Shown here piece after piece: positions 1 to 64,000 of a DNA stretch of 64,000 nt. Within the stretch, counting starts at the first letter, position 1. The number at the start of each line of letters is the position of its first letter. The stretch comes from an uncultured Methanosarcinales archaeon. GTDB lineage: Archaea > Nanobdellota > Nanobdellia > Woesearchaeales > UBA12501. The stretch lies in contig CAYWPA010000001.1 in the NCBI GenBank assembly GCA_964459835.1, positions 110,957 through 174,956 on the forward strand, read 5' to 3'. The position numbers and the translations under genes are program-made. The notes under the pieces are model-generated. The model saw only the letters and a list, made by a program, of their open reading frames with translations, had not been told where the DNA came from and made no database searches.

Positions 1-909
1 GCAACATTGGCTGATATGGGCGGAAAGATTTACTCAATAGAGCTTTCTTATCCTGGGAAAAAGTTCAAACCCCCAAACTTAGAGCCGACAAAGATGAAGA
101 TAAGTTTAGACTATGTGAACAAGATACTTGGCCTTTGCTTGAATGAGAAGCAGCTGGAAGTTTTGCTGGAAAAAATGGGATATGGGTATGAAAAAGGCTT
201 TGTTCTGGTGCCTGCCTACAGGGCAGACATTCTTCATCAGATTGATTTTGTAGAGGATATTGCAATTGCTTATGGATATGAAAATTTCAAGGCAGAGCTA
301 GTTCATGTCGCAACAACAGGAGAAGAGGATAAATTCGAGAAGTTCAAGAATAAGGTTGTGTCTATGCTAATCGGCCTTGGCATGCTTGAGCTGAACACAT
401 ACGACCTAATTGATAGGGATTTACAGACAAAAAAGATGCTTGCTGAGTTTGATGTTATTGAGATAGCTGACCCTGTTTCCCTTGAGTATAACTCGCTAAG
501 ATACTGGATGATTCCTTCTTTGCTTAATGTCTTAAAGGAAAACAAGCATAATGAATATCCTCAAAGGATTTTTGATATTGGGAGGGTGTTCAAGAAAGAC
601 CCTTCACAAGAGACCAAAATAGCAGAGGCAGAAAGATTGGGAGTGCTAAGCTGCCATCTGAAAGCAGACTTTACAGAGGCAAGGCAGATCCTTGATTTTC
701 TTTTCAGGGCTTTAGGTATTGAATACAAAATTGTTGAAGCAGAGCATCCAAGCTTTATTGCAGGAAGGGTTGGAAGGGTAATGGTTGGAAAGGAAAAGAT
801 TGCTTACATCGGCGAATTACATCCGGAAGTCCTTAACAACTTTGAGTTGGATAAGCCTGTTGTGGGGTTCGAATTAAACCTGACGGAGCTGTATAGGGTT
901 ATTTTTTAG
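1..909 (+). CDS. pheT: Phenylalanyl-tRNA synthetase beta subunit, C-terminal part (5' truncated by window edge)
   Basis: Translation shows the archaeal PheT B5/core-like C-terminal region (…GFVLVPAYRADILHQIDFVEDIAIAYGYENF…GRVGRVMVGKEKIAYIGELHPEVL…). The ORF runs to the window start with no upstream stop. Confidence 0.7.
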   Translation, partial: ATLADMGGKIYSIELSYPGKKFKPPNLEPTKMKISLDYVNKILGLCLNEKQLEVLLEKMGYGYEKGFVLVPAYRADILHQIDFVEDIAIAYGYENFKAELVHVATTGEEDKFEKFKNKVVSMLIGLGMLELNTYDLIDRDLQTKKMLAEFDVIEIADPVSLEYNSLRYWMIPSLLNVLKENKHNEYPQRIFDIGRVFKKDPSQETKIAEAERLGVLSCHLKADFTEARQILDFLFRALGIEYKIVEAEHPSFIAGRVGRVMVGKEKIAYIGELHPEVLNNFELDKPVVGFELNLTELYRVIF

Positions 910-923
910 GCTGTTTCTCTGAA

Positions 924-1772
924 CTAATGCTTCGGATTGACAGTGAAGTAGCTGTTGAACTTGAACATTTCAAAGAATATGCCAAGCAATAATCCGATGA
1001 TTTGGATTGCTGTTCTTATAATAATAAAAATTACAAAGAAAAATACTGAAATGTTGGCTAAAAGCGATGTTGTTCCAAAGACAGCAGAAATTGCCCCCAA
1101 AAGCAGCGAAATGATAACGATAGTGAAGAATGTTGCCAAAACATGCGGCAGGTTTGATTTAAAATACCTAAACGATTCTGTAACAATTTGGACGGCATGC
1201 TTTCTCTCCATAATGCTTACGATTTGGTTTACAAAGAAAAGTGAAAGGCTTATGTAGATTGCATAGGCAATGTATGCTATCCCTAATATTATTCCTAAAA
1301 ATATTGCTGCAGGCTTTGAGAATGATGATATGGTGAATAATACAAGAAAAGCAACCAACAAAGGAGCTATGTAAAGCATTATTTTTATAAGAGCTATATT
1401 AAGATAAAGCAGAAAAAGCCTTTTTCCATGGTGAAGCATTTTCTTTGCTGTTGTTTTTCCTGTGTCGATGATGTCTTTGAACATGCCAATATACATTGCC
1501 CTTACATATGATGTTATCAAAATAAAAAGAAATATATCAAATACAAGCAAAAGTGATGCTGTTGCTATGATATTAACTGATGTGAAAAAAGAAGCAAAGT
1601 CTGGCTTTGCTGTGTTGAAGAATATCAAACCGGCAACAACAAACTGCAAAAGCATAAACAGCAAGAGTATACAGCTTAAGCCTATTGAAATAAGCAACGG
1701 AACAATAAGAACTGGGTTTTCTTTGAAATCATCTAAGCTGTGCCTTAAAAGTTTTATATAATCAGGCTTCAT
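924..1772 (-). CDS. Polytopic integral membrane protein, function unknown
   Basis: 282-aa ORF, highly hydrophobic with about 8 predicted TM helices; no recognisable catalytic motif. Confidence 0.45.
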   Translation of the reverse strand: MKPDYIKLLRHSLDDFKENPVLIVPLLISIGLSCILLLFMLLQFVVAGLIFFNTAKPDFASFFTSVNIIATASLLLVFDIFLFILITSYVRAMYIGMFKDIIDTGKTTAKKMLHHGKRLFLLYLNIALIKIMLYIAPLLVAFLVLFTISSFSKPAAIFLGIILGIAYIAYAIYISLSLFFVNQIVSIMERKHAVQIVTESFRYFKSNLPHVLATFFTIVIISLLLGAISAVFGTTSLLANISVFFFVIFIIIRTAIQIIGLLLGIFFEMFKFNSYFTVNPKH

Positions 1773-2167
1773 TGTTTTTTATGTTCCTTTTTTTCTTTTA
1801 TGTCTTTTTTTGCTTCTTTTTTGTGCTGTGTTTCTTTATGCGCTTCTTTGTGCTTTTCCTTGCTTGCTTCTTTTGGCTCTTTTATTTTCTTCTTTGCTTT
1901 CTTGGGCTTTTCTGCTGCTTTCTTAGGCTTTGTTTCCCTTGCTTCAAATCCTAGCTTCTTGAACTCTTTAGAAATATCTGCATGCGAAGCACCTTTCTTT
2001 ATCTTTATTACCTCTGCCAACGGCTCAAGGTGTGAAATGTTACATTTTCTTCTTCTTGTTTCCCCATCTATAAGCACTGATTTTTTGTCTATTGTATCAA
2101 CTACAACGCATTTTGAGCCTGCATCCCTTCCTGCTATTTTAACACATAGTCTTCCTATTTCAATCAT
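1769..2167 (-). CDS. rpl14e: Ribosomal protein L14e (KOW domain) with a long Lys/Glu-rich C-terminal tail
   Basis: The MIEIGRLCVKIAGRDAGSKCVVVD… KOW motif is typical of L14e. The ATG at 2167 overlaps the stop of upstream L34e (ATGA overlap). The C-terminal ~50 aa are a KPKKAAEKPKKAKKK… repeat. Confidence 0.8.
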   Translation of the reverse strand: MIEIGRLCVKIAGRDAGSKCVVVDTIDKKSVLIDGETRRRKCNISHLEPLAEVIKIKKGASHADISKEFKKLGFEARETKPKKAAEKPKKAKKKIKEPKEASKEKHKEAHKETQHKKEAKKDIKEKKEHKKQ

Positions 2168-2427
2168 GCTGCTGTCTCCACAATCTTCTGCCTCATGCAT
2201 CTGCTGCACAGGCTTCCACCGTACGGCCTTTGGGGCCTTTTCTTTGACTTTGAAAAGCTCTTTAGCTCATAAGTCCTTGCCCTTGGAACGCCCTTAAGCA
2301 CAGCTCCACAGGAACTGCATTTTGCTGCCTGCGGCTTTCTTTTCTTATACTGCATACTAAGCCTTCCCCCTGGTGTCCTCCTTACTACCTTTCTAAATCT
2401 TCCTGACCTGTATTTTGGTGCTGGCAT
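2164..2427 (-). CDS. rpl34e: Ribosomal protein L34e
   Basis: MPAPKYRSGRFRKVVRRTPGG… with a C4 zinc-binding pattern (CSSCG…CSRC); 87 aa. Confidence 0.85.
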   Translation of the reverse strand: MPAPKYRSGRFRKVVRRTPGGRLSMQYKKRKPQAAKCSSCGAVLKGVPRARTYELKSFSKSKKRPQRPYGGSLCSRCMRQKIVETAA

Positions 2428-2588
2428 ATCCTGGCTGAAAAATAGGTTCTTTATAAAGGTTTTCTAATTAAAAGATAGTAAAAACTATACTGAAAACAAA
2501 AGGTTTATAAATGGTAAAATCAAAAGATAGGGTTAGGGGGAGTCATAATTGGCTTGTTTCCTAGAGATAGGAGTTTTAGCCAATTTCT

Positions 2589-3095
2589 GTGAAAATGAAG
2601 CTGTCTAATGAAGTAATCGAAAGTGTTGTTTCAGAAGTAGCCGGGGATGATGTTATACCGCTAGTTAAAGCTCTAAAAAACAAAAAAAACGTTTCTGAGT
2701 TTAAGCTGGCTGAAAATATCGAAACAGAAGTCAATATAACAAGAAATATGCTTTATAGGCTCTACCATGCCAACCTGGTTTCTTTCATAAGAAGGAAGGA
2801 TAAGCAAAAGGGATGGTATATTTATTACTGGACATTTAAGCAGAAAAGGATAAAGTACTTGGTTTCTGATTTGAAAAAGAAAAGGCTTGACAGCTTGAAA
2901 GAGAGGCTTGCAAGAGAAGAATCAAGCCAGTTTTTCCTGTGTGAAAATAACTGCATGAGGCTGAGCTTTGAGCAGGCAGTTGATTTTGAGTTTAAATGCG
3001 CAGAATGCGGAAGCATAATGGGGCAGGAAGACAATTCTGAAAAAATACTTAAAATCAAGAATGAGATAGCTGTCTTAGAAAAAGACTTTAAGTAA
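2589..3095 (+). CDS. tfe: Transcription factor E (TFIIE-alpha homologue)
   Basis: N-terminal winged-helix followed by a C-terminal C4 zinc ribbon (CENNC…CAECG); length 168 aa. Confidence 0.7.
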   Translation: MKMKLSNEVIESVVSEVAGDDVIPLVKALKNKKNVSEFKLAENIETEVNITRNMLYRLYHANLVSFIRRKDKQKGWYIYYWTFKQKRIKYLVSDLKKKRLDSLKERLAREESSQFFLCENNCMRLSFEQAVDFEFKCAECGSIMGQEDNSEKILKIKNEIAVLEKDFK

Positions 3096-3993
3096 GCATC
3101 CAAGGGTATGTTTTTTTTGTTTCTGCTATAAAAGCATCCGGCGTAAGAATTCCTAATTCAGATATTATTCCTGTAGCGAGCTTTCTGCTTACCTGTTCAA
3201 AAGCATAGTTTGAAATTTTAACCCCTTTTGGCGGATTTTTCCATACTTCTTTTGTATGCCGTTCCTCTATTTTTTCCTCAAAGCCTTTTATTGTTTTAGG
3301 GTCAAACTTCCATGAATGTGTGCAGAAATATGTTGGGATCTTATAACTTGCGGCAACCCCGCACATAAGCTCTGTTCCTATTTTGTTTATTATTTTTCCC
3401 TCTGCTGTTATTGCATCTGCGCCAAGCAAAACCAAATCTGCTTTTTTTAAGGCCAGCCTTGCTGCAGAATCAACAAAAAGCGTTACAGGTATGCCTGCTT
3501 TTGCCATGTCTTTTGCTGTTCTTCTTCCCTGAAACAAAGGCCTTGTTTCTGTGTTGTGCACTGTAATGTTTTTTCCCTGCTTTTTTGCCTTTATGATGAT
3601 ATTGCTGACAGTTGAAGAGTGGCAGTGTGTAAAAATAGTCATTCCGTCTTTTATTTTTCTTGCACCAAGATCCTCTATAATTTTTTTGTCTGCCTCAAAT
3701 TTTGCCAGAACAAATTTTGATTTTTCTTCTATCTTTTTTTTCATATTCTCAACGCCGTAAAGCCTGATATCTGCCACGATATAGTTAAGCGCATTTCTCA
3801 TTGCCGGCTCTGTTGGTCTTGTGTTAAAAAGAACTCTTTTTGCAATTTCTAGCTCTGAAAGAAACTTTGCTGAGTTTGCTGCCTTTGATTTTCTTGAAAA
3901 TTCTGCAAGCGCTTTTACAGCTTCATTTGCAACATTCTGCGCCCCCTGAATTTTCAAGTCTTTGATATCCTTAACTATCTTGTTGAAGCTCAT
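3088..3993 (-). CDS. aIF-2B alpha/delta family protein (translation initiation factor 2B-like / ribose-1,5-bisphosphate isomerase family)
   Basis: Family-typical blocks …TFTHCHSSTV…, …LLGADAITAEGKIINKIGT… and …SYKIPTYFCTHSWKFD…. Confidence 0.7.
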   Translation of the reverse strand: MSFNKIVKDIKDLKIQGAQNVANEAVKALAEFSRKSKAANSAKFLSELEIAKRVLFNTRPTEPAMRNALNYIVADIRLYGVENMKKKIEEKSKFVLAKFEADKKIIEDLGARKIKDGMTIFTHCHSSTVSNIIIKAKKQGKNITVHNTETRPLFQGRRTAKDMAKAGIPVTLFVDSAARLALKKADLVLLGADAITAEGKIINKIGTELMCGVAASYKIPTYFCTHSWKFDPKTIKGFEEKIEERHTKEVWKNPPKGVKISNYAFEQVSRKLATGIISELGILTPDAFIAETKKTYPWMLT

Positions 3994-4037
3994 TTTTGTA
4001 AAAGAGTTTATAAAAGGGCTTAATTCTGCTTAAGGTG

Positions 4038-4250
4038 TTATCTCCTTTTCAGCATTTTTTCGATCTTTCTTTCTTCCCTTTCAATAGTGTGCTCTTCTTT
4101 CAGAAGGACGTTAACAAGGCTTTCTATATGTGTGTCTATCCTTGCAATTCTTCTTTCCAACAGAACAAGTATTCTTAAGCTGTAAACAATTGCGGCTAAT
4201 GTACCAATAATAATCGCCAGTATGAACCCTTCTAAACCCATAGCCATCAT
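4038..4250 (-). CDS. Small membrane-anchored coiled-coil protein (hypothetical)
   Basis: 70-aa ORF with one N-terminal TM helix and a charged helical tail; no homology recognised. Confidence 0.3.
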   Translation of the reverse strand: MMAMGLEGFILAIIIGTLAAIVYSLRILVLLERRIARIDTHIESLVNVLLKEEHTIEREERKIEKMLKRR

Positions 4251-4325
4251 ATCACCTTTTTGTGGTTAATATTGCCATTAAGTATAAAAAGATTTGTCTT
4301 TATTTAGGAATGGTTATAATGAGGA

Positions 4326-4571
4326 TTACAATACTTTTTTCATAGTTATAGAAATGAGCTTGGCCGCCGCAACAACAGACCACACTGCATTAAGGATTAT
4401 AAAAATCCATGAGTTAAGTGAGTAGGCATAAAAGATCAATGACCCTGAGCCAATCAAATTCAGAATATTGTAGGAAATGGAGTTTTCGTCTACCTTATCC
4501 ATCTCATTAAGAAGAAATGCTGTCAACAAAAACATCAATCCTGTGGTTCCGATTAGTGTTGGAAGCTCCAT
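4326..4571 (-). CDS. Small membrane protein (hypothetical)
   Basis: 81-aa ORF with 2-3 TM helices. A TATA-containing palindromic 26-mer lies about 40 bp upstream of its start. Confidence 0.35.
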   Translation of the reverse strand: MELPTLIGTTGLMFLLTAFLLNEMDKVDENSISYNILNLIGSGSLIFYAYSLNSWIFIILNAVWSVVAAAKLISITMKKVL

Positions 4572-4611
4572 ATATCCTTTCCATAGTGAGTTGGGAATAA
4601 AAGGTTTTTGG

Positions 4612-4637
4612 TATTTATTTTCTATATAGAAAATAAT
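4612..4637. repeat. 26-nt repeat tatttattttctatatagaaaataat containing the perfect 16-bp palindrome TTTTCTATATAGAAAA (copy 1)
   Basis: Identical to 5824-5849; TATA-box-like core. Confidence 0.8.
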
Positions 4638-4756
4638 CCAGGGTGTATTTGTTGACTTTTTGCCTTATAGAAATTAATAAAAATGTAAAAAATAGATCAG
4701 ATTGTTGGTAAAAATACACAATTAATTTTATAGTTTAAAGAAAAAATACGATTGAA

Positions 4757-5554
4757 TTAGTTCTTTGCCTTTTCCCATTCATTATCAAACATTTTCTTCA
4801 AAGAAGTTGCAAAAAATTCTGTGTTAACCCAAATACCTGCATCATAAGTTGGATGAACTTCATTATCATCCATAAGCATAAAAGTAAGCTCTTTTCCGTC
4901 TACTAAACAGAATCTTGATTTTATATCTTTGATGTTTTTTAGCTCTGCAATGCCTTTTAGGGTTTCCTGTGCCTTGTTTGTTTCTTCTGTTAGTGGTGCT
5001 GCAATTCTTATCTTAACACCTCTTTCTTTTGCCTTTGCCAGTATATTTTTCAAAGCGTCAACCTTTCTGTTTAGGCCCTGTGGTGTTGTCATGATGATAA
5101 TTGATTCTTTTGCGTTTTTTATCATGGAATCGATCTGATTATAAACAGCTGCCCTTCCTTTAAGGCTTGCTGATAAGTCTGTAGGCTCAATCAAATCAAT
5201 ACCCTGCTTATGGAGCAGCTCTAACTCAGTAAGAACCTCAGAATCCTTCAAAGAAGCAAGTATTGATGACTTTATTTCTGCGTCTTCCTGTATTCTTTTC
5301 TTAACCCTTTCTAAAACTTCTTCTGGCGGCACAGCGATATACTTTATTGGCTTGCCTATTTTCATAATAATAAAGCCTTTCTTTTCCAGGCTTTCAAGAA
5401 CATCGTAACTTCTTGATCTTGGAACTCCTGCTATATCTGATAATTCTCCTGCTGTTGAGACGCCTCTTGACAGCAAAGCTGTCCAAAGTTTGCTCTCATA
5501 AGTATTAAGCCCAAAATCCCTTAATTTGCTTAAAAACTGTTTTTGCACTATCAT
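4757..5554 (-). CDS. TrmB-family transcriptional regulator
   Basis: N-terminal wHTH (…YESKLWTALLSRGVSTAGELSDIAGVPRSRSYDVLESLEKKGFI…) plus a C-terminal TrmB-type effector domain; 265 aa. Confidence 0.7.
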   Translation of the reverse strand: MIVQKQFLSKLRDFGLNTYESKLWTALLSRGVSTAGELSDIAGVPRSRSYDVLESLEKKGFIIMKIGKPIKYIAVPPEEVLERVKKRIQEDAEIKSSILASLKDSEVLTELELLHKQGIDLIEPTDLSASLKGRAAVYNQIDSMIKNAKESIIIMTTPQGLNRKVDALKNILAKAKERGVKIRIAAPLTEETNKAQETLKGIAELKNIKDIKSRFCLVDGKELTFMLMDDNEVHPTYDAGIWVNTEFFATSLKKMFDNEWEKAKN

Positions 5555-5763
5555 TTTTGTTTTTACTCTTATTTTACTTAGTTTTAGCTATTAAAAGCAC
5601 TTTTAATGCCTTTTTAGCATAAATAAGGCTGTTTAAGCCTTGTTTTCTCTTTCTACCACCACAAACCCTGCTTAAGATTTAGTATGTAGAAGGCACAGTT
5701 TCTTTATAAAGTTTTTGGTTTTTTAGTATTGGTTGGTAGTAAAAATTAATTAAAAATCCTGAA

Positions 5764-5790
5764 GAGACCCCCATCATTTCCTTTGGAAAT
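5764..5790 (-). promoter_or_regulatory. Origin recognition box (ORB) candidate a
   Basis: The reverse complement reads TTTCCAAAGGAAATGATGGGGGTCTC. This matches the archaeal ORB architecture: TTCCnnnGGAA dyad, short spacer, GGGGGT G-string. Confidence 0.55.
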
Positions 5791-5823
5791 TTACATAGAA
5801 GATTTTAAGATGTTTATTTATTA

Positions 5824-5849
5824 TATTTATTTTCTATATAGAAAATAAT
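5824..5849. repeat. 26-nt repeat, copy 2 (inside the putative origin DUE)
   Basis: Identical to 4612-4637. Confidence 0.8.
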
Positions 5850-5884
5850 TAATTAATAATGATATACTTTTCTCTTCTATGGAG

Positions 5885-5907
5885 TTCCATATGCAACAAA
5901 GGGGTCT
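5885..5907 (+). promoter_or_regulatory. ORB candidate b (inverted relative to a)
   Basis: TTCCATATGCAACAAAGGGGTCT, close to the Pyrococcus-type ORB TTCCAGTGGAAACGAAGGGGT. Confidence 0.55.
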
Positions 5908-6070
5908 GTATAAAAGAAAATAAACAAAAAGCTAAAAAAACAGAATTAAAACACAAATAATAAAAAACCATATACAGCAAAAACTATCCTGCTAAATCTA
6001 TTCCAAAATATATATTTTACAAAACAAGTGCATTTATTAAATAAAACCCACAACAGCCTTATACCTATGT

Positions 6071-6098
6071 TTCTTATGGAGATAAGGGGTGGGGGGTG
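6071..6098 (+). promoter_or_regulatory. ORB-like element c (G-string GGGGTGGGGGGT) immediately 5' of the cdc6 start; could alternatively be a Shine-Dalgarno-like element
   Basis: TTCTTATGGAGATAAGGGGTGGGGGGTG ends 5 nt before the ATG of orc1/cdc6. Confidence 0.35.
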
Positions 6099-6102
6099 TT
6101 AG

Positions 6103-7308
6103 ATGGAGCAGCTATATGATTTATTTCAGAAGTATATCAAAAACGAGCCTATTTTTAACGATAAAAAAGTTCTGCAGGCAAACCACACACCTGAAATCAT
6201 CACCCATAGGGAAAGGGAAATAGAGCAAATAGGCAAAGCTCTTGCTCCTGCTTTAAGGCAGCAAAAGCCATCAAACTTATTTTTATACGGCAAAACAGGA
6301 ACAGGCAAGACACTGTCTGCACTCTACACAACAAAAAAGCTGAAAGAGATTGCAGAAAAAGAAAAAATACCTTTGAATGTCATATACATAAACTGCAAGC
6401 TCAAAAAACAGGCAGATACAGAGTACAGGCTAGTAGCGCAGATAGCAAGAGCTTTAGGGAAAACAATCCCAATAACAGGCCTTCCTACTGATGAGGTTTA
6501 CAAAACTTTTTTTGAGGCAATTGACCAGAAAGAGCATGTTTTTATTTTGATACTGGATGAGATAGATCAATTGGTGAAAAAAACAGGCGATGAGATTCTT
6601 TATAATCTGACAAGAATAAACTCAGAATTAAAAAAAGCACAGGTCTGCATTGTTGGCATATCAAATGACCTGATTTTTACTGAAAATCTAGACCCAAGGG
6701 TAAAATCATCTTTGTCAGAAGAAGAAATTATTTTTCAGCCTTACAATGCAATGCATCTGCAGGATATTTTGAGGGAAAGATCCAAAAGAGCGTTTAAGGA
6801 AAACGTTCTTGAGCATGGTGTTATAGAAAAATGCGCAGCATATGCAGCAAGAGAGCATGGAGATGCAAGAAGAGCTTTGGAGCTTTTGAGGGTTGCAGGA
6901 GAATTGGCAGAAAGGGAAGGCTTGGAAAAGGTTGAAATCAAGCATATAGATGAGGCAGAGGACAAAATAGAAAAGGAGCGTGTATTTGATATTGTACTGC
7001 TGCAGCCAAAGCAGTTTCAGCTGACACTTTACTCTATATTAACACTCCACAAAAAAACAAAAGGCACAATCTTCACAGGGGATGTTTACGAAATCTACGA
7101 AAGCCTCTGCAAAAAGACATCAGTAAGACCATTGACCCAGAGAAGGATATCAGATATAGTTGCAGAGCTTGATATGCTCGGCATAATAAATGCAAGGACC
7201 ATATCAAAAGGAAGGTATGGGAGAACAAGGGAGATAAGCGTTGCAATACAGCACTCAATCGAGGAAAAAATAAAGGAAGCTTTGGAAAAAGACCTAGGAC
7301 TGATATGA
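6103..7308 (+). CDS. cdc6: Orc1/Cdc6 replication initiator
   Basis: Walker A (LYGKTGTGKT) and Walker B (ILILDEID) in an AAA+ fold, plus a C-terminal winged helix; 401 aa. Confidence 0.9.
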   Translation: MEQLYDLFQKYIKNEPIFNDKKVLQANHTPEIITHREREIEQIGKALAPALRQQKPSNLFLYGKTGTGKTLSALYTTKKLKEIAEKEKIPLNVIYINCKLKKQADTEYRLVAQIARALGKTIPITGLPTDEVYKTFFEAIDQKEHVFILILDEIDQLVKKTGDEILYNLTRINSELKKAQVCIVGISNDLIFTENLDPRVKSSLSEEEIIFQPYNAMHLQDILRERSKRAFKENVLEHGVIEKCAAYAAREHGDARRALELLRVAGELAEREGLEKVEIKHIDEAEDKIEKERVFDIVLLQPKQFQLTLYSILTLHKKTKGTIFTGDVYEIYESLCKKTSVRPLTQRRISDIVAELDMLGIINARTISKGRYGRTREISVAIQHSIEEKIKEALEKDLGLI

Positions 7309-8915
7309 TGCAGGAAACATTAACAAAAAAAAGAATAATTGATTTCTTTTTAGACAAAGGAATATTGCTAAGCAGCGACTTTGTTGATAGCCTTCAGCAG
7401 GACATCAATCTAGACAGCTTCTATGATTTTCTAAAGTCAAAAGTTGGCGAAGACTTTTTGGTTTTCAACAAAGACGTTGTAGGCCTTCTTAACACAAATG
7501 AAAAAATAGACCTGAACTGGAAAGACTTTGAAAAGATGAAGGCGTTGCAGGAAAACGGCGAAAACCCTTATTTATACTATGATTTTATCAACAGGCAGCA
7601 GCAAAAAGATGAAAAAGAAGAAGTTTCAGGTGAGCAAGGAACTGTTGTTATGAAGGCTCTTTACAAAACAAAAGAAAAAAAGTTTGAAACAAAAGATTTT
7701 GTTGCGCACTTCAACAAAAGGTTCGAAGCTTTAAAAAAACTGCTTCAAAACAGGCAGGAGCTTCAAAACACAACATCGATAAACAGGCTCTCCTCAAAGG
7801 CAGAAAGAAGCAAAGTTTCAATTATAGGGATTGTTCTGGAAAAAAACGAGACTGCAAATGGCAACATCCTTCTTTCACTTGAAGACCCAACTGGAGTTAT
7901 TAATGTTCTTGCAAACAAAAATAATCCAGAGATTTACAATATGGGCAAAGAAATAGTGCTTGATGAGGTGATAGGCTTGACAGGCACTTTAGGAAACAAA
8001 ATTATATTCGCAGACAGCATACTTTTTCCAGACATTCCGATAAACTCAGAGATGAAAAAATCCGAGGATGAGGTATATGCTATCTTTCTTTCAGATATAC
8101 ATTTTGGAAGCACCAAATTTCTGCATGAAGAGTTCGGCAGGTTTATCAAATGGATTAATGGAGAGCTCGGCAGCGAAAAGCAGCAAAACATAGCAAAGAA
8201 AGTCAAGTATGTATTTGTAGTAGGCGATATGGTTGACGGGATAGGGGTTTACCAGGGTCAGGAAAAGGAATTAACAATAAAAGATATCTCTGAGCAATAC
8301 ACAGATGCAGCAAATTGGCTGAAAAAAATTCCAAAAGACAAGAAAATAATTATTTGCCCCGGTAATCACGACGCAATGAGAATATCAGAGCCTCAGCCAC
8401 TGATAGATAAGAATTATGCAAAAGACCTCTATACAATGGAAAATGTAATAATGGTTACTAATCCAGCACTGATAAACATTCATTCTTCTGAAAAATTTTC
8501 AGGAATCGATGTATTAATGTATCACGGGTATAGCTACGACCATTATGCAGCAAATGTTGATAGCATAAGGGAAAAAGGAGGGTATGACAGGGCAGACCTT
8601 ATCATGAAATTTCTTTTGCAAAGAAGGCACCTAGCGCCTACCCATTCATCTTCGCTATATATTCCTGACCCTGAAAAAGACAGCTTGGTTATCGAAACAA
8701 TACCAGATATCTTTGTCAGCGGCCATATCCATAAAGCAGCAGTTAAAAACTACAGGAATGTAACAACTATTTCAAGCAGCTGCTGGCAGGCCAAAACCTC
8801 TTTCCAGGAGAAAGTAGGCCATCATCCAGAGCCCGCAAGGCTGCCAATAGTCAATCTGCAAACAAGGGAAGTTAAAATTATGAGGTTTGACAGCCCGGAA
8901 AATGAAGGAAAATGA
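7305..8915 (+). CDS. polD1: DNA polymerase II (PolD) small subunit DP1
   Basis: Calcineurin-like phosphoesterase motifs (FLSDIHFGS, VVGDMVDG, PGNHDA, GHIH) after an OB-fold N-terminus. Its ATGA start overlaps the cdc6 stop. Confidence 0.85.
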   Translation: MMQETLTKKRIIDFFLDKGILLSSDFVDSLQQDINLDSFYDFLKSKVGEDFLVFNKDVVGLLNTNEKIDLNWKDFEKMKALQENGENPYLYYDFINRQQQKDEKEEVSGEQGTVVMKALYKTKEKKFETKDFVAHFNKRFEALKKLLQNRQELQNTTSINRLSSKAERSKVSIIGIVLEKNETANGNILLSLEDPTGVINVLANKNNPEIYNMGKEIVLDEVIGLTGTLGNKIIFADSILFPDIPINSEMKKSEDEVYAIFLSDIHFGSTKFLHEEFGRFIKWINGELGSEKQQNIAKKVKYVFVVGDMVDGIGVYQGQEKELTIKDISEQYTDAANWLKKIPKDKKIIICPGNHDAMRISEPQPLIDKNYAKDLYTMENVIMVTNPALINIHSSEKFSGIDVLMYHGYSYDHYAANVDSIREKGGYDRADLIMKFLLQRRHLAPTHSSSLYIPDPEKDSLVIETIPDIFVSGHIHKAAVKNYRNVTTISSSCWQAKTSFQEKVGHHPEPARLPIVNLQTREVKIMRFDSPENEGK

Positions 8916-11900
8916 AGCAGGAAAGTGAAGAGATACAGGAATACTTCAACAGCATAAGCTCAGAGCTGAAGAGTGCTTATGAGGTAGCAAAGGAAGCAAG
9001 AAAGCTTGGCCTGGACCCAGAGAATAAAGTAGACATACCTATAGCCAATAACATGGCAGAGAGAGTAGAAGGGCTCATATCAGCAGATTCTCCTGAGCTG
9101 CTTGGCACAGGGCTTACAAAAAGGATACAGGAGCTGGAAGACAAGTATGGTGCATTGGCATGGGAAGTTGCAATACAGATTGCACTTGAAGTTGCACAGG
9201 AAAAGTTCTGCAAATTCAAAAGCAAAATAAAAGCAATGGAAACAGGAATAAGGACAGGAATGGCTTACTCCACTGCAGGAATTGTTTCAGCACCTTTAGA
9301 AGGGTTCGTAGAGCTAAAAATAAAGAAAAGGCTGGATGGGAAAGAATATTTTGCACTAAGCTATGCAGGCCCAATAAGAGGTGCAGGTGGAACAGCTGCA
9401 GCATTCTCGGTAGTTATTGCAGACTGCATAAGAAAAAAGATGATGTACGAAACCTACGATCCAACAGAGCAGGAAGTGAAAAGGTTTGTATCAGAGCTTT
9501 ATGATTATCATGAAAGGGTTACCAATCTTCAGTATCTTCCTTCTGAAGAAGAAATTGAATTTTTAGCAAAGCATCTCCCAATCGAAATTGATGGCGAACC
9601 AACAGAAAAGTTTGATGTTTCAAACTATAAAGATTTGCCCAGGGTTGAGACAAACAAAATAAGAGGAGGTGTTTGCCTGGTCATGGGGGAGGGGGTTGCG
9701 CAGAAAGCAGCTAAGCTGTGGAAGAGGCTGCAAAAATGGGAAAATGAATTTAACATTGACTGGGGATTTTTAAAAGAATTCCTAGAGCTGCAAAAAAGAA
9801 TAAAGGCAAAGCAGGAAAAAGAAGAAAAACAGGAAAAAATAATGCCGAACTACACATACATAAAAGACTTAGTTGCAGGAAGGCCAGTCTTAACCCATCC
9901 GATGAGAGCAGGCGGCTTTAGATTAAGGTATGGAAGAACAAGAACTACAGGCTTTTCGTCATCTGCAATAAACCCTGCATTGCAGCACGTGCTGAACAAA
10001 TACATAGCAACAGGAACTCAGCTAAAATTAGAAAGGCCAGGCAAGGCAACAGCAGTTACCATATGCGAAAACATTGAAGGCCCTATTGTAAAGCTTGAAA
10101 ACGGAAATGTTGTTCAGCTCTCAACAACAAAAGAAGCATATGACAGCGTACCAAACATAAAAGAAATACTTTTCCTCGGCGATATTCTTATAAGCTACGG
10201 CGATTTTTCCGAAAACGGCCACTGCCTTATCCCACCGGGCTATTGCGAAGAATGGTATGCGCAGGAATTTGAAAAGGCATGCGTTGATATCTTCGGCTCA
10301 CTAGATTTAGATAAAATTTCCTCCAATATTGAGATTTCAGCTGATAGCCTTAAGCATTTTTTGAGAGAACCTATAATAAATATTTTTGACTTTCAGGAAT
10401 CTTTTCATATTTCACAAAAGCTTGGCATTCCTCTGCACCCAAAATATACTTACCATTGGAATTTAATAAAGCCAGAGCAGCTGCTTGATCTTACAGGCTG
10501 GCTGAATCATGCAAAGTTTGATATAACAGACAGGCTTCAAAAAATAATTCTTCCAATGGATGAGAGAAAAAGAATTCTTGAGCTGATTGGGCTTCCACAT
10601 ATTGTGGCAACAGAATATGTTGTTGTTGAAAAAGACCACGCTCAGAGCCTATTCACTTCTTTAGGGAGAAGCGAGAATATGGAAAGCATAAAGGAAAAAA
10701 TATCAGAGCTCATAAAAGAAGGAAAAGGAACGCTGGAAATAATAAATTTGCTTTCTCCAATAACAATAAGGGATAAGTCAGGCATATTTATAGGCGCAAG
10801 AATGGGCAGGCCTGAAAAGGCCAAAATGAGGAGGCTTACAGGCCAGCCGCATGTCTTATTCCCTGTTGGAGATGAAGGCGGAAGGCTAAGGTGCTTTCAG
10901 TCAGCTCTTGAGGCAGGCACAATAAGCTCTGTTTTTCCAGTATATTTTTGCGCCAAATGCAGAAAAGAAACCATATATGGGGTTTGCGAGGAATGCGGTG
11001 AAACAACAGAAAAAAGGCACTATTGCAGGGAGTGCGGAATTATGGAAAAAAAAGAATGCCCAAGACATGGCCCATGCACGGATTACAGGCCGTATAGTAT
11101 AGACATAAAGCACTACTTCACAAGCTCATTAAAAAAGCTAAATATGGCAACTTTCCCAGACTTAATCAAAGGGGTGAAGGGAACTTCCAACAAAGACCAC
11201 GTGCCTGAAAATATAGCAAAAGGGATTCTTAGAGCGAAGCATGATATTTATGTAAACAAAGACGGAACAACAAGATATGATATGACAGAGCTCCCAATAA
11301 CACATTTTAAGCCAAAAGAAATAGGAACACCGGTGCGCAAGCTTAAAGAATTAGGCTACAAAAAAGACATAAAAGGAAAAGAGCTTGAAAGCGAAGACCA
11401 GATTTTGGAAATAAGGCCACAGGATGTAATTCTTCCAGGAAGCGCAGCAGGCTTAGCAGAGAGCGCAGACAATGTTTTGTTTAGGATTGGGCAGTTTATC
11501 GATGAGCTGCTGGCAAAGATCTACAATAAGGAGCCTTATTATAATTTTAAGGCAAAAGAAGATGTCGTAGGATGCTTGGTCATAGGCCTTGCACCGCATA
11601 CTTCTGCAGGAATAGTTGGAAGGGTGATTGGATTCTCCCAGACCCAAGGGTTTTTTACGCATCCGATGTTTCATGCGGCAATGAGAAGGGACTGCGATGG
11701 GGATGAGGCATGCGTGATCCTTCTTATGGATGCCCTGCTTAACTTTTCAAGAAAATATTTGCCAGACAAAAGAGGAAGCAGGACAATGGATTCTCCTCTT
11801 GTTCTTACAACGAAATTAGTCCCAGCAGAAGTTGATGATATGGTTCTAGGGCTGGATATTGTAAGCAAATACCCATTGGAATTTTACAAAGCAGCTATGG

Positions 11901-12448
11901 AGCTAAAATACCCATGGGAGGTTGAAATAGAGCAAGTTAAAAAAAGGCTAGGAACCCCAGGGCAGTATGAAGGGTATGGATTTACACATGATGTTTCAAA
12001 CATAAATGCAGGAATTCCTTGCTCAGCATACAAAACACTCCCTTCTATGGAAGAAAAGCTAAAAGGGCAGATGGACCTGGCTGAAAAGATAAGAGCCGTA
12101 GATGCAAAAGAGATTGCAAGGCTTGTAATAGAAAAGCACTTCCTAAAAGACACAAGAGGAAACCTAAGAAAATTCTCAATGCAGCAATTTAGATGCAGCA
12201 AATGCAATGAAAAGTTCAGGAGGCCGCCCTTAGTTGGGAAATGCACAAAATGCGGTGGAAATTTAATGTTCACAATTTCAGAAGGGTCTATAATAAAATA
12301 CCTGAAGCCTTCAATAAGCCTCGCCGAGAAATACGACGTTGATCCGTATCTCAGGCAGGTTCTGGAAATAACCCAAAAAAGGGTTGATGAGGTTTTCGGA
12401 AAGGAAAAAGAAACTCAATCAGGCCTGGGAAACTGGTTTAAAACATAG
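8912..12448 (+). CDS. polD2: DNA polymerase II (PolD) large subunit DP2
   Basis: 1178 aa with DP2-typical Zn-binding clusters (CAKCRKE…CEECG; RCSKCNEKF…CTKCGG). Overlaps the polD1 stop by 4 bp; no intein. Confidence 0.9.
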   Translation: MKQESEEIQEYFNSISSELKSAYEVAKEARKLGLDPENKVDIPIANNMAERVEGLISADSPELLGTGLTKRIQELEDKYGALAWEVAIQIALEVAQEKFCKFKSKIKAMETGIRTGMAYSTAGIVSAPLEGFVELKIKKRLDGKEYFALSYAGPIRGAGGTAAAFSVVIADCIRKKMMYETYDPTEQEVKRFVSELYDYHERVTNLQYLPSEEEIEFLAKHLPIEIDGEPTEKFDVSNYKDLPRVETNKIRGGVCLVMGEGVAQKAAKLWKRLQKWENEFNIDWGFLKEFLELQKRIKAKQEKEEKQEKIMPNYTYIKDLVAGRPVLTHPMRAGGFRLRYGRTRTTGFSSSAINPALQHVLNKYIATGTQLKLERPGKATAVTICENIEGPIVKLENGNVVQLSTTKEAYDSVPNIKEILFLGDILISYGDFSENGHCLIPPGYCEEWYAQEFEKACVDIFGSLDLDKISSNIEISADSLKHFLREPIINIFDFQESFHISQKLGIPLHPKYTYHWNLIKPEQLLDLTGWLNHAKFDITDRLQKIILPMDERKRILELIGLPHIVATEYVVVEKDHAQSLFTSLGRSENMESIKEKISELIKEGKGTLEIINLLSPITIRDKSGIFIGARMGRPEKAKMRRLTGQPHVLFPVGDEGGRLRCFQSALEAGTISSVFPVYFCAKCRKETIYGVCEECGETTEKRHYCRECGIMEKKECPRHGPCTDYRPYSIDIKHYFTSSLKKLNMATFPDLIKGVKGTSNKDHVPENIAKGILRAKHDIYVNKDGTTRYDMTELPITHFKPKEIGTPVRKLKELGYKKDIKGKELESEDQILEIRPQDVILPGSAAGLAESADNVLFRIGQFIDELLAKIYNKEPYYNFKAKEDVVGCLVIGLAPHTSAGIVGRVIGFSQTQGFFTHPMFHAAMRRDCDGDEACVILLMDALLNFSRKYLPDKRGSRTMDSPLVLTTKLVPAEVDDMVLGLDIVSKYPLEFYKAAMELKYPWEVEIEQVKKRLGTPGQYEGYGFTHDVSNINAGIPCSAYKTLPSMEEKLKGQMDLAEKIRAVDAKEIARLVIEKHFLKDTRGNLRKFSMQQFRCSKCNEKFRRPPLVGKCTKCGGNLMFTISEGSIIKYLKPSISLAEKYDVDPYLRQVLEITQKRVDEVFGKEKETQSGLGNWFKT

Positions 12449-12490
12449 TTTTCTAATTGATTTTAATTCTAAACCATATTATAAAACACA

Positions 12491-12913
12491 CTATATGATT
12501 GATTTTACCGAGTGCTTTGCCCCGCACGCCATGCACATGACAAAAGCCAGATTTTTCTCTTTTATCATTTTTGTATCAGGCTTTCCGCATTCGCTGCACA
12601 GGACAAACTCATTTGCATACTTCTGTATTTTTTCATTTATTTTTGAAGCAGGAACTTTTGTTTTAAGTATAAGCTGATTGTTCCTTATATCCCCAGGTGT
12701 TGCTAGCTCCTTTAGTGTATACTTAAGAAAATGGTCAATTGGCCTTTGGAGATGATTTCCTATCTGGATAAAGTTGCTTACAACTGTTTTGTTCCCCTCT
12801 ATATGCCCCTTTACATTAGGGATTTCAAACCTCTGCTTTTCCTTTGCGCTTTCAGGCAGCTCTTTTGTTGCCTTGTCAAGAAGGCTCTCATAATCTGCAT
12901 TTTCATTTTTCAT
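12491..12913 (-). CDS. eif2b: Translation initiation factor aIF-2 beta subunit
   Basis: C-terminal C4 zinc ribbon (CSECGKPDT…CMACGA) and conserved eIF2-beta core. Start chosen at MKNENADY… rather than the upstream in-frame M. Confidence 0.75.
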   Translation of the reverse strand: MKNENADYESLLDKATKELPESAKEKQRFEIPNVKGHIEGNKTVVSNFIQIGNHLQRPIDHFLKYTLKELATPGDIRNNQLILKTKVPASKINEKIQKYANEFVLCSECGKPDTKMIKEKNLAFVMCMACGAKHSVKSII

Positions 12914-12992
12914 AGCTTCAAAGAAAAGCAAGCCGTTTTTAAATCTATCTAAAAACAATAAATTTATATATGTAAAAACCGGAAAGTTTAGC

Positions 12993-13847
12993 ATGGTTCT
13001 GGAGTCAATTATAAGCCCGATATCAGCCGAAAAAAAGCCTTGGAAAATGTTCTTTATAGGCCTGCTTTACTCTTTGGTTGCAGTTTTCATAAGCGTACAG
13101 ATTTTCAATGAAATGGCAGGGCTAATATCTGTTTTTTTAATTGTGATGGCATCAATCCCATTAATTTACAGGACAATAATCATGGAGGAAAAAAAAGACA
13201 TGCATCCAGTGGGAGAGGCAACGCTGTTAAAAGAGCATTCAAAAGCACTGTCTTTTTTCATAATGCTGTTCTTGGGAGTGTTTGCAGGATATACTTTGAC
13301 CTATATATTTCTTCCAGCAGAAACAATAAATAGCATCTTTTCAATTCAGATAAACACTATAAAAAACATAAACAGCAACATAGTGATAGGGAGCGCAAGC
13401 CAGAACTATACTTTATTCACAAAAATATTTTTCAACAATGTGAGGGTGCTTATCTTCTGCATACTTTTTGCATTCTTCTATGGTGCAGGCGCCATATTTA
13501 TCCTTACATGGAATGCATCTGTGATAGCAGTTGCTACAGGCACATTCTTCAGAAACAATATATCGGCCATCACCTCTTTAGTGGGTTTTGACAAGATAGC
13601 AGGATATTTTTCAGTTGCTTCAATGAGCCTGCTGCGGTATATGGTGCACGGCGTGCCTGAAATTACTGCCTACTTTATAGCAGGCCTTGCAGGAAGCATA
13701 ATATCCGTTGCAGTAATAAGGCACGATTTCTCCTCAAGCAACTTTGAAAGAATCTTAGTAGACACTGTCGACCTTATACTTATATCAATAGCAGTCTTGT
13801 TTTTTGCAGCAACATTAGAGGTATTTGTCACCCCTTTGCTATTCTAG
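12993..13847 (+). CDS. Integral membrane protein (about 6 TM; possibly SpoIIM/DUF95-like)
   Basis: 284-aa hydrophobic ORF; family assignment is weak. Confidence 0.4.
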   Translation: MVLESIISPISAEKKPWKMFFIGLLYSLVAVFISVQIFNEMAGLISVFLIVMASIPLIYRTIIMEEKKDMHPVGEATLLKEHSKALSFFIMLFLGVFAGYTLTYIFLPAETINSIFSIQINTIKNINSNIVIGSASQNYTLFTKIFFNNVRVLIFCILFAFFYGAGAIFILTWNASVIAVATGTFFRNNISAITSLVGFDKIAGYFSVASMSLLRYMVHGVPEITAYFIAGLAGSIISVAVIRHDFSSSNFERILVDTVDLILISIAVLFFAATLEVFVTPLLF

Positions 13848-14519
13848 AACCTTAACCCTCCCCGGCTTTATCTCAAAAATATCCCCGCGCATAAGAAGCC
13901 TGTTTATTATGGCCTCGGCATCGCTCTTTGCATCGCTTTTTTTTGATTTAGAAATAATATCTTCAATATCCACACCATTTCCTGAGTCAAGGCTTTTTAT
14001 TATTTTTATTATGCTTTCTGAGGTGCTGTTATCATATTCATCCTTTTTTCCAACAATCTCTTTAGCATGCTCATTTTTTTCTTCTGTTTTGCTTCTTTCA
14101 TCTTTTTTATTTTCTAATTCATATTCTATCTTTGGCGCACTCTTAAAAATATTTTCAAGCTCTTTTTTTCTAACTTCAGCCCATTTTTTATCGTTTATTT
14201 TTTTTATTATTTCAATAACTAAAAATATCTGCCCATTGAACTCTCTTGGCCTGCCGACAAAAACAACCATATCTCCCACATTAGCCTTATCAAAAAAAAT
14301 GTTTTCATCAAATGCTCTTGCTGTTATTTTTCCGCTTCCATCGTCAAGAACAACGCTTCCATTGGTTTTATCAACAACACCTGCAATTATATTTGCTCTG
14401 GAGATCTTTCTTCCATTGCAAAGGATATGGTTTGGCTCCCACCCCTCATTCACAATATATTTTCCAGAGAGCAGGCTGCCTATATCTGTTTTATAAGCAG
14501 TTTGCCTGTCCTGCTGCAT
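13839..14519 (-). CDS. OB-fold nucleic-acid-binding protein with C-terminal winged helix (RPA32/Rpa2-like), immediately downstream of mcm
   Basis: OB-fold core (…GDMVVFVGRPREFNGQIFLVIE…) plus the C-terminal motif …INRLLMRGDIFEIKPGRVKVLE. This resembles the MCM C-terminal winged helix (…IEKLKRSGDIFEPRPGMFRRL). Confidence 0.45.
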   Translation of the reverse strand: MQQDRQTAYKTDIGSLLSGKYIVNEGWEPNHILCNGRKISRANIIAGVVDKTNGSVVLDDGSGKITARAFDENIFFDKANVGDMVVFVGRPREFNGQIFLVIEIIKKINDKKWAEVRKKELENIFKSAPKIEYELENKKDERSKTEEKNEHAKEIVGKKDEYDNSTSESIIKIIKSLDSGNGVDIEDIISKSKKSDAKSDAEAIINRLLMRGDIFEIKPGRVKVLE

Positions 14520-14521
14520 TT

Positions 14522-16540
14522 TTACAGCCTCCTGAACATTCCAGGCCTAGGCTCAAAAATATCACCTGACCTCTTCAGCTTCTCTATGATCTCTTCAGTC
14601 CTTTCTCTTGAAATATTCTTTTCCTCTGCTTTCTTTATAATATCTTCAGCAGGTATCGCTTTTCCTATCATCTTTTCAAGGTCTGATATAATATCTTTTA
14701 TTGTTATGATCTGGCTTCTCTGTGAAGCTGATATTCCTGTCGATATCATGTCAATGTCTATTTTTCCTGTTTTCTCATCCATGCTGACTTGGGTCAGGCA
14801 GTAAGCAATAAGGTCAATTGCCCTTTTTGTATCTTTTTTTGTAACCTTTTCAGACAGCCTTGATTTTGCAGAAGCCTCTGAAAGCCTTATCAAAGCTTCA
14901 AGCTGCCTTGCTGTAATAGGTATTATTCTTACTCCTCCTTCTTCCACCCCAGTTGCCCTCATAGAAACATAATAATTTTTTATTTCTTCAATAGCGTCTT
15001 CTGTCAATGTGGGAAAAATATTTCTTCTTGCGTAAGCAACATACTTTCTAAGCAAATCTGTCTCTATTTCTGCTTCTCCTACTTCCTCATGCTTATGCAA
15101 ATCAAGAATAAAAGAAGCTGTTTTTTCATCATGCTCTTTGTTCGGCAAATCTTTTATAGGGAATAATAAGTCAAACCTGTTTATCAAAGTTGCAGGCAAT
15201 TCAATCTGCTTTGCAACAACATCATAAGGGTTAAACCTTCCAAGCTTTGGGTTTGCTGCAGCAAGCACAGTTGTCTCGCATCTTAACGTTGCCTGTATAT
15301 TTGCCTTGCTTATGCTTACAGTCTGCTGTTCCAAGGCCTCGTGCATCGCGCTTGCATCCTCCTTACTCATCTTGTCAAGCTCATCAATCATGCAAAACCC
15401 TCTGTTTGCCAATACTAAAGCTCCTGCTTCCAAAGCCCAGCCTTTAAGGAATTCATCCCTTACAACAGCGGCAGTTAATCCAGCTCCGCTTGCCCCCTTT
15501 CCGGAAACAAACCTTGACTTAGGAGCAACAGACTTTATTCTCCTAAGCAGCTGGCTCTTTCCGCTTCCAGGGTCTCCAATAAGAAGGATGTGCATATCCC
15601 CTCTTATCTGAACGCCATCTTTCCTTTTTTTCTGCACGCCTCCAAGCAGCTGAAGTAGAATAGCTTCTTTGATTTTTTCATATCCATAAATTGAAGGTGC
15701 AAGGGACTTCACAAGAATCTCATAAACTCTTGGGTCTTTTGACAGCTCAATTATTTTTTTCTTATCTTCATCATCTATTTGCAGATTCATGTAATCTTCA
15801 TCAACACCATCAACAAAATTTGTGTCAATCATCAGGTCAAACCTTATAGACTGTCCACCTGTGTTTAGCGTTATAGGGACTTCCTTTACAATTCCATTTA
15901 TCATAATCTTGCTGCCAGGGTTTGTCTTTTTATCCTCTAAAGGGCTTACCAAATCCTGCTTCAGCAGTATATCCATTCTCTTTGGCTGCTCCCCTCCTTC
16001 CAAGTCATCCGGAGACTCCTCAAGAACAATCCTTTGTACATCAACAAGCTCCTTTCCAAGAAGCTTGAACTTTCCCTTTCTTCCGCAGCCGCATCTTGAA
16101 GGCTCCCTGAATTTCTGCTCCAGCTGCAAAACAGACAAAACATTGCCGCAGCTTGGGCATTCAAACCTTGCAGTTGTTACCTGCGGCCTTACATCCGATT
16201 TTTGCCTTACTATTCCCTGCGTGAAGATAAGCTTTCCAATCTGCTTGCTTCTCACATCCCTCACCATAATTTTCTGGCTTTCCGGAAGATTTGAGAACCT
16301 AATCCTGAAGTTCTTTGCCTTATTATCAACATCAAAGTCATCTACCGCGAGCTCAGCAGCCTTTATGACCTCTTCAGGCTCTTCCAGAAGATTGTCTGCA
16401 AGCTCAGGGTCAAACTTTGCAAGCTGGGCAAAGTCAATTGCAAGAAAATTCTTTCCCATTCTTACATTCTCAAGAAGCTCAGCATATTGATTAGCTTGAA
16501 TATATTCTCTGAATCTTTTAATCTGTTCTATTGAATCCAT
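14522..16540 (-). CDS. mcm: MCM replicative helicase
   Basis: Walker A IGDPGSGKSQLL, Walker B CMIDELDKM, zinc finger CPSCGN…CGCG and C-terminal winged helix; 672 aa, no intein. Confidence 0.92.
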   Translation of the reverse strand: MDSIEQIKRFREYIQANQYAELLENVRMGKNFLAIDFAQLAKFDPELADNLLEEPEEVIKAAELAVDDFDVDNKAKNFRIRFSNLPESQKIMVRDVRSKQIGKLIFTQGIVRQKSDVRPQVTTARFECPSCGNVLSVLQLEQKFREPSRCGCGRKGKFKLLGKELVDVQRIVLEESPDDLEGGEQPKRMDILLKQDLVSPLEDKKTNPGSKIMINGIVKEVPITLNTGGQSIRFDLMIDTNFVDGVDEDYMNLQIDDEDKKKIIELSKDPRVYEILVKSLAPSIYGYEKIKEAILLQLLGGVQKKRKDGVQIRGDMHILLIGDPGSGKSQLLRRIKSVAPKSRFVSGKGASGAGLTAAVVRDEFLKGWALEAGALVLANRGFCMIDELDKMSKEDASAMHEALEQQTVSISKANIQATLRCETTVLAAANPKLGRFNPYDVVAKQIELPATLINRFDLLFPIKDLPNKEHDEKTASFILDLHKHEEVGEAEIETDLLRKYVAYARRNIFPTLTEDAIEEIKNYYVSMRATGVEEGGVRIIPITARQLEALIRLSEASAKSRLSEKVTKKDTKRAIDLIAYCLTQVSMDEKTGKIDIDMISTGISASQRSQIITIKDIISDLEKMIGKAIPAEDIIKKAEEKNISRERTEEIIEKLKRSGDIFEPRPGMFRRL

Positions 16541-16573
16541 GGTGCAAAAGAAAAGTGTTGGGGCATATCATAA

Positions 16574-17113
16574 TCACTTAACCTTTTTCAGGTTAGCAAT
16601 TAGCTTGTCTAGTGCTTCATGAACTTCTTCTTCGCTTTTAGTTCCTGTGCAAACTACTTTTCCGTTGCTGAAAAGAAGGAATGTAGCCTTTGCCTCAGGC
16701 AGCTTGTAAACAAGTCCAGGAAATTGTTCAGGCTCATACTCTGTGTTGTCAAGCTTCATTGCAAGCTTGTTTAAGTTTAAGTCCATTCCGACTCCCCCTG
16801 AAGCTACTATGTTCTGGATCTTGATCTCTGGCTTTACAGTAATCTTGACATTGATCTTTTCAAGGCTCTTTATAATCTGCTTGATGCTTTCCTCTACTTT
16901 TTCAAGAGTTCTGGCGCCTGTGCAGACTATTTTGCCAGAAGAAAATATCAAAGCAGTTGTTTTCGGGGCTTTAATCCTTATTACAAGCCCTGGAAACTGC
17001 TCTGGATTATACTCTGTATTGCTAAGAGTTGCTGCCATCTTTTCAAGCGGTATATCGTGCTCTAAAGAGGCTGAAACAACAATATTTACTACTTTTATGT
17101 CTTGTTTCATCAT
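16574..17113 (-). CDS. tbp: TATA-box binding protein
   Basis: Two imperfect TBP repeats (…NIVVSASLEHDIPLEKMA…EYNPEQFPGLV… x2); 179 aa. Confidence 0.9.
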   Translation of the reverse strand: MMKQDIKVVNIVVSASLEHDIPLEKMAATLSNTEYNPEQFPGLVIRIKAPKTTALIFSSGKIVCTGARTLEKVEESIKQIIKSLEKINVKITVKPEIKIQNIVASGGVGMDLNLNKLAMKLDNTEYEPEQFPGLVYKLPEAKATFLLFSNGKVVCTGTKSEEEVHEALDKLIANLKKVK

Positions 17114-17217
17114 TTTACTACCCCCACACTAAATTTAAGATTTATTTTAAAAGCATTTAAATTATTTATAAATAAAGTAATCATTTATAAATACTTTGGT
17201 TTAAATACTGTTTATAT

Positions 17218-17562
17218 ATGAAAATAATTAATAAAACCCGTAATACTGTTGTTGCAGGCAGTTTTAGGACTTTTAAAGGCATTCTAGGCAAGACCATAGG
17301 CCTTATGTTCAGCCTTAAGCCAAAAACTATCGTTTTTGAATATGCTGCTGAGAGAAAAGTACCCCTTCACATGGTATTTGTTTTTTTCCCAATCGATGTT
17401 ATGTATGTTGATGCAAAAAAGAAAGTTGTGGAAGCGGCAAGCCTCAAACCATTCACTTTTTATAATCCGAAAAGAAAGTCAAAGTTTGTGATAGAACTTC
17501 CTTATAATTCCACTAAAAAGAGCATGACAAAAATAGGTGATATTATTGCATTTGAAAGTTGA
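17218..17562 (+). CDS. DUF192/COG1430-family protein
   Basis: 114 aa; the pattern …GLMF…PLHMVFVFFPIDVMYVD…IELP… is typical of DUF192. Confidence 0.45.
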   Translation: MKIINKTRNTVVAGSFRTFKGILGKTIGLMFSLKPKTIVFEYAAERKVPLHMVFVFFPIDVMYVDAKKKVVEAASLKPFTFYNPKRKSKFVIELPYNSTKKSMTKIGDIIAFES

Positions 17563-18115
17563 TGATAGGCTTTTAAACGGAATAAAATATGTTCAATATG
17601 CCTTCTTAGCATTTATCATTGTTTTATCTCTTTTAGTCATATTCAATTATTCAGCAATCCAAGGTGAGCTTGTATCTTATATAATTTTTTACGGCTATTT
17701 TGCAATATTCATATTTTCTTTGATTTCAGACATGGTGCCGCAGCCAGTTGGGCCAGAACTGCCAATCATCGCAGGAATTTTACTTGGGTTTAATGCAGTT
17801 TATGTTGTTATTATAGCATGCATAGGAAGCATGATAGCAAGTACACTTGATTATTTGTTTGGAAAATCAATAGGCGCCAGAGGCTTCAAAAAAATTTATG
17901 GTAAAAAGAAATACACACACTGGAAGAAGAAATTCAGAAAATATTCTAAAATAACCTTGGTTTTAGGAGCATGGACCCCAGCACCGTATGAAATCACATG
18001 CTGGGCCGCGGGAACATTTGGAATGAAAAAACTTGACTTCTTTTTATACGGAATAATTTCAAGAACCCTTCAGCTTTCAACAATAGCTTATATAACAAAG
18101 AGCTTTTTTATGTAA
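17537..18115 (+). CDS. DedA/YqaA-like small integral membrane protein
   Basis: 192 aa, 4-5 TM, with the motif …GPELPIIAGILLGFNAVYVVIIACIGSMIASTLDYLFGKSIG…. Confidence 0.45.
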   Translation: MILLHLKVDDRLLNGIKYVQYAFLAFIIVLSLLVIFNYSAIQGELVSYIIFYGYFAIFIFSLISDMVPQPVGPELPIIAGILLGFNAVYVVIIACIGSMIASTLDYLFGKSIGARGFKKIYGKKKYTHWKKKFRKYSKITLVLGAWTPAPYEITCWAAGTFGMKKLDFFLYGIISRTLQLSTIAYITKSFFM

Positions 18116-18169
18116 ATTTTTGACAATCACAAAAGCTTTAAATACCTTCTGCCATCACTTTTTCCTTGC

Positions 18170-18320
18170 GGGGACGTAGTATAACCTGGCTAGAATGGCT
18201 GGCTCCAGTTATGGAGCGATGAGCTGCAGAACACTGTAGCGATGATTGCAGCTATGGTCTGTTGAGGCGTTGCTTCAAAGAAGAGACCAGCAGATGGGGG
18301 TTCAAATCCCTCCGTCCCCA
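18170..18320 (+). tRNA. trnW: tRNA-Trp (anticodon CCA) with a 77-nt intron (18209-18285) at the canonical 37/38 position
   Basis: Acceptor stem GGGGACG/CGTCCCC with discriminator A; U8 A9 G10; D-loop AACCTGGCTA. Anticodon stem GCTGG (18198-18202)/CCAGC (18287-18291); loop C-U33-CCA-G37. T-arm GGGGG-TTCAAAT-CCCTC. A TATA-like ctttaaatacc lies ~30 bp upstream and a T-tract follows the 3' end. The D-stem is weak (G10-U25, A12·A23). Confidence 0.6.
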
Positions 18321-18334
18321 GTTTTTTTAGAATC

Positions 18335-21300
18335 TTACTTCAGCCTGATTTTGGTGTTAGTCTTTTTTTCGTCTTTTTCCTGCAGCTTTTCCTCAGGCTT
18401 TTTACTTCCCAGCACAACTTTCTTGATTTTCTTTTCAGGGTATTTTTTTGCTTCAGCGCTTTCAGCAGGCTTTTCCTCAACACTTTTAACTTTTGCCTTA
18501 GGCATCCTTGCCCATTTCTTCGGATCCTGCTTGAACAACACTAAAACAAGAACTATCAAAGCTACTGAGCCGGAAGCTGCGTAGAATAAATAAGGATAAA
18601 CTCTGCTCCACAAGTCTTTTTTTGAAATCTTTACAACAATTTCCTTTCTAAAGCTCTTTCCAGGATCTGTGCCAATATCAACATTGATTTTATACAGGCC
18701 ATTCTTTACATCTTTGTTTGGTGTTATAAGCAGCCCTAATTCATTGCTTTGCCCAGGCTCAACTCTTATCTTTTCCTGTACAGGCCTTATCCAGCTTACC
18801 TCTTCCAAATTGACATTTATTTCAAATGCCTCATTGTTGTTTTTATTTATAATATTTAAAGGGATAATTGTTTCTTCGCTGACCTCAACAATATCCTGCC
18901 CTGCAATTTCTATGTCGCTTTCATTTAGCTCTTCAACACTGACCTCTCCTTCAAGCGGCTCAGCAGGCTCAGCTACATTCAGATAATCAAACATATAAGC
19001 TCCAAATATAAATCCGCATACAATCAGCAAAACAATTAAAACAGCTGAAGGCGTCTTCATCCTGTTCCACATAGCAGACATATCTTTCTTTGGCTTTGTT
19101 TCTTTTGATATCTCTCTCTTTGCCTCACTTATCTTTGGCTTGACTGCCTTTTCCGTAATTATTTTGTCTTCTCCAGCCTTTCTAAGCACAATTTTCTTTT
19201 TGTCAAACAAATATATAATCCCTAAAATAACAGCAAGTGAAACTATTCCAACTGCGGGCCAGAACCATATATTATCCCATAGTTTTCTGCCTTTTACAAC
19301 CTCAACAGGAATCTCTTGTCTGAACTCATCCCCTGCTTCAGTTGCAATTGTCAGTATAATCTTATATCTTCCTTCATTTATGCTGTCATCAGGATGCACA
19401 ACAACAACTATCACATCTTCATAAAACGGCTCTAATGCTGTTTCTTCCTTTACAGTGCTTATCCATCCTTCTAATTTTCCAACCCTAAAAGTATTTTGCT
19501 GGCCGTTGTTCGTTATGACGACAGGTACAAAAGTATCCTCGTCATCCATGGCCTGTATATAGCCACCCCTCAAATCCAGATTGCTTTTATCAACCCACAA
19601 ATTGATGTCCTTTCCAGGCTCAACAACTACAACATCTTCTTCAAAGAAAGAAATATTAGGCAGGCTTACAATCTGCTGCTCTGCTATCTTGGGCCCGAAG
19701 AGCAAGCCAAGCGCAGCCAATATCAAAACAGCAATCACTATTGCCGCAATGATAACGCTTCTTTTGTTTATGTTAAATCTCTTTTCTTTTTTTATCTTCT
19801 TATCTTCAATTCCCAAAGGAATTATCTTTGGCACCACAGCTTTTATTTTCTCTAAAGTAGGCCTTTCAAAGCTTATCAGGCCCGGCTTTGTTTTTTCCAC
19901 ACCACCTTTGCGTCCTTTTCTTTTCCATCCAAGAACAAATAATATGCACATTATAAACACAAATGCTGCAAGCAATGCTACAATTATATAGTCCATTGTT
20001 GAGTACACTCTTTCTTCTTTACCGCTTTCTATATTTTCTGTATCAATATCTTCTGTAATTTCTCCAAACTCCAAATCTTCTTCGCTTATTCCAAGCTCAT
20101 CCAATTCTTCATCATCTTCTCCAAACCATATATCTGTTTTATTCTCTACTGCATCAGCAGTATTTTCAATCATGTTTGTAAAGAAAGCAACATAGCCTAT
20201 TCCTGCAAGCAGCAGCAATATAAGAGCTGTAATCCCTAATATCTTCATTGGCTTCTTGAACTTTCCCCAGCTTGTATAATATCTTAGCCTGTGCCAGAAG
20301 AAGCTTCTTTCTTTAGCAGGCTTTGCTGTTGTACCTTTTCTTTTCTTAACTGCTCTCATAATTCCCCACACAGCCAATGCAATCACAATTAACCCTCCAG
20401 CAGCTGCGCTTGCATAAACAGGAAGCAGGCTTTCTTCAGCAAGGCCTTCTTCTACTGTCAGGTTTGCCTCTGTCTCAAGCTGCGCAATGTTCAGATAATC
20501 CAAATAGTATAATCCACCCACTACTCCAATTATCAGCAAAATAACCAGTACTGGTATTATCATTCTCCATACAGATCTCTTTTCAGGCCTTTGTGAAGCA
20601 ATGTATTTTCCCTCTTTCAATGCCTGCTGCTCTTTTCTTAGCTTGAAAATCTCCTCTTTTAGGCTGATTAGCTCTGCACTTTCAACATTTGCTGCAGCCT
20701 CAGCCCTTTCTTTTCTTGCTCTTGGAACAATGCCAACAATACCCTTTCTTTCCTTTATGCTTCTTGTCAGTTTGATTCCACCCAACGCAATCATACCGAG
20801 CAAAACAAGAGCAAGAACAATTGCTCCTGCAACCTTAACAGCAAACATTAAGGGGGAAACAGAAACTATTTCCAAAAATAAATCCTGCTTAATCGCATTC
20901 TGGAGAACAGGGCTTGTCGCTACCGCTTCAATTATGTATATGTCTCCATCAATTACTGTCTCATCAGGCTCTGCGATGAGTGAAATGCTTCCTTTTTCTC
21001 CAGGAAGTACGTCAATCTTTTCATCAGCTTCAAGCCATGGAAGGTCCTCATTTATTGCCAGGCTGTATACAAATCTTTCATCAGGATTTTCAATGCTTAC
21101 AGAAAAGTTTGATACTTCATCGATTTGGATTTTTACCATATCATCTTTTACACTTGCCCCTTCTACAGTAATCAGCCCTTCTCCATTCTCAATAGCTATC
21201 TCATCAAGAATATCAGTATCTTCAAGACCACCAAGATCTTCTAATGCCTTATTACCAACAAGCTGCTGGTTAACCAAGTATGCAACTCCTCCTATTGCAA

Positions 21301-23149
21301 GCACAACAAGAAGGATTACTCCTATAAGCAGCGGCCATCTTATGCTGCTTATATCAACCTTTAGATTCTTTTCATCCATGTGCTTTTTCTGGTATTTTTC
21401 TAAAATAGGGGACTTTGAAGACCTGTAGAAAGTCCTTAGGCCTCCTTCATCATATCTTTCTTTAAGGAAAATTATTACCATTATTATAACGACAATAGCA
21501 ATTATGCCAAACACAATCGCAAGCATGTCATTTGTATCATTTTTTTCTAAAATCTTTTCTAATTCTGCTGTCTCTTCGTCTGTGTCACAAACCCCATTGC
21601 TGTTTTCATCAAGGCAGCATTCTCCAACCCTGAATTCAATATAAGGCAATTTGCATACATCAGCATCTGTTATTTCATTTACATCAGCTCCGCTAATAGT
21701 GTATGCAGTTGTCGCATTGCGTGTTCCAATCACTCCTCCTTCTGCAGTGTACAATAAGCTTGCTCCAAGCCCCAAAACAAATAGAACAATTAAAATAAGC
21801 ATGCTGAGGTATTTCCAGGTATTGTCTCCTGCTGCCCCCTTTACATCTGCAGCCTCTTTTGCTTGAGCTGATTGCGTTTCAACTGTCTGTGAATAAAATG
21901 CTTCTGTAGGCTGGTTGTAATAAACATGCTCTGCTGGCTGTATTATCTTCCTTCCTTTTTTATCATGCGTGCTTTTGAAATATACAATAAATCCTAAAGC
22001 CAAAACACCAAGAAGAACAAAAGCGCCAATTGTCATAAGGACTGTTTTCAGCAAATCATCTCCGCTTCCGGAATCTGCTGTCTCTTCTGCAACAGGTCCA
22101 GGAGTTCCAGGTGTAGGAATTACAGAAACAGAAGATGCTACGCAGCTTAGGACATTTGCAGTAAAGTTGTAGTCTTTTATCATATCGCCTCTAGTTGTCT
22201 GCCCTCTCACAAGCATTGGGTAATTCCCTGCCGGAACCTTCGGCTGCAAATTGTACTCAAATGTGCTGGCCTTGTTTCCATCAAGGGCAACACCATCATA
22301 AGTGAATACTGTGCCTCCGACATTTATTCCCAAAATATAGCTGTTTGAAGGCTGGGCATTATTTTTTATGGTGAAGCTTACCGTATTGTCCTTGTCATTG
22401 CACAGATTATATTCTTTTTGTCCGAGGATATCAAACTCGTAGCATTGGTTAATGTTCAAAGAAAAAGGAACTTCTGCTGTAACTCCTGAATTCTGCGCTT
22501 GCACAAACAGTGTAAAATCATGCTTTCCATAAACATCACAAGGCTTGTTTACAAAAACAAAAAGCTTTTTTATCTGGCCTGGTGAAAGTGCAAATACTGC
22601 TTCTGAAACCTTGATATGCTCTACAGGATCAATCCCAATAGTAAATGTTTCAATATGGTTTCCATTGTTTGAGATTTCAAACTCAAATGTTTTTGGCGTA
22701 CATGGGCAAGCTGATTGCTCAGCAGGAGAAATCTGGCTCACTCCGATATTATTGCAGGCAGCAACATTAATGTCTTGTATGACCTGCTTTGTATTGCCGA
22801 ACTTTGTCTTGGCTTCTGTAATCAGCTCATACTTTCCCTGCGCAGAACAGGGAATGTTCAGGAAACTAAAGATATCTGACTTTTCTCCAGGCTCGAGGAT
22901 TAGCTGATTGGGAGCTATTGTAGCCCATTTTGCAGCGTTTCCGCCAACATAAACTTGGTAAGTGCTTGTTACGTCACCTGTATTAGCTAAATTAAACAAA
23001 TTCTTAGTATTTGAGCAAGAACAGACTGAAAGAACATTATTTTGGCTAAAAAAGCTAAAATCTTCCTTTAAAGCGTTTATAGGGGTTAATGTAGCTATAA
23101 AAAGCAGTACAAAGGCTAAAAAACTAACTACTTTGCTTTTACCACTCAT
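18335..23149 (-). CDS. Giant (~1600 aa) surface/membrane protein: Sec signal peptide, N-terminal Ig/CARDB-like beta domains, then many TM helices alternating with Lys/Glu-rich coiled-coil segments
   Basis: Single long ORF. Signal peptide MSGKSKVVSFLAFVLLFIATLTPINA. More than 10 hydrophobic helices are spaced by charged KE-rich stretches, ending in a KE-rich tail. Start chosen at the signal-peptide Met. Confidence 0.6.
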   Translation of the reverse strand: MSGKSKVVSFLAFVLLFIATLTPINALKEDFSFFSQNNVLSVCSCSNTKNLFNLANTGDVTSTYQVYVGGNAAKWATIAPNQLILEPGEKSDIFSFLNIPCSAQGKYELITEAKTKFGNTKQVIQDINVAACNNIGVSQISPAEQSACPCTPKTFEFEISNNGNHIETFTIGIDPVEHIKVSEAVFALSPGQIKKLFVFVNKPCDVYGKHDFTLFVQAQNSGVTAEVPFSLNINQCYEFDILGQKEYNLCNDKDNTVSFTIKNNAQPSNSYILGINVGGTVFTYDGVALDGNKASTFEYNLQPKVPAGNYPMLVRGQTTRGDMIKDYNFTANVLSCVASSVSVIPTPGTPGPVAEETADSGSGDDLLKTVLMTIGAFVLLGVLALGFIVYFKSTHDKKGRKIIQPAEHVYYNQPTEAFYSQTVETQSAQAKEAADVKGAAGDNTWKYLSMLILIVLFVLGLGASLLYTAEGGVIGTRNATTAYTISGADVNEITDADVCKLPYIEFRVGECCLDENSNGVCDTDEETAELEKILEKNDTNDMLAIVFGIIAIVVIIMVIIFLKERYDEGGLRTFYRSSKSPILEKYQKKHMDEKNLKVDISSIRWPLLIGVILLVVLAIGGVAYLVNQQLVGNKALEDLGGLEDTDILDEIAIENGEGLITVEGASVKDDMVKIQIDEVSNFSVSIENPDERFVYSLAINEDLPWLEADEKIDVLPGEKGSISLIAEPDETVIDGDIYIIEAVATSPVLQNAIKQDLFLEIVSVSPLMFAVKVAGAIVLALVLLGMIALGGIKLTRSIKERKGIVGIVPRARKERAEAAANVESAELISLKEEIFKLRKEQQALKEGKYIASQRPEKRSVWRMIIPVLVILLIIGVVGGLYYLDYLNIAQLETEANLTVEEGLAEESLLPVYASAAAGGLIVIALAVWGIMRAVKKRKGTTAKPAKERSFFWHRLRYYTSWGKFKKPMKILGITALILLLLAGIGYVAFFTNMIENTADAVENKTDIWFGEDDEELDELGISEEDLEFGEITEDIDTENIESGKEERVYSTMDYIIVALLAAFVFIMCILFVLGWKRKGRKGGVEKTKPGLISFERPTLEKIKAVVPKIIPLGIEDKKIKKEKRFNINKRSVIIAAIVIAVLILAALGLLFGPKIAEQQIVSLPNISFFEEDVVVVEPGKDINLWVDKSNLDLRGGYIQAMDDEDTFVPVVITNNGQQNTFRVGKLEGWISTVKEETALEPFYEDVIVVVVHPDDSINEGRYKIILTIATEAGDEFRQEIPVEVVKGRKLWDNIWFWPAVGIVSLAVILGIIYLFDKKKIVLRKAGEDKIITEKAVKPKISEAKREISKETKPKKDMSAMWNRMKTPSAVLIVLLIVCGFIFGAYMFDYLNVAEPAEPLEGEVSVEELNESDIEIAGQDIVEVSEETIIPLNIINKNNNEAFEINVNLEEVSWIRPVQEKIRVEPGQSNELGLLITPNKDVKNGLYKINVDIGTDPGKSFRKEIVVKISKKDLWSRVYPYLFYAASGSVALIVLVLVLFKQDPKKWARMPKAKVKSVEEKPAESAEAKKYPEKKIKKVVLGSKKPEEKLQEKDEKKTNTKIRLK

Positions 23150-23276
23150 GGTCGATATCCCAAATTTATTACTCTGGAAGTACACTTTGTTATATAAAGG
23201 TTATGGTATTTTTCGTTGTATAACGTTTGTATAAGCTTGGACAAGCTTTATATACTTTAATTATGGATTTTTTATC

Positions 23277-24059
23277 ATGAAATCCGATAAAGTCTTTTTC
23301 AGGAATGACAGGAAAGAAAACCTAATCGGCATACTTCATATGCCAAACGGAAACGGGAAATTTCCAGTTGTCATAGGCTGCCACGGATTTAGGGCCGACA
23401 AAAGCTCAGGAAAGCTGGTTGCGCTTGGTAATGAGCTTCCAAAGCATGGCATTGCTTTTTTGAGATTTGATTTCTCAGGCCATGGAGAAAGCGAAGGAAA
23501 GTTTGAAGACACGACTGTGACAAACCAGGTTGACGACCTTAGGTCTGCTCTTGATTTTGTCTGCGGCCATGAAAACCTTGACGAAACAAAAACAGGAGTG
23601 GTAGGAAGCAGCCTCGGAGGAATGGTTGCTGTAATCAGCGCAGCAGAAGATGAAAGGATAAAATGCTTAGCATTGCTTTGCCCGCTCTCTGACTTTACAA
23701 TAATAAATCTTCCACAATACTCAAAAGAAAAGCTGAAGGAATGGAAGGAAAAAGGAACAACGCTTGTAAGGACTTTCAAAAATGGTACAACACTTCCCAT
23801 AAAATACAGGTTTTATGAAGACGGCCTGAGCTACGATGTTTACAAGACAGCAGAAAAAGTATCAGCTCCTACATTGATACTGCACGGAGATGGCGATGAT
23901 GTTGTGCCACTTTCACAATCACAGGAATTAGTAAAGCATTTAAACGGGGAGAAGGAGCTTGCAATAGTCCACGGCGCAAGCCACAGGTTTGAAGAGCCAG
24001 AGCATTTTGAGCAGGTCTTTAATACTGTTGTTGGATTTATGATAAAGCATCTAAAATAA
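23277..24059 (+). CDS. Alpha/beta-hydrolase fold protein (dienelactone hydrolase/peptidase S9-like)
   Basis: Nucleophile elbow GSSLGG; catalytic Asp/His region …HGDGDDVVP…HGASH…; 260 aa. Confidence 0.7.
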   Translation: MKSDKVFFRNDRKENLIGILHMPNGNGKFPVVIGCHGFRADKSSGKLVALGNELPKHGIAFLRFDFSGHGESEGKFEDTTVTNQVDDLRSALDFVCGHENLDETKTGVVGSSLGGMVAVISAAEDERIKCLALLCPLSDFTIINLPQYSKEKLKEWKEKGTTLVRTFKNGTTLPIKYRFYEDGLSYDVYKTAEKVSAPTLILHGDGDDVVPLSQSQELVKHLNGEKELAIVHGASHRFEEPEHFEQVFNTVVGFMIKHLK

Positions 24060-24095
24060 ACAAAAAACAAAAATAAACCAAAATGAACATAAAAA

Positions 24096-25010
24096 ATGGC
24101 AATACAATTACTGGTTGAGCAGGAAAAAGAAATAAATCAAAAAGAAGCAGAAGAAATTGAAAATTTTGATACTGAAAAGTTCGAGCAGAATATACAAAAA
24201 ACAATAGAAACATACAACCTGTTCACAAAAAAAGACAAGGTTCTTGTTGCGTGCAGCGGAGGGAAGGACTCAACTGTAACTTTATTTATTCTGAAAAAGC
24301 TAGGATATAATGTAGAGGCAATCACAGTAGACGCGCACATCGGATGCTATACAAAAGACAACCTTGAAAGGTTAAGAAAGCTCTGCACAGACATTGGTGT
24401 AAAGCTGTATGAAGTCCCTTTCAGGGAGAAGGTCGGAAAATCCCTTTGCTATATACAATCAGTCTTGAAATCAAAAGGCCATTACTTCAAGTCATGCCAT
24501 ACTTGCGGTGTACTGCGAAGATATCTTCTTAACATGGAAGCAAGGAAAATACAGCCTGACGTCATAGTAACTGGCCATAATATGGATGATGAAGCTCAGT
24601 CTACTTTAATGAATCTATTCAGGAACAATATGGAAGTTGCTGCAAGGCTCGGGCCAAAGACAGGATTAAAGGAAGACAGCAAGTTTGTGCCAAGGGCAAA
24701 GCCATTGTATTTTACACGGGAAAAAGACGTGATCCTTTACTCAAAGGCAAAAGAATTTCATGTCAAATATGGAGCATGCCCATGCTCAGTAGATTCTTAC
24801 AGAAGAGAAGTAAGGAATATATTCAGCTTTATTGAAGGAAAATATCCTGATGCGCAGGAAAAAATAATCAGCTCTTTCATGAAGATGCTTCCGAAGCTGA
24901 GGAAGCAATATTCAACAATGGACGAAATAAAGCACTGCGAAAAATGCGGTGAGCCATCTTCAAGGGATATTTGCAATACGTGCAGTTTGCTGGATAAGAT
25001 AAGAAGCTAA
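24096..25010 (+). CDS. PP-loop ATPase of the TtuA/NcsA/TtcA tRNA-thiolation family
   Basis: PP-loop SGGKDS, with flanking Cys clusters (CHTCG… and C-terminal CEKCGEP…CNTC). Confidence 0.7.
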   Translation: MAIQLLVEQEKEINQKEAEEIENFDTEKFEQNIQKTIETYNLFTKKDKVLVACSGGKDSTVTLFILKKLGYNVEAITVDAHIGCYTKDNLERLRKLCTDIGVKLYEVPFREKVGKSLCYIQSVLKSKGHYFKSCHTCGVLRRYLLNMEARKIQPDVIVTGHNMDDEAQSTLMNLFRNNMEVAARLGPKTGLKEDSKFVPRAKPLYFTREKDVILYSKAKEFHVKYGACPCSVDSYRREVRNIFSFIEGKYPDAQEKIISSFMKMLPKLRKQYSTMDEIKHCEKCGEPSSRDICNTCSLLDKIRS

Positions 25011-25336
25011 ACAACAACTTTTATCTTTTGCTTTTCAGAGCGCTGCTTTAAGTCTTCCAACACCAAGGCATCGTCTATCTCTATAAGCTTCTTGATCACT
25101 TTGTTATCTTTATTCAGCTTGAATAATTTTGCTTTTCCAATTATTCTTGTCGGTACAATTATTTTATTTTTTACTAAATCATCCCATATCCTGTATAAAG
25201 TTGCCCTTCCAATACCAGCATTTTTTGCCATATCTGTGATAGAAAAATCCAGGTCTCTTTCTGTCATCAAATAGTCCAAGACCCTTACAGTAGGCGAATC
25301 TCCCATAAATTCTATGAACAGTGATTTTGTTTCCAT
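25007..25336 (-). CDS. Winged-helix transcriptional regulator
   Basis: 109 aa; HTH segment …ITDMAKNAGIGRATLYRIWDDLVKNKII…. Confidence 0.5.
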   Translation of the reverse strand: METKSLFIEFMGDSPTVRVLDYLMTERDLDFSITDMAKNAGIGRATLYRIWDDLVKNKIIVPTRIIGKAKLFKLNKDNKVIKKLIEIDDALVLEDLKQRSEKQKIKVVV

Positions 25337-25444
25337 AAAGGATATGTTATCATATCTAATATTTAAATGTTACTATTCTGAGACAATATTGTATCAGGAA
25401 AGTTAGAATATTTTATATATTTGCTGCTTTTTTGCATTTTCACT

Positions 25445-25708
25445 ATGTTTACAAAAGAAGAAATTAAAAAGAGAATCATAATAAAGCTTGTAAGATGGAG
25501 AAAAAGGGGAGGCTCACATACAGAGAATATCCTTAATGGCCTGCCTTCTCATCTAAGAGGAGATAAAATCACTAAGCAAGCTTTAGAAGAGCTGGAAAAA
25601 GATAGGTGGTTAATTTCAGCAAAGAAAACAGGAGAAATTCATTATTCACTAAATCCGGAAAAAACAGATGAAATATTAAGGTTTTATGAAAAGCATTGCA
25701 AAAAATGA
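25445..25708 (+). CDS. Small basic protein (hypothetical), translationally coupled to rpp30
   Basis: ~87 aa. Its TGA stop overlaps the ATG of the downstream Rpp30 gene (ATGA). Confidence 0.3.
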   Translation: MFTKEEIKKRIIIKLVRWRKRGGSHTENILNGLPSHLRGDKITKQALEELEKDRWLISAKKTGEIHYSLNPEKTDEILRFYEKHCKK

Positions 25709-26271
25709 TAGACATAGCTATTACAAAAAACAACGAAAACGAATTTCTTAAGGTAGCTGAAAGGCTTGGCACAAAAGATATTGTTTTTCTAGGAAAAAAA
25801 GGAGATATAATAATAGTAAAGGAAAGCGAAAAGGCAAGGCATTATCTTGAAAAGACAGACATTGATATGATTTACGGCCTGGAAGAGCACAAAGGAAAAG
25901 ACCCAATGCATTTCAGGGCTTCTGGATTAAACCATATTCTTGCAGAAATAGCGCATAAAAGAAAAAAAATAATTGCCTTTAATTTCAATGCAATATTAAA
26001 TACAAAAGGGATGCTTCGTTCCCAGCTGCTTGGAAGGATGAGGCAGAACGTAATGCTTTGCAGAAAATACAAAGTTGAGATGGCTCTTGCAAGTTTTGCA
26101 GCAAATCCTTATGAGCTTAAGTCAGAAAAAGACCTTCAGGCTTTTGGGGAAACAATAGGGATGGCTCCAGGAGAAGCAAATAAAGCAGTAAAGGCAGTTG
26201 AGGAAAGGATAAGGCTGAACAAAAGAAAGAGCAAAGGAGAGGCAGTTATCGAGGGAATTGAAAGGATTTGA
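25705..26271 (+). CDS. rnp3: RNase P protein subunit Rpp30
   Basis: The C-terminal half aligns by eye to archaeal Rpp30: …SGLNHILAEIAHKRKKIIAFNFNAIL… and …KYKVEMALASFAANPYELKSEKDLQAFGETIGM, compared with Pyrococcus …[33 protein letters not shown]. Confidence 0.7.
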   Translation: MIDIAITKNNENEFLKVAERLGTKDIVFLGKKGDIIIVKESEKARHYLEKTDIDMIYGLEEHKGKDPMHFRASGLNHILAEIAHKRKKIIAFNFNAILNTKGMLRSQLLGRMRQNVMLCRKYKVEMALASFAANPYELKSEKDLQAFGETIGMAPGEANKAVKAVEERIRLNKRKSKGEAVIEGIERI

Positions 26272-26286
26272 ATAAATCAATCCAAG

Positions 26287-26396
26287 CAGCGTGCCAATGC
26301 CGCGCTCTGTTCGCTTCTGCCTTTGTTTTCGCAAACGAGCAACTCTCGCAATCGCCTATTTATCCGAGCACGCCGCCTGGCAGCATTGGCACTTAA
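26287..26396. repeat. GC-rich ~110-bp element with terminal inverted repeats (GTGCCAATGC…GCATTGGCAC), copy A; MITE-like element or structured ncRNA
   Basis: Intergenic. Its reverse complement aligns to 51681-51790 with conserved 33-nt and 24-nt end blocks plus an internal GCGATTGCGA. GC content is far above the local ~35%. Confidence 0.7.
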
Positions 26397-26491
26397 GCTG
26401 GCAGCACTTTGAACAATAATCTTTTTAAAGAAAAGCCCTTATTCTATAGTAATTCGCGAATATTAGAAATTTTAGAAAAAAGAGGATTGTT

Positions 26492-29400
26492 ATGGCTGGT
26501 AAAAAAATAGGCTTAATTCTGATTCTTGCTGTAATTACCATCTTTTCAGCATCTTTTGCCTTTGCACAAAGCGGCTGCGAAGCATGCAGGTCATTGGAGC
26601 AGAGTTGCCAAAATGCAGTTGACCAATGCATTTCAAAAGGAGACAGAGTTTGCTCCACTTACCAAACATCAGTGGGCGGAACAGCAGAATGCAGTGAGGA
26701 TGTGCTGGCAGCTTGCAACCCAATCTCTTCTTTTTGCGAAAACTACTGCGGCGTTCCTTCTTTTCCAGTAAGGGCAGACTGCGATTGTGGGGGAGAGTGC
26801 GACTTTGACAATGATAATTTTATTTCTGTAGAACAAAGTGGAAATGACTGCAATGATTTTAACCCAAACATAAATCCCGGCGCAACAGAAGTGAATGATG
26901 GAATAGATAATAACTGCAACAGAATAATCGATGAAGTTTGCAAAGGGATAACAGACCCGGTAGAAGAAGAAGTGGAGTTTGATTCACAGGTTGTTCCAGA
27001 TGCCCATGATACGAACACAAAATATGTTGAATGGACTGATATTAGCGGCATTGATATAAACAGGGTTGTATTTGACGGCTTTGTTCAGGGTGGAGCCCCA
27101 GGCTCAGGCTCTGTTGGAATATCATGCGTTAAGATTAACGGAAATGTTATAGCAGGAGACTGCAGCAAAGACTTGATAAAAAAAACAGATAAAAAGGAAT
27201 GCAGGTCAGGAAATTCAATAGGAGACACCCTGTATGGGATATTGAACTTGCCTGTTTCAGAAAAAGACGGAACAAACGTAGATGTTATATCAATAAAGAC
27301 TTCTGACTGCGGCAAATCAGACAATGAAGTAAAGCTTACAGTAACTAAGCTAGAAGTTCCAGATATTCCTTCAACCTGCGATTTTGACGGTGATGGAGAG
27401 GCTGATGCATCTGATTTAGATGCAGACGGAGACGGGCAGAAGACAGCTATTGTTGCAAAGGCAGGCTCACAGGCAGGAAAAGACTGCAATGATTTTGACA
27501 AAAAAACCTATTTTGGAGCCCAAGAAGTGTGCAGTGATTATGTAGACAATGACTGCGATGATGGAAAAGGAGCTTTTGATACAGAGCCATTGACAGGGGT
27601 TAATGAAGGATGCGAGGATGAAAACCTGTTCAGCTGCAATTTCAATGGATTTAAGTGGGTCGGGCCGCCGACAAAACTAGGGGGAGGATCATGCTGTGGA
27701 AATAATGCACCAGAATATTTCTCTGCCTGGATAAAAGCAGTTGAGTATATCCCTTCTGCATGCTGGAACATAAATACAGTGAACAATGATGCAATAATAG
27801 GCACCAACTTGCTGGAAGGAACTTCGTGGGCAAGGGAAGTAGGGCCTAAGAATGGAGTAGTAAGCCCAACAGAAGCCTATACTTCAGAAGAATTCTCAAT
27901 TGAATGGAGTGGAGTAACTGAAAGGTCTTTGGCAGTTGAAAATGTAATTCCTGGAACAGAATATGTCTTCTCAGCATATGTAAAAACATTGCAGGAAGAG
28001 CCTAATCCAGAAGGAACATTGTTCAATGTTTTTGTAAACAATCAGTTAGTTAAGTCCTTAAATTACAATGATGATTGGGACAAAATAACATATTCCTTCA
28101 CCCCAACAACAGATACTGTTTTCATAACAGTTGCATCAAATGATGTTGACTACCATGTTATTACATTTAAAAATATGTTTTTGTACAACAAAGATGAAAG
28201 AACAGTTCTTCATTTGAATAGTAAGTTCTACGGCTGCGAAGCCCCATCTGCTATAATGAATCTGAAAAATACAATGACAGGAGAAGATTTGATCGAAACA
28301 AACTATGGCGGAGAAAATAAATTTAATCTTGGAAGTAATTATTGCTCAAAAGCAGGATACTGGAAGAAAAAAGCGGATGGAAAAGACCATGTCATCGAAT
28401 CACTAGCTCCTTTTACAAGCGATGACCCTGAATTTTACCAGGAAGAATGGTGCCCTGAAAACTACTGCCACACCGGCTTTTCATGCGTGACAGGGGAGGA
28501 TTTCCAGACGCCAGGAGAGAGCTTTAATTTAGAAGGAGAAAAGTTCAAATGTGTTCTCGGAGAATGGCAGACTGCGGAACAGAAGCTTGACCAGGACGGA
28601 GATATTGGAAAGGTTTGCGGAAAGAGCCAGTGCTATTATAATGATGGCGTAGAGGATTTGTGCGTAAATGACGGAAACTTTACATTTGACAGCTACTGCC
28701 ATAAAGGAACATGGACAACAAGGACAAATATAATATCGCTTGAATTGCTGAATATTGTTGAAGAGGCAAACACAGATGATTATTCATTATTCTGCGGAAA
28801 TTATGAAGAATCTCTAAACGATTTGCAGTTCTATGTAGGAACATTAAAGGCAGATGCAAGCCAGGCAGTATTGGGAAAGAAAACAGACCAGCCGACAGGG
28901 CCTGTATTTGACTGCGGCTACGGCCAGCACCAAGGGGAAGGAATAGGATGCACAAACAACTATTGTGTCTTGAGTTACTATGACCCAACTGATGATGAAG
29001 AAAAGGTTGTATTTGGAACTTCTTTGAACTATCCAATTGAAGCAACAAGAACAGACAACCCAATTTGGTATGATGTAAACTTCCTCACATTACTGGATGA
29101 ATCAAGAAACACAGAAGGATCCCCACCACACTTTAATTATTGTGATGGTGTAATATCAGAAGGAAGCGACAAGTTTTTAGGATGCTTAGGAAAGGTCGGT
29201 TTTATTGAAGGATCCCCTCATACATTATGGTATAATGCAAAGACAAACAGCGTAATTTACAGCGAGCATAAGGTAACAGTTGGAAATGTTGAATTTGGAG
29301 AGAATTTTGCTGCTTTTATTACAAGCCCCTTCAGCTCAATATTTAACTTTATTATTTCTGTATTCCAGAACAGAGCTGCTTTGCAGGAGCAGGATTACTC

Positions 29401-31765
29401 ATTCATAACAGGCGCTTCCAAGTTCAACAGGATTTATGTTGGTAGGAATGATGAAAGAAGCGTAAGGGGAATAATAGAAAAAGTCGGAGAGAACGAATTT
29501 ATGCTTGCAAGCTACAGAAATGTAGGAACAAATGTCTGCAGCATAGTAGATAAGTACAATAACAAAGTTGCTTCAGGATGCACAAAAAACATAAACTGCC
29601 CTTTGATGTGCACACCTGAGATAGGAGATGACTACTGGAGCTTTACTGTCCAGAGCACCGACACAACAAAAGGGGCATTTGACATCTGGCCTGAACTTAC
29701 CTCAAAGATAAGGCTTGGAGGAGATTATGTTGGTTATGGAAAAACAAGCCTTCCTTCAAGCACCATAGAGATTGTTGGAGGAGATTATGTAACGGCATTG
29801 AATCAGTTCACTGCTTCTGCTGTTATTGAAGATGCAATCGCTTATTCATGGGACTTTGGAGACGGCGCTTTTATAGGATCAGAAGACCCGAATGAGGTTG
29901 CGGAAGTAGAGCATGTCTACAAAGAGGAAGGAACATTTACGGTTGCATTTAGGGTATTGGACAAGGACTTTACAATACACGAAGCAACAAAAACAAAATC
30001 AATATCAGCAATACCAGACGGAGCTCCCTGCATTGACAACAACCCAGACTATTGTCAGGGCGATTACTGTGTAAATGGATTATGCTCTTCACTTCCTTAT
30101 GCTGTAGGGGACGGCGTTTGCGATAATGAAGAAGGAGAATCAATATTAAACTCGGCAGACTGTGAAGGAGATGGAATTTGCGGAATGCAGGAGACATGCC
30201 AGAACTCTCCAAGTGACTGCGGCTTCTGCACAGGAAGCAGCTGCATCAGCCATGGAGAATGCCAGTCTGGCTTGTGTGAAAATAACATATGCGCAGCGCC
30301 AAGCTGCACAACAAGAGCAGGATGCCTTACAGAAGAGCAGTGCGTGCTTAAGTTTAGCAACGGAGATGGATACACATGCGATGCAGCAGCAGGAACAAGC
30401 GTATGCTGCAGCTACAATGGAGATAGCGGTATAAAGACTATTTTATCATTATCCTCAACAACAAACAAAGCAGAAATACCAACACTAAAAGGAGTCTTCA
30501 CAGACGAGTTTGACAAGGAGGCAAAGATAAAATCATCAACAGGGATAACATGCGCCTATACAGAGCAGGACTGCAACGCAGCAGGCTACGGATTCTGTGT
30601 TGGATCAATAAGCGATACAACAAACGGAAACGTTGGAGCATGCGGAACTTATAATATTAACGTATGCTGCAGCTATGGAACAAAAGGAATTTCTGTATGT
30701 GGAGATGGAATAATAGAAGGAAATGAGCAGTGCGAGGATGGCAACACAATAGATGGAGATGGATGCTCCAGAAGCTGCAGGGCTGAATACTGTGGAGATG
30801 GGATTGTACAGCAATCTTCAGATGTTGCAAAAGTGACAAGGATTTTCTTATGGAAGCCTGATCAAACAGCACAAACAGGTACTTGCAGAGGAGAGAACTG
30901 CGAAAAGCTTGGAGGAAATATGCAGCTTTCAGCATGCGCCAATAAAGCATGGGATTATTATGGAGAAGATGCTCCGCCACCACAGCCAGTACAGATGGGA
31001 ACAAAAACATGCAGACAAAATTCTTACAACGAATACAAACTTGAGTTGAAAAAAACAGAGGAATGTGATGATGGAAACGATATAAACACTGATGACTGCA
31101 CAAACACGTGCCAGAATCCTTCCTGCGACGATGGAATACAAAACAACGGAGAAGCAGCAGTTGACTGCGGAGGCCAATGTGCAGCCTGTGCGCTAGGACA
31201 GACTTGCACAGCGGATGCTGACTGCGGAGAAGGAAGCAAATGTCTAAACAACGTATGTGTTGACAAACTTTCATTTGAATTTGAGGTTTATGCAAGCGGA
31301 AATTTAGTTGGCACACAGCAGGCAGCAATTGGATTTGAAGAAGGAGATGCGCATATAGGTGCATTCAGCTATGGAGAGCAGCCAACATTGATAAGATCAA
31401 CAAACCAGCAGGTTGAGGTAAAATTCACAGGGCCTACTGATCAGGGAGTGCCATTAACCGCAACATATTTTGGAGGCGATAAATGCGGAATTGGGGGAGG
31501 CGTAACTTGTCCAAACTCATTTAGGATTTCAGACGAAACTCTAGAAGGCTGCCTGAAAGCAGTAAAAGACAGGCAAGGGTATACCAGCTATGGCTTGGGA
31601 GATTCATCACAGAGCGGAAGCTGCCAATATGAGGAATGCTTTTTCGAGTCTTGCAGAACAAAAACAGCACCAATATATTCCTTCAAAGCAGCAAAATATA
31701 CAATCGAAGTGTTTGCATGCATTGATTTGAACAAAGATAATACTTGCGATTATTTGCAACAATGA
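26492..31765 (+). CDS. Giant secreted cysteine-rich surface protein (1757 aa) with MopE-like metal-binding repeats, a PKD domain and Myxococcus-type cysteine-rich repeats
   Basis: Sec signal MAGKKIGLILILAVITIFSASFAFA. Repeats of the form CNDFNPNINPGATEVNDGIDNNCN. PKD motif …WDFGDG…HVYKEEGTFTV…. Repeat CGDGIIEGNEQCEDGNTIDGDGCSRSC. Module VDCGGQCAACALGQTCTADADCGEGSKCLNNVCV. Confidence 0.7.
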   Translation: MAGKKIGLILILAVITIFSASFAFAQSGCEACRSLEQSCQNAVDQCISKGDRVCSTYQTSVGGTAECSEDVLAACNPISSFCENYCGVPSFPVRADCDCGGECDFDNDNFISVEQSGNDCNDFNPNINPGATEVNDGIDNNCNRIIDEVCKGITDPVEEEVEFDSQVVPDAHDTNTKYVEWTDISGIDINRVVFDGFVQGGAPGSGSVGISCVKINGNVIAGDCSKDLIKKTDKKECRSGNSIGDTLYGILNLPVSEKDGTNVDVISIKTSDCGKSDNEVKLTVTKLEVPDIPSTCDFDGDGEADASDLDADGDGQKTAIVAKAGSQAGKDCNDFDKKTYFGAQEVCSDYVDNDCDDGKGAFDTEPLTGVNEGCEDENLFSCNFNGFKWVGPPTKLGGGSCCGNNAPEYFSAWIKAVEYIPSACWNINTVNNDAIIGTNLLEGTSWAREVGPKNGVVSPTEAYTSEEFSIEWSGVTERSLAVENVIPGTEYVFSAYVKTLQEEPNPEGTLFNVFVNNQLVKSLNYNDDWDKITYSFTPTTDTVFITVASNDVDYHVITFKNMFLYNKDERTVLHLNSKFYGCEAPSAIMNLKNTMTGEDLIETNYGGENKFNLGSNYCSKAGYWKKKADGKDHVIESLAPFTSDDPEFYQEEWCPENYCHTGFSCVTGEDFQTPGESFNLEGEKFKCVLGEWQTAEQKLDQDGDIGKVCGKSQCYYNDGVEDLCVNDGNFTFDSYCHKGTWTTRTNIISLELLNIVEEANTDDYSLFCGNYEESLNDLQFYVGTLKADASQAVLGKKTDQPTGPVFDCGYGQHQGEGIGCTNNYCVLSYYDPTDDEEKVVFGTSLNYPIEATRTDNPIWYDVNFLTLLDESRNTEGSPPHFNYCDGVISEGSDKFLGCLGKVGFIEGSPHTLWYNAKTNSVIYSEHKVTVGNVEFGENFAAFITSPFSSIFNFIISVFQNRAALQEQDYSFITGASKFNRIYVGRNDERSVRGIIEKVGENEFMLASYRNVGTNVCSIVDKYNNKVASGCTKNINCPLMCTPEIGDDYWSFTVQSTDTTKGAFDIWPELTSKIRLGGDYVGYGKTSLPSSTIEIVGGDYVTALNQFTASAVIEDAIAYSWDFGDGAFIGSEDPNEVAEVEHVYKEEGTFTVAFRVLDKDFTIHEATKTKSISAIPDGAPCIDNNPDYCQGDYCVNGLCSSLPYAVGDGVCDNEEGESILNSADCEGDGICGMQETCQNSPSDCGFCTGSSCISHGECQSGLCENNICAAPSCTTRAGCLTEEQCVLKFSNGDGYTCDAAAGTSVCCSYNGDSGIKTILSLSSTTNKAEIPTLKGVFTDEFDKEAKIKSSTGITCAYTEQDCNAAGYGFCVGSISDTTNGNVGACGTYNINVCCSYGTKGISVCGDGIIEGNEQCEDGNTIDGDGCSRSCRAEYCGDGIVQQSSDVAKVTRIFLWKPDQTAQTGTCRGENCEKLGGNMQLSACANKAWDYYGEDAPPPQPVQMGTKTCRQNSYNEYKLELKKTEECDDGNDINTDDCTNTCQNPSCDDGIQNNGEAAVDCGGQCAACALGQTCTADADCGEGSKCLNNVCVDKLSFEFEVYASGNLVGTQQAAIGFEEGDAHIGAFSYGEQPTLIRSTNQQVEVKFTGPTDQGVPLTATYFGGDKCGIGGGVTCPNSFRISDETLEGCLKAVKDRQGYTSYGLGDSSQSGSCQYEECFFESCRTKTAPIYSFKAAKYTIEVFACIDLNKDNTCDYLQQ

Positions 31766-33045
31766 AAAAGGCCCAATTAACTTCTTTTGCAATGATTGGC
31801 GTTGCCATGATTATAATCTTTGGCACAATCTATTATTTCAGCGGAGAGTATGCTGAGCAGGGCTTTGAGACAGAAGCGCAGAAGATTTTTTCTGACATTG
31901 AAAAGACAGGCTCAATTGAAAGCTATGCTTCTTCATGCCTGAAGAAGGTTTCATCAGAAGGGATAATGTTTCTTGGAAAACAAGGGCTAAGGCTTTTTGA
32001 AGAGCAGACAAATCCTGAAGCACCAACACCAACTACCCAGCTATCAATTGTTGATTTTAACAATTACAAAATAAGCCTTGCTGTTTCTGACGCAAAAGAA
32101 AAGGAGGTTCCGCAATACCCTTATGGTTTTGAAAAGCTGTTTATCGACGGAGAGGAGAACAGGGCTTCTGTATACGGAAAAAGCGAAATTCCTGCACTGT
32201 GCCAGAAAGGAGGGGTGAATGATGTTGAGGTTACAGAAACAACACCAGGGGTCTGCACATCTCCAATAAGGCCAAGGACAAGGGCATTTATGGAAAATTC
32301 ATTACAGGAACAGCTGCAGGCATACATTGAAAACAACTTAGATACATGCGTAGACAAGTCTTTCCTTAAAGAAGTTCCGGGGTTTGTTGTCGACACAAAA
32401 AAGCCTTCTGTAAATGTAACTATGGGAACAAAAGATGTATTGGTTGAGGCAGCTTATCCTATTTCAGTAAAAAAACAAGACGAGGAAATAATAAAATTTT
32501 ATGATTTCCAAACAACGCTTCCTGTTAGATTAAGCAGAATTTACCATGTTGCTGATTATTTAATTTACTTTGACACAAAATTCCTTGGATTCAATGTTTT
32601 TGAAGACATAAAAAAATCAGTTGATTGGGATGAAAACATTGAAATTAAAATGGAAAACACAGATGCAAGCAAAGTCATTACAATAACAGACCAGGCATCA
32701 AGGATTGATGGCCTTCCTTTTGCTGTTCACCTTGCAATGCCAAACAGAAACCCCGCTTTGGAGATGATTGAGACAGCAGAAGAATATAAAATCGGAGACA
32801 GGCTAGCTATTGAGCCAAAGGCATACGACCCAGATGATAATTCAGTACTAACCATTGAATATGAGCCAGGAACCCCACAAAGTGCAGCTTTTGTAAACAG
32901 GATAAAGCAAAGCATGGATGAAACAGGCAATATCAATTATATTCTGGCAGAAGAAGACAAAGGCTTGTGGAGGGTTAAAGCGGCTGTCGCAGATGAAAAA
33001 GGAAAAGAAGACTGGCAGGATTTGGTGATTAAAGTTACCGACTAA
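31762..33045 (+). CDS. Type IV pilin-like protein (class III signal peptide candidate), 427 aa
   Basis: N-terminus MKKAQLTSFAMIGVAMIIIFG fits the archaeal prepilin motif [KRDE][GA][ALIFQMVED][ILMVTAS] (K-A-Q-L) followed by a hydrophobic helix. The gene overlaps the end of the upstream giant gene. Confidence 0.5.
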   Translation: MKKAQLTSFAMIGVAMIIIFGTIYYFSGEYAEQGFETEAQKIFSDIEKTGSIESYASSCLKKVSSEGIMFLGKQGLRLFEEQTNPEAPTPTTQLSIVDFNNYKISLAVSDAKEKEVPQYPYGFEKLFIDGEENRASVYGKSEIPALCQKGGVNDVEVTETTPGVCTSPIRPRTRAFMENSLQEQLQAYIENNLDTCVDKSFLKEVPGFVVDTKKPSVNVTMGTKDVLVEAAYPISVKKQDEEIIKFYDFQTTLPVRLSRIYHVADYLIYFDTKFLGFNVFEDIKKSVDWDENIEIKMENTDASKVITITDQASRIDGLPFAVHLAMPNRNPALEMIETAEEYKIGDRLAIEPKAYDPDDNSVLTIEYEPGTPQSAAFVNRIKQSMDETGNINYILAEEDKGLWRVKAAVADEKGKEDWQDLVIKVTD

Positions 33046-33121
33046 AACCACCACAATATTTTTAAATAAACTGCCCTCTAAAAGCCTTGTTGGGATTGAT
33101 TGGAGTAAAAGCGGTGAATAG

Positions 33122-36100
33122 ATGAAAAAGAGGCTTTTGTTACTTGGCTTAATAGCTGTATTTTTTGCGATTCTTGCATCAAATGCTTACGCAGGATGTT
33201 GTGTTGCAGAAGCAGGATGCACAGGTCCAGCAACAGGCCCAGCAGATTGTGAAGTTGGGGAAACATATTCTTCAAATGATTGCTCTGAAATCGTAACATG
33301 CGATTTAGGAGTCTGCTGCGGTGTAACTCCTGCAAGAAACTATTTGTCAAGAAGCGAATGTGCAGGCATTGATGGATCATTCTACACATTGTATTCACAT
33401 ACACCAAAAAACCTATTATTAATAGAACAAGAAGATCCTGTTGCTTTTTGTACTGATAAACCAACACCTTGTACATTAAACTCATGCGGAGGACCTGTTC
33501 CAGCAGAATGTTTATGCGGAGATACTGTTGCATCAGCAGGAGATTATTGCTGTTCTGAAAATGTCAGAACAAATGCATTAAGGATTTATGAAAATCAGGT
33601 AGAATGCACAACCTCACCAAGCTTATGCGAAGCTCCTGAAATTCCAACTGTATGCACACAAGATGAAACTCAAATATGCACAGATGGAAGCATAATTGTA
33701 ACATATCAATGCATTAACGGAGCACTGACAGCTACAGGAAATATATGCCCGACACCAGCATGCACTGCGCCTGTATTTGAAGAATGTCCTGACCGCTCAA
33801 CAATAAGAACATATAACTGTGAAAATGGATTATTGGTTGCGACGCAGGAAGAATGCCCTCTGCTTCCTCCAACAATAGCTTTAGAAGGAACATGTGGAGA
33901 CGGAACAGTCAATTCTCCTAACGCTGCAGGGCAGTTTGAACAGTGCGAAGCAGACAGCGGCTGTAGTGATTATAAGGGACTGGAAGGAGTATGCACAGCA
34001 TGCGAATGCGTATACAGCTGCGTTGACCCTACTGTTTCTCCAAGCTTAGCAGTAAAGCATGAAAGGGATTTTAAGCTGACTTTAAACTGGCAGTTGAACA
34101 CCCAATGCGCAGTCGACAAGTTCTCCATATATAAATGCTCAACAAAAATAGGAGCAAGCTGCACAGGATTTGAGATAATAAATGAAGTAACCGAAGAAAC
34201 AGGAAAGCTAAGCCACAGCTATGAGGATTACGATGTAAAGGCGAACATGCAATACTGCTACAAAGTTGATGCTGTTTATGGAGACGGCACAACAACATCT
34301 TCAGAAACAGTATGCGTAAATTCAGGCGATGAAGGATGCATGGAGTTTGACAATGAGTTCTGCGAAGAAAATAAAAGATATTATTGCGATGAAACAACAA
34401 CAAACAAAAAAACATTGGTTGCAGACTGCGAGGAAAGGACATGCATTGGCCCGAATGAAAACGGGGCAACAATATGTGCAGGCACAGGTGAATGCGATAA
34501 GTGCAATGACTTATTTGGCCTGTTTGGGCAGGAAGGGACAGCACAGTCTTTCTTTATCGGAACAAAAGATATGCTTAGCTGCATTTCACAAATTCCATCA
34601 TGCTATTTAGATACTACAAAAACAAATATAGACAAATTCTATTTCTGCAAAGAAACAGAAAGCTGCTATGACTACAAATCAGAAGGCGCGTGCAATAACA
34701 ATGACAATACATGCCAGGTTGGAGAGTGTGAATGGATAAGCGTAAACGAGGAATTTGGAACAGGCGTATGCAGGCCTGTAGATGAAAATGTGCAGCAATG
34801 CGGAAAATGCAATGAGGACGCAGAGTCAGGAAGCAGCTTCTTCGGAGCTTGCACCCCTGAAATGTGCATGGCTTATGGAGACTGCTATACTGGATTTAAT
34901 GGAGCGTGCATGGATAAGAAAAAGACAGGATGCTGGGAATATTATACAGAAGAACAGTGCGCTCCTGACGGAAACGTTCTTGTAGATGCTGTTTATGAAG
35001 GCGAAACAAGAGTAGGAAACACAAACAACATACTGGAAAGGAGCAATGATGCTGCAGGATTTGGATTATGCAAGTGGAACGGCATTTCATGCTTTAAGGA
35101 TGCAGACAGCAACGATATGCCTGACTGCAGAAATGATGGAGAAGATGAAGCCTGCAAAGCAGACAACATGATTCCCACAACAACGCTTATTATAGATAAT
35201 ATTCCTTCTGTAAATGGCAAGCTTCTGCTGCCAAAAACAATAAACATTCCTGTTTCTGTTTCAGAAAGGGCAAAGACCTACTTCTGCATTTCAGGCACAG
35301 AATGCTACCCTGACAAAAGAAGCGCATGCGGAATACAGGAAAATGCAGAGATTCAAAGCGGAGAATACACTCTTTATTATTATTCGGAGGACTACTCACA
35401 CAATCTTGAAGCTGTACAGGCAAAAGAAGTAGTGATTGATTCAGATGATCCTGAAATAAACATTATTCTTTCTTCACAAGAGCTGACAAACAGAAACCAC
35501 AATGTTGAGGTAATATTGCAGGCAAATGAGGTAGTAAGGTGCAACGGTCATATGGAAACACAGCTTGGCCAGCAGGTTGGATCAAACACAGATGTAGAAG
35601 GCCTTTCAGGCCTTGAGCTGGAAAATGAAATAAACGGAATTGGAACAGGATTTGGCATAACATACTACAACATAAAAGATGACAAGTATTATTTTGTATA
35701 TTCCTGCAATGATGAGGCTGGAAACAAGGCTGAAGGTGAAAAAGAAATAACCCTTGACAGCAACAAAATACACAACCCTCTTCCTTTTGGGCCTGTAGGC
35801 ACAAATACAGTTACTTTAAGCGTCCAGACAGACAGCGCAGCAGATTGCAGATATGGAACAACAACAAGCTTCGACAGTATGACTCCTTTCACAGAGACAG
35901 GCAGCACTCAGCATTCAGCTGTTGTTGGAGTGGAAGCAAATAGGCTGTATAATTATAATGTCAAGTGCAAATTTGGAACAAATACTGTTGGAAATGAAGG
36001 AGACAGAATAATATTTTCTTCAGACAAAACATCCCCAAGCGTAAAGATTGTTACAGTAACAGGAGCAGACTTCAACACAGAACTAAGCTATGGTGATGAC

Positions 36101-38689
36101 CAGACATTCTATATTGAATGTATTGACAGGCCTTTTGAGATTGGCAGGTTTAACTTTGGCTGCAAAGAAACAACATATACAATAGGAACACCAAATACAT
36201 TTAATGGCGGTGTAAGCAATGCTATCACAATCACGGACACCCAGGCAATAAGGATTGTCGCAGCAGACAATGGAGGAAATGCAAATGTTCCGCCTGTATT
36301 TATTCCAATAAAGATAGAGAAAACAAAGCCAGAGCTGACAATAGAGCTGCTTAATTTCCCTGCAGGAAAAACGTCTCTTGAAATACTTGGCGCAGGAGAT
36401 TATATAGTAAAGGTAAAGTCAAACAAGCCTCTTGGCTCATTAGAAGCATTTGCACACGTAAACGAAATTCCTGTAGAAGTCAAGCAATTTAAGTCAACTT
36501 CTGTATTGAATACAGAGTTTGAGGGAATAATACATATTCCGTTTGCATTTGAAAGCGAGCTGTTTGAAGATATAATTGCAAACGGAAGCATAAGAGTAGA
36601 TGGATTGATCGGAACTTACGGCTCATTATGCGCAGACACTTCTACAACATTTGACCTTGATATAAGCAAAAGACTTAACTTTATTGTTGATACAAGAGGA
36701 GCAGAGCTTGAGCTGAAGCCAAGCATTGAAAACTACGCATCTATGGAATACCCAGCATATAAATATTCTGACTCTGATGTATACTACACAAGCGACCCAA
36801 TGTTTTTTGTTTCAGGAACAGTTGCAAGTTTTGTTGGAGGAGTACAGTTCTATGCAGCTAATGGGCATGATTTTGTTGAGGAGTTAGGAATACCTAAGGC
36901 AAGCTACAGCTTGGGAGAGAATGCAAAGGAAATGCCTGTAGACTATATCCTGGCAAGTGCAGCAGGAGAAATAGGAAGCAAGTCAATATTTGTTCCTGCG
37001 CAAAGCCTTCCAAACGATTTTGCAGCAGGAAAATATTACCTAAGATTCTCAGGCCATGAAAGAGAAAGCTACGGACATTACCATGAATTTTATGGGGTGG
37101 AAAAAGTCGATATAAAAGCATATAATGCAAACATAACCTTGGCTTCTGAACTAGAGGATAACATTGACTTTGGAGAGCCGATTGACTTGTTCACAAAACC
37201 ATATCCCTACAACTGGTTTGGAGCAAGAGTAAACATAAGCGAAGGATATCCTGAGGTAAGGGAAACTTTATTCTATGCAGGAGCAGGAGGGGAAAGAACC
37301 AAACAATACAAGCTGTTCCTTGAATTATATCCTCCTTATGTCATAAGGCAGGATCCAAAAGATTTCATAATAAATGACAAAAGAAAGCCTTTGTCAATTT
37401 TAGTAAGGGATGACCCAAGCGGAGCGCTTCTGGATGAAAATACAATTAGGCTTATGCTTACGCAGGATGGAAAGAGAAAATCAATCAAACCAGCAGTAAC
37501 AAAGTTCCAGAGCGGCGGCTTTTGGTTCTATAACATTTCATATGCTCCAAAAGAAGACTACACAGGCCTTAACATTGCAAACTTTACAGGAAGGGACAGG
37601 GCAGGCAACCCTTTAACAGCAACAGACGGTGGAAAGCCTGCATTTGCATTCTCTATCAACGATAATATTCCTAACACTCCTTTAATTACATTTGAAGGAG
37701 GAGCAGAGCACGATGGAATATGGTATTCAACTACAACGCCACCTTTCACAATAAAGTTCTATGAAGATGAAGAAGTTGGATTAAGAGGCATCTTCCTTGA
37801 TAATGAAGACCATCAAGTTCCTGCACAATGCAATAAGCTTGAAAGAAACACATGGAAATGCACACTTGACAATCCTTTGCAGCCAAGAGTGTTTGAATCT
37901 GATGGAATAACTGTGATTGAAGATGACATGTTTGACATAATTGTAAGGGCGCATAAAATATTTGCTCCAGGTTTGACAGGAGATGACGGAAGATATCACA
38001 ATCTGCTTGTCATTGACAACATAAAGCCAGAGATTGTAAACATGAATTATAATCCTATAACAAGGCAGGAGAATAAGGATTACACATTAACATCAACTGT
38101 GCACAATGAGCAGCACGACTTAAAAGGAGAATTGTTCTACAAAGGAATAGAGTACCCATTAAGGCAGGCTGCAAACATCGGCTCATTCTACCAATTCGTA
38201 TGGCAGGTTCCATTCTTTGGCATCGGAGCAGATGTTGAAAGGCCGCTTCCGTTTGTTGTAAGGCTTTGCGATTATGCAGGAAACTGCGATGACTTCACAG
38301 AAGGGATGGTTACTATTGACCTTACTCCTCCTGATATCACAAAAGTAGAAGTTAGGGTATTGGAATCGCCAAGGCCAGAGCCTGAGTTTATAACGCCTGT
38401 AACAAGGATTTCAGTAAGCGGAAGCTTTACAGATCCTGACGTAAGCAGCGTATACCTAACCCCTGGAGACTATGACCCTTACACAAATACATATACTCCA
38501 ATAGCCCCAGGAACAGTCACTGGAAAAGACTTCACAATTTTTGTAACCCTAAAAGGCCCACCTCAAAACGTAACCTTAAATCCTATTAACATCACTTTCA
38601 TAGACGAAGCAGGATACCAGGCAAGGAAATCATACAGGGTTTATGCAGACTTGGAAAAGCCGTTTGCAGAAAGAATACAGATAAGATAA
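33122..38689 (+). CDS. Giant secreted protein (1855 aa): Cys-rich N-terminal ~550 aa followed by many beta-rich (Ig/fibronectin-like) domains
   Basis: Sec signal MKKRLLLLGLIAVFFAILASNAYA. Dense Cys spacing in the first third, long Cys-poor beta-strand-rich remainder, no TM anchor. Confidence 0.7.
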   Translation: MKKRLLLLGLIAVFFAILASNAYAGCCVAEAGCTGPATGPADCEVGETYSSNDCSEIVTCDLGVCCGVTPARNYLSRSECAGIDGSFYTLYSHTPKNLLLIEQEDPVAFCTDKPTPCTLNSCGGPVPAECLCGDTVASAGDYCCSENVRTNALRIYENQVECTTSPSLCEAPEIPTVCTQDETQICTDGSIIVTYQCINGALTATGNICPTPACTAPVFEECPDRSTIRTYNCENGLLVATQEECPLLPPTIALEGTCGDGTVNSPNAAGQFEQCEADSGCSDYKGLEGVCTACECVYSCVDPTVSPSLAVKHERDFKLTLNWQLNTQCAVDKFSIYKCSTKIGASCTGFEIINEVTEETGKLSHSYEDYDVKANMQYCYKVDAVYGDGTTTSSETVCVNSGDEGCMEFDNEFCEENKRYYCDETTTNKKTLVADCEERTCIGPNENGATICAGTGECDKCNDLFGLFGQEGTAQSFFIGTKDMLSCISQIPSCYLDTTKTNIDKFYFCKETESCYDYKSEGACNNNDNTCQVGECEWISVNEEFGTGVCRPVDENVQQCGKCNEDAESGSSFFGACTPEMCMAYGDCYTGFNGACMDKKKTGCWEYYTEEQCAPDGNVLVDAVYEGETRVGNTNNILERSNDAAGFGLCKWNGISCFKDADSNDMPDCRNDGEDEACKADNMIPTTTLIIDNIPSVNGKLLLPKTINIPVSVSERAKTYFCISGTECYPDKRSACGIQENAEIQSGEYTLYYYSEDYSHNLEAVQAKEVVIDSDDPEINIILSSQELTNRNHNVEVILQANEVVRCNGHMETQLGQQVGSNTDVEGLSGLELENEINGIGTGFGITYYNIKDDKYYFVYSCNDEAGNKAEGEKEITLDSNKIHNPLPFGPVGTNTVTLSVQTDSAADCRYGTTTSFDSMTPFTETGSTQHSAVVGVEANRLYNYNVKCKFGTNTVGNEGDRIIFSSDKTSPSVKIVTVTGADFNTELSYGDDQTFYIECIDRPFEIGRFNFGCKETTYTIGTPNTFNGGVSNAITITDTQAIRIVAADNGGNANVPPVFIPIKIEKTKPELTIELLNFPAGKTSLEILGAGDYIVKVKSNKPLGSLEAFAHVNEIPVEVKQFKSTSVLNTEFEGIIHIPFAFESELFEDIIANGSIRVDGLIGTYGSLCADTSTTFDLDISKRLNFIVDTRGAELELKPSIENYASMEYPAYKYSDSDVYYTSDPMFFVSGTVASFVGGVQFYAANGHDFVEELGIPKASYSLGENAKEMPVDYILASAAGEIGSKSIFVPAQSLPNDFAAGKYYLRFSGHERESYGHYHEFYGVEKVDIKAYNANITLASELEDNIDFGEPIDLFTKPYPYNWFGARVNISEGYPEVRETLFYAGAGGERTKQYKLFLELYPPYVIRQDPKDFIINDKRKPLSILVRDDPSGALLDENTIRLMLTQDGKRKSIKPAVTKFQSGGFWFYNISYAPKEDYTGLNIANFTGRDRAGNPLTATDGGKPAFAFSINDNIPNTPLITFEGGAEHDGIWYSTTTPPFTIKFYEDEEVGLRGIFLDNEDHQVPAQCNKLERNTWKCTLDNPLQPRVFESDGITVIEDDMFDIIVRAHKIFAPGLTGDDGRYHNLLVIDNIKPEIVNMNYNPITRQENKDYTLTSTVHNEQHDLKGELFYKGIEYPLRQAANIGSFYQFVWQVPFFGIGADVERPLPFVVRLCDYAGNCDDFTEGMVTIDLTPPDITKVEVRVLESPRPEPEFITPVTRISVSGSFTDPDVSSVYLTPGDYDPYTNTYTPIAPGTVTGKDFTIFVTLKGPPQNVTLNPINITFIDEAGYQARKSYRVYADLEKPFAERIQIR

Positions 38690-38718
38690 TTTGATAAGAC
38701 AATTGGATAATATGGCAG

Positions 38719-41700
38719 ATGAAAAAAATAAAAACATCGCTTATAATTTTTGCATCCATCATGTTTTCGATAGCGGCAGCCTCAGCAGCTGCGATAGAGT
38801 TTCAGACAATCGGAAAATCAGTTCCTGAAATAGAAATAAAGTTCCAGGAAGAAGTTTATATTATCGATGCGCAGTTCTACGGGATATTTGATCCAGAGGG
38901 CATTGGCTTGAATGTTTCTGCAGTTGAAGACCCATTCATCACCTATGCTCCTTATGTAAACATAATTGATGCTAAATTCACTTCCGACCTTTTCAACAAA
39001 ACATTTATTTTTAAGCCAGTTCAGAGCCTTCCAAAAGGAGTTTATGTTCTTCAGGTTGATGTAGAAGATATTGTTGGGAATGAAAACACAATACTGAAGT
39101 ATTTTGAGAACAAAGAGCCTATATTTTCTATTGACATTGCAAATCCAAGGCATGGAACAGCAACTTCAACAACATTTGATATTATCATTGAAACAAGATT
39201 CCCAGGGCCTTATGTTGCCCAGTGCAAATATGCCCTTTCAACAGACCCTAAATTTGACTTTAGCTTCCCTGGACTTTCACCGCTAAATTCGCCAAATGGC
39301 ACAACACATATTAAAGAGGGCTATACAAAGTCCGGCTTAGCAGGGCCGGACCCTCTTTATGTTGTCTGCAGGGACAGCCTTGGAAGGGTCAACCAGAGAA
39401 GGTTTGACCTGACAATAGATACAACGCCTCCAAATGTAGGCATTGTTTTTGAGCCGCCAAAAATAATTGAATATGTTGGAGGAAAAATACAAGTCAATCT
39501 CAAAGCACTGCCTGACGACCCAAGCATATGCAAGTACAACTACATTGAGAATCCTGTCGGAACTCCAATATATGAGCAGCTAATCCCTTTTACAGGATTT
39601 GATGTAAAGAATCCAAAAGCTTTCAAAAAAGAACATGTGCAAAATATTGTTCTTCCAGCAAATGAACAGGCAAGCTACATGTTTTTTGTTGCCTGTGAAA
39701 ACAAAGCAGGGATGAGATCTCCTATTGAATCAAAGGATCTGATTGTTGACTTAAAAGCACCAATGGAACTGACTGTAATAAACCCTCCACAATACACAAA
39801 CAAAACAAACACTTCAATTTACCTGAAAACAAACAAGGACTCTTACTGCACTTACAACAACCTTCAGATGTCTACCAACATAAACCTGCGCGCAAAAGAC
39901 CACAAAGCAGAAATGGGAGTATTAGGAGAGGGAAGGCATACTATAAGCTTTTACTGCATTGGCCCTGCAGGAAGCTTTGGCCAGCTTGAATACAGCTTTT
40001 CAATAGATACAACACCTCCTTCTGTTCCTGAAGTAAATGGAAGCTTTTTCACATGCTATGCAGACAGATTTTCCTTTACACCTCCAGTAATTTTCTCTTC
40101 AGCAGACGAGCAGTCAGGAATAAAGCATTATCTTTACTCAATAAAATCTTCCAGCGGCCTTATGATATCAAATAACTCTATTTCAGCAGGGGAACTAAAG
40201 GAAGTGGATGCAAAAGGTGAAAACATAACAGAGACAGGAACTTATACCCTAACAGCAAAAGCAGTAAACAATGTAGGGATTGAAAGCAAGGAATCAACTG
40301 GAATAAAAATAACTTATGATCCTGATAGGATAGAGTGCAAGGAAACAGACCCCCCAACAGTTACAGCTTCTGTTGAATACATTGAATCAAGGGCAGAAGT
40401 CACTTTGCTTTGCCAGGATGAAAGTGGATGTGATAACAACTCATTTTATTACGGCTTAAGCGAAGCAGGAAAATGCTCTCCTACTGTCAAGCTACCATCT
40501 CCTTTTAAAGTAACAGTGCTTAAAACACAATCTATTTGCTATAATGTAAGTGACATTTATGGAAATAGAGCAACAGGCTCAAAGCAAATAACAATAACAG
40601 TTTCCGGAAGCTGCAACAACGGAATCCTTGATTCAGGCGAAAGCGATGTTGACTGCGGCGGAAGCTGCCCTGCATGCGAACTTGGAAAGAGCTGTGTGGT
40701 TGATTTTGACTGCGCATCAGGATACTGTGAAAATGGCATCTGCAGCGAAGCAACATGCAGCGACGGCAAATTAAATGGGCCTGTGAACAACAAAGAAAGC
40801 GATGTTGACTGCGGAGGTTATTGTGTTTTTGAGGGAAAAGCATGTGATGTAGGAAAGAGCTGCATTAGCAATGACGACTGCGCTTCTTTGTTCTGCAATC
40901 CAAATGAAAAAACATGCATGGAATCAACCTGCGATGATGGATTCCAGGGAGGAGATGAAGAAGGCGTTGACTGCGGAAGAAGCTGTGATGCAATATGCGG
41001 AGATATGGATGGAGACGGAATGCCTGATGATTGGGAAGATGAATACGGATTAGATAAAAACAACCCAGATGATGCTTTGCTTGATAACGATAATGATGAC
41101 TTGATAAATGTTGAAGAATACAACAGAGGAACAAATCCATTGAACGAAGATACTGATGGTGATGGATATAATGATGGAGTAGAAGTAAGAAAAAAGACAA
41201 ATCCCCTTGACCCGACTGATTATCCTATTTCTCCTATCGGCACAATTTTGATGATTGCTGGCTTATTGCTGCTGTTAGGTGGCGGAGGCTACTTGATTTA
41301 TGCAAACCAGGACAAGCTTAAGGATTTATTTAAGCCAAAAGAGGCAAGACAGGCTCCAGGAATAAGGCCAGTTGCTCCTTCAGACATAGCAGCCCAGAAA
41401 AGGGCAGAAGATGAAAGGAAACGGCAGGCAGAAATGAGAAGAGTGCAGCTTGAAGAGAGAAGAAAAAAGCTGCAGGAGCTGTCAGGAAAGATAAAAGACA
41501 GGAGGGAAAGAAGGGAGAAGGCAGACAGGGAAAAGAGGGAAAAGCTGTTTGGAAAGTTCGCGCCAAAAAGAGAAATTGAAGCGGTTCAGAAAGAAGAGGC
41601 AGAAACAGGGGCAGAAAGGCCAGGCGGCTGGATATCTATTTCTGCCTTAAAAGAGAGGCTGGCTCCAAAAAAAGAAAAGGCAAAGGAAGCAGAAGAGTTC

Positions 41701-41907
41701 AAAAAGCTTACAGATATTGAAAAAGGAGAAGTTGATGAAAAGCTTGACAAGATAGCTGCAAAATATGAAAAAGCAGGAGCAGGGGATGAAATGTTTGAAA
41801 AGCTTGAAGGATATATAGAAAAAGAGACAGGCAAGACAGAGGAAAGGCTTGAAGAGCTGGCAAAGAAGAAGCGCGCAATTAAAAATGCAAGGAAGAAGTC
41901 TAAGTAA
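38719..41907 (+). CDS. Giant membrane-anchored surface protein (1062 aa): Ig-like repeats, Cys-rich CGGxC modules, Asp-rich Ca-binding (TSP3-like) repeats, C-terminal TM anchor and charged cytoplasmic tail
   Basis: Signal MKKIKTSLIIFASIMFSIAAASAAA. Module CGGSCPACELGKSCVVDFDCASGYCENGIC (x3, similar to the module in the 26492 protein). Repeat DTDGDGYNDGVEVRKKTNPLDPTD. TM ILMIAGLLLLLGGGGYLIY, then a KE-rich tail. Confidence 0.7.
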   Translation: MKKIKTSLIIFASIMFSIAAASAAAIEFQTIGKSVPEIEIKFQEEVYIIDAQFYGIFDPEGIGLNVSAVEDPFITYAPYVNIIDAKFTSDLFNKTFIFKPVQSLPKGVYVLQVDVEDIVGNENTILKYFENKEPIFSIDIANPRHGTATSTTFDIIIETRFPGPYVAQCKYALSTDPKFDFSFPGLSPLNSPNGTTHIKEGYTKSGLAGPDPLYVVCRDSLGRVNQRRFDLTIDTTPPNVGIVFEPPKIIEYVGGKIQVNLKALPDDPSICKYNYIENPVGTPIYEQLIPFTGFDVKNPKAFKKEHVQNIVLPANEQASYMFFVACENKAGMRSPIESKDLIVDLKAPMELTVINPPQYTNKTNTSIYLKTNKDSYCTYNNLQMSTNINLRAKDHKAEMGVLGEGRHTISFYCIGPAGSFGQLEYSFSIDTTPPSVPEVNGSFFTCYADRFSFTPPVIFSSADEQSGIKHYLYSIKSSSGLMISNNSISAGELKEVDAKGENITETGTYTLTAKAVNNVGIESKESTGIKITYDPDRIECKETDPPTVTASVEYIESRAEVTLLCQDESGCDNNSFYYGLSEAGKCSPTVKLPSPFKVTVLKTQSICYNVSDIYGNRATGSKQITITVSGSCNNGILDSGESDVDCGGSCPACELGKSCVVDFDCASGYCENGICSEATCSDGKLNGPVNNKESDVDCGGYCVFEGKACDVGKSCISNDDCASLFCNPNEKTCMESTCDDGFQGGDEEGVDCGRSCDAICGDMDGDGMPDDWEDEYGLDKNNPDDALLDNDNDDLINVEEYNRGTNPLNEDTDGDGYNDGVEVRKKTNPLDPTDYPISPIGTILMIAGLLLLLGGGGYLIYANQDKLKDLFKPKEARQAPGIRPVAPSDIAAQKRAEDERKRQAEMRRVQLEERRKKLQELSGKIKDRRERREKADREKREKLFGKFAPKREIEAVQKEEAETGAERPGGWISISALKERLAPKKEKAKEAEEFKKLTDIEKGEVDEKLDKIAAKYEKAGAGDEMFEKLEGYIEKETGKTEERLEELAKKKRAIKNARKKSK

Positions 41908-42889
41908 AAAAGGGATAGAAGTTCAATTTAATTGGATATTTATATTAATTATTGGTGTTTTGATTCTTGCTTTTTTTGTTGTGATGGTGCAAAAACAGAG
42001 GGAAGTCGCAAACAAGAAGCTTGCTGTTAATGTTCTTTCTGAGATCGATGTTATATTAACAGGAGAAGGTGTTGCAACAGGAAGAAGCGACATTCTTGAA
42101 ATACCGGAAATGCCTTTTGAATTTACATGCACTTCATATTCTGTTGCAGGCATTGGAAGAGATACAGGAAACTCAATAATATTTTCGCCTTACAATATTG
42201 AAAGCGACACGCTTTTAACATGGACTTTATCATGGAATATGCCGTATAAGATAGCAAACTTTCTTTACCTCACAACACCCGACATCACTTATTATTTTGT
42301 TAATGTTGAGGATTTTATTGTGGATGAGCTCCCAAACAACATAACAGTGAGAAAAGTCAAGGGTATTAATGACATTGAGCCGCAGGGTGAAGACCATATC
42401 AGGATTATTGCAACTGAGAATATTGCAGGACCTTTGCCTTCTAAGCTTAAAGGCCTCCCTGAAGAAGAGCTCACTGCCCTGGTTATTGGAGATGATAAGC
42501 TGGAGTTTTACAAGTCAGACCGAGAAAGCTTTGTTCCAGATGAGTTTGAAGGGAGCAATTCCTACCCTGCCTTAAGCAAAGAGACTTTATATGGGGCTGT
42601 TTTTGCCAACAGGTTTGAAGAGTACAAATGTACTATGGACAAGGCTGTGAAGAGATGGGGAAAAGTAAATGAGATATATATTATAAGGACAGAATTTTTG
42701 GAGGGAGTACACGGCGACATCACAGACCCATGCTGGGTTTATTATGCAGGAACAGAGTTTATAACAATAGGCCAGATTATAGGCGACGGGCTGCAGGAAG
42801 GTGATGCTGATTTCATTACGCCAACAATAAGGCAGCTGTCAGCAACAAATGACAATACTATATTTGCATCATGTCCTGAGCTGTACTAA
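41885..42889 (+). CDS. Membrane-anchored protein with pilin-like N-terminus (334 aa)
   Basis: MQGRSLSKKGIEVQFNWIFILIIGVLILAFFVV: a basic leader then a single N-terminal hydrophobic helix. The 5' end overlaps the preceding giant gene; start choice uncertain. Confidence 0.4.
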   Translation: MQGRSLSKKGIEVQFNWIFILIIGVLILAFFVVMVQKQREVANKKLAVNVLSEIDVILTGEGVATGRSDILEIPEMPFEFTCTSYSVAGIGRDTGNSIIFSPYNIESDTLLTWTLSWNMPYKIANFLYLTTPDITYYFVNVEDFIVDELPNNITVRKVKGINDIEPQGEDHIRIIATENIAGPLPSKLKGLPEEELTALVIGDDKLEFYKSDRESFVPDEFEGSNSYPALSKETLYGAVFANRFEEYKCTMDKAVKRWGKVNEIYIIRTEFLEGVHGDITDPCWVYYAGTEFITIGQIIGDGLQEGDADFITPTIRQLSATNDNTIFASCPELY

Positions 42890-42906
42890 ACAATAAAAAA
42901 TACAAA

Positions 42907-43434
42907 ATGAATAAATCAAAAAAAGCGCAGATAAAGATGGGAGAAACAATGGCGATTCTTCTAGTCTTCTTCATACTTCTTGGGCTTGGCTTGATTTTTT
43001 ACGGCTCTGTGCAGAAGGCATCAATACAGGAAAGCGGAAGAGAGGCTTTCCAGAGGGAAGCAGTAAAGATTGCGCTGAAAACAACATTTCTTTCTGAACT
43101 GCAGTGCAGCAAAAAGAATTTTGTAACAGAAAACTGCATGGATTTGTACAAGCTGGCTGCTTTGTCAGAAGTTATTAATCCACAGGCAGGAGGGTATGAC
43201 TCTGATTTATTTTTGTTCTATCAAAGAGATTTTGGCGATAGCGTCATAACAGTTCATGAGATTTTTCCAAGCCTTGGGCAGACATATATTCTGTATAAAA
43301 ACCAGCCACCGAATGTCGAGGATTATGACTCAATACCGACCTTCATTCCATTGTCGCTGAGGAACCCAACCAAAAGCTTAGGCTCGCAGTATGTTTTTGG
43401 GGTATTGAACGTAACTGTGTTTAAGAAAAGATGA
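42907..43434 (+). CDS. Type IV pilin-like protein (175 aa)
   Basis: MNKSKKAQIKMGETMAILLVFFILLGLGLIF shares the KKAQ[IL] leader with the 31762 protein (K-A-Q-I fits the FlaFind-type motif). Confidence 0.45.
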   Translation: MNKSKKAQIKMGETMAILLVFFILLGLGLIFYGSVQKASIQESGREAFQREAVKIALKTTFLSELQCSKKNFVTENCMDLYKLAALSEVINPQAGGYDSDLFLFYQRDFGDSVITVHEIFPSLGQTYILYKNQPPNVEDYDSIPTFIPLSLRNPTKSLGSQYVFGVLNVTVFKKR

Positions 43435-43964
43435 ACAAAATAATGAAAAAAAGAGGGCAAATGGAAATCATTGGATTGGCTGTTATAGTCATAATGCTGA
43501 GCTTTGGGCTTATTTTTGCCCTTAAAACAATGATAAAGCCTCCTTCTAAGATACAGGAAAGCTTTGCCCAGAAGCAGCTGAGCCAGAACATGATAGATGC
43601 GATGATAAAGTCATCTACGAACTGCCGCAGCCTGGATCTGCAGGAGCTGCTTATAGACTGTGCTAACAGCGGCCTCGGAGGAAGGATAGAGTGCTCAGGC
43701 GTAAAATCATGCACTTTTGTAAGAGGAGCAATGGAAACAATTCTGGAAAGAACACTTGATGAATGGGCTGTTCCGTATAGATTAAGGGTATATACTGGAA
43801 ATGAAGTTATCATAGGCGAGCCTGATGCCGGGCTTTATTTTGAAAACATGGAATGCGGAGCAAATATAGAAGCAGGAACAGCAGACGTAGAAACTCCAGG
43901 AATACAGCCTTTGCCTATAGAAAGCGGAACGCTTACTTTAATGCTCGAGATATGCAAATACTAG
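43431..43964 (+). CDS. Type IV pilin-like protein (177 aa)
   Basis: MNKIMKKRGQMEIIGLAVIVIMLSFGLIFAL: an R-G-Q-M class III signal-peptide motif then a hydrophobic helix. ATGA overlap with the upstream pilin-like gene. Confidence 0.5.
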   Translation: MNKIMKKRGQMEIIGLAVIVIMLSFGLIFALKTMIKPPSKIQESFAQKQLSQNMIDAMIKSSTNCRSLDLQELLIDCANSGLGGRIECSGVKSCTFVRGAMETILERTLDEWAVPYRLRVYTGNEVIIGEPDAGLYFENMECGANIEAGTADVETPGIQPLPIESGTLTLMLEICKY

Positions 43965-44695
43965 CTTATTGTAAACTCATAAGTTATATTCTGGTTTGGC
44001 TTATCTTTTGCTTTCAACTCTTCTTTAATTAAATCAAGAAGATCTTCCTCATGCCCTGCCCCAACAACAGCAAGAATTTTCTTATTTACATCTTCTTTCA
44101 TCAGCTTTGCCAAATTTTTTGCCATGACTTTATTTCTTTCTTCAACTAAAACTTTGTAGACATTCGGATATTTTTTCTTCAGCTCCTGCGTTAATTTTCT
44201 TATAAGCTTTTTTGCAGGAACTTTTGTCAGGTCAAATTTTTCCAGGCCGAGCCTTTTCATCTCTCTTTTCCTGAAGATCACTGTATAGAAAATATCATAA
44301 ACAAACCTCAGCCTTTCTTTCCATGTTATTGCTGCTGACAGCCTTCTTAGTGTTATCGAGATATCCTGGTCTATTAACGCAATCGGTATGTTGTTTTTCT
44401 TTGCAAGTTTTATGGCAGTAAGCATCTCTGTTCCCGGCATGACCCCAACAACCTGTCCCAGCTTTTTCTGGACCCATGCCCCTATCAAGGTAAAAACATA
44501 TCCTGTTACGCCTATTTTGAAGATATCGGCCAGATGGACTTTTCTTTTCTTTTTCTCCAAAAGCCCTTCAAGCCTAAGCCTGTCAAGCTCAACAGCCACC
44601 AAATCAGGCTTATTAGCCACTTCTTTTTCAACTTCCTCAATGCTTTCCCTAGCAATATGGGAAGTTCCAACTATAGTTAAATTATGGTATCTCAC
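43961..44695 (-). CDS. TraB/PrgY/GumN-family protein
   Basis: N-terminal GTSHIARESIEEV and C-terminal VVGAGHEEDL are signature TraB-family motifs; 244 aa. Confidence 0.65.
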   Translation of the reverse strand: MRYHNLTIVGTSHIARESIEEVEKEVANKPDLVAVELDRLRLEGLLEKKKRKVHLADIFKIGVTGYVFTLIGAWVQKKLGQVVGVMPGTEMLTAIKLAKKNNIPIALIDQDISITLRRLSAAITWKERLRFVYDIFYTVIFRKREMKRLGLEKFDLTKVPAKKLIRKLTQELKKKYPNVYKVLVEERNKVMAKNLAKLMKEDVNKKILAVVGAGHEEDLLDLIKEELKAKDKPNQNITYEFTIS

Positions 44696-44794
44696 AGCTT
44701 TTTTGCTGTTTTTAGGTTTATATAAAGGTTATTGCACCATCGAAACCTTTATATAGTAGGCAATGCAATATTCAAAGTAAATAGAGTGGTAAAA

Positions 44795-45073
44795 ATGCTG
44801 AGCATGCAGAAAATAACCGAAACTTACGGCATGAAAGTCTTTACCGATTCTGGCGAATACTTTGGAGATGTTGAGGAATCAATCCTGACAAAAACAAAGG
44901 TTTTCGGATGGAGGGTAAAGGCAACAAAAAATTCTTATCTTGCAAAAGTTCTTGGCTCTGCAAAAGGAGTTATTGTTCCGCACCAGCTTGTAAAGTCTAT
45001 AGGAGACATAATGATAATAAGCAGGGCAGCAATGCCTTCCTATACTCCTGAAGAAGAAAAGGCAGCGCATTAG
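44795..45073 (+). CDS. PRC-barrel domain protein
   Basis: ~92 aa from the ATG at 44795; the pattern …ITETYGMKVFTDSGEYFGDVEESIL…VIVPHQLVKSIGDIMII fits a PRC barrel. Confidence 0.45.
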   Translation: MLSMQKITETYGMKVFTDSGEYFGDVEESILTKTKVFGWRVKATKNSYLAKVLGSAKGVIVPHQLVKSIGDIMIISRAAMPSYTPEEEKAAH

Positions 45074-46101
45074 GCTTTTGGAATCTGCCAGTTATAGTCT
45101 TGCAATTTTCTTATTCTTCCGCTCGCATACCACGGCTTGTCATCTCTGTGATTTATTGTCATTGCCCATAAAAGAATTTCAATGTCTGCCCTGTTAAGCT
45201 TTCTTAGCTTCCCATCTTCATCAATCTTTAGAACATTATTAATAGCTTTAACGTAAAATTCAACAGTTTTTTCAGATGGCAGTGCAAATGGGCTCATTTC
45301 TAAAGGAGTTCTGTTTTTGGCTTTTGAACGATCAGAGCATATCTTCAAATAGGCTGCGACTTCATGAGGGCAGTAGATAAACACTTTTGAATCTTCTTTT
45401 TGATCCTCGTAGTTATATCTTATTCTGCCAAATTCTTTTGACTTGCAGTTGTGTGTTGACCTTAGCTTTGGCCAAAGGCTAAATCTTTTATTTGCTCTTT
45501 CAGTAGGCACACAATACAATGTAAATTCATGCTTGTCCTCCCCCTTTGTCCTCGATGGGACGCTAACAACAAATGTTGTTCCCTCTCTTCTTGATACTTT
45601 CGCACTATAATCAGCCATAATATCTATCGATGTAGAAGGCGTATTTTCTACATAAGCAAATATCCTTGCGCCTTCTATGCATGTTTCAAGAGAAATTCTG
45701 TTTGTTCTGCTATCGACACCAAAAGGCTTTATAGAATAACATGAATAAAAAGGAGAAGTTATGCTGCCAAAAGCCTGTGCCCTTAAGTCTAAAGGAGTGA
45801 GGGCAGAAGCAATCATATCTTCTTCGCTGGCAAATCTCTTAAGCTTTACATCAGGGCCATGTTTTTTGAATTTATTTACAGTCTGATCTCCAGGAATAAT
45901 CTGACATGTAACTAATACATATTGGCCTGATGCTGTATCTTCAATAACTTTTGCTATATCTTTAACAGTTTGGTCTGGCTCTATAACAATCTTTTCAAGC
46001 TTCTTTATTTGAGCTACTGTCCTCTCCTCAAAAAACTTCTTCTTTACCATTTTCCCCACTAAGCCTGTAAAATAGCCCCTATATTTAAACCTTATCAACA
46101 C
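45070..46101 (-). CDS. Hypothetical protein (343 aa)
   Basis: Long ORF with coding-like composition and no motif I can name. Confidence 0.45.
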   Translation of the reverse strand: MLIRFKYRGYFTGLVGKMVKKKFFEERTVAQIKKLEKIVIEPDQTVKDIAKVIEDTASGQYVLVTCQIIPGDQTVNKFKKHGPDVKLKRFASEEDMIASALTPLDLRAQAFGSITSPFYSCYSIKPFGVDSRTNRISLETCIEGARIFAYVENTPSTSIDIMADYSAKVSRREGTTFVVSVPSRTKGEDKHEFTLYCVPTERANKRFSLWPKLRSTHNCKSKEFGRIRYNYEDQKEDSKVFIYCPHEVAAYLKICSDRSKAKNRTPLEMSPFALPSEKTVEFYVKAINNVLKIDEDGKLRKLNRADIEILLWAMTINHRDDKPWYASGRIRKLQDYNWQIPKA

Positions 46102-46136
46102 AAACTATAAAAACAAGCGCTTGCTGCTATTAATTA

Positions 46137-46182
46137 TTGGGTGGATTGTTGTTTGGTTAGTGCCCGGAAGTTGATTCTAACA
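46137..46182 (+). promoter_or_regulatory. 46-bp conserved upstream element, copy 1 (ttgggtggattgttgtttggttagtgcccggaagttgattctaaca)
   Basis: Identical at 44 of 46 positions to 47598-47643. Ends 19 bp before the ATG of the 46202 gene. Confidence 0.75.
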
Positions 46183-46201
46183 ATATATCACAGAGAAGAC
46201 T

Positions 46202-47572
46202 ATGGAGCTGATTTACGCACCTAAATGGGGGATAGAAGACGATCGTGTCCAAGAGCTTGATCATTGCAGAGTAGAGCTTAATGAGCTAGATTCTATACTG
46301 GCTTTGGAGCGTAAGCATAACTCCGAATCTTTAGAAACAATTGAACAAAAAAGGAAAAAAATAAACTCTCTAAAAAAAGCGATTTCCGCTATAAAAAAGA
46401 ACCCGCCAAAGGGTTTTGATGCGCTTGTTCTAGAAGATATAGAGGAAAATGTTGAAAGGAATTTGGCAGAATATAGGCACTTTCATGAAGACGATGTAAA
46501 AAATCCTGAAAAAAACACAAAACTTGCAAAGTATCTTGCAGCAATATTCGGCAGGGCAACATATACCAACCTAATTGCCATGGCCCGTCCAAAAAACCTA
46601 GACCACGTTACCATACATGAATATTTTAAAATGCTCAATGACATACAAGTATCTTCATTTCCCCCAGGGCTTATCACAGGCTCCGACCGGTTTAAAAAAA
46701 TAAAAGGCGATGTGCATAAGTTACTTAATAAGTACAAAGAGCAGTTTGGTTTAATGTTCAATGACCTAGGGATAATACGCAGAGAATCTGATTCTGATTA
46801 TATGATTGATATTTCACCCGATGATGATACATCCTGGCATACTTTCCATGATGTAATGTCAATAAATGTTTCAGAAATGCCATATTACAAGAAAAAGCGC
46901 AGAGGAGATTATGAATTTATCAAGCCAATGGGGTTTTTAGTCGGGGTACATGAGAATGTTCACAGGCTTCATGAAGAAATAAGCGAGCTTTGCATGCCTT
47001 TTGGACTAAGGGAAAACCCAAAAGCCTCATCTCCTACCTGCCACAAGACGCCCTCAGAAGGGGTTTCTGAATATTCTGCTGAAGTAGCCTTGCCATGGGT
47101 AACAAAAAATATTGCTATGTTGGAGCTTAATGAAGAAGAGTGTAAACTGGCAAATCTTTATGTGCAGCTGGCAACAAGCTGTCTGATTAAGAGAACTCTT
47201 TTTGGTGTGCTGTGGTACAAGCATATGGAGGATGATGACAAAAAAGGAATGCCTGAATCAGCAAAAGTTGAAGCAAGGAAAGAGTTTGTACGAATTACAG
47301 GGGATACGAGGGCGTTGACAGACTATGAATATTATCAGATTATGGATATGGATGAAATATTAGATAATATGTCATATATTTTCGGTAAAAGAAGAATCGA
47401 GAGGATAGCCTATGAAGCAAGGAAAAAACATAACATCAGGAATAACGATGGCCTGATTCTGCAAGCATTGATGACTGGCATATGGACAAGCGAATATGCG
47501 CAGTTGAAATTCGTTCGCGATCATTATATACCTAGGGCAATAGAAGACGGCTATTTAACCCGAAACCCTTAA
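46202..47572 (+). CDS. Hypothetical protein with an HExxH motif (possible zinc-metallopeptidase-like), 456 aa
   Basis: …GVHENVHRLHEE… contains HENVH; no other family-level recognition. Preceded by the conserved 46-bp element. Confidence 0.45.
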   Translation: MELIYAPKWGIEDDRVQELDHCRVELNELDSILALERKHNSESLETIEQKRKKINSLKKAISAIKKNPPKGFDALVLEDIEENVERNLAEYRHFHEDDVKNPEKNTKLAKYLAAIFGRATYTNLIAMARPKNLDHVTIHEYFKMLNDIQVSSFPPGLITGSDRFKKIKGDVHKLLNKYKEQFGLMFNDLGIIRRESDSDYMIDISPDDDTSWHTFHDVMSINVSEMPYYKKKRRGDYEFIKPMGFLVGVHENVHRLHEEISELCMPFGLRENPKASSPTCHKTPSEGVSEYSAEVALPWVTKNIAMLELNEEECKLANLYVQLATSCLIKRTLFGVLWYKHMEDDDKKGMPESAKVEARKEFVRITGDTRALTDYEYYQIMDMDEILDNMSYIFGKRRIERIAYEARKKHNIRNNDGLILQALMTGIWTSEYAQLKFVRDHYIPRAIEDGYLTRNP

Positions 47573-47597
47573 ATATTACCTGCACCTTACTGTTTTT

Positions 47598-47643
47598 GTT
47601 GGGTGGATTGTTGTTTGGTTAGTGCCCGGTGATTGATTCTAAC
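47598..47643 (+). promoter_or_regulatory. 46-bp conserved upstream element, copy 2
   Basis: See copy 1. Ends 25 bp before the ATG (47669) of the HAD hydrolase gene. Confidence 0.75.
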
Positions 47644-47668
47644 AGAAAAAGTTACGATAGGGGGCACT

Positions 47669-48571
47669 ATGACACAGAACAAGATTGCACTAATTTTTGA
47701 TTTTGACAACACCTTGCTAAAAGGCTATATGCAGGATCCTATTTTTGAGCACTTTAAGTTTCCTTCCGCAGAATTCTGGGACCTTAAAGATAAAAGATAT
47801 AACAAATTAAAAGAAGAAGGCAAAGACCCTCAAAATGAGAACGTTTATCTGGACCTTCTTTGTGATTTTGCACAACAGGGGCAGCCATTTGAGGGGCTAA
47901 ACCACGCACTGCTAGCAGACTTGGCTAAAAATCTTAATTTCTTTCCTGGTGCAGTTGATTTTCCAAAACATATGGGTGAAATGATAAGGTCAAATCCAAA
48001 ATTTGTAAAGTATGATATTTCTGTTGAATCATACATAATAACATCCGGGCTAAAAGTAATGGTTGAAAACAGTGCAATTGCTCCAAATGTTAAGAGGATA
48101 TGGGGCTGCACATTTGAAGAAAGAGAGGGAAGATTGTATAGGCCAGTGAAGCAAATTTCTTTTGCAGACAAAACATCATGCATTGTTCAAATAAACAAAG
48201 GCACGGGTATCGATGTTAATGCCCCTATGGCTGAAGAAGTAAGAAGAATACCTTTTTTTGCAATGATATATTTTGGCGACGGCCAAACAGATATGCCCCC
48301 ATTTGCATTCTTGACCAAATATGATGATCCAAGAAAAAATGGCCAAAATTTTGGCGTTTGCGACCCTGAAAATGAGCAAGCAATTGCTGAGCTGGACAAA
48401 TTAATCTGGTCTGGAAAGCTGACTTATTTTGGCGCTGCTGATTACAGGCCGGAAAGCCTTACTTATAAATTTGCAGAAACAGCAACTAAAAGAGCAGCAA
48501 CAAGGCTTCATAACAATATTGAATCAAAGATAGCAGCAGGAATAGGGGAAGCGCCAGGAACACTTAGATGA
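47669..48571 (+). CDS. HAD-superfamily hydrolase
   Basis: Motif I IALIFDFDNTLL (DxDxT); motif III/IV …YFGDGQTDMP…; ~300 aa. Confidence 0.65.
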   Translation: MTQNKIALIFDFDNTLLKGYMQDPIFEHFKFPSAEFWDLKDKRYNKLKEEGKDPQNENVYLDLLCDFAQQGQPFEGLNHALLADLAKNLNFFPGAVDFPKHMGEMIRSNPKFVKYDISVESYIITSGLKVMVENSAIAPNVKRIWGCTFEEREGRLYRPVKQISFADKTSCIVQINKGTGIDVNAPMAEEVRRIPFFAMIYFGDGQTDMPPFAFLTKYDDPRKNGQNFGVCDPENEQAIAELDKLIWSGKLTYFGAADYRPESLTYKFAETATKRAATRLHNNIESKIAAGIGEAPGTLR

Positions 48572-48585
48572 AATTAATTCTCATC

Positions 48586-48630
48586 TAGCCTACCGTTGCC
48601 ACGTTCCCGGATGGTTTTCTATCCGGAAGG
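48586..48630 (+). terminator. Strong imperfect hairpin (TGCCACGTTCCCGGAT-ggttttct-ATCCGGAAGGTGGCA) followed by ttttaaaaa; putative terminator or regulatory stem-loop
   Basis: ~15-bp stem with one bulge between the HAD gene stop and the next gene start. GC-rich relative to its surroundings. Confidence 0.35.
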
Positions 48631-51161
48631 TGGCACGGATTTTAAAAATGGGATTTGTGACAGGGTTCAGAAGGCTGCCAAAGGCAGAGCAGCTGGAGAT
48701 TTATGGAAACCATGATTCAAACAGAATTAGATTTTACACTTACAGTACAGAAACCCAAAGCTCAGGCTATCTTGATAAAATTGTTGAGCATGAATTTGTA
48801 ACAAAGTATGCAAGAAACAAAGATGCAAGGGCAAGGCAGGAAAAGCTTTGCCAAAGCCTTGCGCAAAATCCAAAGTTTAAAGGAGTAAGGTTTGAGCAGC
48901 ATGAAGGAACACTTCATGCATTTGCGCATCCTGAGGATAAAAACATTCTTCCTACAGCATTTATTGCTCAGAGAAAAAAAACATACACGCCAAGATCAAG
49001 AACTTTCAAAGCATATGAAGAGGCAAAAGCCCTTGCCCTCAAACATAGCAACTGGCTAAAGCAGAGCAATATAAGTTACGGCATAAAAAATACTTTAACT
49101 GGAGACTTCTACATAGAGCTTATATGCAAAAAGTCTGACTTGCGATTCATAGAGCAAAACGGCAATGCTCTTTTTACTGTTTATGAAATGGTTTCAGAAG
49201 AAATATCTCATGGGGATGCACTTGCACTCCATCATAGCTTGGAAGAGCACTTGAGGCATGCTGACATAAGGCTTGTTCAGCCTGAAGGGGAAAAGCCTTA
49301 CATAAGGGCTTTTGCAAACAAAGCAGGAACAATAGCACTGAAAAGAAAAGGGCTTAGGCCTGTTTTGGAGAATGGAAAACCAAGAATAAATTCTAAAAGA
49401 AATATACAGGATGTTCTAAGCATGGATTCCCCAACAAGAATGCTGAGATGGAAAGTACCTGTTTTTACGCTTGAAGAGGAGCTGGAAAAAGCTCCAAAAG
49501 ATCCTGAAGATGCGCATTCAATACACTCCTTTGGCAAAAAACAGGCAAGCCTTGAAGATATTTTAAAAGCAAAGAGGGCAGTGATTGATATAGAGGTTCA
49601 GGACTATGACAAGCCGGGCATAGAAAAGGTTTACGCAGCTGTATTCTACACACCCGACGAAAAAACTGTGTTTACAATTTATGATCCCGGCATTTCAGAA
49701 ATAAACGGCGCAAAAGTTGTTGTCTGCAAAAATGACAAAGAATTGCTGGAAAGGCTTGCAGAAAAAGAAAGGGAATACGATCCATTGTTTGTCATAGGCC
49801 ATAACATAATGGCTTATGACAGACTCAAACTGAAAAGCCTTGCAGCAAAAAAAGGCTTAAATTACTCTGTTAGCAGCGATGAAAAAGAGCCAAGAGTCCA
49901 TGCAACTTTCAGGGAATTTGACAAAAGGGTCATATCACCATCAAGAATCGAGATTGATACTTTGTATTTACGGCAGCTTAATCATCTTAAAAACAACAAG
50001 CTTGAAACGCATGCAAAAAGGGCGATGCTGGATTTTGAAAAAGAGCATAGCTATGTAGAGCTGAGAATCCTTGTAGAACACGCAAAAAAAGGCGATAAAG
50101 AGGCAGCAAGGAAGCTTGCAAAATATGTTGTTGAAGACGGCAGGGTTTCTTTGCAGCTTGCAGAAAAATACATGGAAAACATAATAATGAAAAGCCTTGC
50201 GCTCAAAAGAAGCCCCTCTGAAATATGCAAGTCAGACATGCCTGATCTTTTTGATGAAAAAAGAAGAAGGGATTTCTTTGCAAGAAGAAAGGCCTTCACA
50301 AGGCCAATAAAGCATGAATACACACTTGAAGAAGAGGCTGTAAAATTATTTAAAGCAAGAAAAGGCCTTGAATTTGAGAGAGCGGTTTTTGATAACACTG
50401 CAGCAATATACCCTCTTTTTGTAATCGAGGGGCTTAAGCCTCTTATAGAACACGATGAGCAAATGCATAAGCTGTACAGAATAATGCATTCGTCACTAAA
50501 CCCAGACATACAGTTTGACATTGCAAAGTTCCTTTCTGCTTTTCTCCAGTACAGTTATTTTGAAAAAATAAGGCTAGGAAGCAGCCCTGTTGCTTACGTC
50601 TTAATGGACAGCATAGAAAAAAACCTGCAGAAAACACTTGACGCTATGAAAGATGCTTCACTTATTAATATCACAAAAGATCTTATTTACATTTCATCAG
50701 CTCCGGAAATAAGCAAAATAAATGGAGATTTGTGCTTAACAATAGAGCACGGAAGGGCAATAAGCATAGCACCAGGAAAGATCATAATGAAAGGAAAAGG
50801 CGCAGATATATATCAGGGCATTGATCCAAAGGGAAGAGGAAATACTGTGTTTGAAGTGCATTTTATAGAAAGCTTAGTGAACCTAGTACTTAATGGCGGC
50901 TCTGTAGAAGATATAGGGGCAGAGCTTGACAACCTTAAAGATGAATTTGGAGATACATTCTACAATGCAATGTATGAAAAGTTTGGAAGAATAATGAGGC
51001 CTATGCTGTATAATAAGGATGCAGAACATACACAAGGGCTTTTGGTATCAAAAGTTTCATATAAAAAAACAAAAAAACATGGGCAGGTACCTTCTTACAG
51101 AGGTCGCAAAAGAAGAAAAATTGCAGAAAATAATACGCAAATGACTTTAAAACTTATTTAG
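48630..51161 (+). CDS. Large protein (843 aa) with a DEDDy-type 3'-5' exonuclease core; possibly a highly divergent family-B-polymerase-like protein
   Basis: Exo I AVIDIEVQD. Exo II FVIGHNIMAYDRLKL (HNxxYD). Exo III AKYVVEDGRV (YxxxD). Downstream, weak motif-A-like VFDNTAAIYPLF and motif-C-like YVLMDS. No clean KxxxNSxYG or DTD. Confidence 0.5.
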   Translation: MARILKMGFVTGFRRLPKAEQLEIYGNHDSNRIRFYTYSTETQSSGYLDKIVEHEFVTKYARNKDARARQEKLCQSLAQNPKFKGVRFEQHEGTLHAFAHPEDKNILPTAFIAQRKKTYTPRSRTFKAYEEAKALALKHSNWLKQSNISYGIKNTLTGDFYIELICKKSDLRFIEQNGNALFTVYEMVSEEISHGDALALHHSLEEHLRHADIRLVQPEGEKPYIRAFANKAGTIALKRKGLRPVLENGKPRINSKRNIQDVLSMDSPTRMLRWKVPVFTLEEELEKAPKDPEDAHSIHSFGKKQASLEDILKAKRAVIDIEVQDYDKPGIEKVYAAVFYTPDEKTVFTIYDPGISEINGAKVVVCKNDKELLERLAEKEREYDPLFVIGHNIMAYDRLKLKSLAAKKGLNYSVSSDEKEPRVHATFREFDKRVISPSRIEIDTLYLRQLNHLKNNKLETHAKRAMLDFEKEHSYVELRILVEHAKKGDKEAARKLAKYVVEDGRVSLQLAEKYMENIIMKSLALKRSPSEICKSDMPDLFDEKRRRDFFARRKAFTRPIKHEYTLEEEAVKLFKARKGLEFERAVFDNTAAIYPLFVIEGLKPLIEHDEQMHKLYRIMHSSLNPDIQFDIAKFLSAFLQYSYFEKIRLGSSPVAYVLMDSIEKNLQKTLDAMKDASLINITKDLIYISSAPEISKINGDLCLTIEHGRAISIAPGKIIMKGKGADIYQGIDPKGRGNTVFEVHFIESLVNLVLNGGSVEDIGAELDNLKDEFGDTFYNAMYEKFGRIMRPMLYNKDAEHTQGLLVSKVSYKKTKKHGQVPSYRGRKRRKIAENNTQMTLKLI

Positions 51162-51585
51162 CTAGAAGCTTGCTAAGCTCTTCTTTTGCTGTTTCATCAA
51201 CTTTTGAGAATAATGTTTTAAGGCTTGCCTTTAAGCCAGATTTATCAACAATCAGGCTGTGGGTAGCAGGGTATATTGTCCATGATTTTTCTGTTTTTGA
51301 AAAAGGATTCACAAAATACATGGAAAAATGCCTCTTAAATCCCACTATTTTGTCCCAATTATCTACAAGGACATCAAAGTTCTCTTTTGTGTTATAGACA
51401 ACCAGGCCGCATAACTCATAGCTTTTTATCTTTTCCAGGCTCTTGCCAATATCATCAATAAAAGGCTCTACAAAAAAAACCTGCTCCTTGCCGTCTTTCA
51501 GCTTCGCCTTTATGAATTCACCATCAGCTTTAACCGATTCATATCTTCTTAGAATTAGGTCTTTGTTCTTGACAAACCTTTCCAT
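51154..51585 (-). CDS. Hypothetical protein (143 aa)
   Basis: Convergent with and overlapping the exonuclease gene by 8 bp; no recognisable motif. Confidence 0.4.
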   Translation of the reverse strand: MERFVKNKDLILRRYESVKADGEFIKAKLKDGKEQVFFVEPFIDDIGKSLEKIKSYELCGLVVYNTKENFDVLVDNWDKIVGFKRHFSMYFVNPFSKTEKSWTIYPATHSLIVDKSGLKASLKTLFSKVDETAKEELSKLLAK

Positions 51586-51680
51586 CCACTCAGCAAGGTA
51601 AGCTTTCAGATCTGCGATACTATCACCTTTTTTTCATTGAAATTTTGCTTTTTAACTTTATATATTTTTCTAAAACACAG

Positions 51681-51790
51681 TTAAGTCAAGTTAAGCGCCA
51701 ATGCTGCCAAGCGACGTGCCCTAAAAAAGAAGCGATTGCGACAGATCATAGGTTGCGAGAGCAAAAACATAAACGAACAGAGCGCAGCAT
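51681..51790. repeat. GC-rich ~110-bp TIR element, copy B (inverted relative to copy A at 26287-26396)
   Basis: ttaagcGCCAATGCTGCCAaGCGaCGTGC…GCGATTGCGA…CGAACAGAGCGCaGCATTGGCACG. The flanks also form an inverted TTAAGTC…GACTTAA pair. Confidence 0.7.
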
Positions 51791-51863
51791 TGGCACGAGA
51801 CATACTATTTGACTTAACAGTAAAACACCAAACTTTAAATAGGCCTTATTTTTCCATCTGGCT

Positions 51864-52235
51864 ATGATAACATGTGACCAGTGCAACGGAGCCTGCTGCA
51901 GGAGCCTTTGTGTTCCGATAGCAAAGCCAAAGACAAAGACAGAATATGAAGACATCTTATGGTATCTCTACCATAAGAATGTGTGGATTCAGATAGATCA
52001 TGATGGAGATTGGTTTGTAGAATTCCTGACAGAATGCACACACCTTGATAAGGAAACAGGCTTTTGCAAGATATACGAAAACAGGCCTTCTATTTGCAGG
52101 GATTATAAAGTAAAAGATTGCGTAAGGAACAAGCCTGAGCACAAGTCAATATTCAAGTCGCCTAAAGAATATCTTGAGTTCCTTAAAGAGAAAAACATTA
52201 AAATTCCGGAATATAATTATAATGCTAATGCTTAA
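51864..52235 (+). CDS. YkgJ-family Cys-cluster protein (putative Fe-S/zinc-binding, UPF0153)
   Basis: N-terminal CDQCNGACC…C and C-terminal …GFCKIYENRPSICRDY… are typical of YkgJ. Confidence 0.6.
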   Translation: MITCDQCNGACCRSLCVPIAKPKTKTEYEDILWYLYHKNVWIQIDHDGDWFVEFLTECTHLDKETGFCKIYENRPSICRDYKVKDCVRNKPEHKSIFKSPKEYLEFLKEKNIKIPEYNYNANA

Positions 52236-52407
52236 GAGTTCTGCACTGTTTTCATTGTTTTAGCTTATTTACGAAAAATTTTCTATTTTTCTGAAAGTCT
52301 TTCATATTTTCCAAAAAATATTCAACAATTCTTAAGCAAGCCTTAACAAACGTCTCTTTTTCAGCATCTTTGCAAAAGATTTATATATTATAATGTATTA
52401 TAATAAA

Positions 52408-52608
52408 ATGGAACTTGAAATCACCAATCACGCATATGAGCAGATGATAGAAAGGGGCATAGATAAAGAACAAGTTATGCGTACTATCAAAAGAGGTTCG
52501 AGATATAAGCAAACTAACGGTTATTTGAGTGTCTACGGCTATATTGCTGTTGCTTATATGGCTGCAGGCAAAGGAAAATATAAAATAAAAACAGTGATGA
52601 TAAGATGA
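52408..52608 (+). CDS. DUF4258-family toxin-like protein
   Basis: MELEITNHAYEQMIERGIDKEQV… is the hallmark DUF4258 N-terminus. 4-bp overlap with the downstream antitoxin-like gene. Confidence 0.5.
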   Translation: MELEITNHAYEQMIERGIDKEQVMRTIKRGSRYKQTNGYLSVYGYIAVAYMAAGKGKYKIKTVMIR

Positions 52609-52937
52609 TGCGCGAAAAATGCGATGAATGCGGCGGAAAGCTGATTGAAAAAAAGCTACCTTATAGGGTCCATGGAGAATTCATAAGTAATTTTCTAGCA
52701 GTTGTTTGTACAAAATGCGGTGAAATATGTTACAGCGGAGATACTATTTCAGAGATGACAAAGATATTAAAGAAAAAAGGTCTGTGGGGCTTAGAATCAA
52801 CAACAAAAATACAGAAAGTAGGGGATTCTTTTGGGGTTATAATAAATAAAAAAATTGCTGAATACCTTAATTTAAAGAAAGGAGAAAGTGTAAGGATAAG
52901 GCCTTCGGGAAAAAATAAAATAATTATTGAAGTATAA
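52605..52937 (+). CDS. Antitoxin-like protein: MqsA/YgiT-type zinc finger fused to an AbrB/SpoVT swapped-hairpin domain
   Basis: CDECGGKL…VHGEFISNFLAVVCTKCGE (YgiT-type Zn finger), then …KVGDSFGVIINKKIAEYLNLKKGESVRI (AbrB-like). Confidence 0.5.
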   Translation: MMREKCDECGGKLIEKKLPYRVHGEFISNFLAVVCTKCGEICYSGDTISEMTKILKKKGLWGLESTTKIQKVGDSFGVIINKKIAEYLNLKKGESVRIRPSGKNKIIIEV

Positions 52938-53319
52938 AATGCCTAAAAAGCCAATTTTTGTCATACAAAAGCACGATGCAACGCATCTGCACTGGGATTT
53001 CCGCTTAGAGATGGATGGTGTTCTAAAAAGCTGGGCTGTTCCTAAAGAGCCTTCCAAAGATCCGAAAGTCAAGCGTCTTGCTATTGAAGTAGAAGACCAT
53101 GACTTAAGCTATGCAAAGTTTGCAGGCATTATTGAAGAAGGCCATTATGGCGCAGGAAAGGTAAGCATCTGGGACAAAGGGACATATAATCTAGTTGAGA
53201 AGAAAAGAGACAAGATTGTCATTGACCTGCACGGAAAAAAGCTGAAAGGCCATTTTGCGTTGATAAAGTTCAAGAGAGCAGGAAAAGCACAGTGGCTGCT
53301 GTTTAAGACGAAAGCATAA
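52927..53319 (+). CDS. Standalone LigD-type 3'-phosphoesterase (PE) domain protein
   Basis: FVIQKHDATHLHWDFRLEMDGVLKSWAVPKEPS is the signature of the LigD phosphoesterase domain; 130 aa. Confidence 0.8.
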   Translation: MKYKMPKKPIFVIQKHDATHLHWDFRLEMDGVLKSWAVPKEPSKDPKVKRLAIEVEDHDLSYAKFAGIIEEGHYGAGKVSIWDKGTYNLVEKKRDKIVIDLHGKKLKGHFALIKFKRAGKAQWLLFKTKA

Positions 53320-53351
53320 GCTTTAAAAAATCCATCCATGTCAGTGTCATA

Positions 53352-54005
53352 ATGGGTGTTAGAAAAGACACAGTCGTCAAAGTTCTAAAGATTCTGGCAA
53401 AAGCAGAAGGAAAGACAATGCTTGGGGAGTTTGCAAAGGATAAGCTTGGCCCTTTCCAGATGCTGATAGGCACTATCCTGTCAGCAAGATGCAGGGATGA
53501 GGTCACAAACCCTGTTTCCAGAAGGCTGTTTAAGAAATATCCAACAGCAGAAAAGCTGGCAAAGGCAATGCCAAAAGACGTTGAGAGAATGATTAAATCA
53601 ATCGGCTTTTTCAGAAACAAAACAAAGAATATAATAAAAACTTCCAAGATGATTGTTGATGATTTCGACAATAAGGTTCCTGATAATTTTGAAGACCTTA
53701 TGAAGTTTCCAGGCGTCGGAAGAAAGGTTGCAGGCTGTGTAATGGTCTATGCCCACCAAAAAGATGCAATACCTGTCGACACCCATGTTCACAGGATTTC
53801 CAACAGGCTCGGATGGGTAAAGACAAAGCAGCCGGAAAAGACAGAGCAGGAGCTTATGAAGATTGTGCCGAAAAAATACTGGCAGATTGTAAACGATTTT
53901 CTTGTTTATCATGGCAAAACAATATGCAAGCCGCAGATTCCTCTTTGCTCGCAATGTGCTGTAAATAAATACTGCAAAAGAGTTGGAGTGGAAAAGAGCA
54001 GGTGA
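53352..54005 (+). CDS. nth: Endonuclease III (HhH-GPD DNA glycosylase/AP lyase with 4Fe-4S cluster)
   Basis: HhH motif LMKFPGVGRKVAGCV; catalytic Asp region; C-terminal C-x6-C-x2-C-x5-C (CKPQIPLCSQCAVNKYC). Confidence 0.85.
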   Translation: MGVRKDTVVKVLKILAKAEGKTMLGEFAKDKLGPFQMLIGTILSARCRDEVTNPVSRRLFKKYPTAEKLAKAMPKDVERMIKSIGFFRNKTKNIIKTSKMIVDDFDNKVPDNFEDLMKFPGVGRKVAGCVMVYAHQKDAIPVDTHVHRISNRLGWVKTKQPEKTEQELMKIVPKKYWQIVNDFLVYHGKTICKPQIPLCSQCAVNKYCKRVGVEKSR

Positions 54006-54777
54006 TGACGTGATAGAGCAAAGCTTTATTTTCCTGGACAGAGTAGGGGAAAAGTCTGAAAAAAATATATGGAATCAGAATATAAAAAATTGGAATGATT
54101 TTCTTAGTGCTGAAAGGATAAAAGGAATCAATGCATTAAGAAAAGGATATTATAACAGGCAGATAAAGCAGGCGAACAAAGAGCTATTGGAGTACAATGC
54201 GCCCTTTTTCAGCAAAATACTGCAGCAAGGCCACCATTGGAGATTGTATGATTTTTTCAAGGACGATGCTGTTTTTCTTGATATAGAGACATCAGGATAC
54301 TACGGAGACATTACTGTAGTCGGAATGTATGACGGCTATGAAACAAAGACAATGGTGAGGGGATTTAATTTTTCAAAAGAAATCCTCAAGAGCGAGCTTA
54401 GTAAGTACAAGATAATCCTTACTTTCAATGGCTCTTCTTTTGACCTTCCTGTCATTGAGAGGTTCTTCAAAGGAGTAGTGCCAAATGTTCCGCATATTGA
54501 CCTAAGGCACGTATGCAGCAAGGTTGGATTAACAGGAGGATTAAAGAAAATAGAAAAGGAGCTTGGCATAAAGAGGCCGAAGGAAGTCGCAGATGTTACA
54601 GGAGAAGATGCTGTTTACCTTTGGCAGATGTGGAAATCAACAGGAAACAAGAGGTACCTCAAGACTCTTGTCCAGTATAATGAAGAAGATACTGTAAACC
54701 TTGAGCCTCTGGCTGACTATGCAATAAGGCAGCTATGGGAAAAAACAACATCTAAGCAACGCTTGCAAAGCCTCTAA
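53983..54777 (+). CDS. RNase H-like fold 3'-5' exonuclease (COG3359/YprB-like)
   Basis: FLDIETSG, …LTFNGSSFDLPVIERF… and …YNEEDTVNL… give a DEDD arrangement. Confidence 0.6.
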   Translation: MEWKRAGDDVIEQSFIFLDRVGEKSEKNIWNQNIKNWNDFLSAERIKGINALRKGYYNRQIKQANKELLEYNAPFFSKILQQGHHWRLYDFFKDDAVFLDIETSGYYGDITVVGMYDGYETKTMVRGFNFSKEILKSELSKYKIILTFNGSSFDLPVIERFFKGVVPNVPHIDLRHVCSKVGLTGGLKKIEKELGIKRPKEVADVTGEDAVYLWQMWKSTGNKRYLKTLVQYNEEDTVNLEPLADYAIRQLWEKTTSKQRLQSL

Positions 54778-55717
54778 GGTTCAGCTCAACTATCAGAAAG
54801 AAAACATAAAGCAGTATTAAAGCCAAACCTTCTGTCCAGTCAAGCTTTTCACCGCTTTGTATAAAAGTGGCGAATAGGAAACATATTACTATCATAAACA
54901 CACCGCTTGTCATAAAAAGGAATATGTTTGCTGTTATAGGAGTTATGATTGCAGTTACACCAAGCACAAGTGTTGAATTTATAACTACGCTTCCTATAAG
55001 GTTTCCGATGTTAATTTCACTATGCTTGCTTACAACAGCCCTTATGCCAACAACAAGCTCAGGCAGTGACGTGCCCACAGCAACAAAAAACAGCCCAATA
55101 AATATAGGAGGGAGCAGCATATCGATGGCAAGCCTTTCGCCGTATCGCACTGTCATTTCAGAGCTAAGATAAAGCACCACAAAGCTAATAATAAAGATGA
55201 AAACAGCAAGAATGATCTTCCATTTGCCAATTTGATTGTCAAGTGTTTCGCCGCTTTTCCATTTTCCCCTTATTATATAAGCGCAGTACAGGCAAAATGC
55301 TATCACAAGCAATATGCCGTCCATCCTGGACAAGCTGTTTCCTATGAACATCAGCAGCATTGCAAAGAAAGCTATTGCAAAAGCTGTGTAGCTGTCTTTT
55401 ATGGTTCCCTTATGCTCTATTTTTATCCCCCTGGCCAAAAGGGAAGTTATGCCGCCTATAAGCGCAAGGTCTGCTATATTAGAGCCGATTACAGTTCCAA
55501 GCGACAATGCCGGCACATTAGCCAATGCAGAGTTTATTCCTACGAATAGCTCAGGTAGTGACGTTGATAAGCCAAGCACGATAAATCCAGCAATATACTC
55601 TTTCATCCTGATAAACTTTGCAATTGTAATCAAAGAGTCTACAAAAAACGAGCCGCTTACGACCAGGGCTAAGCACGAGAAAGCAAAAAAAGCCAGGTTT
55701 GTGTAGTCAAAAGCCAT
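54752..55717 (-). CDS. Ca2+/cation antiporter (CaCA/YrbG family)
   Basis: Two alpha-repeat signatures (…LGLSTSLPELFVGINSAL… and …VAVGTSLPELVVGIRAV…) in a protein of about 10 TM. Confidence 0.75.
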   Translation of the reverse strand: MAFDYTNLAFFAFSCLALVVSGSFFVDSLITIAKFIRMKEYIAGFIVLGLSTSLPELFVGINSALANVPALSLGTVIGSNIADLALIGGITSLLARGIKIEHKGTIKDSYTAFAIAFFAMLLMFIGNSLSRMDGILLVIAFCLYCAYIIRGKWKSGETLDNQIGKWKIILAVFIFIISFVVLYLSSEMTVRYGERLAIDMLLPPIFIGLFFVAVGTSLPELVVGIRAVVSKHSEINIGNLIGSVVINSTLVLGVTAIITPITANIFLFMTSGVFMIVICFLFATFIQSGEKLDWTEGLALILLYVFFLIVELNLRGFASVA

Positions 55718-55800
55718 GCTTTGTTTTTCTGGTTTCAGGTTTTATATATTTTACTACATATAGCACAAAAAATATAAATAAACTTTTCAGGAGTAGTGAT

Positions 55801-56025
55801 ATGGCAAAGATAAAGCTGTACCAGTTTGAGAACTGCCCTTACTGCGAGAAAGTAAGGAGAAAGCTAAAAGAGAAATGGCTTAAGTATGAGAAAGTAGAGG
55901 TTGACAGAAGCAACAAGCCTGATGTCGTTTTAAACACAGGCGGAACAGTTCCTGTAATAGACATCAACGGCAAGATAATATCTGACTCAAGCAGGATTTG
56001 CGATTATCTTGATAAGAATTTTTAG
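55801..56025 (+). CDS. Glutaredoxin-like protein
   Basis: MAKIKLYQFENCPYCEKV… with a CPYC active site; ~74 aa. Start moved to the ATG preceded by aggagt. Confidence 0.65.
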   Translation: MAKIKLYQFENCPYCEKVRRKLKEKWLKYEKVEVDRSNKPDVVLNTGGTVPVIDINGKIISDSSRICDYLDKNF

Positions 56026-56042
56026 ATTTTGATTGTTTATTT

Positions 56043-56378
56043 TTACTCTTTATTTGTTTTTTCTAATTTCTCAAGCTCTTCATTGATAAATTGCTTTAAT
56101 TTAGCAACATCAACAACCTTTCCCTGGCTGACTAATCTGTGGTTTACAAGGACGATAGGGGCATGCCATGCCCTGCAGTAGCTTCTGAAAAAAGCCTCAA
56201 AGCAGTTGTCAAGCCATGGCTTTATGACAATCCTTACAGGCTTGTTTTTGTAGTACTTCTCCTTCAGCCCTTTAAGAAGCGCAGTGGTTGTTTCACATTC
56301 TCCACATACTGTCTTTATCTTAAAGAACAACTTCTTCCCTTCCCATTTGTAGTTTGTAACGACTACTTCTTTTGGCAT
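56043..56378 (-). CDS. Thioredoxin-fold-like small protein (hypothetical)
   Basis: 111 aa with a CGEC…C pattern; family uncertain. Confidence 0.35.
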   Translation of the reverse strand: MPKEVVVTNYKWEGKKLFFKIKTVCGECETTTALLKGLKEKYYKNKPVRIVIKPWLDNCFEAFFRSYCRAWHAPIVLVNHRLVSQGKVVDVAKLKQFINEELEKLEKTNKE

Positions 56379-56456
56379 GGTTGTATGGTGGATTTGAGCT
56401 TATATAAATATTATCTTTAACCTAAAATTTAAAAACAACATAATAATCCATTCCTT

Positions 56457-56741
56457 ATGGAAGGCAAAGCTGTTGTCAAGGTTGAAGGCGGGAAGCTTCT
56501 GAAGGTAAAGCTTAATTACAAGCAGGGCACTATAAAGAAAATAAGGATAACGGGTGATTTCTTTTTACATCCTGAGGAATGTATTGAGCATATTGAAATA
56601 GCATTGATTGATGTTCCGCTGAACAAAGACAGGATTCTGGAAGCTGTTAATTATGCTGTTGAGGAAAATGAAATCACAATGATAGGAATTACGCCAGAAG
56701 CAATTGTTGATGCAATTCTGGAGGCAGCAGGGATAAAATGA
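56457..56741 (+). CDS. Lipoate-protein ligase C-terminal (accessory) domain protein, LplB-like
   Basis: 94-aa protein immediately upstream of and overlapping the LplA catalytic-domain gene, as in the bipartite Thermoplasma LplA/LplB arrangement; weak similarity to the LplA C-terminal domain. Confidence 0.45.
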   Translation: MEGKAVVKVEGGKLLKVKLNYKQGTIKKIRITGDFFLHPEECIEHIEIALIDVPLNKDRILEAVNYAVEENEITMIGITPEAIVDAILEAAGIK

Positions 56742-57493
56742 AAAAAATTAAGTGGAGGATTATAGAGTTGTCAACAAACAATGCAGCAATGAACATGGCA
56801 ATAGATGAAGCCATAAGCGAGAGTGTTGCAGCAGCAAAATCTCCTCCAACAATACGCTTTTACAGATGGAATCCAAGTGCTGTTTCAATTGGATACTTTC
56901 AGAGCATGGAAGAGGAAATAGATGTAAAGAAGTGCAAAGCGCTTGGTGTTGATCATGTAAGAAGAAGAACAGGAGGAGGAGCTGTCTATCATGATTTTGA
57001 TGGAGAAATAACTTATTCTGTAATTATTCCTGAAGAAAAGTTTGAGAAAGACATTACAAAATCTTATCATGTGATCTGCAGCTGGATTGTAGATTCTTTG
57101 AAGAAACTTGGCATTGAAAGCGAGTTTAAGCCAATAAATGACATTATTGTGAAAAACAAAAAGATAAGCGGAAATGCGCAGACAAGAAGGAATAAGGTTG
57201 TCCTGCAGCACGGGACAATTCTTTACGACGTTGATGTTGAGAAGATGTTTTCCCTGCTTAAAGTCCCTGATGAAAAGATAAGGGACAAGATGATTTCTGC
57301 TGTAAAAGAAAGAGTTACAAGGGTTTTAGATCATGCAGATATCGACAGAGAAGAGCTTTATCATGCAATGATAGCTGGCTTTACAAAAGGCAAGGATTTT
57401 GAGTTTGGCCTGCTTACAGATGAAGAAGAGGCAAGGGCTGTACAGCTTGCAGAAGAAAGATATTCTAGTGAACAGTGGAATTTGTCGAGGTAA
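56738..57493 (+). CDS. lplA: Lipoate-protein ligase A, catalytic (N-terminal) domain
   Basis: …RFYRWNPSAVSIGYFQ…RRTGGGAVYHDFDGEITYSVI…KISGNAQTRRNKVVLQHGTIL… are BPL/LPL catalytic-domain motifs, including the conserved lysine in KISGNAQ. Confidence 0.8.
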   Translation: MKKIKWRIIELSTNNAAMNMAIDEAISESVAAAKSPPTIRFYRWNPSAVSIGYFQSMEEEIDVKKCKALGVDHVRRRTGGGAVYHDFDGEITYSVIIPEEKFEKDITKSYHVICSWIVDSLKKLGIESEFKPINDIIVKNKKISGNAQTRRNKVVLQHGTILYDVDVEKMFSLLKVPDEKIRDKMISAVKERVTRVLDHADIDREELYHAMIAGFTKGKDFEFGLLTDEEEARAVQLAEERYSSEQWNLSR

Positions 57494-57594
57494 CCACTTT
57501 TTTACCTTTGTCTCTAAAAAATTTTTCAGATTATCCGAAAATTCTCCATTATTTCGTCAGCAAGCAATATAAACATATCAAACACATTTCATGA

Positions 57595-58011
57595 ATGCTG
57601 CAAAAATACTACTTAGACACTTCAATCTGGCTTGATTTCTTTGAAAACAGGGATGAACCACATTTGCCCAAGGGAAAATGGGCACATGAGCTTTTAAAGA
57701 AAATTATAGAAAATAATGATAAAATTATTTATTCGGATAATAATATTTACGAATTGAATATAATAGGTTATTCTGCATATGAACTTGATATTATACTACA
57801 GCCACTTAAACCAATTCTCATCTTTGTAGAATCAACCGAAAAACAAATCAGCAAAGCTAAAGACCTCTCATTAAAAAGAAATATTCCAAAAAGAGATGCC
57901 CTTCATGCACTTATTGCAAGGGACAACAAATCAATATTAGTTACTTTGGACAGGCATTTCCAAAAAATTCATGATATTATAAAACCAAAAAAGCCTCAAG
58001 ACCTCATTTAG
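57595..58011 (+). CDS. PIN-domain protein (VapC-like)
   Basis: YLDTSIWLDF (first acidic residue), …DALHALIARDN… and …LVTLD… are PIN signature positions. Confidence 0.6.
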   Translation: MLQKYYLDTSIWLDFFENRDEPHLPKGKWAHELLKKIIENNDKIIYSDNNIYELNIIGYSAYELDIILQPLKPILIFVESTEKQISKAKDLSLKRNIPKRDALHALIARDNKSILVTLDRHFQKIHDIIKPKKPQDLI

Positions 58012-58264
58012 CCTTGAATTTTCTTTCCAGCAATTCGAATGCCTTTTCTCCTGCTTTATGCAAATCTTCATCTGATGTTCTTCTTTTTGAAAAACCTTTC
58101 AGTTGAGCTAGATTTTTTAACACTTCATCCTTTTCCAAATCAGAAAGCTTTTCGCGTATGGCCTCCCTTATAAACTCTGTCCTTGTGCTGTACCTATACC
58201 TAGCCAGATTCTCGTCTATTTCTTTCAGAAGGCTGTCTTCTATCTTCAGGCTTATCGTTTCCAT
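58004..58264 (-). CDS. Ribbon-helix-helix (CopG-like) protein, convergent with the PIN gene
   Basis: N-terminal beta strand (METISLKIEDSLLKEIDE) then two helices; 86 aa. Overlaps the 3' end of the PIN gene by 8 bp on the opposite strand. Confidence 0.45.
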   Translation of the reverse strand: METISLKIEDSLLKEIDENLARYRYSTRTEFIREAIREKLSDLEKDEVLKNLAQLKGFSKRRTSDEDLHKAGEKAFELLERKFKAK

Positions 58265-58332
58265 GGTACTACTAAGTATTATTAAGTAATATATAAATTT
58301 TGCTGTTTTTTGTTCTTTCAGAAATGGTCACC

Positions 58333-58632
58333 TTAGTGAAGAGTGGAATTTCTCTCGATAATAGCTTCCAGCTTTTCAAAGAGTTTTTCTGCGTCTATTT
58401 CAGGCATCTGAACACGGCTTATGTTAAATATGCCGGCTTCATGGCTTTGTATCTCTTGTCCTGTTGCTATCCTATGACCTTCTTCTAATATAACAGGGGA
58501 GCTAATATCTACATATTTTCCTGTAGAATCTTTTGAAACAGCAACATGCTCTCTCGGGATGTATATTATTCTAGTTGAAACAGGTTCTTCTCCGGTTTTA
58601 ATAGTATATCTGGTAAAGTATATCAGCTCCAT
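58333..58632 (-). CDS. Hypothetical protein (99 aa) at the end of the 2-oxoacid dehydrogenase operon
   Basis: ORF of coding-like composition with no recognised motif. Confidence 0.35.
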   Translation of the reverse strand: MELIYFTRYTIKTGEEPVSTRIIYIPREHVAVSKDSTGKYVDISSPVILEEGHRIATGQEIQSHEAGIFNISRVQMPEIDAEKLFEKLEAIIERNSTLH

Positions 58633-58653
58633 AGAAATTAGAAATAATTAAGC

Positions 58654-59898
58654 TTATATAAAACTTTGCTTTAGTAAATCCGGATCCCCTAGATGCTTTT
58701 TCAAAACGTTTGCAAACCTTGCACATTCTGCTCCATCAACAATCCTGTGGTCAAAAGAAATGGACAAAGGCAGAATCTTCCTAATCTTTATTTCACCGTC
58801 AATAACTACTGGCTTGTCAGCCATTGTTCCAAAGCCGACAATTGCACATTCTGGATAATTAATTATAGGCGTAAAATGCGTTCCTCCTAAGCTGCCTACA
58901 TTTGTTATTGTTATTGTTCCTCCTTTCATATCCATCATGCTTATTTTTCTGCTTCTTGCTTTTTCAGATAAATCCTCAATTTCCTTTGCAATCTCAAGCA
59001 TGCTTTTTTTGTCAGCGCCTTTTATGACGGGAACAACTAAGCCATCTCCAGTATCAACTGCAAAGCCTATGTTAAAATATTTTTTGTAGATTATTTCTTT
59101 TCCTTCCAAAGAAGAAGCCATTCTTGGATGCTCTTTTAATGCAGCAATTACTGTCTTCATCATAAAAGGAAGATAAGTTAGCTTTATTCCTTTTTCCTTT
59201 GCTACTAATTTTTCCCTTTCCCGTATTTCAAATAATCTTGTAGTATCTATTTCATCCATATGCGTAACATGCACAGCAGTAAAAGCAGACTCAACCATAT
59301 GGTCTGCAATTGCCTTTCTCATTCCTACCAAAGGCTCCCTATCAACATAGCCCCACATATCGTACTTTTTTGTTACCTTTGGCACTGTTGTTTCTTTTGG
59401 TGCTTCAGCTGTCTTTATCCCTTCAATTACCTTCAAATCACCAGGCAGTATCCTTCCTCCAGGCCCAGTGCCTTGAACTGAAGCAAGGTCAATCCCTCTT
59501 TCCGTTGCCATTTTCCTTATAGCAGGCAGGGCAAGTATTTCGCCTGTTTTAGGGACCTCTCCCACAGCCCGCCTAATCTCTATTTTTTTAATTTCTTTCT
59601 TCTCTGTAGGGGCTTCTTCCAAAGTTCCTACAACTGATCCATATTTCTTTCTTTCTTCTTCCTCTATCTCAATCAAAACATCCCCAACCTTTACAACATC
59701 CCCTTCTTTAGGATAAATCTTCAATATTTTACCAGCTCTTGGAGAAGGAATTTCAACAACTGCTTTGTCTGTTTCAATCTCGCCAAGAGTTTGATCAGCT
59801 TTAACAGTATCTCCTAATTTAACTTTCCAGGAAACTATCTTTCCTTCCTGTATCCCTTCACCAACATCCGGAAACTTAAATTCAAAAGCCATTTTCAA
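58654..59898 (-). CDS. Dihydrolipoamide acyltransferase (E2) of a 2-oxoacid dehydrogenase complex
   Basis: Lipoyl domain with ETDKA; peripheral subunit-binding domain; catalytic domain with DHRIVDGA. Confidence 0.88.
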   Translation of the reverse strand: MKMAFEFKFPDVGEGIQEGKIVSWKVKLGDTVKADQTLGEIETDKAVVEIPSPRAGKILKIYPKEGDVVKVGDVLIEIEEEERKKYGSVVGTLEEAPTEKKEIKKIEIRRAVGEVPKTGEILALPAIRKMATERGIDLASVQGTGPGGRILPGDLKVIEGIKTAEAPKETTVPKVTKKYDMWGYVDREPLVGMRKAIADHMVESAFTAVHVTHMDEIDTTRLFEIREREKLVAKEKGIKLTYLPFMMKTVIAALKEHPRMASSLEGKEIIYKKYFNIGFAVDTGDGLVVPVIKGADKKSMLEIAKEIEDLSEKARSRKISMMDMKGGTITITNVGSLGGTHFTPIINYPECAIVGFGTMADKPVVIDGEIKIRKILPLSISFDHRIVDGAECARFANVLKKHLGDPDLLKQSFI

Positions 59899-59914
59899 AA
59901 CATTATTCCATCAT

Positions 59915-60886
59915 TCAAAATGTCATAACTTTTTCAATTCCTTTTACAATCCTTTCAACACTTGGCAGATAATCTTTTTCCAATTTTGCCAGAGGCATTA
60001 TAGTATCAAATCCAGTCACTCTTTCAACAGGAGCTTGCAAATATAACATTGCTTTTTCATTTATTCTTGCAATCAATTCTGCTCCAACACCACATCTTCT
60101 TGGCGCTTCATGAACTATCAAACATCTTCCTGTTTTTTTGACAGAATTAATTATTGTTTCAGTGTCAATAGGAGAAACGCTTCTTAAATCTATCAGCTCG
60201 CAGTCAACATTGCTTATCTTTTCTATTGCCTCTCTTGTCTCTCTCATGCATGCTCCCCATGATATAATAGTAATATCCTTTCCTTGCTTGACAATGTTTG
60301 CCTTTCCAATCGGAATTGTATATTCTTCTTCAGGAACATCCTCTTTTATTGCCCTGTAGACCCTTTTTGGCTCTAAAAACAAGATAGGGTCTGGGTCTCG
60401 TATTGCGCTGATAAGAAGGCCTTTTGCTTCCTTTGGTGTTGATGGTATTACAACTTTCAGCCCTGGAATATGCGCATAGATTGCTTCCATGCTTTCAGAA
60501 TGGTGCTCCAAAGCCTTTATTCCACCGCTATAAGGGGCTCTTATGACTATTGGGCATGTGTACCTTCCCCTGCTTCTATTTCTTATTCTTGAAGCATGGC
60601 TGACAATCTGCTGGAATGCAGGATAGATGAATCCTGAGAATTGTATTTCAGCCACAGGCCTTAACCCAGAGACAGCCATTCCGACTGATGTTCCCACTAT
60701 TCCTGCCTCTGCCAATGGAGTATCCATAACCCTTTCTTCGCCAAATTTCTTCAGCAATCCTTCTGTTACCCTGAATACTCCTCCATCTACTCCGACGTCC
60801 TCTCCCAAGACAATAACTCTTTTGTCCTTGCTCATTTCCTGATGCAAAGCAAGATTAATTGCCTGCACCATATTCATTTCAGCCAT
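59915..60886 (-). CDS. 2-oxoacid dehydrogenase E1 component, beta subunit
   Basis: Transketolase-like pyrimidine-binding and C-terminal domains (…RVMDTPLAEAGIVGTSVGMA…); 323 aa. Confidence 0.9.
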   Translation of the reverse strand: MAEMNMVQAINLALHQEMSKDKRVIVLGEDVGVDGGVFRVTEGLLKKFGEERVMDTPLAEAGIVGTSVGMAVSGLRPVAEIQFSGFIYPAFQQIVSHASRIRNRSRGRYTCPIVIRAPYSGGIKALEHHSESMEAIYAHIPGLKVVIPSTPKEAKGLLISAIRDPDPILFLEPKRVYRAIKEDVPEEEYTIPIGKANIVKQGKDITIISWGACMRETREAIEKISNVDCELIDLRSVSPIDTETIINSVKKTGRCLIVHEAPRRCGVGAELIARINEKAMLYLQAPVERVTGFDTIMPLAKLEKDYLPSVERIVKGIEKVMTF

Positions 60887-60923
60887 TTTTCTTTTTATTT
60901 GTTTATTTTTTCAATTTTTTATT

Positions 60924-61994
60924 TCATTTTTCAAATTTCTTTAAATACTCAAGCTGCTCTTTCAATTCATCAGTCATTTCTGCATATTGGTATTTGAAAA
61001 TATCCTCAATTGGAGCTTTTGGAACTGCCTCTGCTTTTTCAACAGCAGCATTAACTATTTTTTCGGCATACTGCATTAATTTTTCTTCAGCATTTTTGTC
61101 CCAAAATCCTTTTGTTTCCATATATTTTTTTAGCCTTGGTATGGGGTCTTTTTTCTTCCATCTCTCAACTTCTTCTTCGCTTCTGTATCTTTTTGCATCA
61201 TCAGAAGTTGTGTGGTCGCCAAGCCTGTAAGTATAGCATTCAATCATTGTAGGGCCTTTTCCCTGCTTTGCCCTCTGCAAAGCTTCTTTTACTGCTGCAT
61301 ATACTGCAAAGACATCGTTTCCGTCAACCTGAATGCAAGGCAGGCCGTAGGCAATTCCTTTTTGAGCCAGTGTTTTTGATGCTGTCTGCTTTGAAACATG
61401 AAGGGAGATAGCATATTGGTTGTTTTGGCATATGTAAACAACAGGCGCTTTGAATACCCCTCCGAAATTCAGAGCTTCGTGAAACTCCCCCTCTGATGTT
61501 GCTCCGTCTCCAAAAAATGTGATAACTGCACCTTTCTTTCCCTGCTTTTTCATGCCCATTGCAAAGCCTGTTGCATGCAGGAGCTGGCTTCCTACAGGAA
61601 CATTTGTTGTAAAGCAGTTTACACCAGGAGGAATATAGTTGCCCCACTCATCCCCTGCATTATATCTTATAATCCCTTCCATCCCTGCTCCCATTGTTAT
61701 GAAAGCTGCAGTCTCCCTAAAAGCAGGGAACATCCAGTCCTCTTTTTCCAGCGCAGTGCATGCTCCGACCTGGCAGGCTTCCTGGCCTTTTACCTGCGCA
61801 AATGTTCCTATTCTTCCCTGCCTTTGCAATGCAAGAAGCTTTTCATCAAAAATCCTTGAAAGAACCATGTTTTTGTACATTTCTTTAATCTGATCTTTGG
61901 AAAGCTTTGGCATAAGCTTTTTGTCGCAGTTTCCTTTATCATCCAAAATCTGCATGTATTCTACTTTGAATTCAGCTATTGTTTTTTTTGGCAT
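60924..61994 (-). CDS. 2-oxoacid dehydrogenase E1 component, alpha subunit (TPP-binding)
   Basis: TPP motif GDGATSEGEFHEALNFGG…VVYICQNNQYAIS; 356 aa. Confidence 0.9.
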   Translation of the reverse strand: MPKKTIAEFKVEYMQILDDKGNCDKKLMPKLSKDQIKEMYKNMVLSRIFDEKLLALQRQGRIGTFAQVKGQEACQVGACTALEKEDWMFPAFRETAAFITMGAGMEGIIRYNAGDEWGNYIPPGVNCFTTNVPVGSQLLHATGFAMGMKKQGKKGAVITFFGDGATSEGEFHEALNFGGVFKAPVVYICQNNQYAISLHVSKQTASKTLAQKGIAYGLPCIQVDGNDVFAVYAAVKEALQRAKQGKGPTMIECYTYRLGDHTTSDDAKRYRSEEEVERWKKKDPIPRLKKYMETKGFWDKNAEEKLMQYAEKIVNAAVEKAEAVPKAPIEDIFKYQYAEMTDELKEQLEYLKKFEK

Positions 61995-62850
61995 TTTTCA
62001 CGAAAAATTCCCCAGCTCTGTAGCTGCTTCTTACAAACGGGCCAGAAGCTACATACATAAATCCTTTTTCCTCTCCAATTTTTTTTAATTCTTCAAACTT
62101 TTTTGGCGTAACATACTCTTTTAGCTTTGCATGCAGCTTGCTTGGCTGCAGGTATTGCCCAAGCGTTAATATATCTACATTTATTTCTCTTAGGTCATCC
62201 ATTGCCTTCTTTATTTCTTCTTCTGTTTCTCCAAGACCAAGCATTATTGATGATTTTGTAAAGATATTTTTATTCAGCTTTTTGACATTTTCAAGAACAC
62301 TTAAAGACTGGCTGTAGTTTGCCCTTGGGTCCCTAATCTGCCTTTGCAGGCTTTCCACTGTTTCTATATTATGTGCAATCACATCAGGCTCTGCATCAAC
62401 GATGTTTTTCAGAAGGCTTATTTTTCCGTTAAAATCCGGGATAAGCACCTCCACAATAATTTTAGGGCCAGCTTTTTTTATCTCCTTGATGCATTCTGCA
62501 AAGTGCATGCTTCCTTCATCGTTCAAATCGTCCCTGTTTACAGAGGTAATTACAATATAGCCAAGCTTTAGCCTTGAGACAGCATCCGCAAGCTTTTTTG
62601 GCTCATTTTTATCTAATGGCAATGGCCTTGCAGAAGTCTTTACTGCACAGAACCTGCACCCTCTTGTGCATGTATCACCCATAACCATAAAGGTTGCTGT
62701 TCCTCCTGACCAGCATTCAGAAATATTAGGGCAGTGCGCTTCCTGGCAGACAGTATTAAGATTCAGCTCAGAAAGCATATCTTTTATGTCCTGAAAACTT
62801 TCAGTTGTTGGCGGCCTTATCTTCAGCCACACTGGCTTTTCTGCTAGCAT
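61972..62850 (-). CDS. lipA: Lipoyl synthase (radical SAM)
   Basis: Auxiliary cluster CPNISECW plus radical-SAM CTRGCRFCAV; 292 aa. Overlaps the E1-alpha start by 23 bp. Confidence 0.9.
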   Translation of the reverse strand: MLAEKPVWLKIRPPTTESFQDIKDMLSELNLNTVCQEAHCPNISECWSGGTATFMVMGDTCTRGCRFCAVKTSARPLPLDKNEPKKLADAVSRLKLGYIVITSVNRDDLNDEGSMHFAECIKEIKKAGPKIIVEVLIPDFNGKISLLKNIVDAEPDVIAHNIETVESLQRQIRDPRANYSQSLSVLENVKKLNKNIFTKSSIMLGLGETEEEIKKAMDDLREINVDILTLGQYLQPSKLHAKLKEYVTPKKFEELKKIGEEKGFMYVASGPFVRSSYRAGEFFVKNAKKNNS

Positions 62851-62939
62851 TTCTCACCTCTTTTTGAAAAGTTTTTTAAGTTTATTTAAATTTATTTTAA
62901 ATATTTAAGTTTATTCTAAATTAAATTTATTTTTTAGAC

Positions 62940-63227
62940 TTAAGCTCCAGCCCATTGCTTCAGCTTTTCATAGCTCATTGAACCGCATACTTTTTTGCCT
63001 GTTTTTTCATTGACAAAAAAAGGCACTCCTCCGCAGATTTCATTTCCTTCTTCGTCTTTGTCAAGCTCATTTAGCAGTGCAGCATTCTTGTCATCATGCC
63101 AAACTTCTAATCTTTCAACCTTAATGCCTTTCTCTCTTTCCAGCTGCTCAACCAAAGGAAACATCTCATGGCAGTGAACACATTCTGTTCCAAAGAACAT
63201 TATCAGCCTGCTTTCCACACATGACAC
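62940..63227 (-). CDS. Thioredoxin/glutaredoxin-like small protein
   Basis: …FFGTECVHCHEM… CxxC motif in a ~90-aa thioredoxin-fold-sized ORF. Confidence 0.5.
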   Translation of the reverse strand: MSCVESRLIMFFGTECVHCHEMFPLVEQLEREKGIKVERLEVWHDDKNAALLNELDKDEEGNEICGGVPFFVNEKTGKKVCGSMSYEKLKQWAGA

Positions 63228-63317
63228 CTCTTATTGTTATTATCATAGTAAAGGCCATTCTATTTATATAGTTAATTCTTTTGTTTTTGGGCTTTGAACA
63301 GTAAAATAAACAGTAAA

Positions 63318-64000
63318 TTATGCTTTGCTGCTTTTACTATCATTCTCTTTTCTTTCTTTCATTGCCTTCTTTACCCTTGCCATTGCAATCTCAAGGCCGG
63401 CTTCCCTGGGGCTTATCTTCTCATTTTTAGAATGCTCAAGCACAATCCTTGTGTTTTTTGCTATCTTTTTTTCAACCATTGGAAAGACTTTCTCCTGCTT
63501 TGCGCCAATATACTCAACATAAGAGCTTATCACCCCTCCAGCATTCGCAACAAAATCAGGGACAACCAGAACGCCTTTTTTCCACAGCCATTTTTCAGTT
63601 TCAGGAGCAATAGGGATATTTGCGCCTTCTACGATTATCTTTGCCTTAACTTTATTTTTGTTTTTTTCATTTATGATATCAGGCTTTGCAGCAGGAATAA
63701 ATATATCAGCATATACACCAACAATATCATCGCTTTCCATTTTCTCCCCTTCAGGATAATTTACAACACTGCCTGTTATTATTTTTATATTTACAAGTTT
63801 TTTATAATCAAGGCCGTTTTTATTGTAGATACATCCTTTTGAGTCAGAGACAGCAACAAGCTTTGCGCCTTTCTCTGCCAAATACTTTGCTGCAAACGTT
63901 CCCACATTTCCAAAGCCCTCAACGCTGAAAGTAAGTTTTTTTATGTCAAGCCCGAGATGCTTTGCAGCAACAAGCGCTGCATGGTATACTCCATATCCTG
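63318..64000 (-). CDS. Glu/Leu/Phe/Val dehydrogenase family protein, C-terminal NAD(P)-binding part (5' end beyond window)
   Basis: Reverse translation through 63906-64000 gives …HLGLDIKKLTFSVEGFGNVGTFAAKYL… (the GFGNVG dinucleotide-binding motif), followed by …IVEGANIP…PDFVANAGGV…; no stop up to the window edge. Confidence 0.7.
   Translation of the reverse strand, partial: GYGVYHAALVAAKHLGLDIKKLTFSVEGFGNVGTFAAKYLAEKGAKLVAVSDSKGCIYNKNGLDYKKLVNIKIITGSVVNYPEGEKMESDDIVGVYADIFIPAAKPDIINEKNKNKVKAKIIVEGANIPIAPETEKWLWKKGVLVVPDFVANAGGVISSYVEYIGAKQEKVFPMVEKKIAKNTRIVLEHSKNEKISPREAGLEIAMARVKKAMKERKENDSKSSKA

Follow-up and report, generated by a model that had tools for sequence, protein, structure and literature searches.

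The stretch of woesearchaeal DNA analyzed here (64 kb; hereafter the window) carries a 548-bp gap (5555-6102) directly upstream of an orc1/cdc6 gene, which raises the question of whether this gap is the replication origin of a DPANN chromosome and, if so, of what kind. To our knowledge, no DPANN replication origin has been characterized so far, and our literature search found no ORB-level origin description for DPANN; in a 2026 preprint, 208 complete Nanobdellota genomes were simply rotated to ORC1 (bioRxiv 10.64898/2026.05.13.725050). A preliminary description of the window had read the gap as a probable oriC, a reading that the present analysis supports. We assign the gap, with considerable confidence, as the predicted oriC1-type replication origin of this chromosome of the Woesearchaeota (DPANN), and the origin is very probably of the ordinary, conventional archaeal type. 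The assignment is supported because the gap lies beside the orc1/cdc6 initiator gene, because it holds three ORB repeats (dyad TTCC-N-GAA plus G-string) that resemble experimentally bound Orc1 sites, two of them canonical boxes inverted around the least stable DNA of the window, an AT-rich duplex unwinding element (DUE), because the initiator belongs to the Orc1-1 clade and has its winged-helix and ISM DNA contacts, and because these elements are conserved in position and orientation among related genomes; together these comprise every sequence-level criterion testable here. All boxes lie inside the gap (Table 1).

Table 1. Positions of the putative origin elements and of neighboring genes in the window
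Feature	Position	Strand	Sequence	Remarks
TrmBL2-like wHTH gene	4757-5554	-		Pfam TrmB; divergent from orc1 across the putative origin
Second exact 26-nt palindrome copy	4612-4637			immediately beyond the TrmBL2-like gene at its 3' end
ORB-a	5766-5789	-	TTTCCAAAGGAAATGATGGGGGTC	dyad 5776-5789 facing DUE; G-string 5766-5771 distal; 21.0 bits
DUE	5790-5883			94 bp, 85.1% A+T, between the inverted dyads
Mid-DUE palindrome	5824-5849		TATTTATTTTCTATATAGAAAATAAT	core TTTTCTATATAGAAAA, 5830-5845
ORB-b	5884-5907	+	GTTCCATATGCAACAAAGGGGTCT	dyad 5884-5897 facing DUE; G-string 5901-5905 distal; 26.5 bits
A-rich spacer	5908-6058	+		56% A on the plus strand
TATA-like element	~6033-6046	+	TTTATTAAATAAAA	within the A-rich spacer; read from the sequence
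ORB-c	6059-6082	-	TCTCCATAAGAAACATAGGTATAA	dyad 6069-6082; short AGGT replaces the full G-string; 22.5 bits
G-run	6086-6098	+	GGGGTGGGGGGTG	'third G-string' of the preliminary description
orc1/cdc6, Orc1-1 type	6103-7308	+		Pfam Cdc6_C, Cdc6_lid, AAA
PolD DP1 (small subunit)	7305-8915	+		Pfam; co-oriented with orc1
PolD DP2 (large subunit)	8912-12448	+		Pfam; co-oriented with orc1
'RPA32-like' gene	13839-14519	-		sub-threshold OB-fold match, 25.1 bits (cut-off 27)
MCM	14522-16540	-		Pfam
TBP	16574-17113	-		~10.5 kb away

Three ORBs and an AT-rich element upstream of orc1

ORB sites were scored with a 24-nt matrix derived from 58 unique sites in 26 related loci, from which the window was excluded. 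Over the whole 64 kb the three top matches all fall in the gap (21-26.5 bits, with the next best at 12.5 bits), so that the three best of 128,000 positions lie within 320 bp, and ORB-b is the top match of the window. When the dyad half of the matrix is applied by itself, only 4 of the 128,000 positions reach 14 bits, the best being the dyad of ORB-c (17.6 bits) and the second best that of ORB-a (16.7 bits). A degenerate ORB pattern returned three matches in the window against 0.57 expected, two of the three in the gap. The strings quoted in the preliminary description are all present in the sequence: TTCCATATGCAACAAAGGGGTCT stands at 5885-5907 on the plus strand, as had been claimed for ORB-b, and TTTCCAAAGGAAATGATGGGGGTCTC, quoted for ORB-a, is the reverse complement of 5764-5789, its earlier end coordinate (5790) having been set one base too far.

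ORB-a and ORB-b are inverted, with both dyads pointing inward at the intervening 94 bp, and the origin core including both boxes measures 142 bp (5766-5907). The earlier characterization of the interval as ~95 bp of 'nearly pure A/T' described a real AT-rich stretch in slightly overstated terms: 5813-5872, at 92% A+T, is the least stable 60-mer in the 64 kb, and 5781-5880 ranks second among the least stable 100-mers of the window. The other very AT-rich spot, at 17113-17218, was rejected as an origin, because it has no ORB match and is a divergent promoter gap of 105 bp separating TBP from a small gene.

The preliminary description had also placed a third G-string element against the cdc6 ATG. 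A third conserved ORB does exist there, but it is the minus-strand ORB-c, 21-44 nt upstream of the orc1 ATG, and not the G-run; a plus-strand third box using the G-run scores 7.5 bits versus 22.5 bits for ORB-c and was rejected as a conserved element. The string quoted for it, GGGGTGGGGGGT (6086-6097), ends 5 nt ahead of the ATG at 6103. Most relatives have no such run, which is probably the Shine-Dalgarno sequence or ribosome-binding site of orc1 (GGTG 5 nt before the ATG). The TATA-like element in the A-rich spacer is a probable orc1 promoter.

An Orc1-1-type initiator and its gene neighborhood

The orc1/cdc6 product scores 519 bits against the NCBIfam ORC1-type equivalog (cut-off 501), and its best PDB matches are the two ORB-bound initiators, Sulfolobus Orc1-1 (2qby_A, 8.6e-102) and Aeropyrum ORC1 (2v1u_A, 1.1e-97), compared with 2.4e-43 for Orc1-3 and 1.2e-23 (1fnn) and 9.6e-20 (1w5s) for the Orc1-2 type. 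The DNA contacts are kept: G120/L121 of the Orc1-1 ISM, R341 of the HTH and R365 of the wing correspond here to G126/L127, R347 and R371, and mutating G120/L121, R341 or R365 in Orc1-1 weakens mini-ORB binding. Pfam assignments confirmed the orc1/cdc6-polD1-polD2 order noted earlier, which is the order found in Pyrococcus. The companion claim that MCM, an RPA32-like gene and TBP lie within 10 kb stood in part: MCM (by Pfam) and TBP were found, with TBP somewhat further off at ~10.5 kb, and the RPA32-like gene showed only an OB-fold match below threshold. A GGGGGT similar to the G-run of orc1 stands ahead of the TBP ATG.

On the other side of the gap, the divergent gene encodes a 265-residue protein that aligns over its full length to the TrmBL2 structures 5bpd and 5bqt (1.2e-19). 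Its residues 13-264 align to positions 13-262 of the 264 in NF041141 with 84 bits, below the 530-bit equivalog cut-off. Neither this gene nor the palindrome considered below had figured in the preliminary description.

Conservation in related loci

Conservation of the ORB-like sequences in related genomes, a point on which the preliminary description had allowed its reading to fail, was borne out by the recurrence of the boxes in relatives. We compared 22 non-redundant Woesearchaeota loci whose Orc1 is 61-70% identical to that of the window, and most of them show the succession ORB(-), AT-rich stretch, ORB(+), ORB(-), ATG, the elements being present wherever a locus has sufficient upstream sequence. 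The counterpart of ORB-a is a minus-strand ORB at the equivalent position in those relatives whose contigs extend far enough, that of ORB-b a plus-strand ORB, likewise at the equivalent position, and that of ORB-c, in most relatives, an ORB on the minus strand 16-99 nt ahead of the ATG. The resulting Woesearchaeota ORB consensus is TTTCCATAYGAAAYnAAGGGGT. Throughout 220 kb of related loci, matches of at least 14 bits are confined to the 1 kb preceding orc1, bar two distinct sites, each of which occurs in a pair of duplicate loci. The spacing of the inverted ORBs varies, from 94 bp here to about 100-380 bp in relatives.

The orc1-DP1-DP2 order is also conserved in the related loci, some of which have an extra gene between DP1 and DP2. 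A TrmBL2-like gene is the divergent upstream neighbor wherever the upstream sequence is long enough, with two exceptions: in L004 it is co-oriented and lies 1.2 kb upstream, and in L020 no TrmBL2-like gene is found within 3 kb upstream, its place being taken by genes for a PRC-barrel protein and LonB. The ORBs remain with orc1 even in these two loci, where the upstream gene differs.

The conserved repeat was compared with experimentally defined Orc1 sites from the literature (sequences from PMC1904270 and PMC3089459). The dyad sub-matrix gives 13.4-15.0 bits for P. furiosus ORB1-3 and mini-ORB and 14.9 bits for the S. solfataricus mini-ORB, and at most 1.8 bits for published control, mutant, random and Orc1-3-site oligonucleotides.

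A conserved mid-DUE palindrome

The DUE contains a 16-bp palindrome core, TTTWCWATATWGWAAA (extended form TTA-TTTWCWATATWGWAAA-TAA), the center of which falls at 5837.5 versus 5836.5 for the midpoint between ORB-a and ORB-b. In L004, L025 and L026, too, the palindrome is at most 3 bp off-center, compared with 30-60 bp in other lineages. Allowing at most one mismatch, the core is found a single time upstream of orc1 in 19 of the 22 non-redundant loci compared, and just two further occurrences turn up in 232 kb of other sequence; a search of two more divergent loci did not find it. All ten flank-distinct lineages carrying the palindrome have kept it, against 0.046 expected from shuffles, and identity is 86% in the core versus 38% in the flanks. 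Only two sites for the 16-mer core exist in the window even with two mismatches (0.06 expected), the other being the second exact copy, which precedes by 41 nt the start codon of a minus-strand gene (4326-4571) for an 81-aa membrane protein.

The palindrome is new, with no earlier description, and could be where an accessory protein docks. A hairpin or cruciform was rejected on the grounds that the DNA fold reaches only -6 kcal/mol (z = -2.1), and positions 6 and 11 vary across lineages without compensation; because the fold is weak and this variation uncompensated, a protein site fits the palindrome better than a structure does. A promoter of either flanking gene was likewise rejected, since the distance from the palindrome to either ATG is ~265-285 nt and TATA-like candidates stand nearer to both genes. 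This rejection covers the flanking genes, not non-coding transcription.

We hypothesize that the TrmBL2-like protein is an origin-associated DNA-binding protein. Its wHTH is essentially invariant across loci, so that co-variation of the recognition helix with palindrome variants is uninformative; the co-occurrence of palindrome and TrmBL2-like gene, for which L020, with neither, is the one informative negative, is suggestive. More tentatively, and in our estimate somewhat doubtfully, the palindrome could be the DPANN counterpart of the Sulfolobus ucm, needed for firing and bound by a sequence-specific dimeric protein between the two loaded MCM hexamers, with the nucleoid-type TrmBL2-like neighbor as the best candidate for that protein.

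Alternative explanations

The cumulative G-C curve has a local dip at 5.5-6.1 kb and its window minimum at 22.6 kb. Because the skew follows coding-strand orientation (r = 0.86) and the window extends just 5.5 kb to the left of the site, we regard GC skew in this window as uninformative and the 22.6-kb minimum as weak counter-evidence. The variable spacing of the inverted ORBs and a G-string set 5 nt nearer to the dyad than in Pyrococcus also count against the assignment. One rival reading is that the ORB-like boxes are mere operators, in a divergent promoter, through which Orc1 controls orc1 and the divergent gene, with replication starting elsewhere or without a fixed origin. ORB-c is indeed located where binding would affect transcription, Orc1-family proteins can regulate transcription (Orc1-2; PMC9738581), and at least one archaeon, T. 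kodakarensis, replicates without its canonical oriC/Cdc6, which is dispensable in the laboratory (PMC5663688); a canonical origin sequence is therefore no proof of use. We nevertheless judge this explanation unlikely. The least stable DNA of the window lies between two full ORBs in inverted orientation, a geometry that suits an origin and would be purposeless for an operator, and the protein is of the initiator Orc1-1 type (~1e-100) rather than of the Orc1-2 type represented by 1fnn and 1w5s. Moreover, ORC1 is reported among the single-copy core genes of Nanobdellota (bioRxiv 10.64898/2026.05.13.725050), so that no separate initiator paralogue is expected, and autoregulation can coexist with origin function.

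It is less likely still that the repeats are unrelated to Orc1 and serve a transcription factor instead, whether the neighboring TrmBL2-like regulator or a different one. The TrmBL2-like gene is a conserved divergent neighbor in most loci and wHTH dimers bind dyad-symmetric sites, but the repeat has the asymmetric form of an ORB (dyad plus G-string), matches the Orc1 sites defined experimentally in two other phyla and not their mutated controls, and is present in L020, which has no TrmBL2-like gene within 3 kb upstream. Chance resemblance in AT-rich intergenic DNA is effectively refuted: taken singly, a short TTCC/GGAA dyad or a GGGGT string is common (the window has five copies of GGGGTCT, with 2.9 expected), whereas the clustering of the three top matrix matches, the match of the dyad to known Orc1 sites, and the recurrence of these elements, equally ordered and oriented, in independent lineages with unalignable flanks are not what chance would yield.

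A model for initiation

Taking the gap as an oriC1-type origin, a putative mechanism can be drawn by analogy with Sulfolobus, Aeropyrum and Pyrococcus, in which one Orc1 monomer would occupy each ORB with fixed polarity, its winged helix on the TTTCC-N3-GAAA dyad and its AAA+ initiator-specific motif toward the G-string. In its ATP-bound form, Orc1 at ORB-a and ORB-b would recruit two MCM hexamers to the intervening DNA, where the ~39 bp on each side of the palindrome would approximate one MCM hexamer footprint and a dimeric accessory protein would most likely occupy the palindrome in mid-origin. Replication would then start bidirectionally between ORB-a and ORB-b, and transcription of the divergent genes, the TrmBL2-like gene on the left and orc1-polD on the right, would run in the same direction as the forks. 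Orc1 bound at ORB-c, a box overlapping the likely promoter or leader of orc1, would probably repress its own gene. The spacing of the inverted ORBs is not conserved, and therefore the neat MCM-palindrome-MCM geometry cannot be general.

For Woesearchaeota origins, the analysis supplies an explicit ORB consensus, a conserved three-box layout and coordinates usable for genome anchoring, for growth rates from peak-to-trough coverage and for the design of binding assays. The palindrome and its TrmBL2-like neighbor are the part that could matter more than the origin itself.

Comparison with known origins and proteins

The locus shares with the oriC-cdc6-dp1-dp2 locus of Pyrococcus and other Thermococcales its gene order and its ORB dyad (TTCCAGTGGAAAT, 13.4-15 bits), and linkage of cdc6 and DP1 beside the origin is a known euryarchaeal pattern (PMC2643942). 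The Pyrococcus origin, too, has AT-rich DNA enclosed by two long ORBs in inverted repeat, and ChIP and EMSA show Cdc6/Orc1 on the ORBs (PMC1904270). The Pyrococcus G-string, however, lies 5 nt further from the dyad (TTCCAGTGGAAATGAAACTCTGGGGGG), and the origin there also has numerous mini-ORBs of 13 bp plus a further ORB cluster within dp1, compared with only three strong boxes here. A dp1 cluster of the Thermococcales kind was rejected for the window, where dp1 holds only weak dyads (9.7-13.6 bits) whose positions and strands differ from those of the relatives' weak matches; near the dp1/dp2 junction there is at most a weak, unconserved scatter of dyads.

Thermococcales TrmBL2, a chromatin protein, global repressor and SMC roadblock, can be aligned end to end with the neighbor found here and has the same architecture of wHTH and C-terminal domain, although the 84 bits against a cut-off of 530 make our protein TrmBL2-like and not an orthologue by the NCBIfam criterion. 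We know of no report of Thermococcales TrmBL2 as an origin neighbor, nor of a specific palindromic target for it. In living T. kodakarensis, TrmBL2 is found at AT-rich sites (PMC11840125). If the TrmBL2-like neighbor does bind the palindrome, a TrmBL2-family chromatin protein would be tied to replication initiation.

The Sulfolobus/Saccharolobus oriC1 likewise directly precedes an Orc1-1-type gene and has inverted ORBs around an AT-rich DUE, and its ORB3-DUE-ORB2 region measures 130 bp against the 142-bp core here (PMC12141716). The dyads are nearly identical (lineage consensus TTTCCATAYGAAAC versus Sulfolobus mini-ORB TTTTCAGATGAAAC, 14.9 bits), and in both origins a short conserved element lies midway between the ORBs. 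Sulfolobus has three origins, unlike this phylum with ORC1 as a single-copy core gene, and its mid-DUE element is the asymmetric 11-bp ucm (12-mer probe ATTATACAAAAG), bound by a UBP monomer, as opposed to the 16-22-bp palindrome here. The positions of palindrome and ucm agree, but we rejected the palindrome as a Sulfolobus ucm because the sequences do not match; a search of the window for the ucm TTATACAAAAG with up to two mismatches gave 58 matches against 50 expected, none of them in the DUE. UBP is reported as restricted to Sulfolobales and Desulfurococcales (PMC12141716), and a palindrome acting as a DPANN counterpart of ucm would answer the closing question of that study, whether lineages without UBP have analogous origin factors. 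Were the palindrome an accessory-factor site, it would mark a second, independently evolved, sequence-specific chromatin-type protein built into an archaeal origin, within an otherwise conventional origin that shows the reach of the oriC1/Orc1-1 module across archaea.

A probable oriC1-type origin upstream of orc1/cdc6

Judged from its sequence, the 548-bp gap between the TrmB-family gene and orc1/cdc6 (5555-6102) is very probably a conventional oriC1-type origin. It ranks second in length among the intergenic gaps of the window; with ORFs of at least 100 aa taken as borders, the longest gap is 58012-58653 (642 bp). The preliminary description had proposed an oriC here, and this interpretation is supported with two corrections. 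All strings that it quoted were found in the sequence (ORB-a as the reverse complement of 5764-5789, ORB-b as 5885-5907), its MCM and TBP gene calls were borne out, and its 'RPA32-like' gene gave just one OB-fold match, below threshold.

Features of the origin region and neighboring genes (window coordinates)
Feature	Position	Strand	Remark
TrmB-family gene	4757-5554	minus	left of gap
ORB-a	G-string 5766-5771, dyad 5776-5789	minus	
Palindrome TATTTATTTTCTATATAGAAAATAAT	5824-5849; core 5830-5845		midpoint of AT-rich stretch
ORB-b	dyad 5884-5897, G-string 5901-5905	plus	
G-run GGGGTGGGGGGT	6086-6097		5 nt before orc1 ATG
orc1/cdc6	6103-7308	plus	first of operon-like row right of gap
PolD DP1	7305-8915	plus	operon-like row with orc1/cdc6
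PolD DP2	8912-12448	plus	operon-like row with orc1/cdc6
MCM	14522-16540	minus	
TBP	16574-17113	minus	

Related orc1 loci (n = 27, here given L numbers; 22 non-redundant) came from genome and metagenome collections and exact-protein look-ups, the nearest Orc1 relatives, at 64-70% identity, being named Woesearchaeota or Nanoarchaeota. Five of the loci (L002, L003, L006, L009, L011) are public MAG records titled 'Methanosarcinales archaeon', with Orc1, TrmBL2-like, DP1 and DP2 proteins 39-66% identical to those of the Woesearchaeota window and with matching gene order and origin layout; these taxon labels look wrong.

A 24-nt ORB matrix, seeded by eye and iterated on the orc1-upstream regions of relatives only (58 unique sites; consensus TTTCCATAYGAAAYnAAGGGGT), ranked 5884-5907(+) (26.5 bits), 6059-6082(-) (ORB-c, 22.5 bits) and 5766-5789(-) (21.0 bits) highest among 128,000 window positions, with the fourth match at 12.5 bits. 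Across 220 kb of related loci, matches of at least 14 bits fell within 1 kb upstream of orc1, bar two distinct sites, each in one pair of duplicate loci. Conservation of the boxes in relatives, whose lack the preliminary description had named as a refutation of its proposal, was found: the order ORB(-), AT-rich stretch, ORB(+), ORB(-), ATG recurs in most loci with sufficient upstream sequence, and L004 and L020 keep order and orientation despite a different upstream neighbor gene. In the L001 group (e.g. L001 5478-5525), a second dyad TTCCTAAGGAA is placed on the opposite side of the left ORB's G-string, so that one G/C-string is common to two dyads (...TTCCTAAGGAAGTATTACTCCCCTACCCCTAAATTTCGTATGGAAA...); this arrangement has no counterpart in the window.

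The dyad half of the matrix scored 13.4-15.0 bits on the P. furiosus ORB1, ORB2, ORB3 and mini-ORB oligos, which Cdc6/Orc1 binds in EMSA (PMC1904270), and 14.9 bits on the S. solfataricus mini-ORB used in Orc1-1 binding studies (PMC3089459), as against -8.7 to +1.8 bits on published control, ORB1 mutant, random and Orc1-3 (C3) oligos; it reached at least 14 bits at only four window positions. The best PDB matches of the encoded Orc1 were Sulfolobus Orc1-1 (2qby_A, 8.6e-102) and Aeropyrum ORC1 (2v1u_A, 1.1e-97), the two initiators crystallized on ORB DNA, with Orc1-3, Pyrobaculum Cdc6 and Aeropyrum ORC2 far behind. Mutation of ISM G120/L121, HTH R341 or wing R365 weakens mini-ORB binding by Orc1-1 (PMC3089459 Table 1), and in the alignment all four residues are kept here as G126/L127, R347 and R371.

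The G-string and dyad positions of ORB-a and ORB-b imply that both dyads face the AT-rich stretch. This inter-dyad DNA (5790-5883, 94 bp) is 85% A+T and contains the least stable 60-mer of the 64-kb window by nearest-neighbor energy (5813-5872); among 100-mers, 5781-5880 ranks second in instability. GC skew per kb followed the coding strand (correlation 0.86), and the cumulative skew has its global minimum at 22.6 kb, where a 4.9-kb minus-strand gene ends, and no more than a local dip at 5.5-6.1 kb; since just 5.5 kb lies left of the site, a replication-related skew switch cannot show in the window.

The G-run had been described as a third G-string element. Read on the plus strand through the run, however, the box scores 7.5 bits and most relatives lack the run; the conserved element is instead the minus-strand ORB-c, whose dyad abuts it. 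The run fits a Shine-Dalgarno sequence, its GGTG being spaced 5 nt from the ATG, and the TBP gene carries a comparable GGGGGT. Located downstream of the TATA-like TTTATTAAATAAAA and 21-44 nt upstream of the orc1 start codon, ORB-c likely serves in autoregulation of orc1, because relatives keep a minus-strand ORB at 16-99 nt from that codon on its upstream side.

A conserved palindrome in the unwinding element

The palindrome is centered at 5837.5, the ORB midpoint being 5836.5. Its core pattern TTTWCWATATWGWAAA (at most one mismatch) occurs once upstream of orc1 in 19 of the 22 non-redundant loci, in most carriers 244-300 nt before the ATG, and only twice elsewhere in 232 kb; none was found in the orc1-upstream regions of L018 and L020. 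With one representative per flank-distinct lineage, it was present in 10/10 versus 0.046 expected from shuffles, and pairs with just 38% identical flanks retain 86% identity in the core. In the window, L004, L025 and L026 it falls within 3 bp of the inverted-ORB center, and 30-60 bp off in other lineages. A second exact 26-nt copy, itself nearly palindromic, lies at 4612-4637, just past the TrmB-family (TrmBL2-like) gene, and precedes by 41 nt the start codon of a gene for an 81-aa membrane protein of the CBU_0592 family (4326-4571, minus); L016 carries a one-mismatch core at a corresponding distance from orc1 (-1482 there, -1485 in the window).

Invariant within the core are C at position 5, G at position 12 and the central ATAT. 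Changes at positions 4 and 13 are mostly symmetrical (TTTTC...GAAAA or TTTAC...GTAAA), those at positions 6 and 11 uncompensated. Folded as a single strand, the palindrome reaches a mere -6 kcal/mol (z = -2.1), and thus a dimeric protein site would fit better than a cruciform.

One candidate partner is the divergently encoded 265-aa protein, which aligns over its full length to TrmBL2 (5bpd/5bqt, 1.2e-19); its 84 bits against NF041141 (cut-off 530) make it TrmBL2-like rather than an equivalog. The gene is the upstream neighbor in nearly all loci with sufficient sequence, its wHTH almost invariant across loci; in L004 it is co-oriented, 1.2 kb upstream, and L020 lacks both gene and palindrome. 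From this synteny and single co-absence we hypothesize that the protein binds the palindrome. T. kodakarensis TrmBL2 is a chromatin protein occupying AT-rich sites (PMC3031468; PMC11840125). L026/L027 have an extra strong minus-strand ORB (~3508, -1493 from orc1; 22.9 bits) beyond the TrmBL2-like gene, in the interval that separates it from an Hjc resolvase gene, which places origin-type elements on both sides of the TrmBL2-like gene in some lineages.

Comparison with known origins

Gene placement agrees with archaeal replication-translation linkage (PMC2643942): aIF2-beta (12491-12994, minus) is near MCM, and TFE and an eIF-2B-family gene lie immediately left of the origin. At 18170-18320(+), a 42-bit Rfam tRNA match covers the full 71-position model yet spans 151 nt; ARAGORN returned zero tRNAs in the window, and this is probably an intron-containing archaeal tRNA.

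Five weak mini-ORB-like dyads (7872-9588, 9.7-13.6 bits; roughly 0.55 per kb in the rest of the window), scattered from the 3' portion of dp1 into the beginning of dp2, recall the Cdc6-bound ORB cluster within Thermococcales dp1, but their positions and strands are unlike those of relatives' weak matches. Pyrococcus ORBs have a G-string-dyad spacing 5 nt longer than this lineage, for which we found no ORB-level origin description in the literature searched. As T. kodakarensis shows, having a canonical oriC does not mean that it is used (PMC5663688).

ORB-a and ORB-b share the arrangement of Sulfolobus oriC1 ORB2/ORB3, and the core, both ORBs included, is near in size (142 bp versus 130 bp for ORB3-DUE-ORB2). 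There, each ORB is occupied by a single Orc1-1 monomer in a defined polarity, and the ATP-bound form of Orc1-1 brings MCM to the DNA between the ORBs (PMC12141716); by analogy, an Orc1 monomer would occupy each ORB here and ATP-Orc1 would recruit MCM between ORB-a and ORB-b. What is new is the conserved palindrome in the middle of the DUE, with its possible link to the TrmBL2-like neighbor. Sulfolobus ucm holds the same origin position but differs in sequence, and is asymmetric and monomer-bound where the window element is palindromic. The ucm 12-mer probe is ATTATACAAAAG; TTATACAAAAG (at most two mismatches) gave 58 window matches versus 50 expected, without enrichment and with zero in the DUE. 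By sequence, the palindrome is not the ucm. The ucm is bound by UBP, a sequence-specific nucleoid protein of high abundance that makes contact with the N-terminal tier of MCM, and the study describing it raises the question of analogous factors in lineages that lack UBP (PMC12141716).

Follow-up and report, generated by a model that had tools for sequence, protein, structure and literature searches.

A tRNA-Trp(CCA) intron in a Woesearchaeota archaeon that probably encodes a circularly permuted box C/D methylation guide

That an intron of the tRNA-Trp gene itself guides Cm34 and Nm39 has so far been described for a few Euryarchaeota, among them H. volcanii and Pyrococcus, in which this intron guides Cm34 and Um39 (PMC7994747, PMC4090602). 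Here we ask whether the 77-nt intron of a tRNA-Trp(CCA) gene in a 64-kb stretch of archaeal DNA (hereafter the window) carries such a guide, and in what form. The host is a DPANN archaeon (Woesearchaeota) and not a euryarchaeon, its MCM homologues being named Woesearchaeota or Nanoarchaeota. Based on the sequence of the intron and of its relatives, we propose that it is a box C/D methylation guide in circularly permuted form, a reading to which we assign a probability of roughly 0.7.

The gene occupies positions 18170-18320 of the forward strand (151 nt). The Rfam tRNA family RF00005 matches this interval end to end with 42.1 bits (gathering score 29), spanning model positions 1-71 and placing an 81-nt insertion in the anticodon loop; ARAGORN reported no tRNA at the locus, presumably because of the long intron. 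Combining this match with reading by hand, we place the 5' exon (tRNA positions 1-37) at 18170-18208, with the anticodon CCA at 18205-18207, the target C34 at 18205 and G37 at 18208, and the 3' exon (positions 38-73) at 18286-18320, with A38 at 18286, the candidate target C39 at 18287 and the discriminator A at 18320. Between them, at site 37/38, lies a BHB-type intron (18209-18285, +), whose nucleotide ik stands at position 18208+k. The initial annotation had proposed an intron-containing tRNA-Trp split at this canonical site, and both lines of evidence bear it out. An A-rich BRE (AAAAGC) and a TATA box, TTTAAATA (18137-18144), together form a promoter-like element at 18131-18144 (+), the putative TATA box standing some 26-33 nt before the mature 5' end; by its position and the consensus of archaeal promoters, we take this element to be a putative promoter. 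A run of seven T residues directly 3' of the gene (18322-18328, +) is likely an archaeal terminator. A 112-aa open reading frame overlapping the gene (18246-18584) was set aside as spurious. No synteny was found for the tRNA gene, the MCM loci of relatives (67-69% MCM identity) being without a tRNA.

The 5' exon sequence is also present in 119 metagenomic contigs, and the tRNA-Trp genes chosen by this exon alone form an unbiased sample. Twenty of these 119 genes are without an intron at 37/38, indicating that the element is dispensable in some lineages, 2 are truncated, and of the other 97 no fewer than 86 have the guide-D-hairpin-C core described below. Covariation was counted over 90 unique related introns, and the window's own subfamily (alignment A1) holds 18 further unique homologous sequences. 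About 19 of 120 genome pattern matches were false positives or parse failures and were removed by an anticodon-stem test, while a broad pattern applied to viral contigs returned mostly bacterial tandem tRNAs and tmRNAs.

A BHB-competent fold is predicted for the intron. At 37/38 the sequence can form a relaxed, not strict, BHB with 3-nt bulges A36-G37-U1 and A76-G77-A38. Helix h of this fold is the anticodon stem, which is 96.7% paired in A1 with 3 pairs changed on both sides. The central helix joins C35-C32 to G72-G75, with C32-G75, U33-A74 and C35-G72 each found in 18/18 sequences of A1 and an invariant C34.A73 mismatch. Helix h' pairs i2-i9 with i71-i64 (86% paired), with i2:i71 covarying as UG 7, UA 4, CG 2 and AU 1; in it, the strand GCUUC (i64-68), otherwise the 3' strand of the second hairpin of the intron, pairs instead with GGAGC of the C34 guide. 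Calculated energies are -52.0 kcal/mol for the constrained cloverleaf plus BHB, -49.1 for a guide conformer drawn by hand and -63.3 for the unconstrained minimum. With such a fold available and the intron conserved in relatives, nothing that the initial annotation had named as speaking against it was encountered.

Which part of the intron could address C34? Nucleotides i4-i9 (UGGAGC) are complementary to G31-A36 of the 5' exon, with G6 (18214) opposite C34, and this G comes fifth when counting upstream from AUGA (i11-14; 18219-18222, +), which we read as a box D variant on the non-bulged strand of a kink-turn. The putative D-guide as a whole, UGGAGCG (i4-i10; 18212-18218, +), is invariant in A1. 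Among the 90 unique introns, the spacing from the C34-pairing G to box D is N+5 in 90/90, with the two intervening nucleotides free to vary, and box positions 3-4 are GA (NNGA) in 87/90. The guide base facing exon position 31 tracks the exon: G31 is faced by C in 71/75 introns, and C31 by A or G in 14/15 and never by C. The duplex is only 6 bp long, compared with about 10 bp in classical introns (L044), because the guide lies right at the 5' splice site; formed in cis, the duplex closes a loop of 4 nt. When the intron was shuffled 50,000 times (Altschul-Erickson dinucleotide shuffle), an antisense element of at least 6 bp with NUGA at N+5 for C34 arose in 1.2-1.9% of cases, and its counterpart for C39 in 0.5-0.8%, two tests that are not independent because CCAG is present in both targets. 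The stronger argument is the comparative one, i.e. that the geometry is kept across relatives, and on it we regard UGGAGCG plus AUGA as a genuine D-box-plus-guide for C34. The antisense geometry first proposed for this position thus survives reading by hand and is found in all 90 unique introns.

Box D is followed by hairpin 1 (i15-21 with i26-32, loop AACA; 18223-18240, +), a 7-bp stem forming the C-stem of the predicted kink-turn, and then by the kink-turn bulge G33 A34 U35 and a box C variant, AUGAUUG (i34-40), which together cover 18241-18248 (+). Judged by its place between the boxes, the hairpin corresponds to what is the terminal stem in a normal C/D sRNA, here closed by a loop. It is present in all 90 relatives with variable length (9-20 nt) and sequence, and in A1 98.4% of its cells are paired, with 2 pairs changed on both sides. 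The bulge (L1-3) reads GAU or AAU in 79/90 relatives and is followed by an invariant GA. The predicted pairs of the kink-turn are the sheared G36.A14 and A37.G13, then U38.U12 and U39-A11, such that the C-stem, 3-nt bulge, tandem sheared G.A pairs and U.U pair of a box C/D kink-turn are all present in the sequence, and the G-C pair of the consensus (RUGAUGA/CUGA) is replaced by a covarying U-A. Position 1 of box D covaries with position 6 of box C (A:U 59/77, C:G 6/8, U:A 5/5), the two being paired in 70/90 introns versus 53 expected (0/20,000 shuffles as high), and C at box D position 2 is accompanied by C at box C position 5 in 6/6. Introns of canonical box order exhibit the same covariation, with C6=G in 11/11 cases of CUGA and C6=U in 9/9 cases of AUGA. 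We conclude that box D, the 7-bp hairpin and box C form a box C/D kink-turn of predicted geometry.

This assignment changes the meaning of a repeated sequence. AGCGATGA occurs at 18215-18222 (i7-14) and again at 18238-18245 (i30-37), and the initial annotation had labelled both copies of AGCGAUGA as box C/C'-like. The two do not form a C/C' pair. In the first copy of AGCGAUGA we see the end of the C34 guide plus box D AUGA, so that AUGA as a D box stands while the C-like label falls; the second comprises the 3' end of hairpin 1, the 3-nt bulge and box C, and does contain a C box. An alternative with the GCGAUGA copies as C and C' and CUGU (i26-29) as D' was discarded, as this region is the 3' strand of the covarying hairpin. 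The initial description of the D boxes as non-consensus, AUGA and UUGA instead of CUGA, agrees with the boxes as read here.

A second antisense element, UGGUCU (i47-52; 18255-18260), lies in the 13-nt spacer downstream of box C (18249-18261, +) and is complementary over 6 bp to A76-G77 and A38-C39-C40-A41, across the 3' splice junction. G49 (18257), opposite C39, stands five nucleotides upstream of UUGA (i54-57; 18262-18265, +), a candidate box D'. The junction helix has 88% of cells paired in A1, its pair i47:41 is UA 11, CG 2 and AU 1, and sister subfamilies carry the compensatory variants GGUGC/GCACC and GGUAU/AUACC; the C39 geometry is kept in 19 unique introns (the window and 18 relatives). 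The candidate D' is UUGA in 16/18 A1 sequences, UCGA in L241 and UAGA in L249, with GA throughout. Elsewhere this site reads UCAA, UCGC or UCCG in sister subfamilies and CUGA 32 times in canonical archaea, and UUGA at N+5 is restricted to the window's subfamily. The same nucleotides begin hairpin 2 (i54-60 with i64-70; 18262-18278, +; 94.4% of cells paired), whose stem is flipped between subfamilies (UUGA..UCAA versus UCAA..UUGA). A search of the window intron for a C' box in kink-turn register with UUGA gave no convincing partner. GAAGA (i72-76; 18280-18284, +), invariant in A1, is a BHB strand and speculatively also a C', a role that would need a 5-nt bulge (using G72A73) or circularisation of the intron; GAAGAG|A is conserved in canonical archaeal tRNA-Trp introns too, and its conservation cannot discriminate such a role because the BHB also constrains it. 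The element is perhaps a C39 guide, with a weaker case than that for C34: the geometry of the original proposal holds and the junction helix is real and covarying, while its UUGA box occurs in one subfamily only, is engaged in the base pairs of a covarying hairpin and lacks an obvious partner C'.

Taken in order, the intron reads guide34-D-hairpin-C-guide39-D', a permuted D-hairpin-C-guide-D' arrangement that was absent from the initial annotation and departs from the linear 5'-C, D', C', D-3' order. For both C34 and C39 the antisense element stands directly upstream of the D or D' box and places its target at base pair five. Box C and the candidate D' are 13 nt apart, compared with an archaeal norm of about 12 nt. 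From this sequence layout we conclude that the intron probably represents the classical tRNA-Trp intron guide (Rfam sR3) in circularly permuted order. Among the Rfam C/D families, including RF01133 (sR3) and RF00095 (snoPyro_CD), none matched the window intron at E<=10, whereas the canonical intron L044, run as a control, reached 66.3 bits with RF01133 and 27 bits with RF00095. For H. volcanii, Singh et al. 2004 reportedly assigned each intron guide to its position. The likeness to the classical guide (RF01133 sR3; Pyrococcus sR50; H. volcanii pre-tRNA-Trp) covers the host gene, the 37/38 site, the targets 34 and 39, the cores UGGAGCG and GGUCUG each before NUGA, and the N+5 geometry, as well as the GAAGAG|A intron end and refolding between guide and BHB conformers (PMC7994747, PMC4090602). 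UGGAGCG plus NUGA also ends classical intron guides, with CUGA in introns of Archaeoglobus type and AUGA in canonical-order introns of Thermoplasmata type. In contrast to the classical order C-guide39-D'-C'-guide34-D, the window intron runs D-[hairpin]-C-guide39-D' with its terminal stem closed by a loop, has the boxes AUGA, AUGAUUG and UUGA without a clear C', forms a 6-bp C34 duplex, and resides in a DPANN host whose tRNA-Trp has C at position 39 instead of U.

In the mechanism we propose, UGGAGCG at the 5' end of the intron would pair with G31-A36 of the 5' exon, and the D box, 7-bp hairpin, 3-nt bulge and C box would fold as a standard kink-turn that binds L7Ae and recruits Nop5-fibrillarin. 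C34, which takes part in base pair five counted from the D box, would become Cm34. The 13-nt spacer would pair across the 3' splice junction, with C39 fifth from UUGA, and this element may either guide Cm39 or merely keep the 3' strand of the anticodon stem open for the C34 duplex. On refolding, the anticodon stem would form, C32-C35 would pair with GAAG (i72-75) and the freed guide with GCUUC (i64-68), and the splicing endonuclease would cut the resulting relaxed BHB with its bulges A36-G37-U1 and A76-G77-A38. Protein binding, methylation, the order of events and action in cis or in trans are what we infer from the sequence. Within the 64-kb window, motif searches and tblastn found no L7Ae, Nop5 or fibrillarin gene, and a regular expression found no canonical C/D sRNA elsewhere. 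Fibrillarin and Nop5 adjoin the tRNA-Trp gene in a Micrarchaeota locus (L087), and a fibrillarin homologue is present in another DPANN locus (L045); a fibrillarin search seeded with the Micrarchaeota protein gave no match named Woesearchaeota among the best 120, a result that carries no weight either way. As fibrillarin, Nop5 and L7Ae are used as universal archaeal marker genes (PMC9258230), the host genome presumably encodes all three.

How much of this guide is active is less clear-cut. It is a real possibility, a little short of even, that the C34 module works and the C39 element is a relic, such that only Cm34 is made. UUGA would then be no more than one strand (5') of hairpin 2, and opening the anticodon stem would be the task of the junction helix. 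The flip of UUGA/UCAA into UCAA/UUGA in the sister subfamilies, which speaks for a Watson-Crick hairpin, fits this account, as do the lack of a C' box in kink-turn register (use of G72A73 requiring a 5-nt bulge) and the shortest relatives, whose introns of 41-50 nt carry a standard C34 module alone. Against it, box position 2 varies uncompensated (U, C, A) in the window's subfamily around an invariant GA, as in a D box, UUGA sits exactly at the CUGA site of canonical introns, and the C-to-D' spacer is near the archaeal norm. That nothing is methylated under guidance at all strikes us as unlikely. The kink-turn would then be an L7Ae-binding module and the antisense helices would organise folding of the pre-tRNA, masking the anticodon and timing or assisting splicing. 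Retention of the junction helix through compensatory changes in sister subfamilies without a D'-like box does imply that at least this helix has a role independent of guiding, the C34 duplex is short at 6 bp, and the guide and BHB conformers are mutually exclusive and of similar stability, as expected of a folding switch. Yet a purely structural role leaves unexplained both the N+5 invariance in 90 unique introns whose linker to the splice site has anything between 2 and 39 nt, and the identity of UGGAGCG plus NUGA with the proven D-guide and D box of canonical introns. The existence of intronless alleles is compatible with this role and likewise with a decaying remnant of a canonical C/D intron that has no function beyond its removal by splicing; non-consensus boxes, the absence of an Rfam C/D match and the visible loss of both boxes in one relative (L189) would also suit decay. 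This last account we consider very improbable, since a core kept in 90 unique introns, with compensatory changes in the hairpin and at D1:C6, indicates purifying selection on structure.

A further question is whether the permuted guide is ever restored to canonical order. Excised tRNA-Trp introns are stable circles (PMC3326292), and the double guide might be complete in canonical order only after splicing and RtcB-type circularisation, which we hold to be doubtful. The G77-U1 joint would bring GAAGA, as a C' box (AAGAAGA), to a site 11 nt before the D box and leave the C34 guide between C' and D, giving a circle C'-g34-D-[closed stem]-C-g39-D'. Searching introns doubled to mimic circles with a profile of canonical introns, we obtained canonical-order alignments across the junction in some relatives, such as the L244 intron (hmm 6-61, 14.6 bits), and for the window intron only the guide plus D segment was recovered. 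If the guide did close in this way, Woesearchaeales would assemble a trans-acting guide through splicing itself, and the permuted gene would preserve, as a fossil, a circular-RNA intermediate that had found its way back into the genome.

Permuted box order has a precedent within the same wider lineage (Nanoarchaeota sensu GTDB / DPANN), namely the expressed permuted C/D sRNA sRNA24 of Nanoarchaeum equitans (PMC3491384). That RNA comes from a free-standing gene beside a split protein gene and is said to regain its box order only through circularisation (PMC3491384), whereas the window guide lies in a tRNA intron and its main kink-turn is predicted to form locally without circularisation. The 66-nt tRNA-Met intron of N. 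equitans, with a D box, a degenerate mid-intron C box and a stable hairpin, and with a target not established in that paper (PMC3491384), resembles the window intron, by description only, as a nanoarchaeal tRNA intron with a hairpin, in a different tRNA. The 65-nt tRNA-Trp intron of Sulfolobus solfataricus is complementary over 7 bp at each of positions 34 and 39, lacks consensus C and D boxes and accumulates as a stable circle (PMC3326292), unlike the window intron with its complete D/C kink-turn backed by covariation. The C'/D' K-loop of archaeal C/D sRNAs also has a D-type box 5' of a C-type box with a short connector, but the connector in the window is a stable 7-bp stem acting as the C-stem of a full kink-turn, and the flanking guides are swapped relative to the canonical tRNA-Trp K-loop, with g34 upstream and g39 downstream.

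On the reading we favour, that of a permuted guide, intron-encoded guiding in tRNA-Trp would extend to DPANN in an architecture missed by both Rfam and ARAGORN, and the locus would represent a natural C/D guide of a "single-hairpin" kind, compact at about 40 nt. The co-evolving D/C pair AUGA/AUGAUU supports the C6:D1 contact of the kink-turn by covariation that arose in nature, and the permuted layout can serve as a pattern with which to look for such guides elsewhere. Across archaea, the tRNA-Trp intron appears to have been rebuilt in several box orders while retaining the same two antisense elements.

The Rfam tRNA model covers the tRNA-Trp(CCA) gene at 18170-18320 (+) from end to end (42.1 bits; gathering score 29), with an 81-nt insertion within the anticodon loop. 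This bears out the initial annotation of a tRNA-Trp interrupted at the 37/38 site (anticodon CCA at 18205-18207); ARAGORN reported no tRNA at 18170-18320. Read from the sequence, the 5' exon (18170-18208, +) ends in G37 (18208), the 77-nt intron occupies 18209-18285 (+; intron position k, written i_k, is 18208+k), and the 3' exon (18286-18320, +) includes A38, C39 (18287) and the discriminator A. A TATA-like TTTAAATA at 18137-18144 (+), with AAAAGC just 5' of it, and a seven-T run at 18322-18328 (+) are a putative promoter element and terminator, and would frame the gene as an independent archaeal transcription unit. The D-stem is weak (18179-18196: G10.U25, U11-A24, an A12.A23 mismatch and U13.G22); an identical D-arm sequence is common to Woesearchaeota-type genome-scan matches, though the scan did not select on that region.

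The gene neighbours are ordinary: MCM, TBP, a DUF192 protein and a VTT/DedA membrane protein, and further a 1616-aa membrane protein on the opposite strand, an alpha/beta hydrolase and a PP-loop ATPase. Because the MCM homologues (63-71% identity) carry Woesearchaeota or Nanoarchaeota names, the host, with a G+C content of about 39%, is a DPANN archaeon. The 1616-aa protein (18335-23185, -) is multi-pass, lysine- and glutamate-rich, abuts the tRNA terminator and gives weak DUF2207_C and FixG_C Ig-like matches; a comparable large protein adjoins the MCM region of a relative (locus L003). The PP-loop ATPase, 6 kb downstream (24096-25010, +), has a C-terminal zinc ribbon, matches ATP_bind_3, the tRNA_Me_trans HUP domain and ThiI, and is possibly a tRNA thiolation enzyme.

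The initial annotation had described two AGCGATGA copies in the intron, and these are present at i7-14 and i30-37; its reading of both "AGCGAUGA" copies as box C/C'-like is revised here, as alignment with relatives identifies the first as guide end plus D box and the second as hairpin end, bulge and C box (AUGAUUG). In this alignment, UGGAGCG followed by AUGA at the intron's 5' extreme corresponds to the classical unit of D guide and D box, and the proposed C34 geometry stands: i4-i9 (UGGAGC) are complementary to G31-A36, and G6 faces C34, 5 nt upstream of AUGA (i11-14). After the D box come a hairpin (hairpin 1, i15-21/i26-32) and then G33-A34-U35-G36-A37-U38-U39. Together, D box, hairpin and C box are predicted to match the box C/D kink-turn exactly, with the hairpin as C-stem, GAU as the 3-nt bulge, G36.A14 and A37.G13 as sheared pairs, U38.U12 as the U.U pair, and U39-A11 in place of the usual G-C pair. 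Hairpin 1 would correspond to an ordinary C/D sRNA terminal stem whose two ends are joined by a loop, and the gene as a whole would be a circular permutation of the classical tRNA-Trp intron guide. In the Archaeoglobus-type order, by comparison, C (RUGAUGA), the guide to 39 (..CGGGUCUG) and D' (CUGA) are followed by C' (UGAUGA), the guide to 34 (..UUGGAGCG), D (CUGA) and CCCGAAGAG, which ends at the splice site before A38. A classical intron (locus L044) scores 66.3 bits on Rfam RF01133 "sR3", and the window intron matches no Rfam C/D family even at E<=10. Against doubled introns, a canonical-intron profile spanned the junction in canonical order for some relatives (14.6 bits for locus L244) and aligned the guide+D segment alone for the window intron, lending weak support to a possible homology by permutation.

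Guide-plus-NUGA arrangements arose by chance in 1.2-1.9% (C34) and 0.5-0.8% (C39) of 50,000 intron shuffles. As the tetranucleotide CCAG lies in both targets (18205-18208, C34-G37; 18287-18290, C39-G42), one antisense CUGG could address either site and the two tests are correlated rather than independent; the single sequence therefore does not exclude chance, and comparative data decide. Following MCM synteny to relatives' loci reached no tRNA-Trp genes. A genome scan by DNA pattern (anticodon loop, gap, T-arm and CCCCA) gave at least 120 matches; about 100 of those listed are archaeal tRNA-Trp genes with introns of 52-81 nt, from Archaeoglobi, Thermococci, Thermoplasmata, Hadesarchaea, Bathyarchaeia, Nitrososphaeria, a Thorarchaeote, Micrarchaeota, Undinarchaeota, Nanoarchaeia and Woesearchaeota. 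A metagenome scan, unbiased as to the intron because its pattern was the 5' exon only, yielded 119 Woesearchaeota-type tRNA-Trp genes, 20 lacking a 37/38 intron and 2 truncated. At least 86 of the remaining 97 share the window's core architecture; the intron is conserved among relatives, and the permuted architecture is widespread across Woesearchaeales. Many Woesearchaeota-type genes have, in addition to the 37/38 intron, a second intron in the T-arm, located within the T-stem/T-loop or immediately after it (loci L154, L169, L171-L173, L175, L176, L198, L201, L209, L216, L222, L224, L232, L243 and L263-L265).

Across 90 unique introns with the guide-D-hairpin-C core, the C34-pairing G sits at N+5 from the box in every case, despite two variable intervening nucleotides. 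The D box is ATGA in 65, TTGA in 5, ACGA in 5 and CTGA in 4 (others are rarer), with GA at positions 3-4 in 87/90, and the kink-turn bulge is GAU or AAU in 79/90. Hairpin 1 measures 9-20 nt, its loop often being of GNRA or UUCG type, and the 5' splice site lies 2-39 nt from the guide. D-box position 1 covaries with C-box position 6 (A:U 59/77, C:G 6/8, U:A 5/5), the two pairing in 70/90 introns against 53 in shuffles, with 0/20,000 shuffles as high; C at D position 2 accompanies C at C-box position 5 (6/6). Opposite exon position 31, the guide has C where the exon has G (71/75), and A or G, never C, where the exon has C. Since canonical-order introns show the same covariation (CUGA with G 11/11, AUGA with U 9/9), AUGA is an established D-box variant in this guide family. 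In the window's own subfamily (18 aligned sequences), pairing in hairpin 1 reaches 98.4%, and two of its pairs have changed on both strands. One relative of this subfamily (L189) has lost both D box (GGGAGCGGGAGC...) and C box (CAAUGCC) and still has both hairpins (1 and 2) and GGAAGAG, perhaps as a naturally decayed copy.

The proposed guide function is well supported for C34 by conservation and covariation, and plausible yet ambiguous for C39. The C39 geometry itself holds: i47-i52 (UGGUCU) are complementary to A76-G77|A38-A41, and G49 faces C39, 5 nt upstream of UUGA (i54-57). The helix that spans the 3' splice junction is real, as indicated by compensatory changes in the subfamily (88% paired; i47:41 is UA 11, CG 2, AU 1) and in sister subfamilies (GGUGC with GC|ACC, GGUAU with AU|ACC). 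Less certain is the box at N+5: it reads UUGA solely in the window's subfamily (UCGA or UAGA in two members, with GA retained in all); sister subfamilies have UCAA, UCGC or UCCG, and canonical archaea CUGA (32 times). UUGA also makes up one side, the 5' one, of hairpin 2 (94% paired). In sister subfamilies the lower part of that stem reads UCAA...UUGA instead, and such a flip points to genuine Watson-Crick pairing. No C' box in kink-turn register with UUGA was found in the window intron, and the sole candidate, GAAGA (i72-76), would require either a 5-nt bulge or a circular intron and is also constrained by the bulge-helix-bulge (BHB) splicing motif. Because UUGA is subfamily-limited, hairpin-paired and lacks a C' in register, we regard a functional C39 guide as tentative, somewhat short of an even chance. 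Alternatively, the junction helix may only sequester the 3' strand of the anticodon stem, letting G31-A36 pair with the C34 guide.

The BHB-competent fold on which the initial annotation also depended does exist. Its helix h is the anticodon stem (96.7% paired, three pairs changed on both sides), and the central helix is built from C32-G75, U33-A74 and C35-G72, interrupted by a C34.A73 mismatch that is invariant and is shared by canonical archaeal introns with a GAAGAG|A end. A36-G37-U1 and A76-G77-A38 form the two 3-nt bulges; helix h' pairs the released guide with GCUUC (i2-i9 with i71-i64; 86% paired), and i2:i71 covaries (UG 7, UA 4, CG 2, AU 1). Predicted energies are -52.0 kcal/mol for the constrained cloverleaf+BHB fold, -49.1 kcal/mol for a hand-drawn guide conformer and -63.3 kcal/mol for the unconstrained minimum, which includes both guide-target helices; the modelled pre-tRNA thus resembles a two-state switch between "guide" and "splice" folds. 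Such a switch has reportedly also been proposed for classical pre-tRNA-Trp, by Clouet-d'Orval in 2001 and Bortolin in 2003.

Both guide duplexes are short (6 bp each), the C34 duplex closing a 4-nt loop in cis. The intron would bind L7Ae, Nop5 and fibrillarin and guide the methyl transfers to tRNA-Trp, whether in cis or in trans. Genes for these three proteins, which are used as universal archaeal single-copy markers (PMC9258230), were not found in the 64-kb window by motif search or tblastn. Elsewhere, fibrillarin and Nop5 genes (6340-7026, -, and 7051-7962, -) lie about 4 kb from tRNA-Trp in a Micrarchaeota MAG (locus L087), and a fibrillarin homologue (305-949, -) lies near tRNA-Trp in another DPANN locus (L045).

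The initial functional idea is largely right. In Haloferax and Pyrococcus the intron of tRNA-Trp is an established guide for both Cm34 and Um39 (PMC7994747, PMC4090602). Once excised, the Haloferax and Sulfolobus tRNA-Trp introns form stable circles, and the Sulfolobus intron retains both complementarities without recognisable boxes (PMC3326292). In Nanoarchaeum, a free-standing C/D sRNA in permuted form has been described, as has a tRNA-Met intron that combines C/D elements with a strong hairpin (PMC3491384). Full-text literature searching turned up neither a permuted, hairpin-closed C/D guide in a tRNA-Trp intron nor any account of the window's intron element in Woesearchaeota. In other clades the tRNA-Trp intron is rebuilt in further box orders: g39-CUGA-loop-GAUGAUGA-g34 (g denoting the guide to that tRNA position), without terminal C and D boxes, in Hadesarchaea (loci L064, L065, L072, L109); AUGA-hairpin-AAUGAUGA and then the C34 antisense in Micrarchaeota (L038, L047, L063); and g34-CUGA-g39-UUGA-hairpin-GAUGAUA at locus L111. 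Across clades, the boxes move and the two antisense elements are constant.

Follow-up and report, generated by a model that had tools for sequence, protein, structure and literature searches.

Among the small palindromic repeats of bacteria, Rickettsia palindromic elements (RPEs) are in many cases truly intragenic, and the ERIC and REP extragenic palindromes, found in transcribed or intergenic DNA, number from tens to hundreds of copies. Prokaryotic MITEs, defined as elements of less than 500 bp with terminal inverted repeats (TIRs) of 4–30 bp, are intergenic, form hairpins and have direct repeats that erode as an insertion ages; they are typically AT-rich and include SM1–SM4 of Sulfolobus, Correia/NEMIS of Neisseria and RUP of pneumococcus (PMC10969869). 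Here, an element of 107 nt is described that is present twice, in inverted orientation, in a 64-kb stretch of archaeal DNA (the whole stretch analysed, referred to as the window). The window belongs to a Woesearchaeota-like genome (Woesearchaeota-type DPANN). To our knowledge, hardly any small interspersed repeats have been described from DPANN archaea.

Sequence and position of the two copies

Copy A of the element was located at 26290–26396 on the plus strand, where it reads C-GTGCC...GGCAC-TTAA. Copy B occupies 51691–51797 and has the same orientation when read on the minus strand. A preliminary description of the locus had reported two mutually reverse-complementary copies, and this was borne out by a gapless alignment with 84 of 106 positions identical and no indel. 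Its coordinates for copy B (51681–51790) were 7–10 nt off, and the 3 and 1 mismatches given for the end blocks were corrected to about 5 (first 33 nt) and 2 (last 24 nt). Conservation is higher at the ends of the element than in its centre, and the longest stretch identical between the copies measures 13 nt. At ≤3 mismatches, the end blocks matched only copies A and B in the window (0.00–0.02 matches expected by chance). The pair forms the longest inverted repeat of the window (I1; arms of 122 nt, 76% complementary). Both copies are intergenic. The earlier statement that the element is GC-rich in an AT-rich genome holds, with 55% GC in copy A and 50% in copy B versus 0.33–0.44 in 2-kb windows across the stretch.

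The 13-bp terminal inverted repeat (GTGCCAATGCYGC / GCAGCATTGGCRC) contains one non-Watson-Crick position per copy; a shorter repeat had been claimed before. As assigned by sequence and pairing, the left arm of copy A (GTGCCAATGCCGC) lies at 26291–26303 and the right arm (GCAGCATTGGCAC) at 26380–26392, followed by a conserved TTAA at 26393–26396. In copy B, the left arm (GTGCCAATGCTGC on the minus strand) lies at 51784–51796 and the right arm (GCAGCATTGGCGC on the minus strand) at 51695–51707, followed by TTAA at 51694–51691. The internal sequence said to be shared was found in both copies as a conserved core, TCGCAATCGC (GCGATTGCGA on the other strand), at 26346–26355 in copy A. The TCGCAA of this core recurs at 26329–26334 of the same copy.

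Logan assemblies of two sequencing runs contained sequence identical to the element copies of the window (whole copy B in contig L006, the first 70 nt of copy A in L008 and 65 nt of copy B in L007), and the element is therefore no assembly artefact of a single data set. The contigs L008 and L007 look low-coverage, and L008 begins in adapter. Recombination between copies A and B was considered for the breaks of these two contigs inside the element and was rejected, as, besides the apparent low coverage, the copies share no 31-mer and the break of L008 lies in A-specific sequence.

Searches for further copies and partner enzymes

No third copy was detected in the window using an nhmmer profile or a covariance model (R1, filters off). 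The nhmmer profile also found no further copy in approximately 340 kb of fetched related loci, and none was present in 3.4 kb more of the same genome (L037). An exact-pattern scan with the 5' block yielded five matches in GTDB genomes and nine in JGI metagenomes. These were attributed to chance because all of them lie in GC-rich bacteria and the rest of the element is missing. Patterns for the 5' block, the 3' block, the TIR pair and the internal core gave none or only chance matches in viral contigs including IMG/VR, and blastn searches of plasmid and phage collections with the element returned nothing relevant. Within the 64-kb window, no transposase, integrase, recombinase, invertase, Cas1 or IS with matching ends was found. 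The only recombinase-related match in the window was a weak generic HTH match in a 109-aa ORF at 25007–25336.

Empty site and synteny in relatives

The site of copy A was compared with that of a relative (L018) whose Rpp30 is 85% identical at the amino acid level and whose flanking intergenic DNA is approximately 90% identical to the window. The relative lacks the element: its Rpp30 stop is followed by the same TATA box and then by the start of the giant gene. In the alignment, the window carries 142 extra nt at 26262–26403, which are made up of 29 nt, the 106-nt element and 7 nt. In the window, Rpp30 takes its final two codons and its stop from the extra 29 nt. The additional 29 and 7 nt have no counterpart at copy B, and a second copy of the 29-nt flank, which could be a donor flank, was not found in the window. 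At least one copy, copy A, is probably a recent small insertion. From sequence comparison we infer that it was probably inserted after the split from the L018 lineage, which is the simplest reading, rather than deleted in the relative.

Gene order in this region is conserved. In more distant Woesearchaeota, the order PP-loop/Rpp30/giant genes is kept, and the order Rpp30/giant1/433-aa-like/giant2 is kept in family-level relatives with approximately 50% Rpp30 identity. Spacers between Rpp30 and the giant gene measure 44–53 nt in L025–L032, and the gap upstream of the 146/151-aa homologues in relatives measures 47–57 nt; neither contains the element. Across the position of copy B, a relative that lacks the element likewise has the 143-aa gene next to, and divergent from, the HhH-GPD and RNase H-like genes.

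Flanking sequences

A TATA-like box of the giant gene (TTTTTAAA) is located at 26422–26429 on the plus strand and is separated from the TTAA end of copy A by 25 nt. The corresponding box of the 143-aa gene (TATATAAA) is located at 51657–51664 on the minus strand; here, 26 nt lie between the box and the TTAA end of copy B. At both copies, the TTAA end faces the TATA box of the neighbouring gene in the same relative orientation, and this equal spacing is an oddity of interest. Since the empty-site relative has the box at copy A as well, this box is host sequence.

At copy A, the best direct repeat in the flanks (TTTGAAYAA; TTTGAATAA/TTTGAACAA) lies 14 and 11 nt off the ends and is not significant (p ~0.17). 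At copy B, an adjacent direct repeat is lacking, and the flanks form an inverted repeat instead. The arms of this outer repeat, ACAGTTAAGTCAA at 51677–51689 and its partner at 51809–51821, pair over 13 nt with 1 mismatch (p ~0.007 by shuffling), and the copy B unit extended by them folds with a z of -3.65. A nested second element at copy B was considered and found unsupported, the outer inverted repeat having no other copies in the window.

RNA and coding analyses

The whole window was searched against Rfam at gathering score, and the element had no match. The only match in the window at this score was an intron-containing tRNA at 18170–18320. Searches of both loci at E≤10 on either strand returned noise only, so that the Rfam comparison proposed in the preliminary description yielded no family even at this threshold. 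ARAGORN found nothing, and K-turn, H/ACA, C/D box, tRNA-like and 5S-like features were not seen on inspection by eye.

Folding was compared with shuffled sequences. For the two copies, z was -1.43 and -0.68 on the strand read in the earlier work and -2.68 and -2.71 on the opposite strand. On the opposite strand, a 7-bp stem that includes G.U pairs can form between the two UUGCGA hexamers, its closing pair being G.U in copy A and C-G in copy B. Between the copies, which are two sequences only, one double change fits the minus-sense structure and five one-sided, G.U-compatible changes fit the plus-sense structure. The proposal that a variable position reflects retained RNA pairing stood in part. 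A/G opposite T gives a G.U pair only on the strand for which pairing had been proposed, but C/T opposite A gives a G.U pair only on the opposite strand. Each variable stem position is thus G.U-compatible on a different strand, and the stem therefore picks no strand.

Both copies are open in frame +3 (in the orientation of the earlier work) and in the antisense frame that has the same third positions. Permutation tests based on amino-acid and synonymous changes gave P values of 0.09–0.45 (any frame, P 0.34), and no coding signal was significant. The only frame open in both copies that contains an ATG, which is present in copy B only, was used as a profile against 1.84 billion representative proteins and had no match at E≤0.001. 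A coding element was rejected on these two grounds, the tests being non-significant in every frame and the peptide profile without a protein match.

Nature of the element

The element is best explained as a lineage-specific, non-autonomous, non-coding palindromic interspersed repeat of approximately 107 bp that is MITE-like, a reading to which we assign a probability of about one half. A MITE-like mobile element had been among the earlier suggestions. It agrees with the occupied site of copy A and the empty orthologous site in L018, with 13-bp TIRs in both copies (within the range of 4–30 bp), with the intergenic position and with a small size of 107 bp combined with no significant coding signal. 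Against it stand the missing clean target-site duplication, the lack of a cognate transposase in the window, the number of copies seen (two in the 64-kb window and the 3.4 kb of L037) and the length of the insertion at copy A, which is 142 nt and not 107. With a GC content of 55% and 50%, the element also departs from the AT-richness of MITEs, which is a typical and not an obligatory trait. A transposase encoded elsewhere in the genome would recognise the terminal repeats together with the conserved subterminal blocks, and the element would have moved in trans into short intergenic regions near promoters. The inverted orientation of the copies and their spacing of 25 kb would be incidental, and the copies would represent neither the ends of a composite element nor att or inversion sites. 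Should such a family be confirmed, it would be of use in tracing both recent genome change and the transposase that moves the element.

That the two diverged copies are genes for a small structured non-coding RNA is unlikely, although this is the nearest competitor; transcription would most plausibly start at the TTAAG end on the opposite strand (minus for copy A, plus for copy B). Such a gene would account for a GC-rich element in an AT-rich genome, for the gapless 106-nt alignment and for the better folding of the opposite strand in both copies, on which alone the 7-bp stem UUGCGAN/NUUGCGA is formed, with its closing pair changed on both sides. A TATA box lies 25–26 nt from the TTAAG end of both copies, which is about the distance from TATA box to transcription start in archaea. 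However, these boxes belong to the neighbouring protein genes, the box at copy A is found in the empty-site relative, and its A-rich, BRE-like side, as judged from the sequence, faces the protein gene. One compensatory pair from two sequences is no evidence, and five one-sided changes fit the other strand; nor does the element belong to an Rfam family at E≤10. The element is dispensable in the close relative L018 and missing from all fetched relatives, and is therefore no housekeeping RNA.

The TATA spacing also bears on a cis-acting role close to promoters: as a DNA module at a fixed distance upstream of the TATA box of the adjacent gene, and perhaps an exapted mobile element, the repeat would bind a regulator or chromatin protein and co-regulate the giant surface-protein gene and the 143-aa gene. 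We regard this as improbable. The palindromic ends and the direct TCGCAA repeats would offer the kind of symmetry used by dimeric DNA-binding proteins, and MITEs that act as regulatory inserts are documented, e.g. the Correia elements (PMC10969869). However, the same TTAA end facing a TATA box at 25 and 26 nt was noticed post hoc and in two cases only, no candidate binding protein was identified, and the giant and 143-aa genes have no known functional link. Moreover, L018 has the same giant gene with the same promoter and lacks the element.

It is similarly doubtful that mobility and function are combined in one repeat of DPANN archaea, a small-RNA gene or a regulatory cassette that moves and lands in fixed orientation at a fixed distance of approximately 25 nt from a host TATA box. 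In this case, the captured promoter would drive divergent transcription of a structured RNA of approximately 107 nt beginning at the TTAAG end, or the promoter of the neighbouring gene would be modulated. We know of no described archaeal counterpart of such a promoter-targeting, promoter-hijacking repeat family.

Scarcely credible is that the copies are the ends of one large unit, be it as inversion or recombination sites or as termini of a 25-kb transposon, casposon-like element or island: they are inverted, bracket the giant surface-protein genes and a PolB-like gene and form the longest inverted repeat of the window, but the promoter and giant gene just inside copy A are orthologous to those adjoining Rpp30 at the empty site of L018, the order Rpp30/giant1/433-like/giant2 is kept at approximately 50% Rpp30 identity, the 143-aa gene, located just inside copy B, and genes beyond this copy are still divergent as in the ancestral arrangement, integrase, invertase, Cas1 and transposase are missing from the window, no identical run exceeds 13 nt, the block has a GC content of 0.38–0.44 that hardly differs from the flanks, and the independent contig L006 has the arrangement of the window at copy B. 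The adhesin-like and other genes listed in the preliminary description do lie between the copies, but they form no discrete accessory unit, and the suggested recombination or inversion sites failed on the same points, as both junctions cross conserved synteny and the window is without a recombinase. The main practical result is negative: the 25 kb between the copies are conserved chromosome, and this Woesearchaeota lineage has conserved the cluster of giant surface-protein genes that follows Rpp30, which is not a mobile or invertible island.

Comparison with known systems

With integron attC sites, the element shares a hairpin-forming sequence of approximately 100 bp whose ends are conserved and whose centre varies, and one of its ends, TTAAGY, fits TTRRRY. 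Unlike in attC, the opposite end has no complementary RYYYAAC box, and each copy stands singly, the two being inverted and separated by 25 kb. When the full arrangement was tested (RYYYAAC...GTTRRRY at both ends, a cassette array and IntI), one end fitted, and neither an array nor an integrase was present in the window. Like ERIC and REP extragenic palindromes, the element is an imperfect palindrome and GC-richer than its surroundings; no RAYT-like gene was seen.

The likeness to RPEs includes the palindromic structure, a size of approximately 100–150 bp and the net length difference between copy A and the empty site, which is 141 nt and a multiple of three. In addition, one frame is open through both copies; at copy A, it extends from the Rpp30 stop as far as the position of the ancestral stop. 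The element differs in that copy A follows the functional stop codon and is therefore no translated part of Rpp30. Its coding signal is non-significant, and its peptide has no match in protein databases.

Compared with prokaryotic MITEs, the element differs in being GC-rich, in having no clear target-site duplication and no partner IS in the window, in the two copies seen and in the 29 and 7 nt of the insertion at copy A that are not common to copy B. It resembles them in its size of approximately 100 bp, its non-coding and intergenic nature, its 13-bp TIRs and its predicted stable hairpin, and, like them, it is present or absent between close relatives and adjoins promoters.

Repeat pair

The two mutually reverse-complementary copies of the repeat were confirmed at 26290-26396 on the plus strand (copy A) and 51691-51797 on the minus strand (copy B), in the orientation of the preliminary description, which had placed copy B 7-10 nt off. 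Aligned from GTGCC to TTAA (106 nt), the copies were identical at 84/106 positions without a gap. They differed by 12 transitions and 10 transversions, with a longest identical run of 13 nt. The pair was the longest inverted repeat of the window, and both end blocks were unique to A and B in the window at ≤3 mismatches (chance expectation 0.00-0.02). As described, the element was GC-rich in AT-rich surroundings, with a GC content of 55% (A) and 50% (B) vs 0.33-0.44 in 2-kb windows. The same element sequence was present in Logan assemblies of two sequencing runs. One Logan contig (L008, ERR3478686_3659777) opened with an Illumina adapter at positions 1-21 (AGACGTGTGCTCTTCCGATCT), and the ends of these contigs are unfit to serve as biological breakpoints.

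Each copy was closed by a short inverted repeat of 13 bp (GTGCCAATGCYGC / GCAGCATTGGCRC), with one non-Watson-Crick position per copy. One variable position of this stem had been called compatible with retained RNA pairing. It does form G.U on plus-sense RNA; the other forms G.U on minus-sense RNA, so the stem is silent on strand. Copy B lay inside an outer 13-nt inverted repeat (ACWGTTAAGTCAA, 51677-51689 / 51809-51821; p ~0.007), which had no further copies in the window; the copy extended by it folded with a z of -3.65. At copy A the stem extended outwards by 4 bp only.

Synteny

The gene for RNase P protein Rpp30 was located directly left of copy A. In a close relative with an empty site (JGI contig L018; Rpp30 85% identical), the orthologue of the 1757-aa giant gene right of copy A (63% identity, first 209 aa) started 70 nt beyond the Rpp30 stop. 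Intergenic DNA was ~90% identical, TATA-like box included, and the window carried 142 extra nt (26262-26403) with copy A within. Since L018 aligned around these nucleotides, the DNA inside of A is ancestral neighbour DNA. We infer that copy A is an insertion and not a deletion in the relative.

Relatives at ~50% Rpp30 identity (L024, L025, L027 and others) retained the gene order of the window: large minus-strand protein, PP-loop ATPase, Rpp30, homologue of the 1757-aa protein (giant1), 433-aa homologue and giant2 homologue. Rpp30-to-giant spacers were 44-53 nt long in L025-L032. The giant secreted-protein cluster downstream of Rpp30 (26492-41907) was syntenic with the Woesearchaeota relatives L024, L025 and L027, with proteins just 22-32% identical; this surface-protein locus is conserved but evolves fast.

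Immediately on the inner side of copy B, the 143-aa gene had a homologue (61% identity) in locus L035, divergent from HhH-GPD and RNase H-like genes, an arrangement shared with the window; the element was absent there. Across these three genes, identities were 45-61%. L035 (GCA_042576465.1, JBHPEW010000149.1) is labelled 'candidate division KSB1 bacterium', probably a binning error; the named homologues of the 143-aa protein mostly carry the label Woesearchaeota.

The copies had been proposed to bound a 25-kb block, accessory or invertible, which synteny at both junctions refutes: neighbours are conserved across the A and B junctions, and the block is therefore conserved chromosome. A and B are not its ends, and at both junctions it has kept the ancestral orientation.

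Other features of the window

The window is archaeal and also encodes Cdc6/Orc1, both PolD subunits, MCM and TBP; source-named Rpp30 homologues were labelled Woesearchaeota. A tRNA gene interrupted in its anticodon loop by an 81-nt intron (18170-18320, plus strand; Rfam tRNA, 42.1 bits) was missed entirely by ARAGORN. An AT-rich palindromic repeat (TTTATTTTCTATATAGAAAATAAT, 91-96%) occurred at 4605-4637 and 5817-5849, on either side of a TrmB-like gene. It lay a short way upstream of cdc6/orc1 (6103-7308), with PolD next in line, and may belong to a replication origin or to regulator sites. The two 'repeat-preceded unknown genes' of the preliminary description follow a 49-nt direct repeat (46134-46182 and 47596-47644, 92% identical; TTGGGTGGATTGTTGTTTGGTTAGTGCCCGG..GATTGATTCTAACA), which stops ~20-25 nt ahead of their ATGs at 46203 and 47670 and could serve both genes as a 5' leader, operator or promoter module. 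The 843-aa ORF at 48630-51161 (plus strand) weakly matched the exonuclease domain of family B DNA polymerases (E 1e-5), which makes it a divergent PolB or else a PolB-like protein that has been inactivated.

Nature of the element

No third copy was found in the window (nhmmer; covariance model, filters off), nor were further copies found in fetched loci of relatives and of the same genome, ~340 kb in total (nhmmer), in GTDB genomes and JGI metagenomes (a single exact-pattern scan of each, with the 5' block), in IMG/VR (pattern scans) or in plasmid and phage collections (blastn).

Most likely, with a probability of about 0.5, the repeat is non-autonomous DNA that is mobilized in trans: a transposase, presumably of a partner IS, would bind its 13-bp ends and its conserved subterminal blocks. 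Among 40 window ORFs scanned against Pfam, there was no transposase, integrase, invertase or Cas1.

A small structured RNA is an unlikely alternative reading of the same repeat. In both copies, the strand opposite to that first described had a better fold than shuffled sequences (z ~-2.7, vs -1.4 and -0.7 for the strand first described), and it forms a 7-bp UUGCGAN/NUUGCGA stem via G.U pairs, one pair being altered on both sides. However, the strand first described fits five one-sided changes, in a comparison of two sequences, and the element lacks its own promoter: nearby TATA boxes serve neighbouring genes, and that at copy A is already present in the empty site. The Rfam search suggested in the preliminary description matched no family to the element, even at E≤10.

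Nor is the element demonstrably coding: one frame was open across both copies (ATG start at B), as was the antisense frame with the same third positions, but permutation tests for coding signal were not significant and the peptide profile found nothing at E≤0.001 among 1.84 billion representative proteins. At copy A, the open frame is that of Rpp30, running past TGA 26269-26271 to TGA 26410-26412 (the ancestral stop position), with a net length of +141 nt versus the empty site.

The TTAA end of copy A and the giant gene's TATA box (26422-26429) were 25 nt apart. At copy B, 26 nt separated the TTAA end from the TATA box of the 143-aa gene (51664-51657), with the same end facing the TATA box at both copies. 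This spacing would fit a promoter-near target preference, a regulatory function upstream of the gene, or a captured TATA box from which the element is divergently transcribed; with two cases only, and a pattern spotted after the fact, it is no more than a lead.

Comparison with known elements

Prokaryotic MITEs are defined by size, terminal inverted repeats, intergenic location, hairpin potential and presence/absence polymorphism (PMC10969869). The element matches them in all these features, and to this extent the earlier MITE-like interpretation stood. It departs from them in being GC-rich, which is atypical; no partner IS was found, no clean target-site duplication flanked the copies, and the insertion at copy A included 29+7 nt without counterpart at B. 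The repeat is genuine and of an ordinary kind: it adds a new, lineage-restricted member to the small palindromic or MITE-like repeats. In the frame that stays open past the Rpp30 TGA, copy A resembles in-frame Rickettsia palindromic elements.
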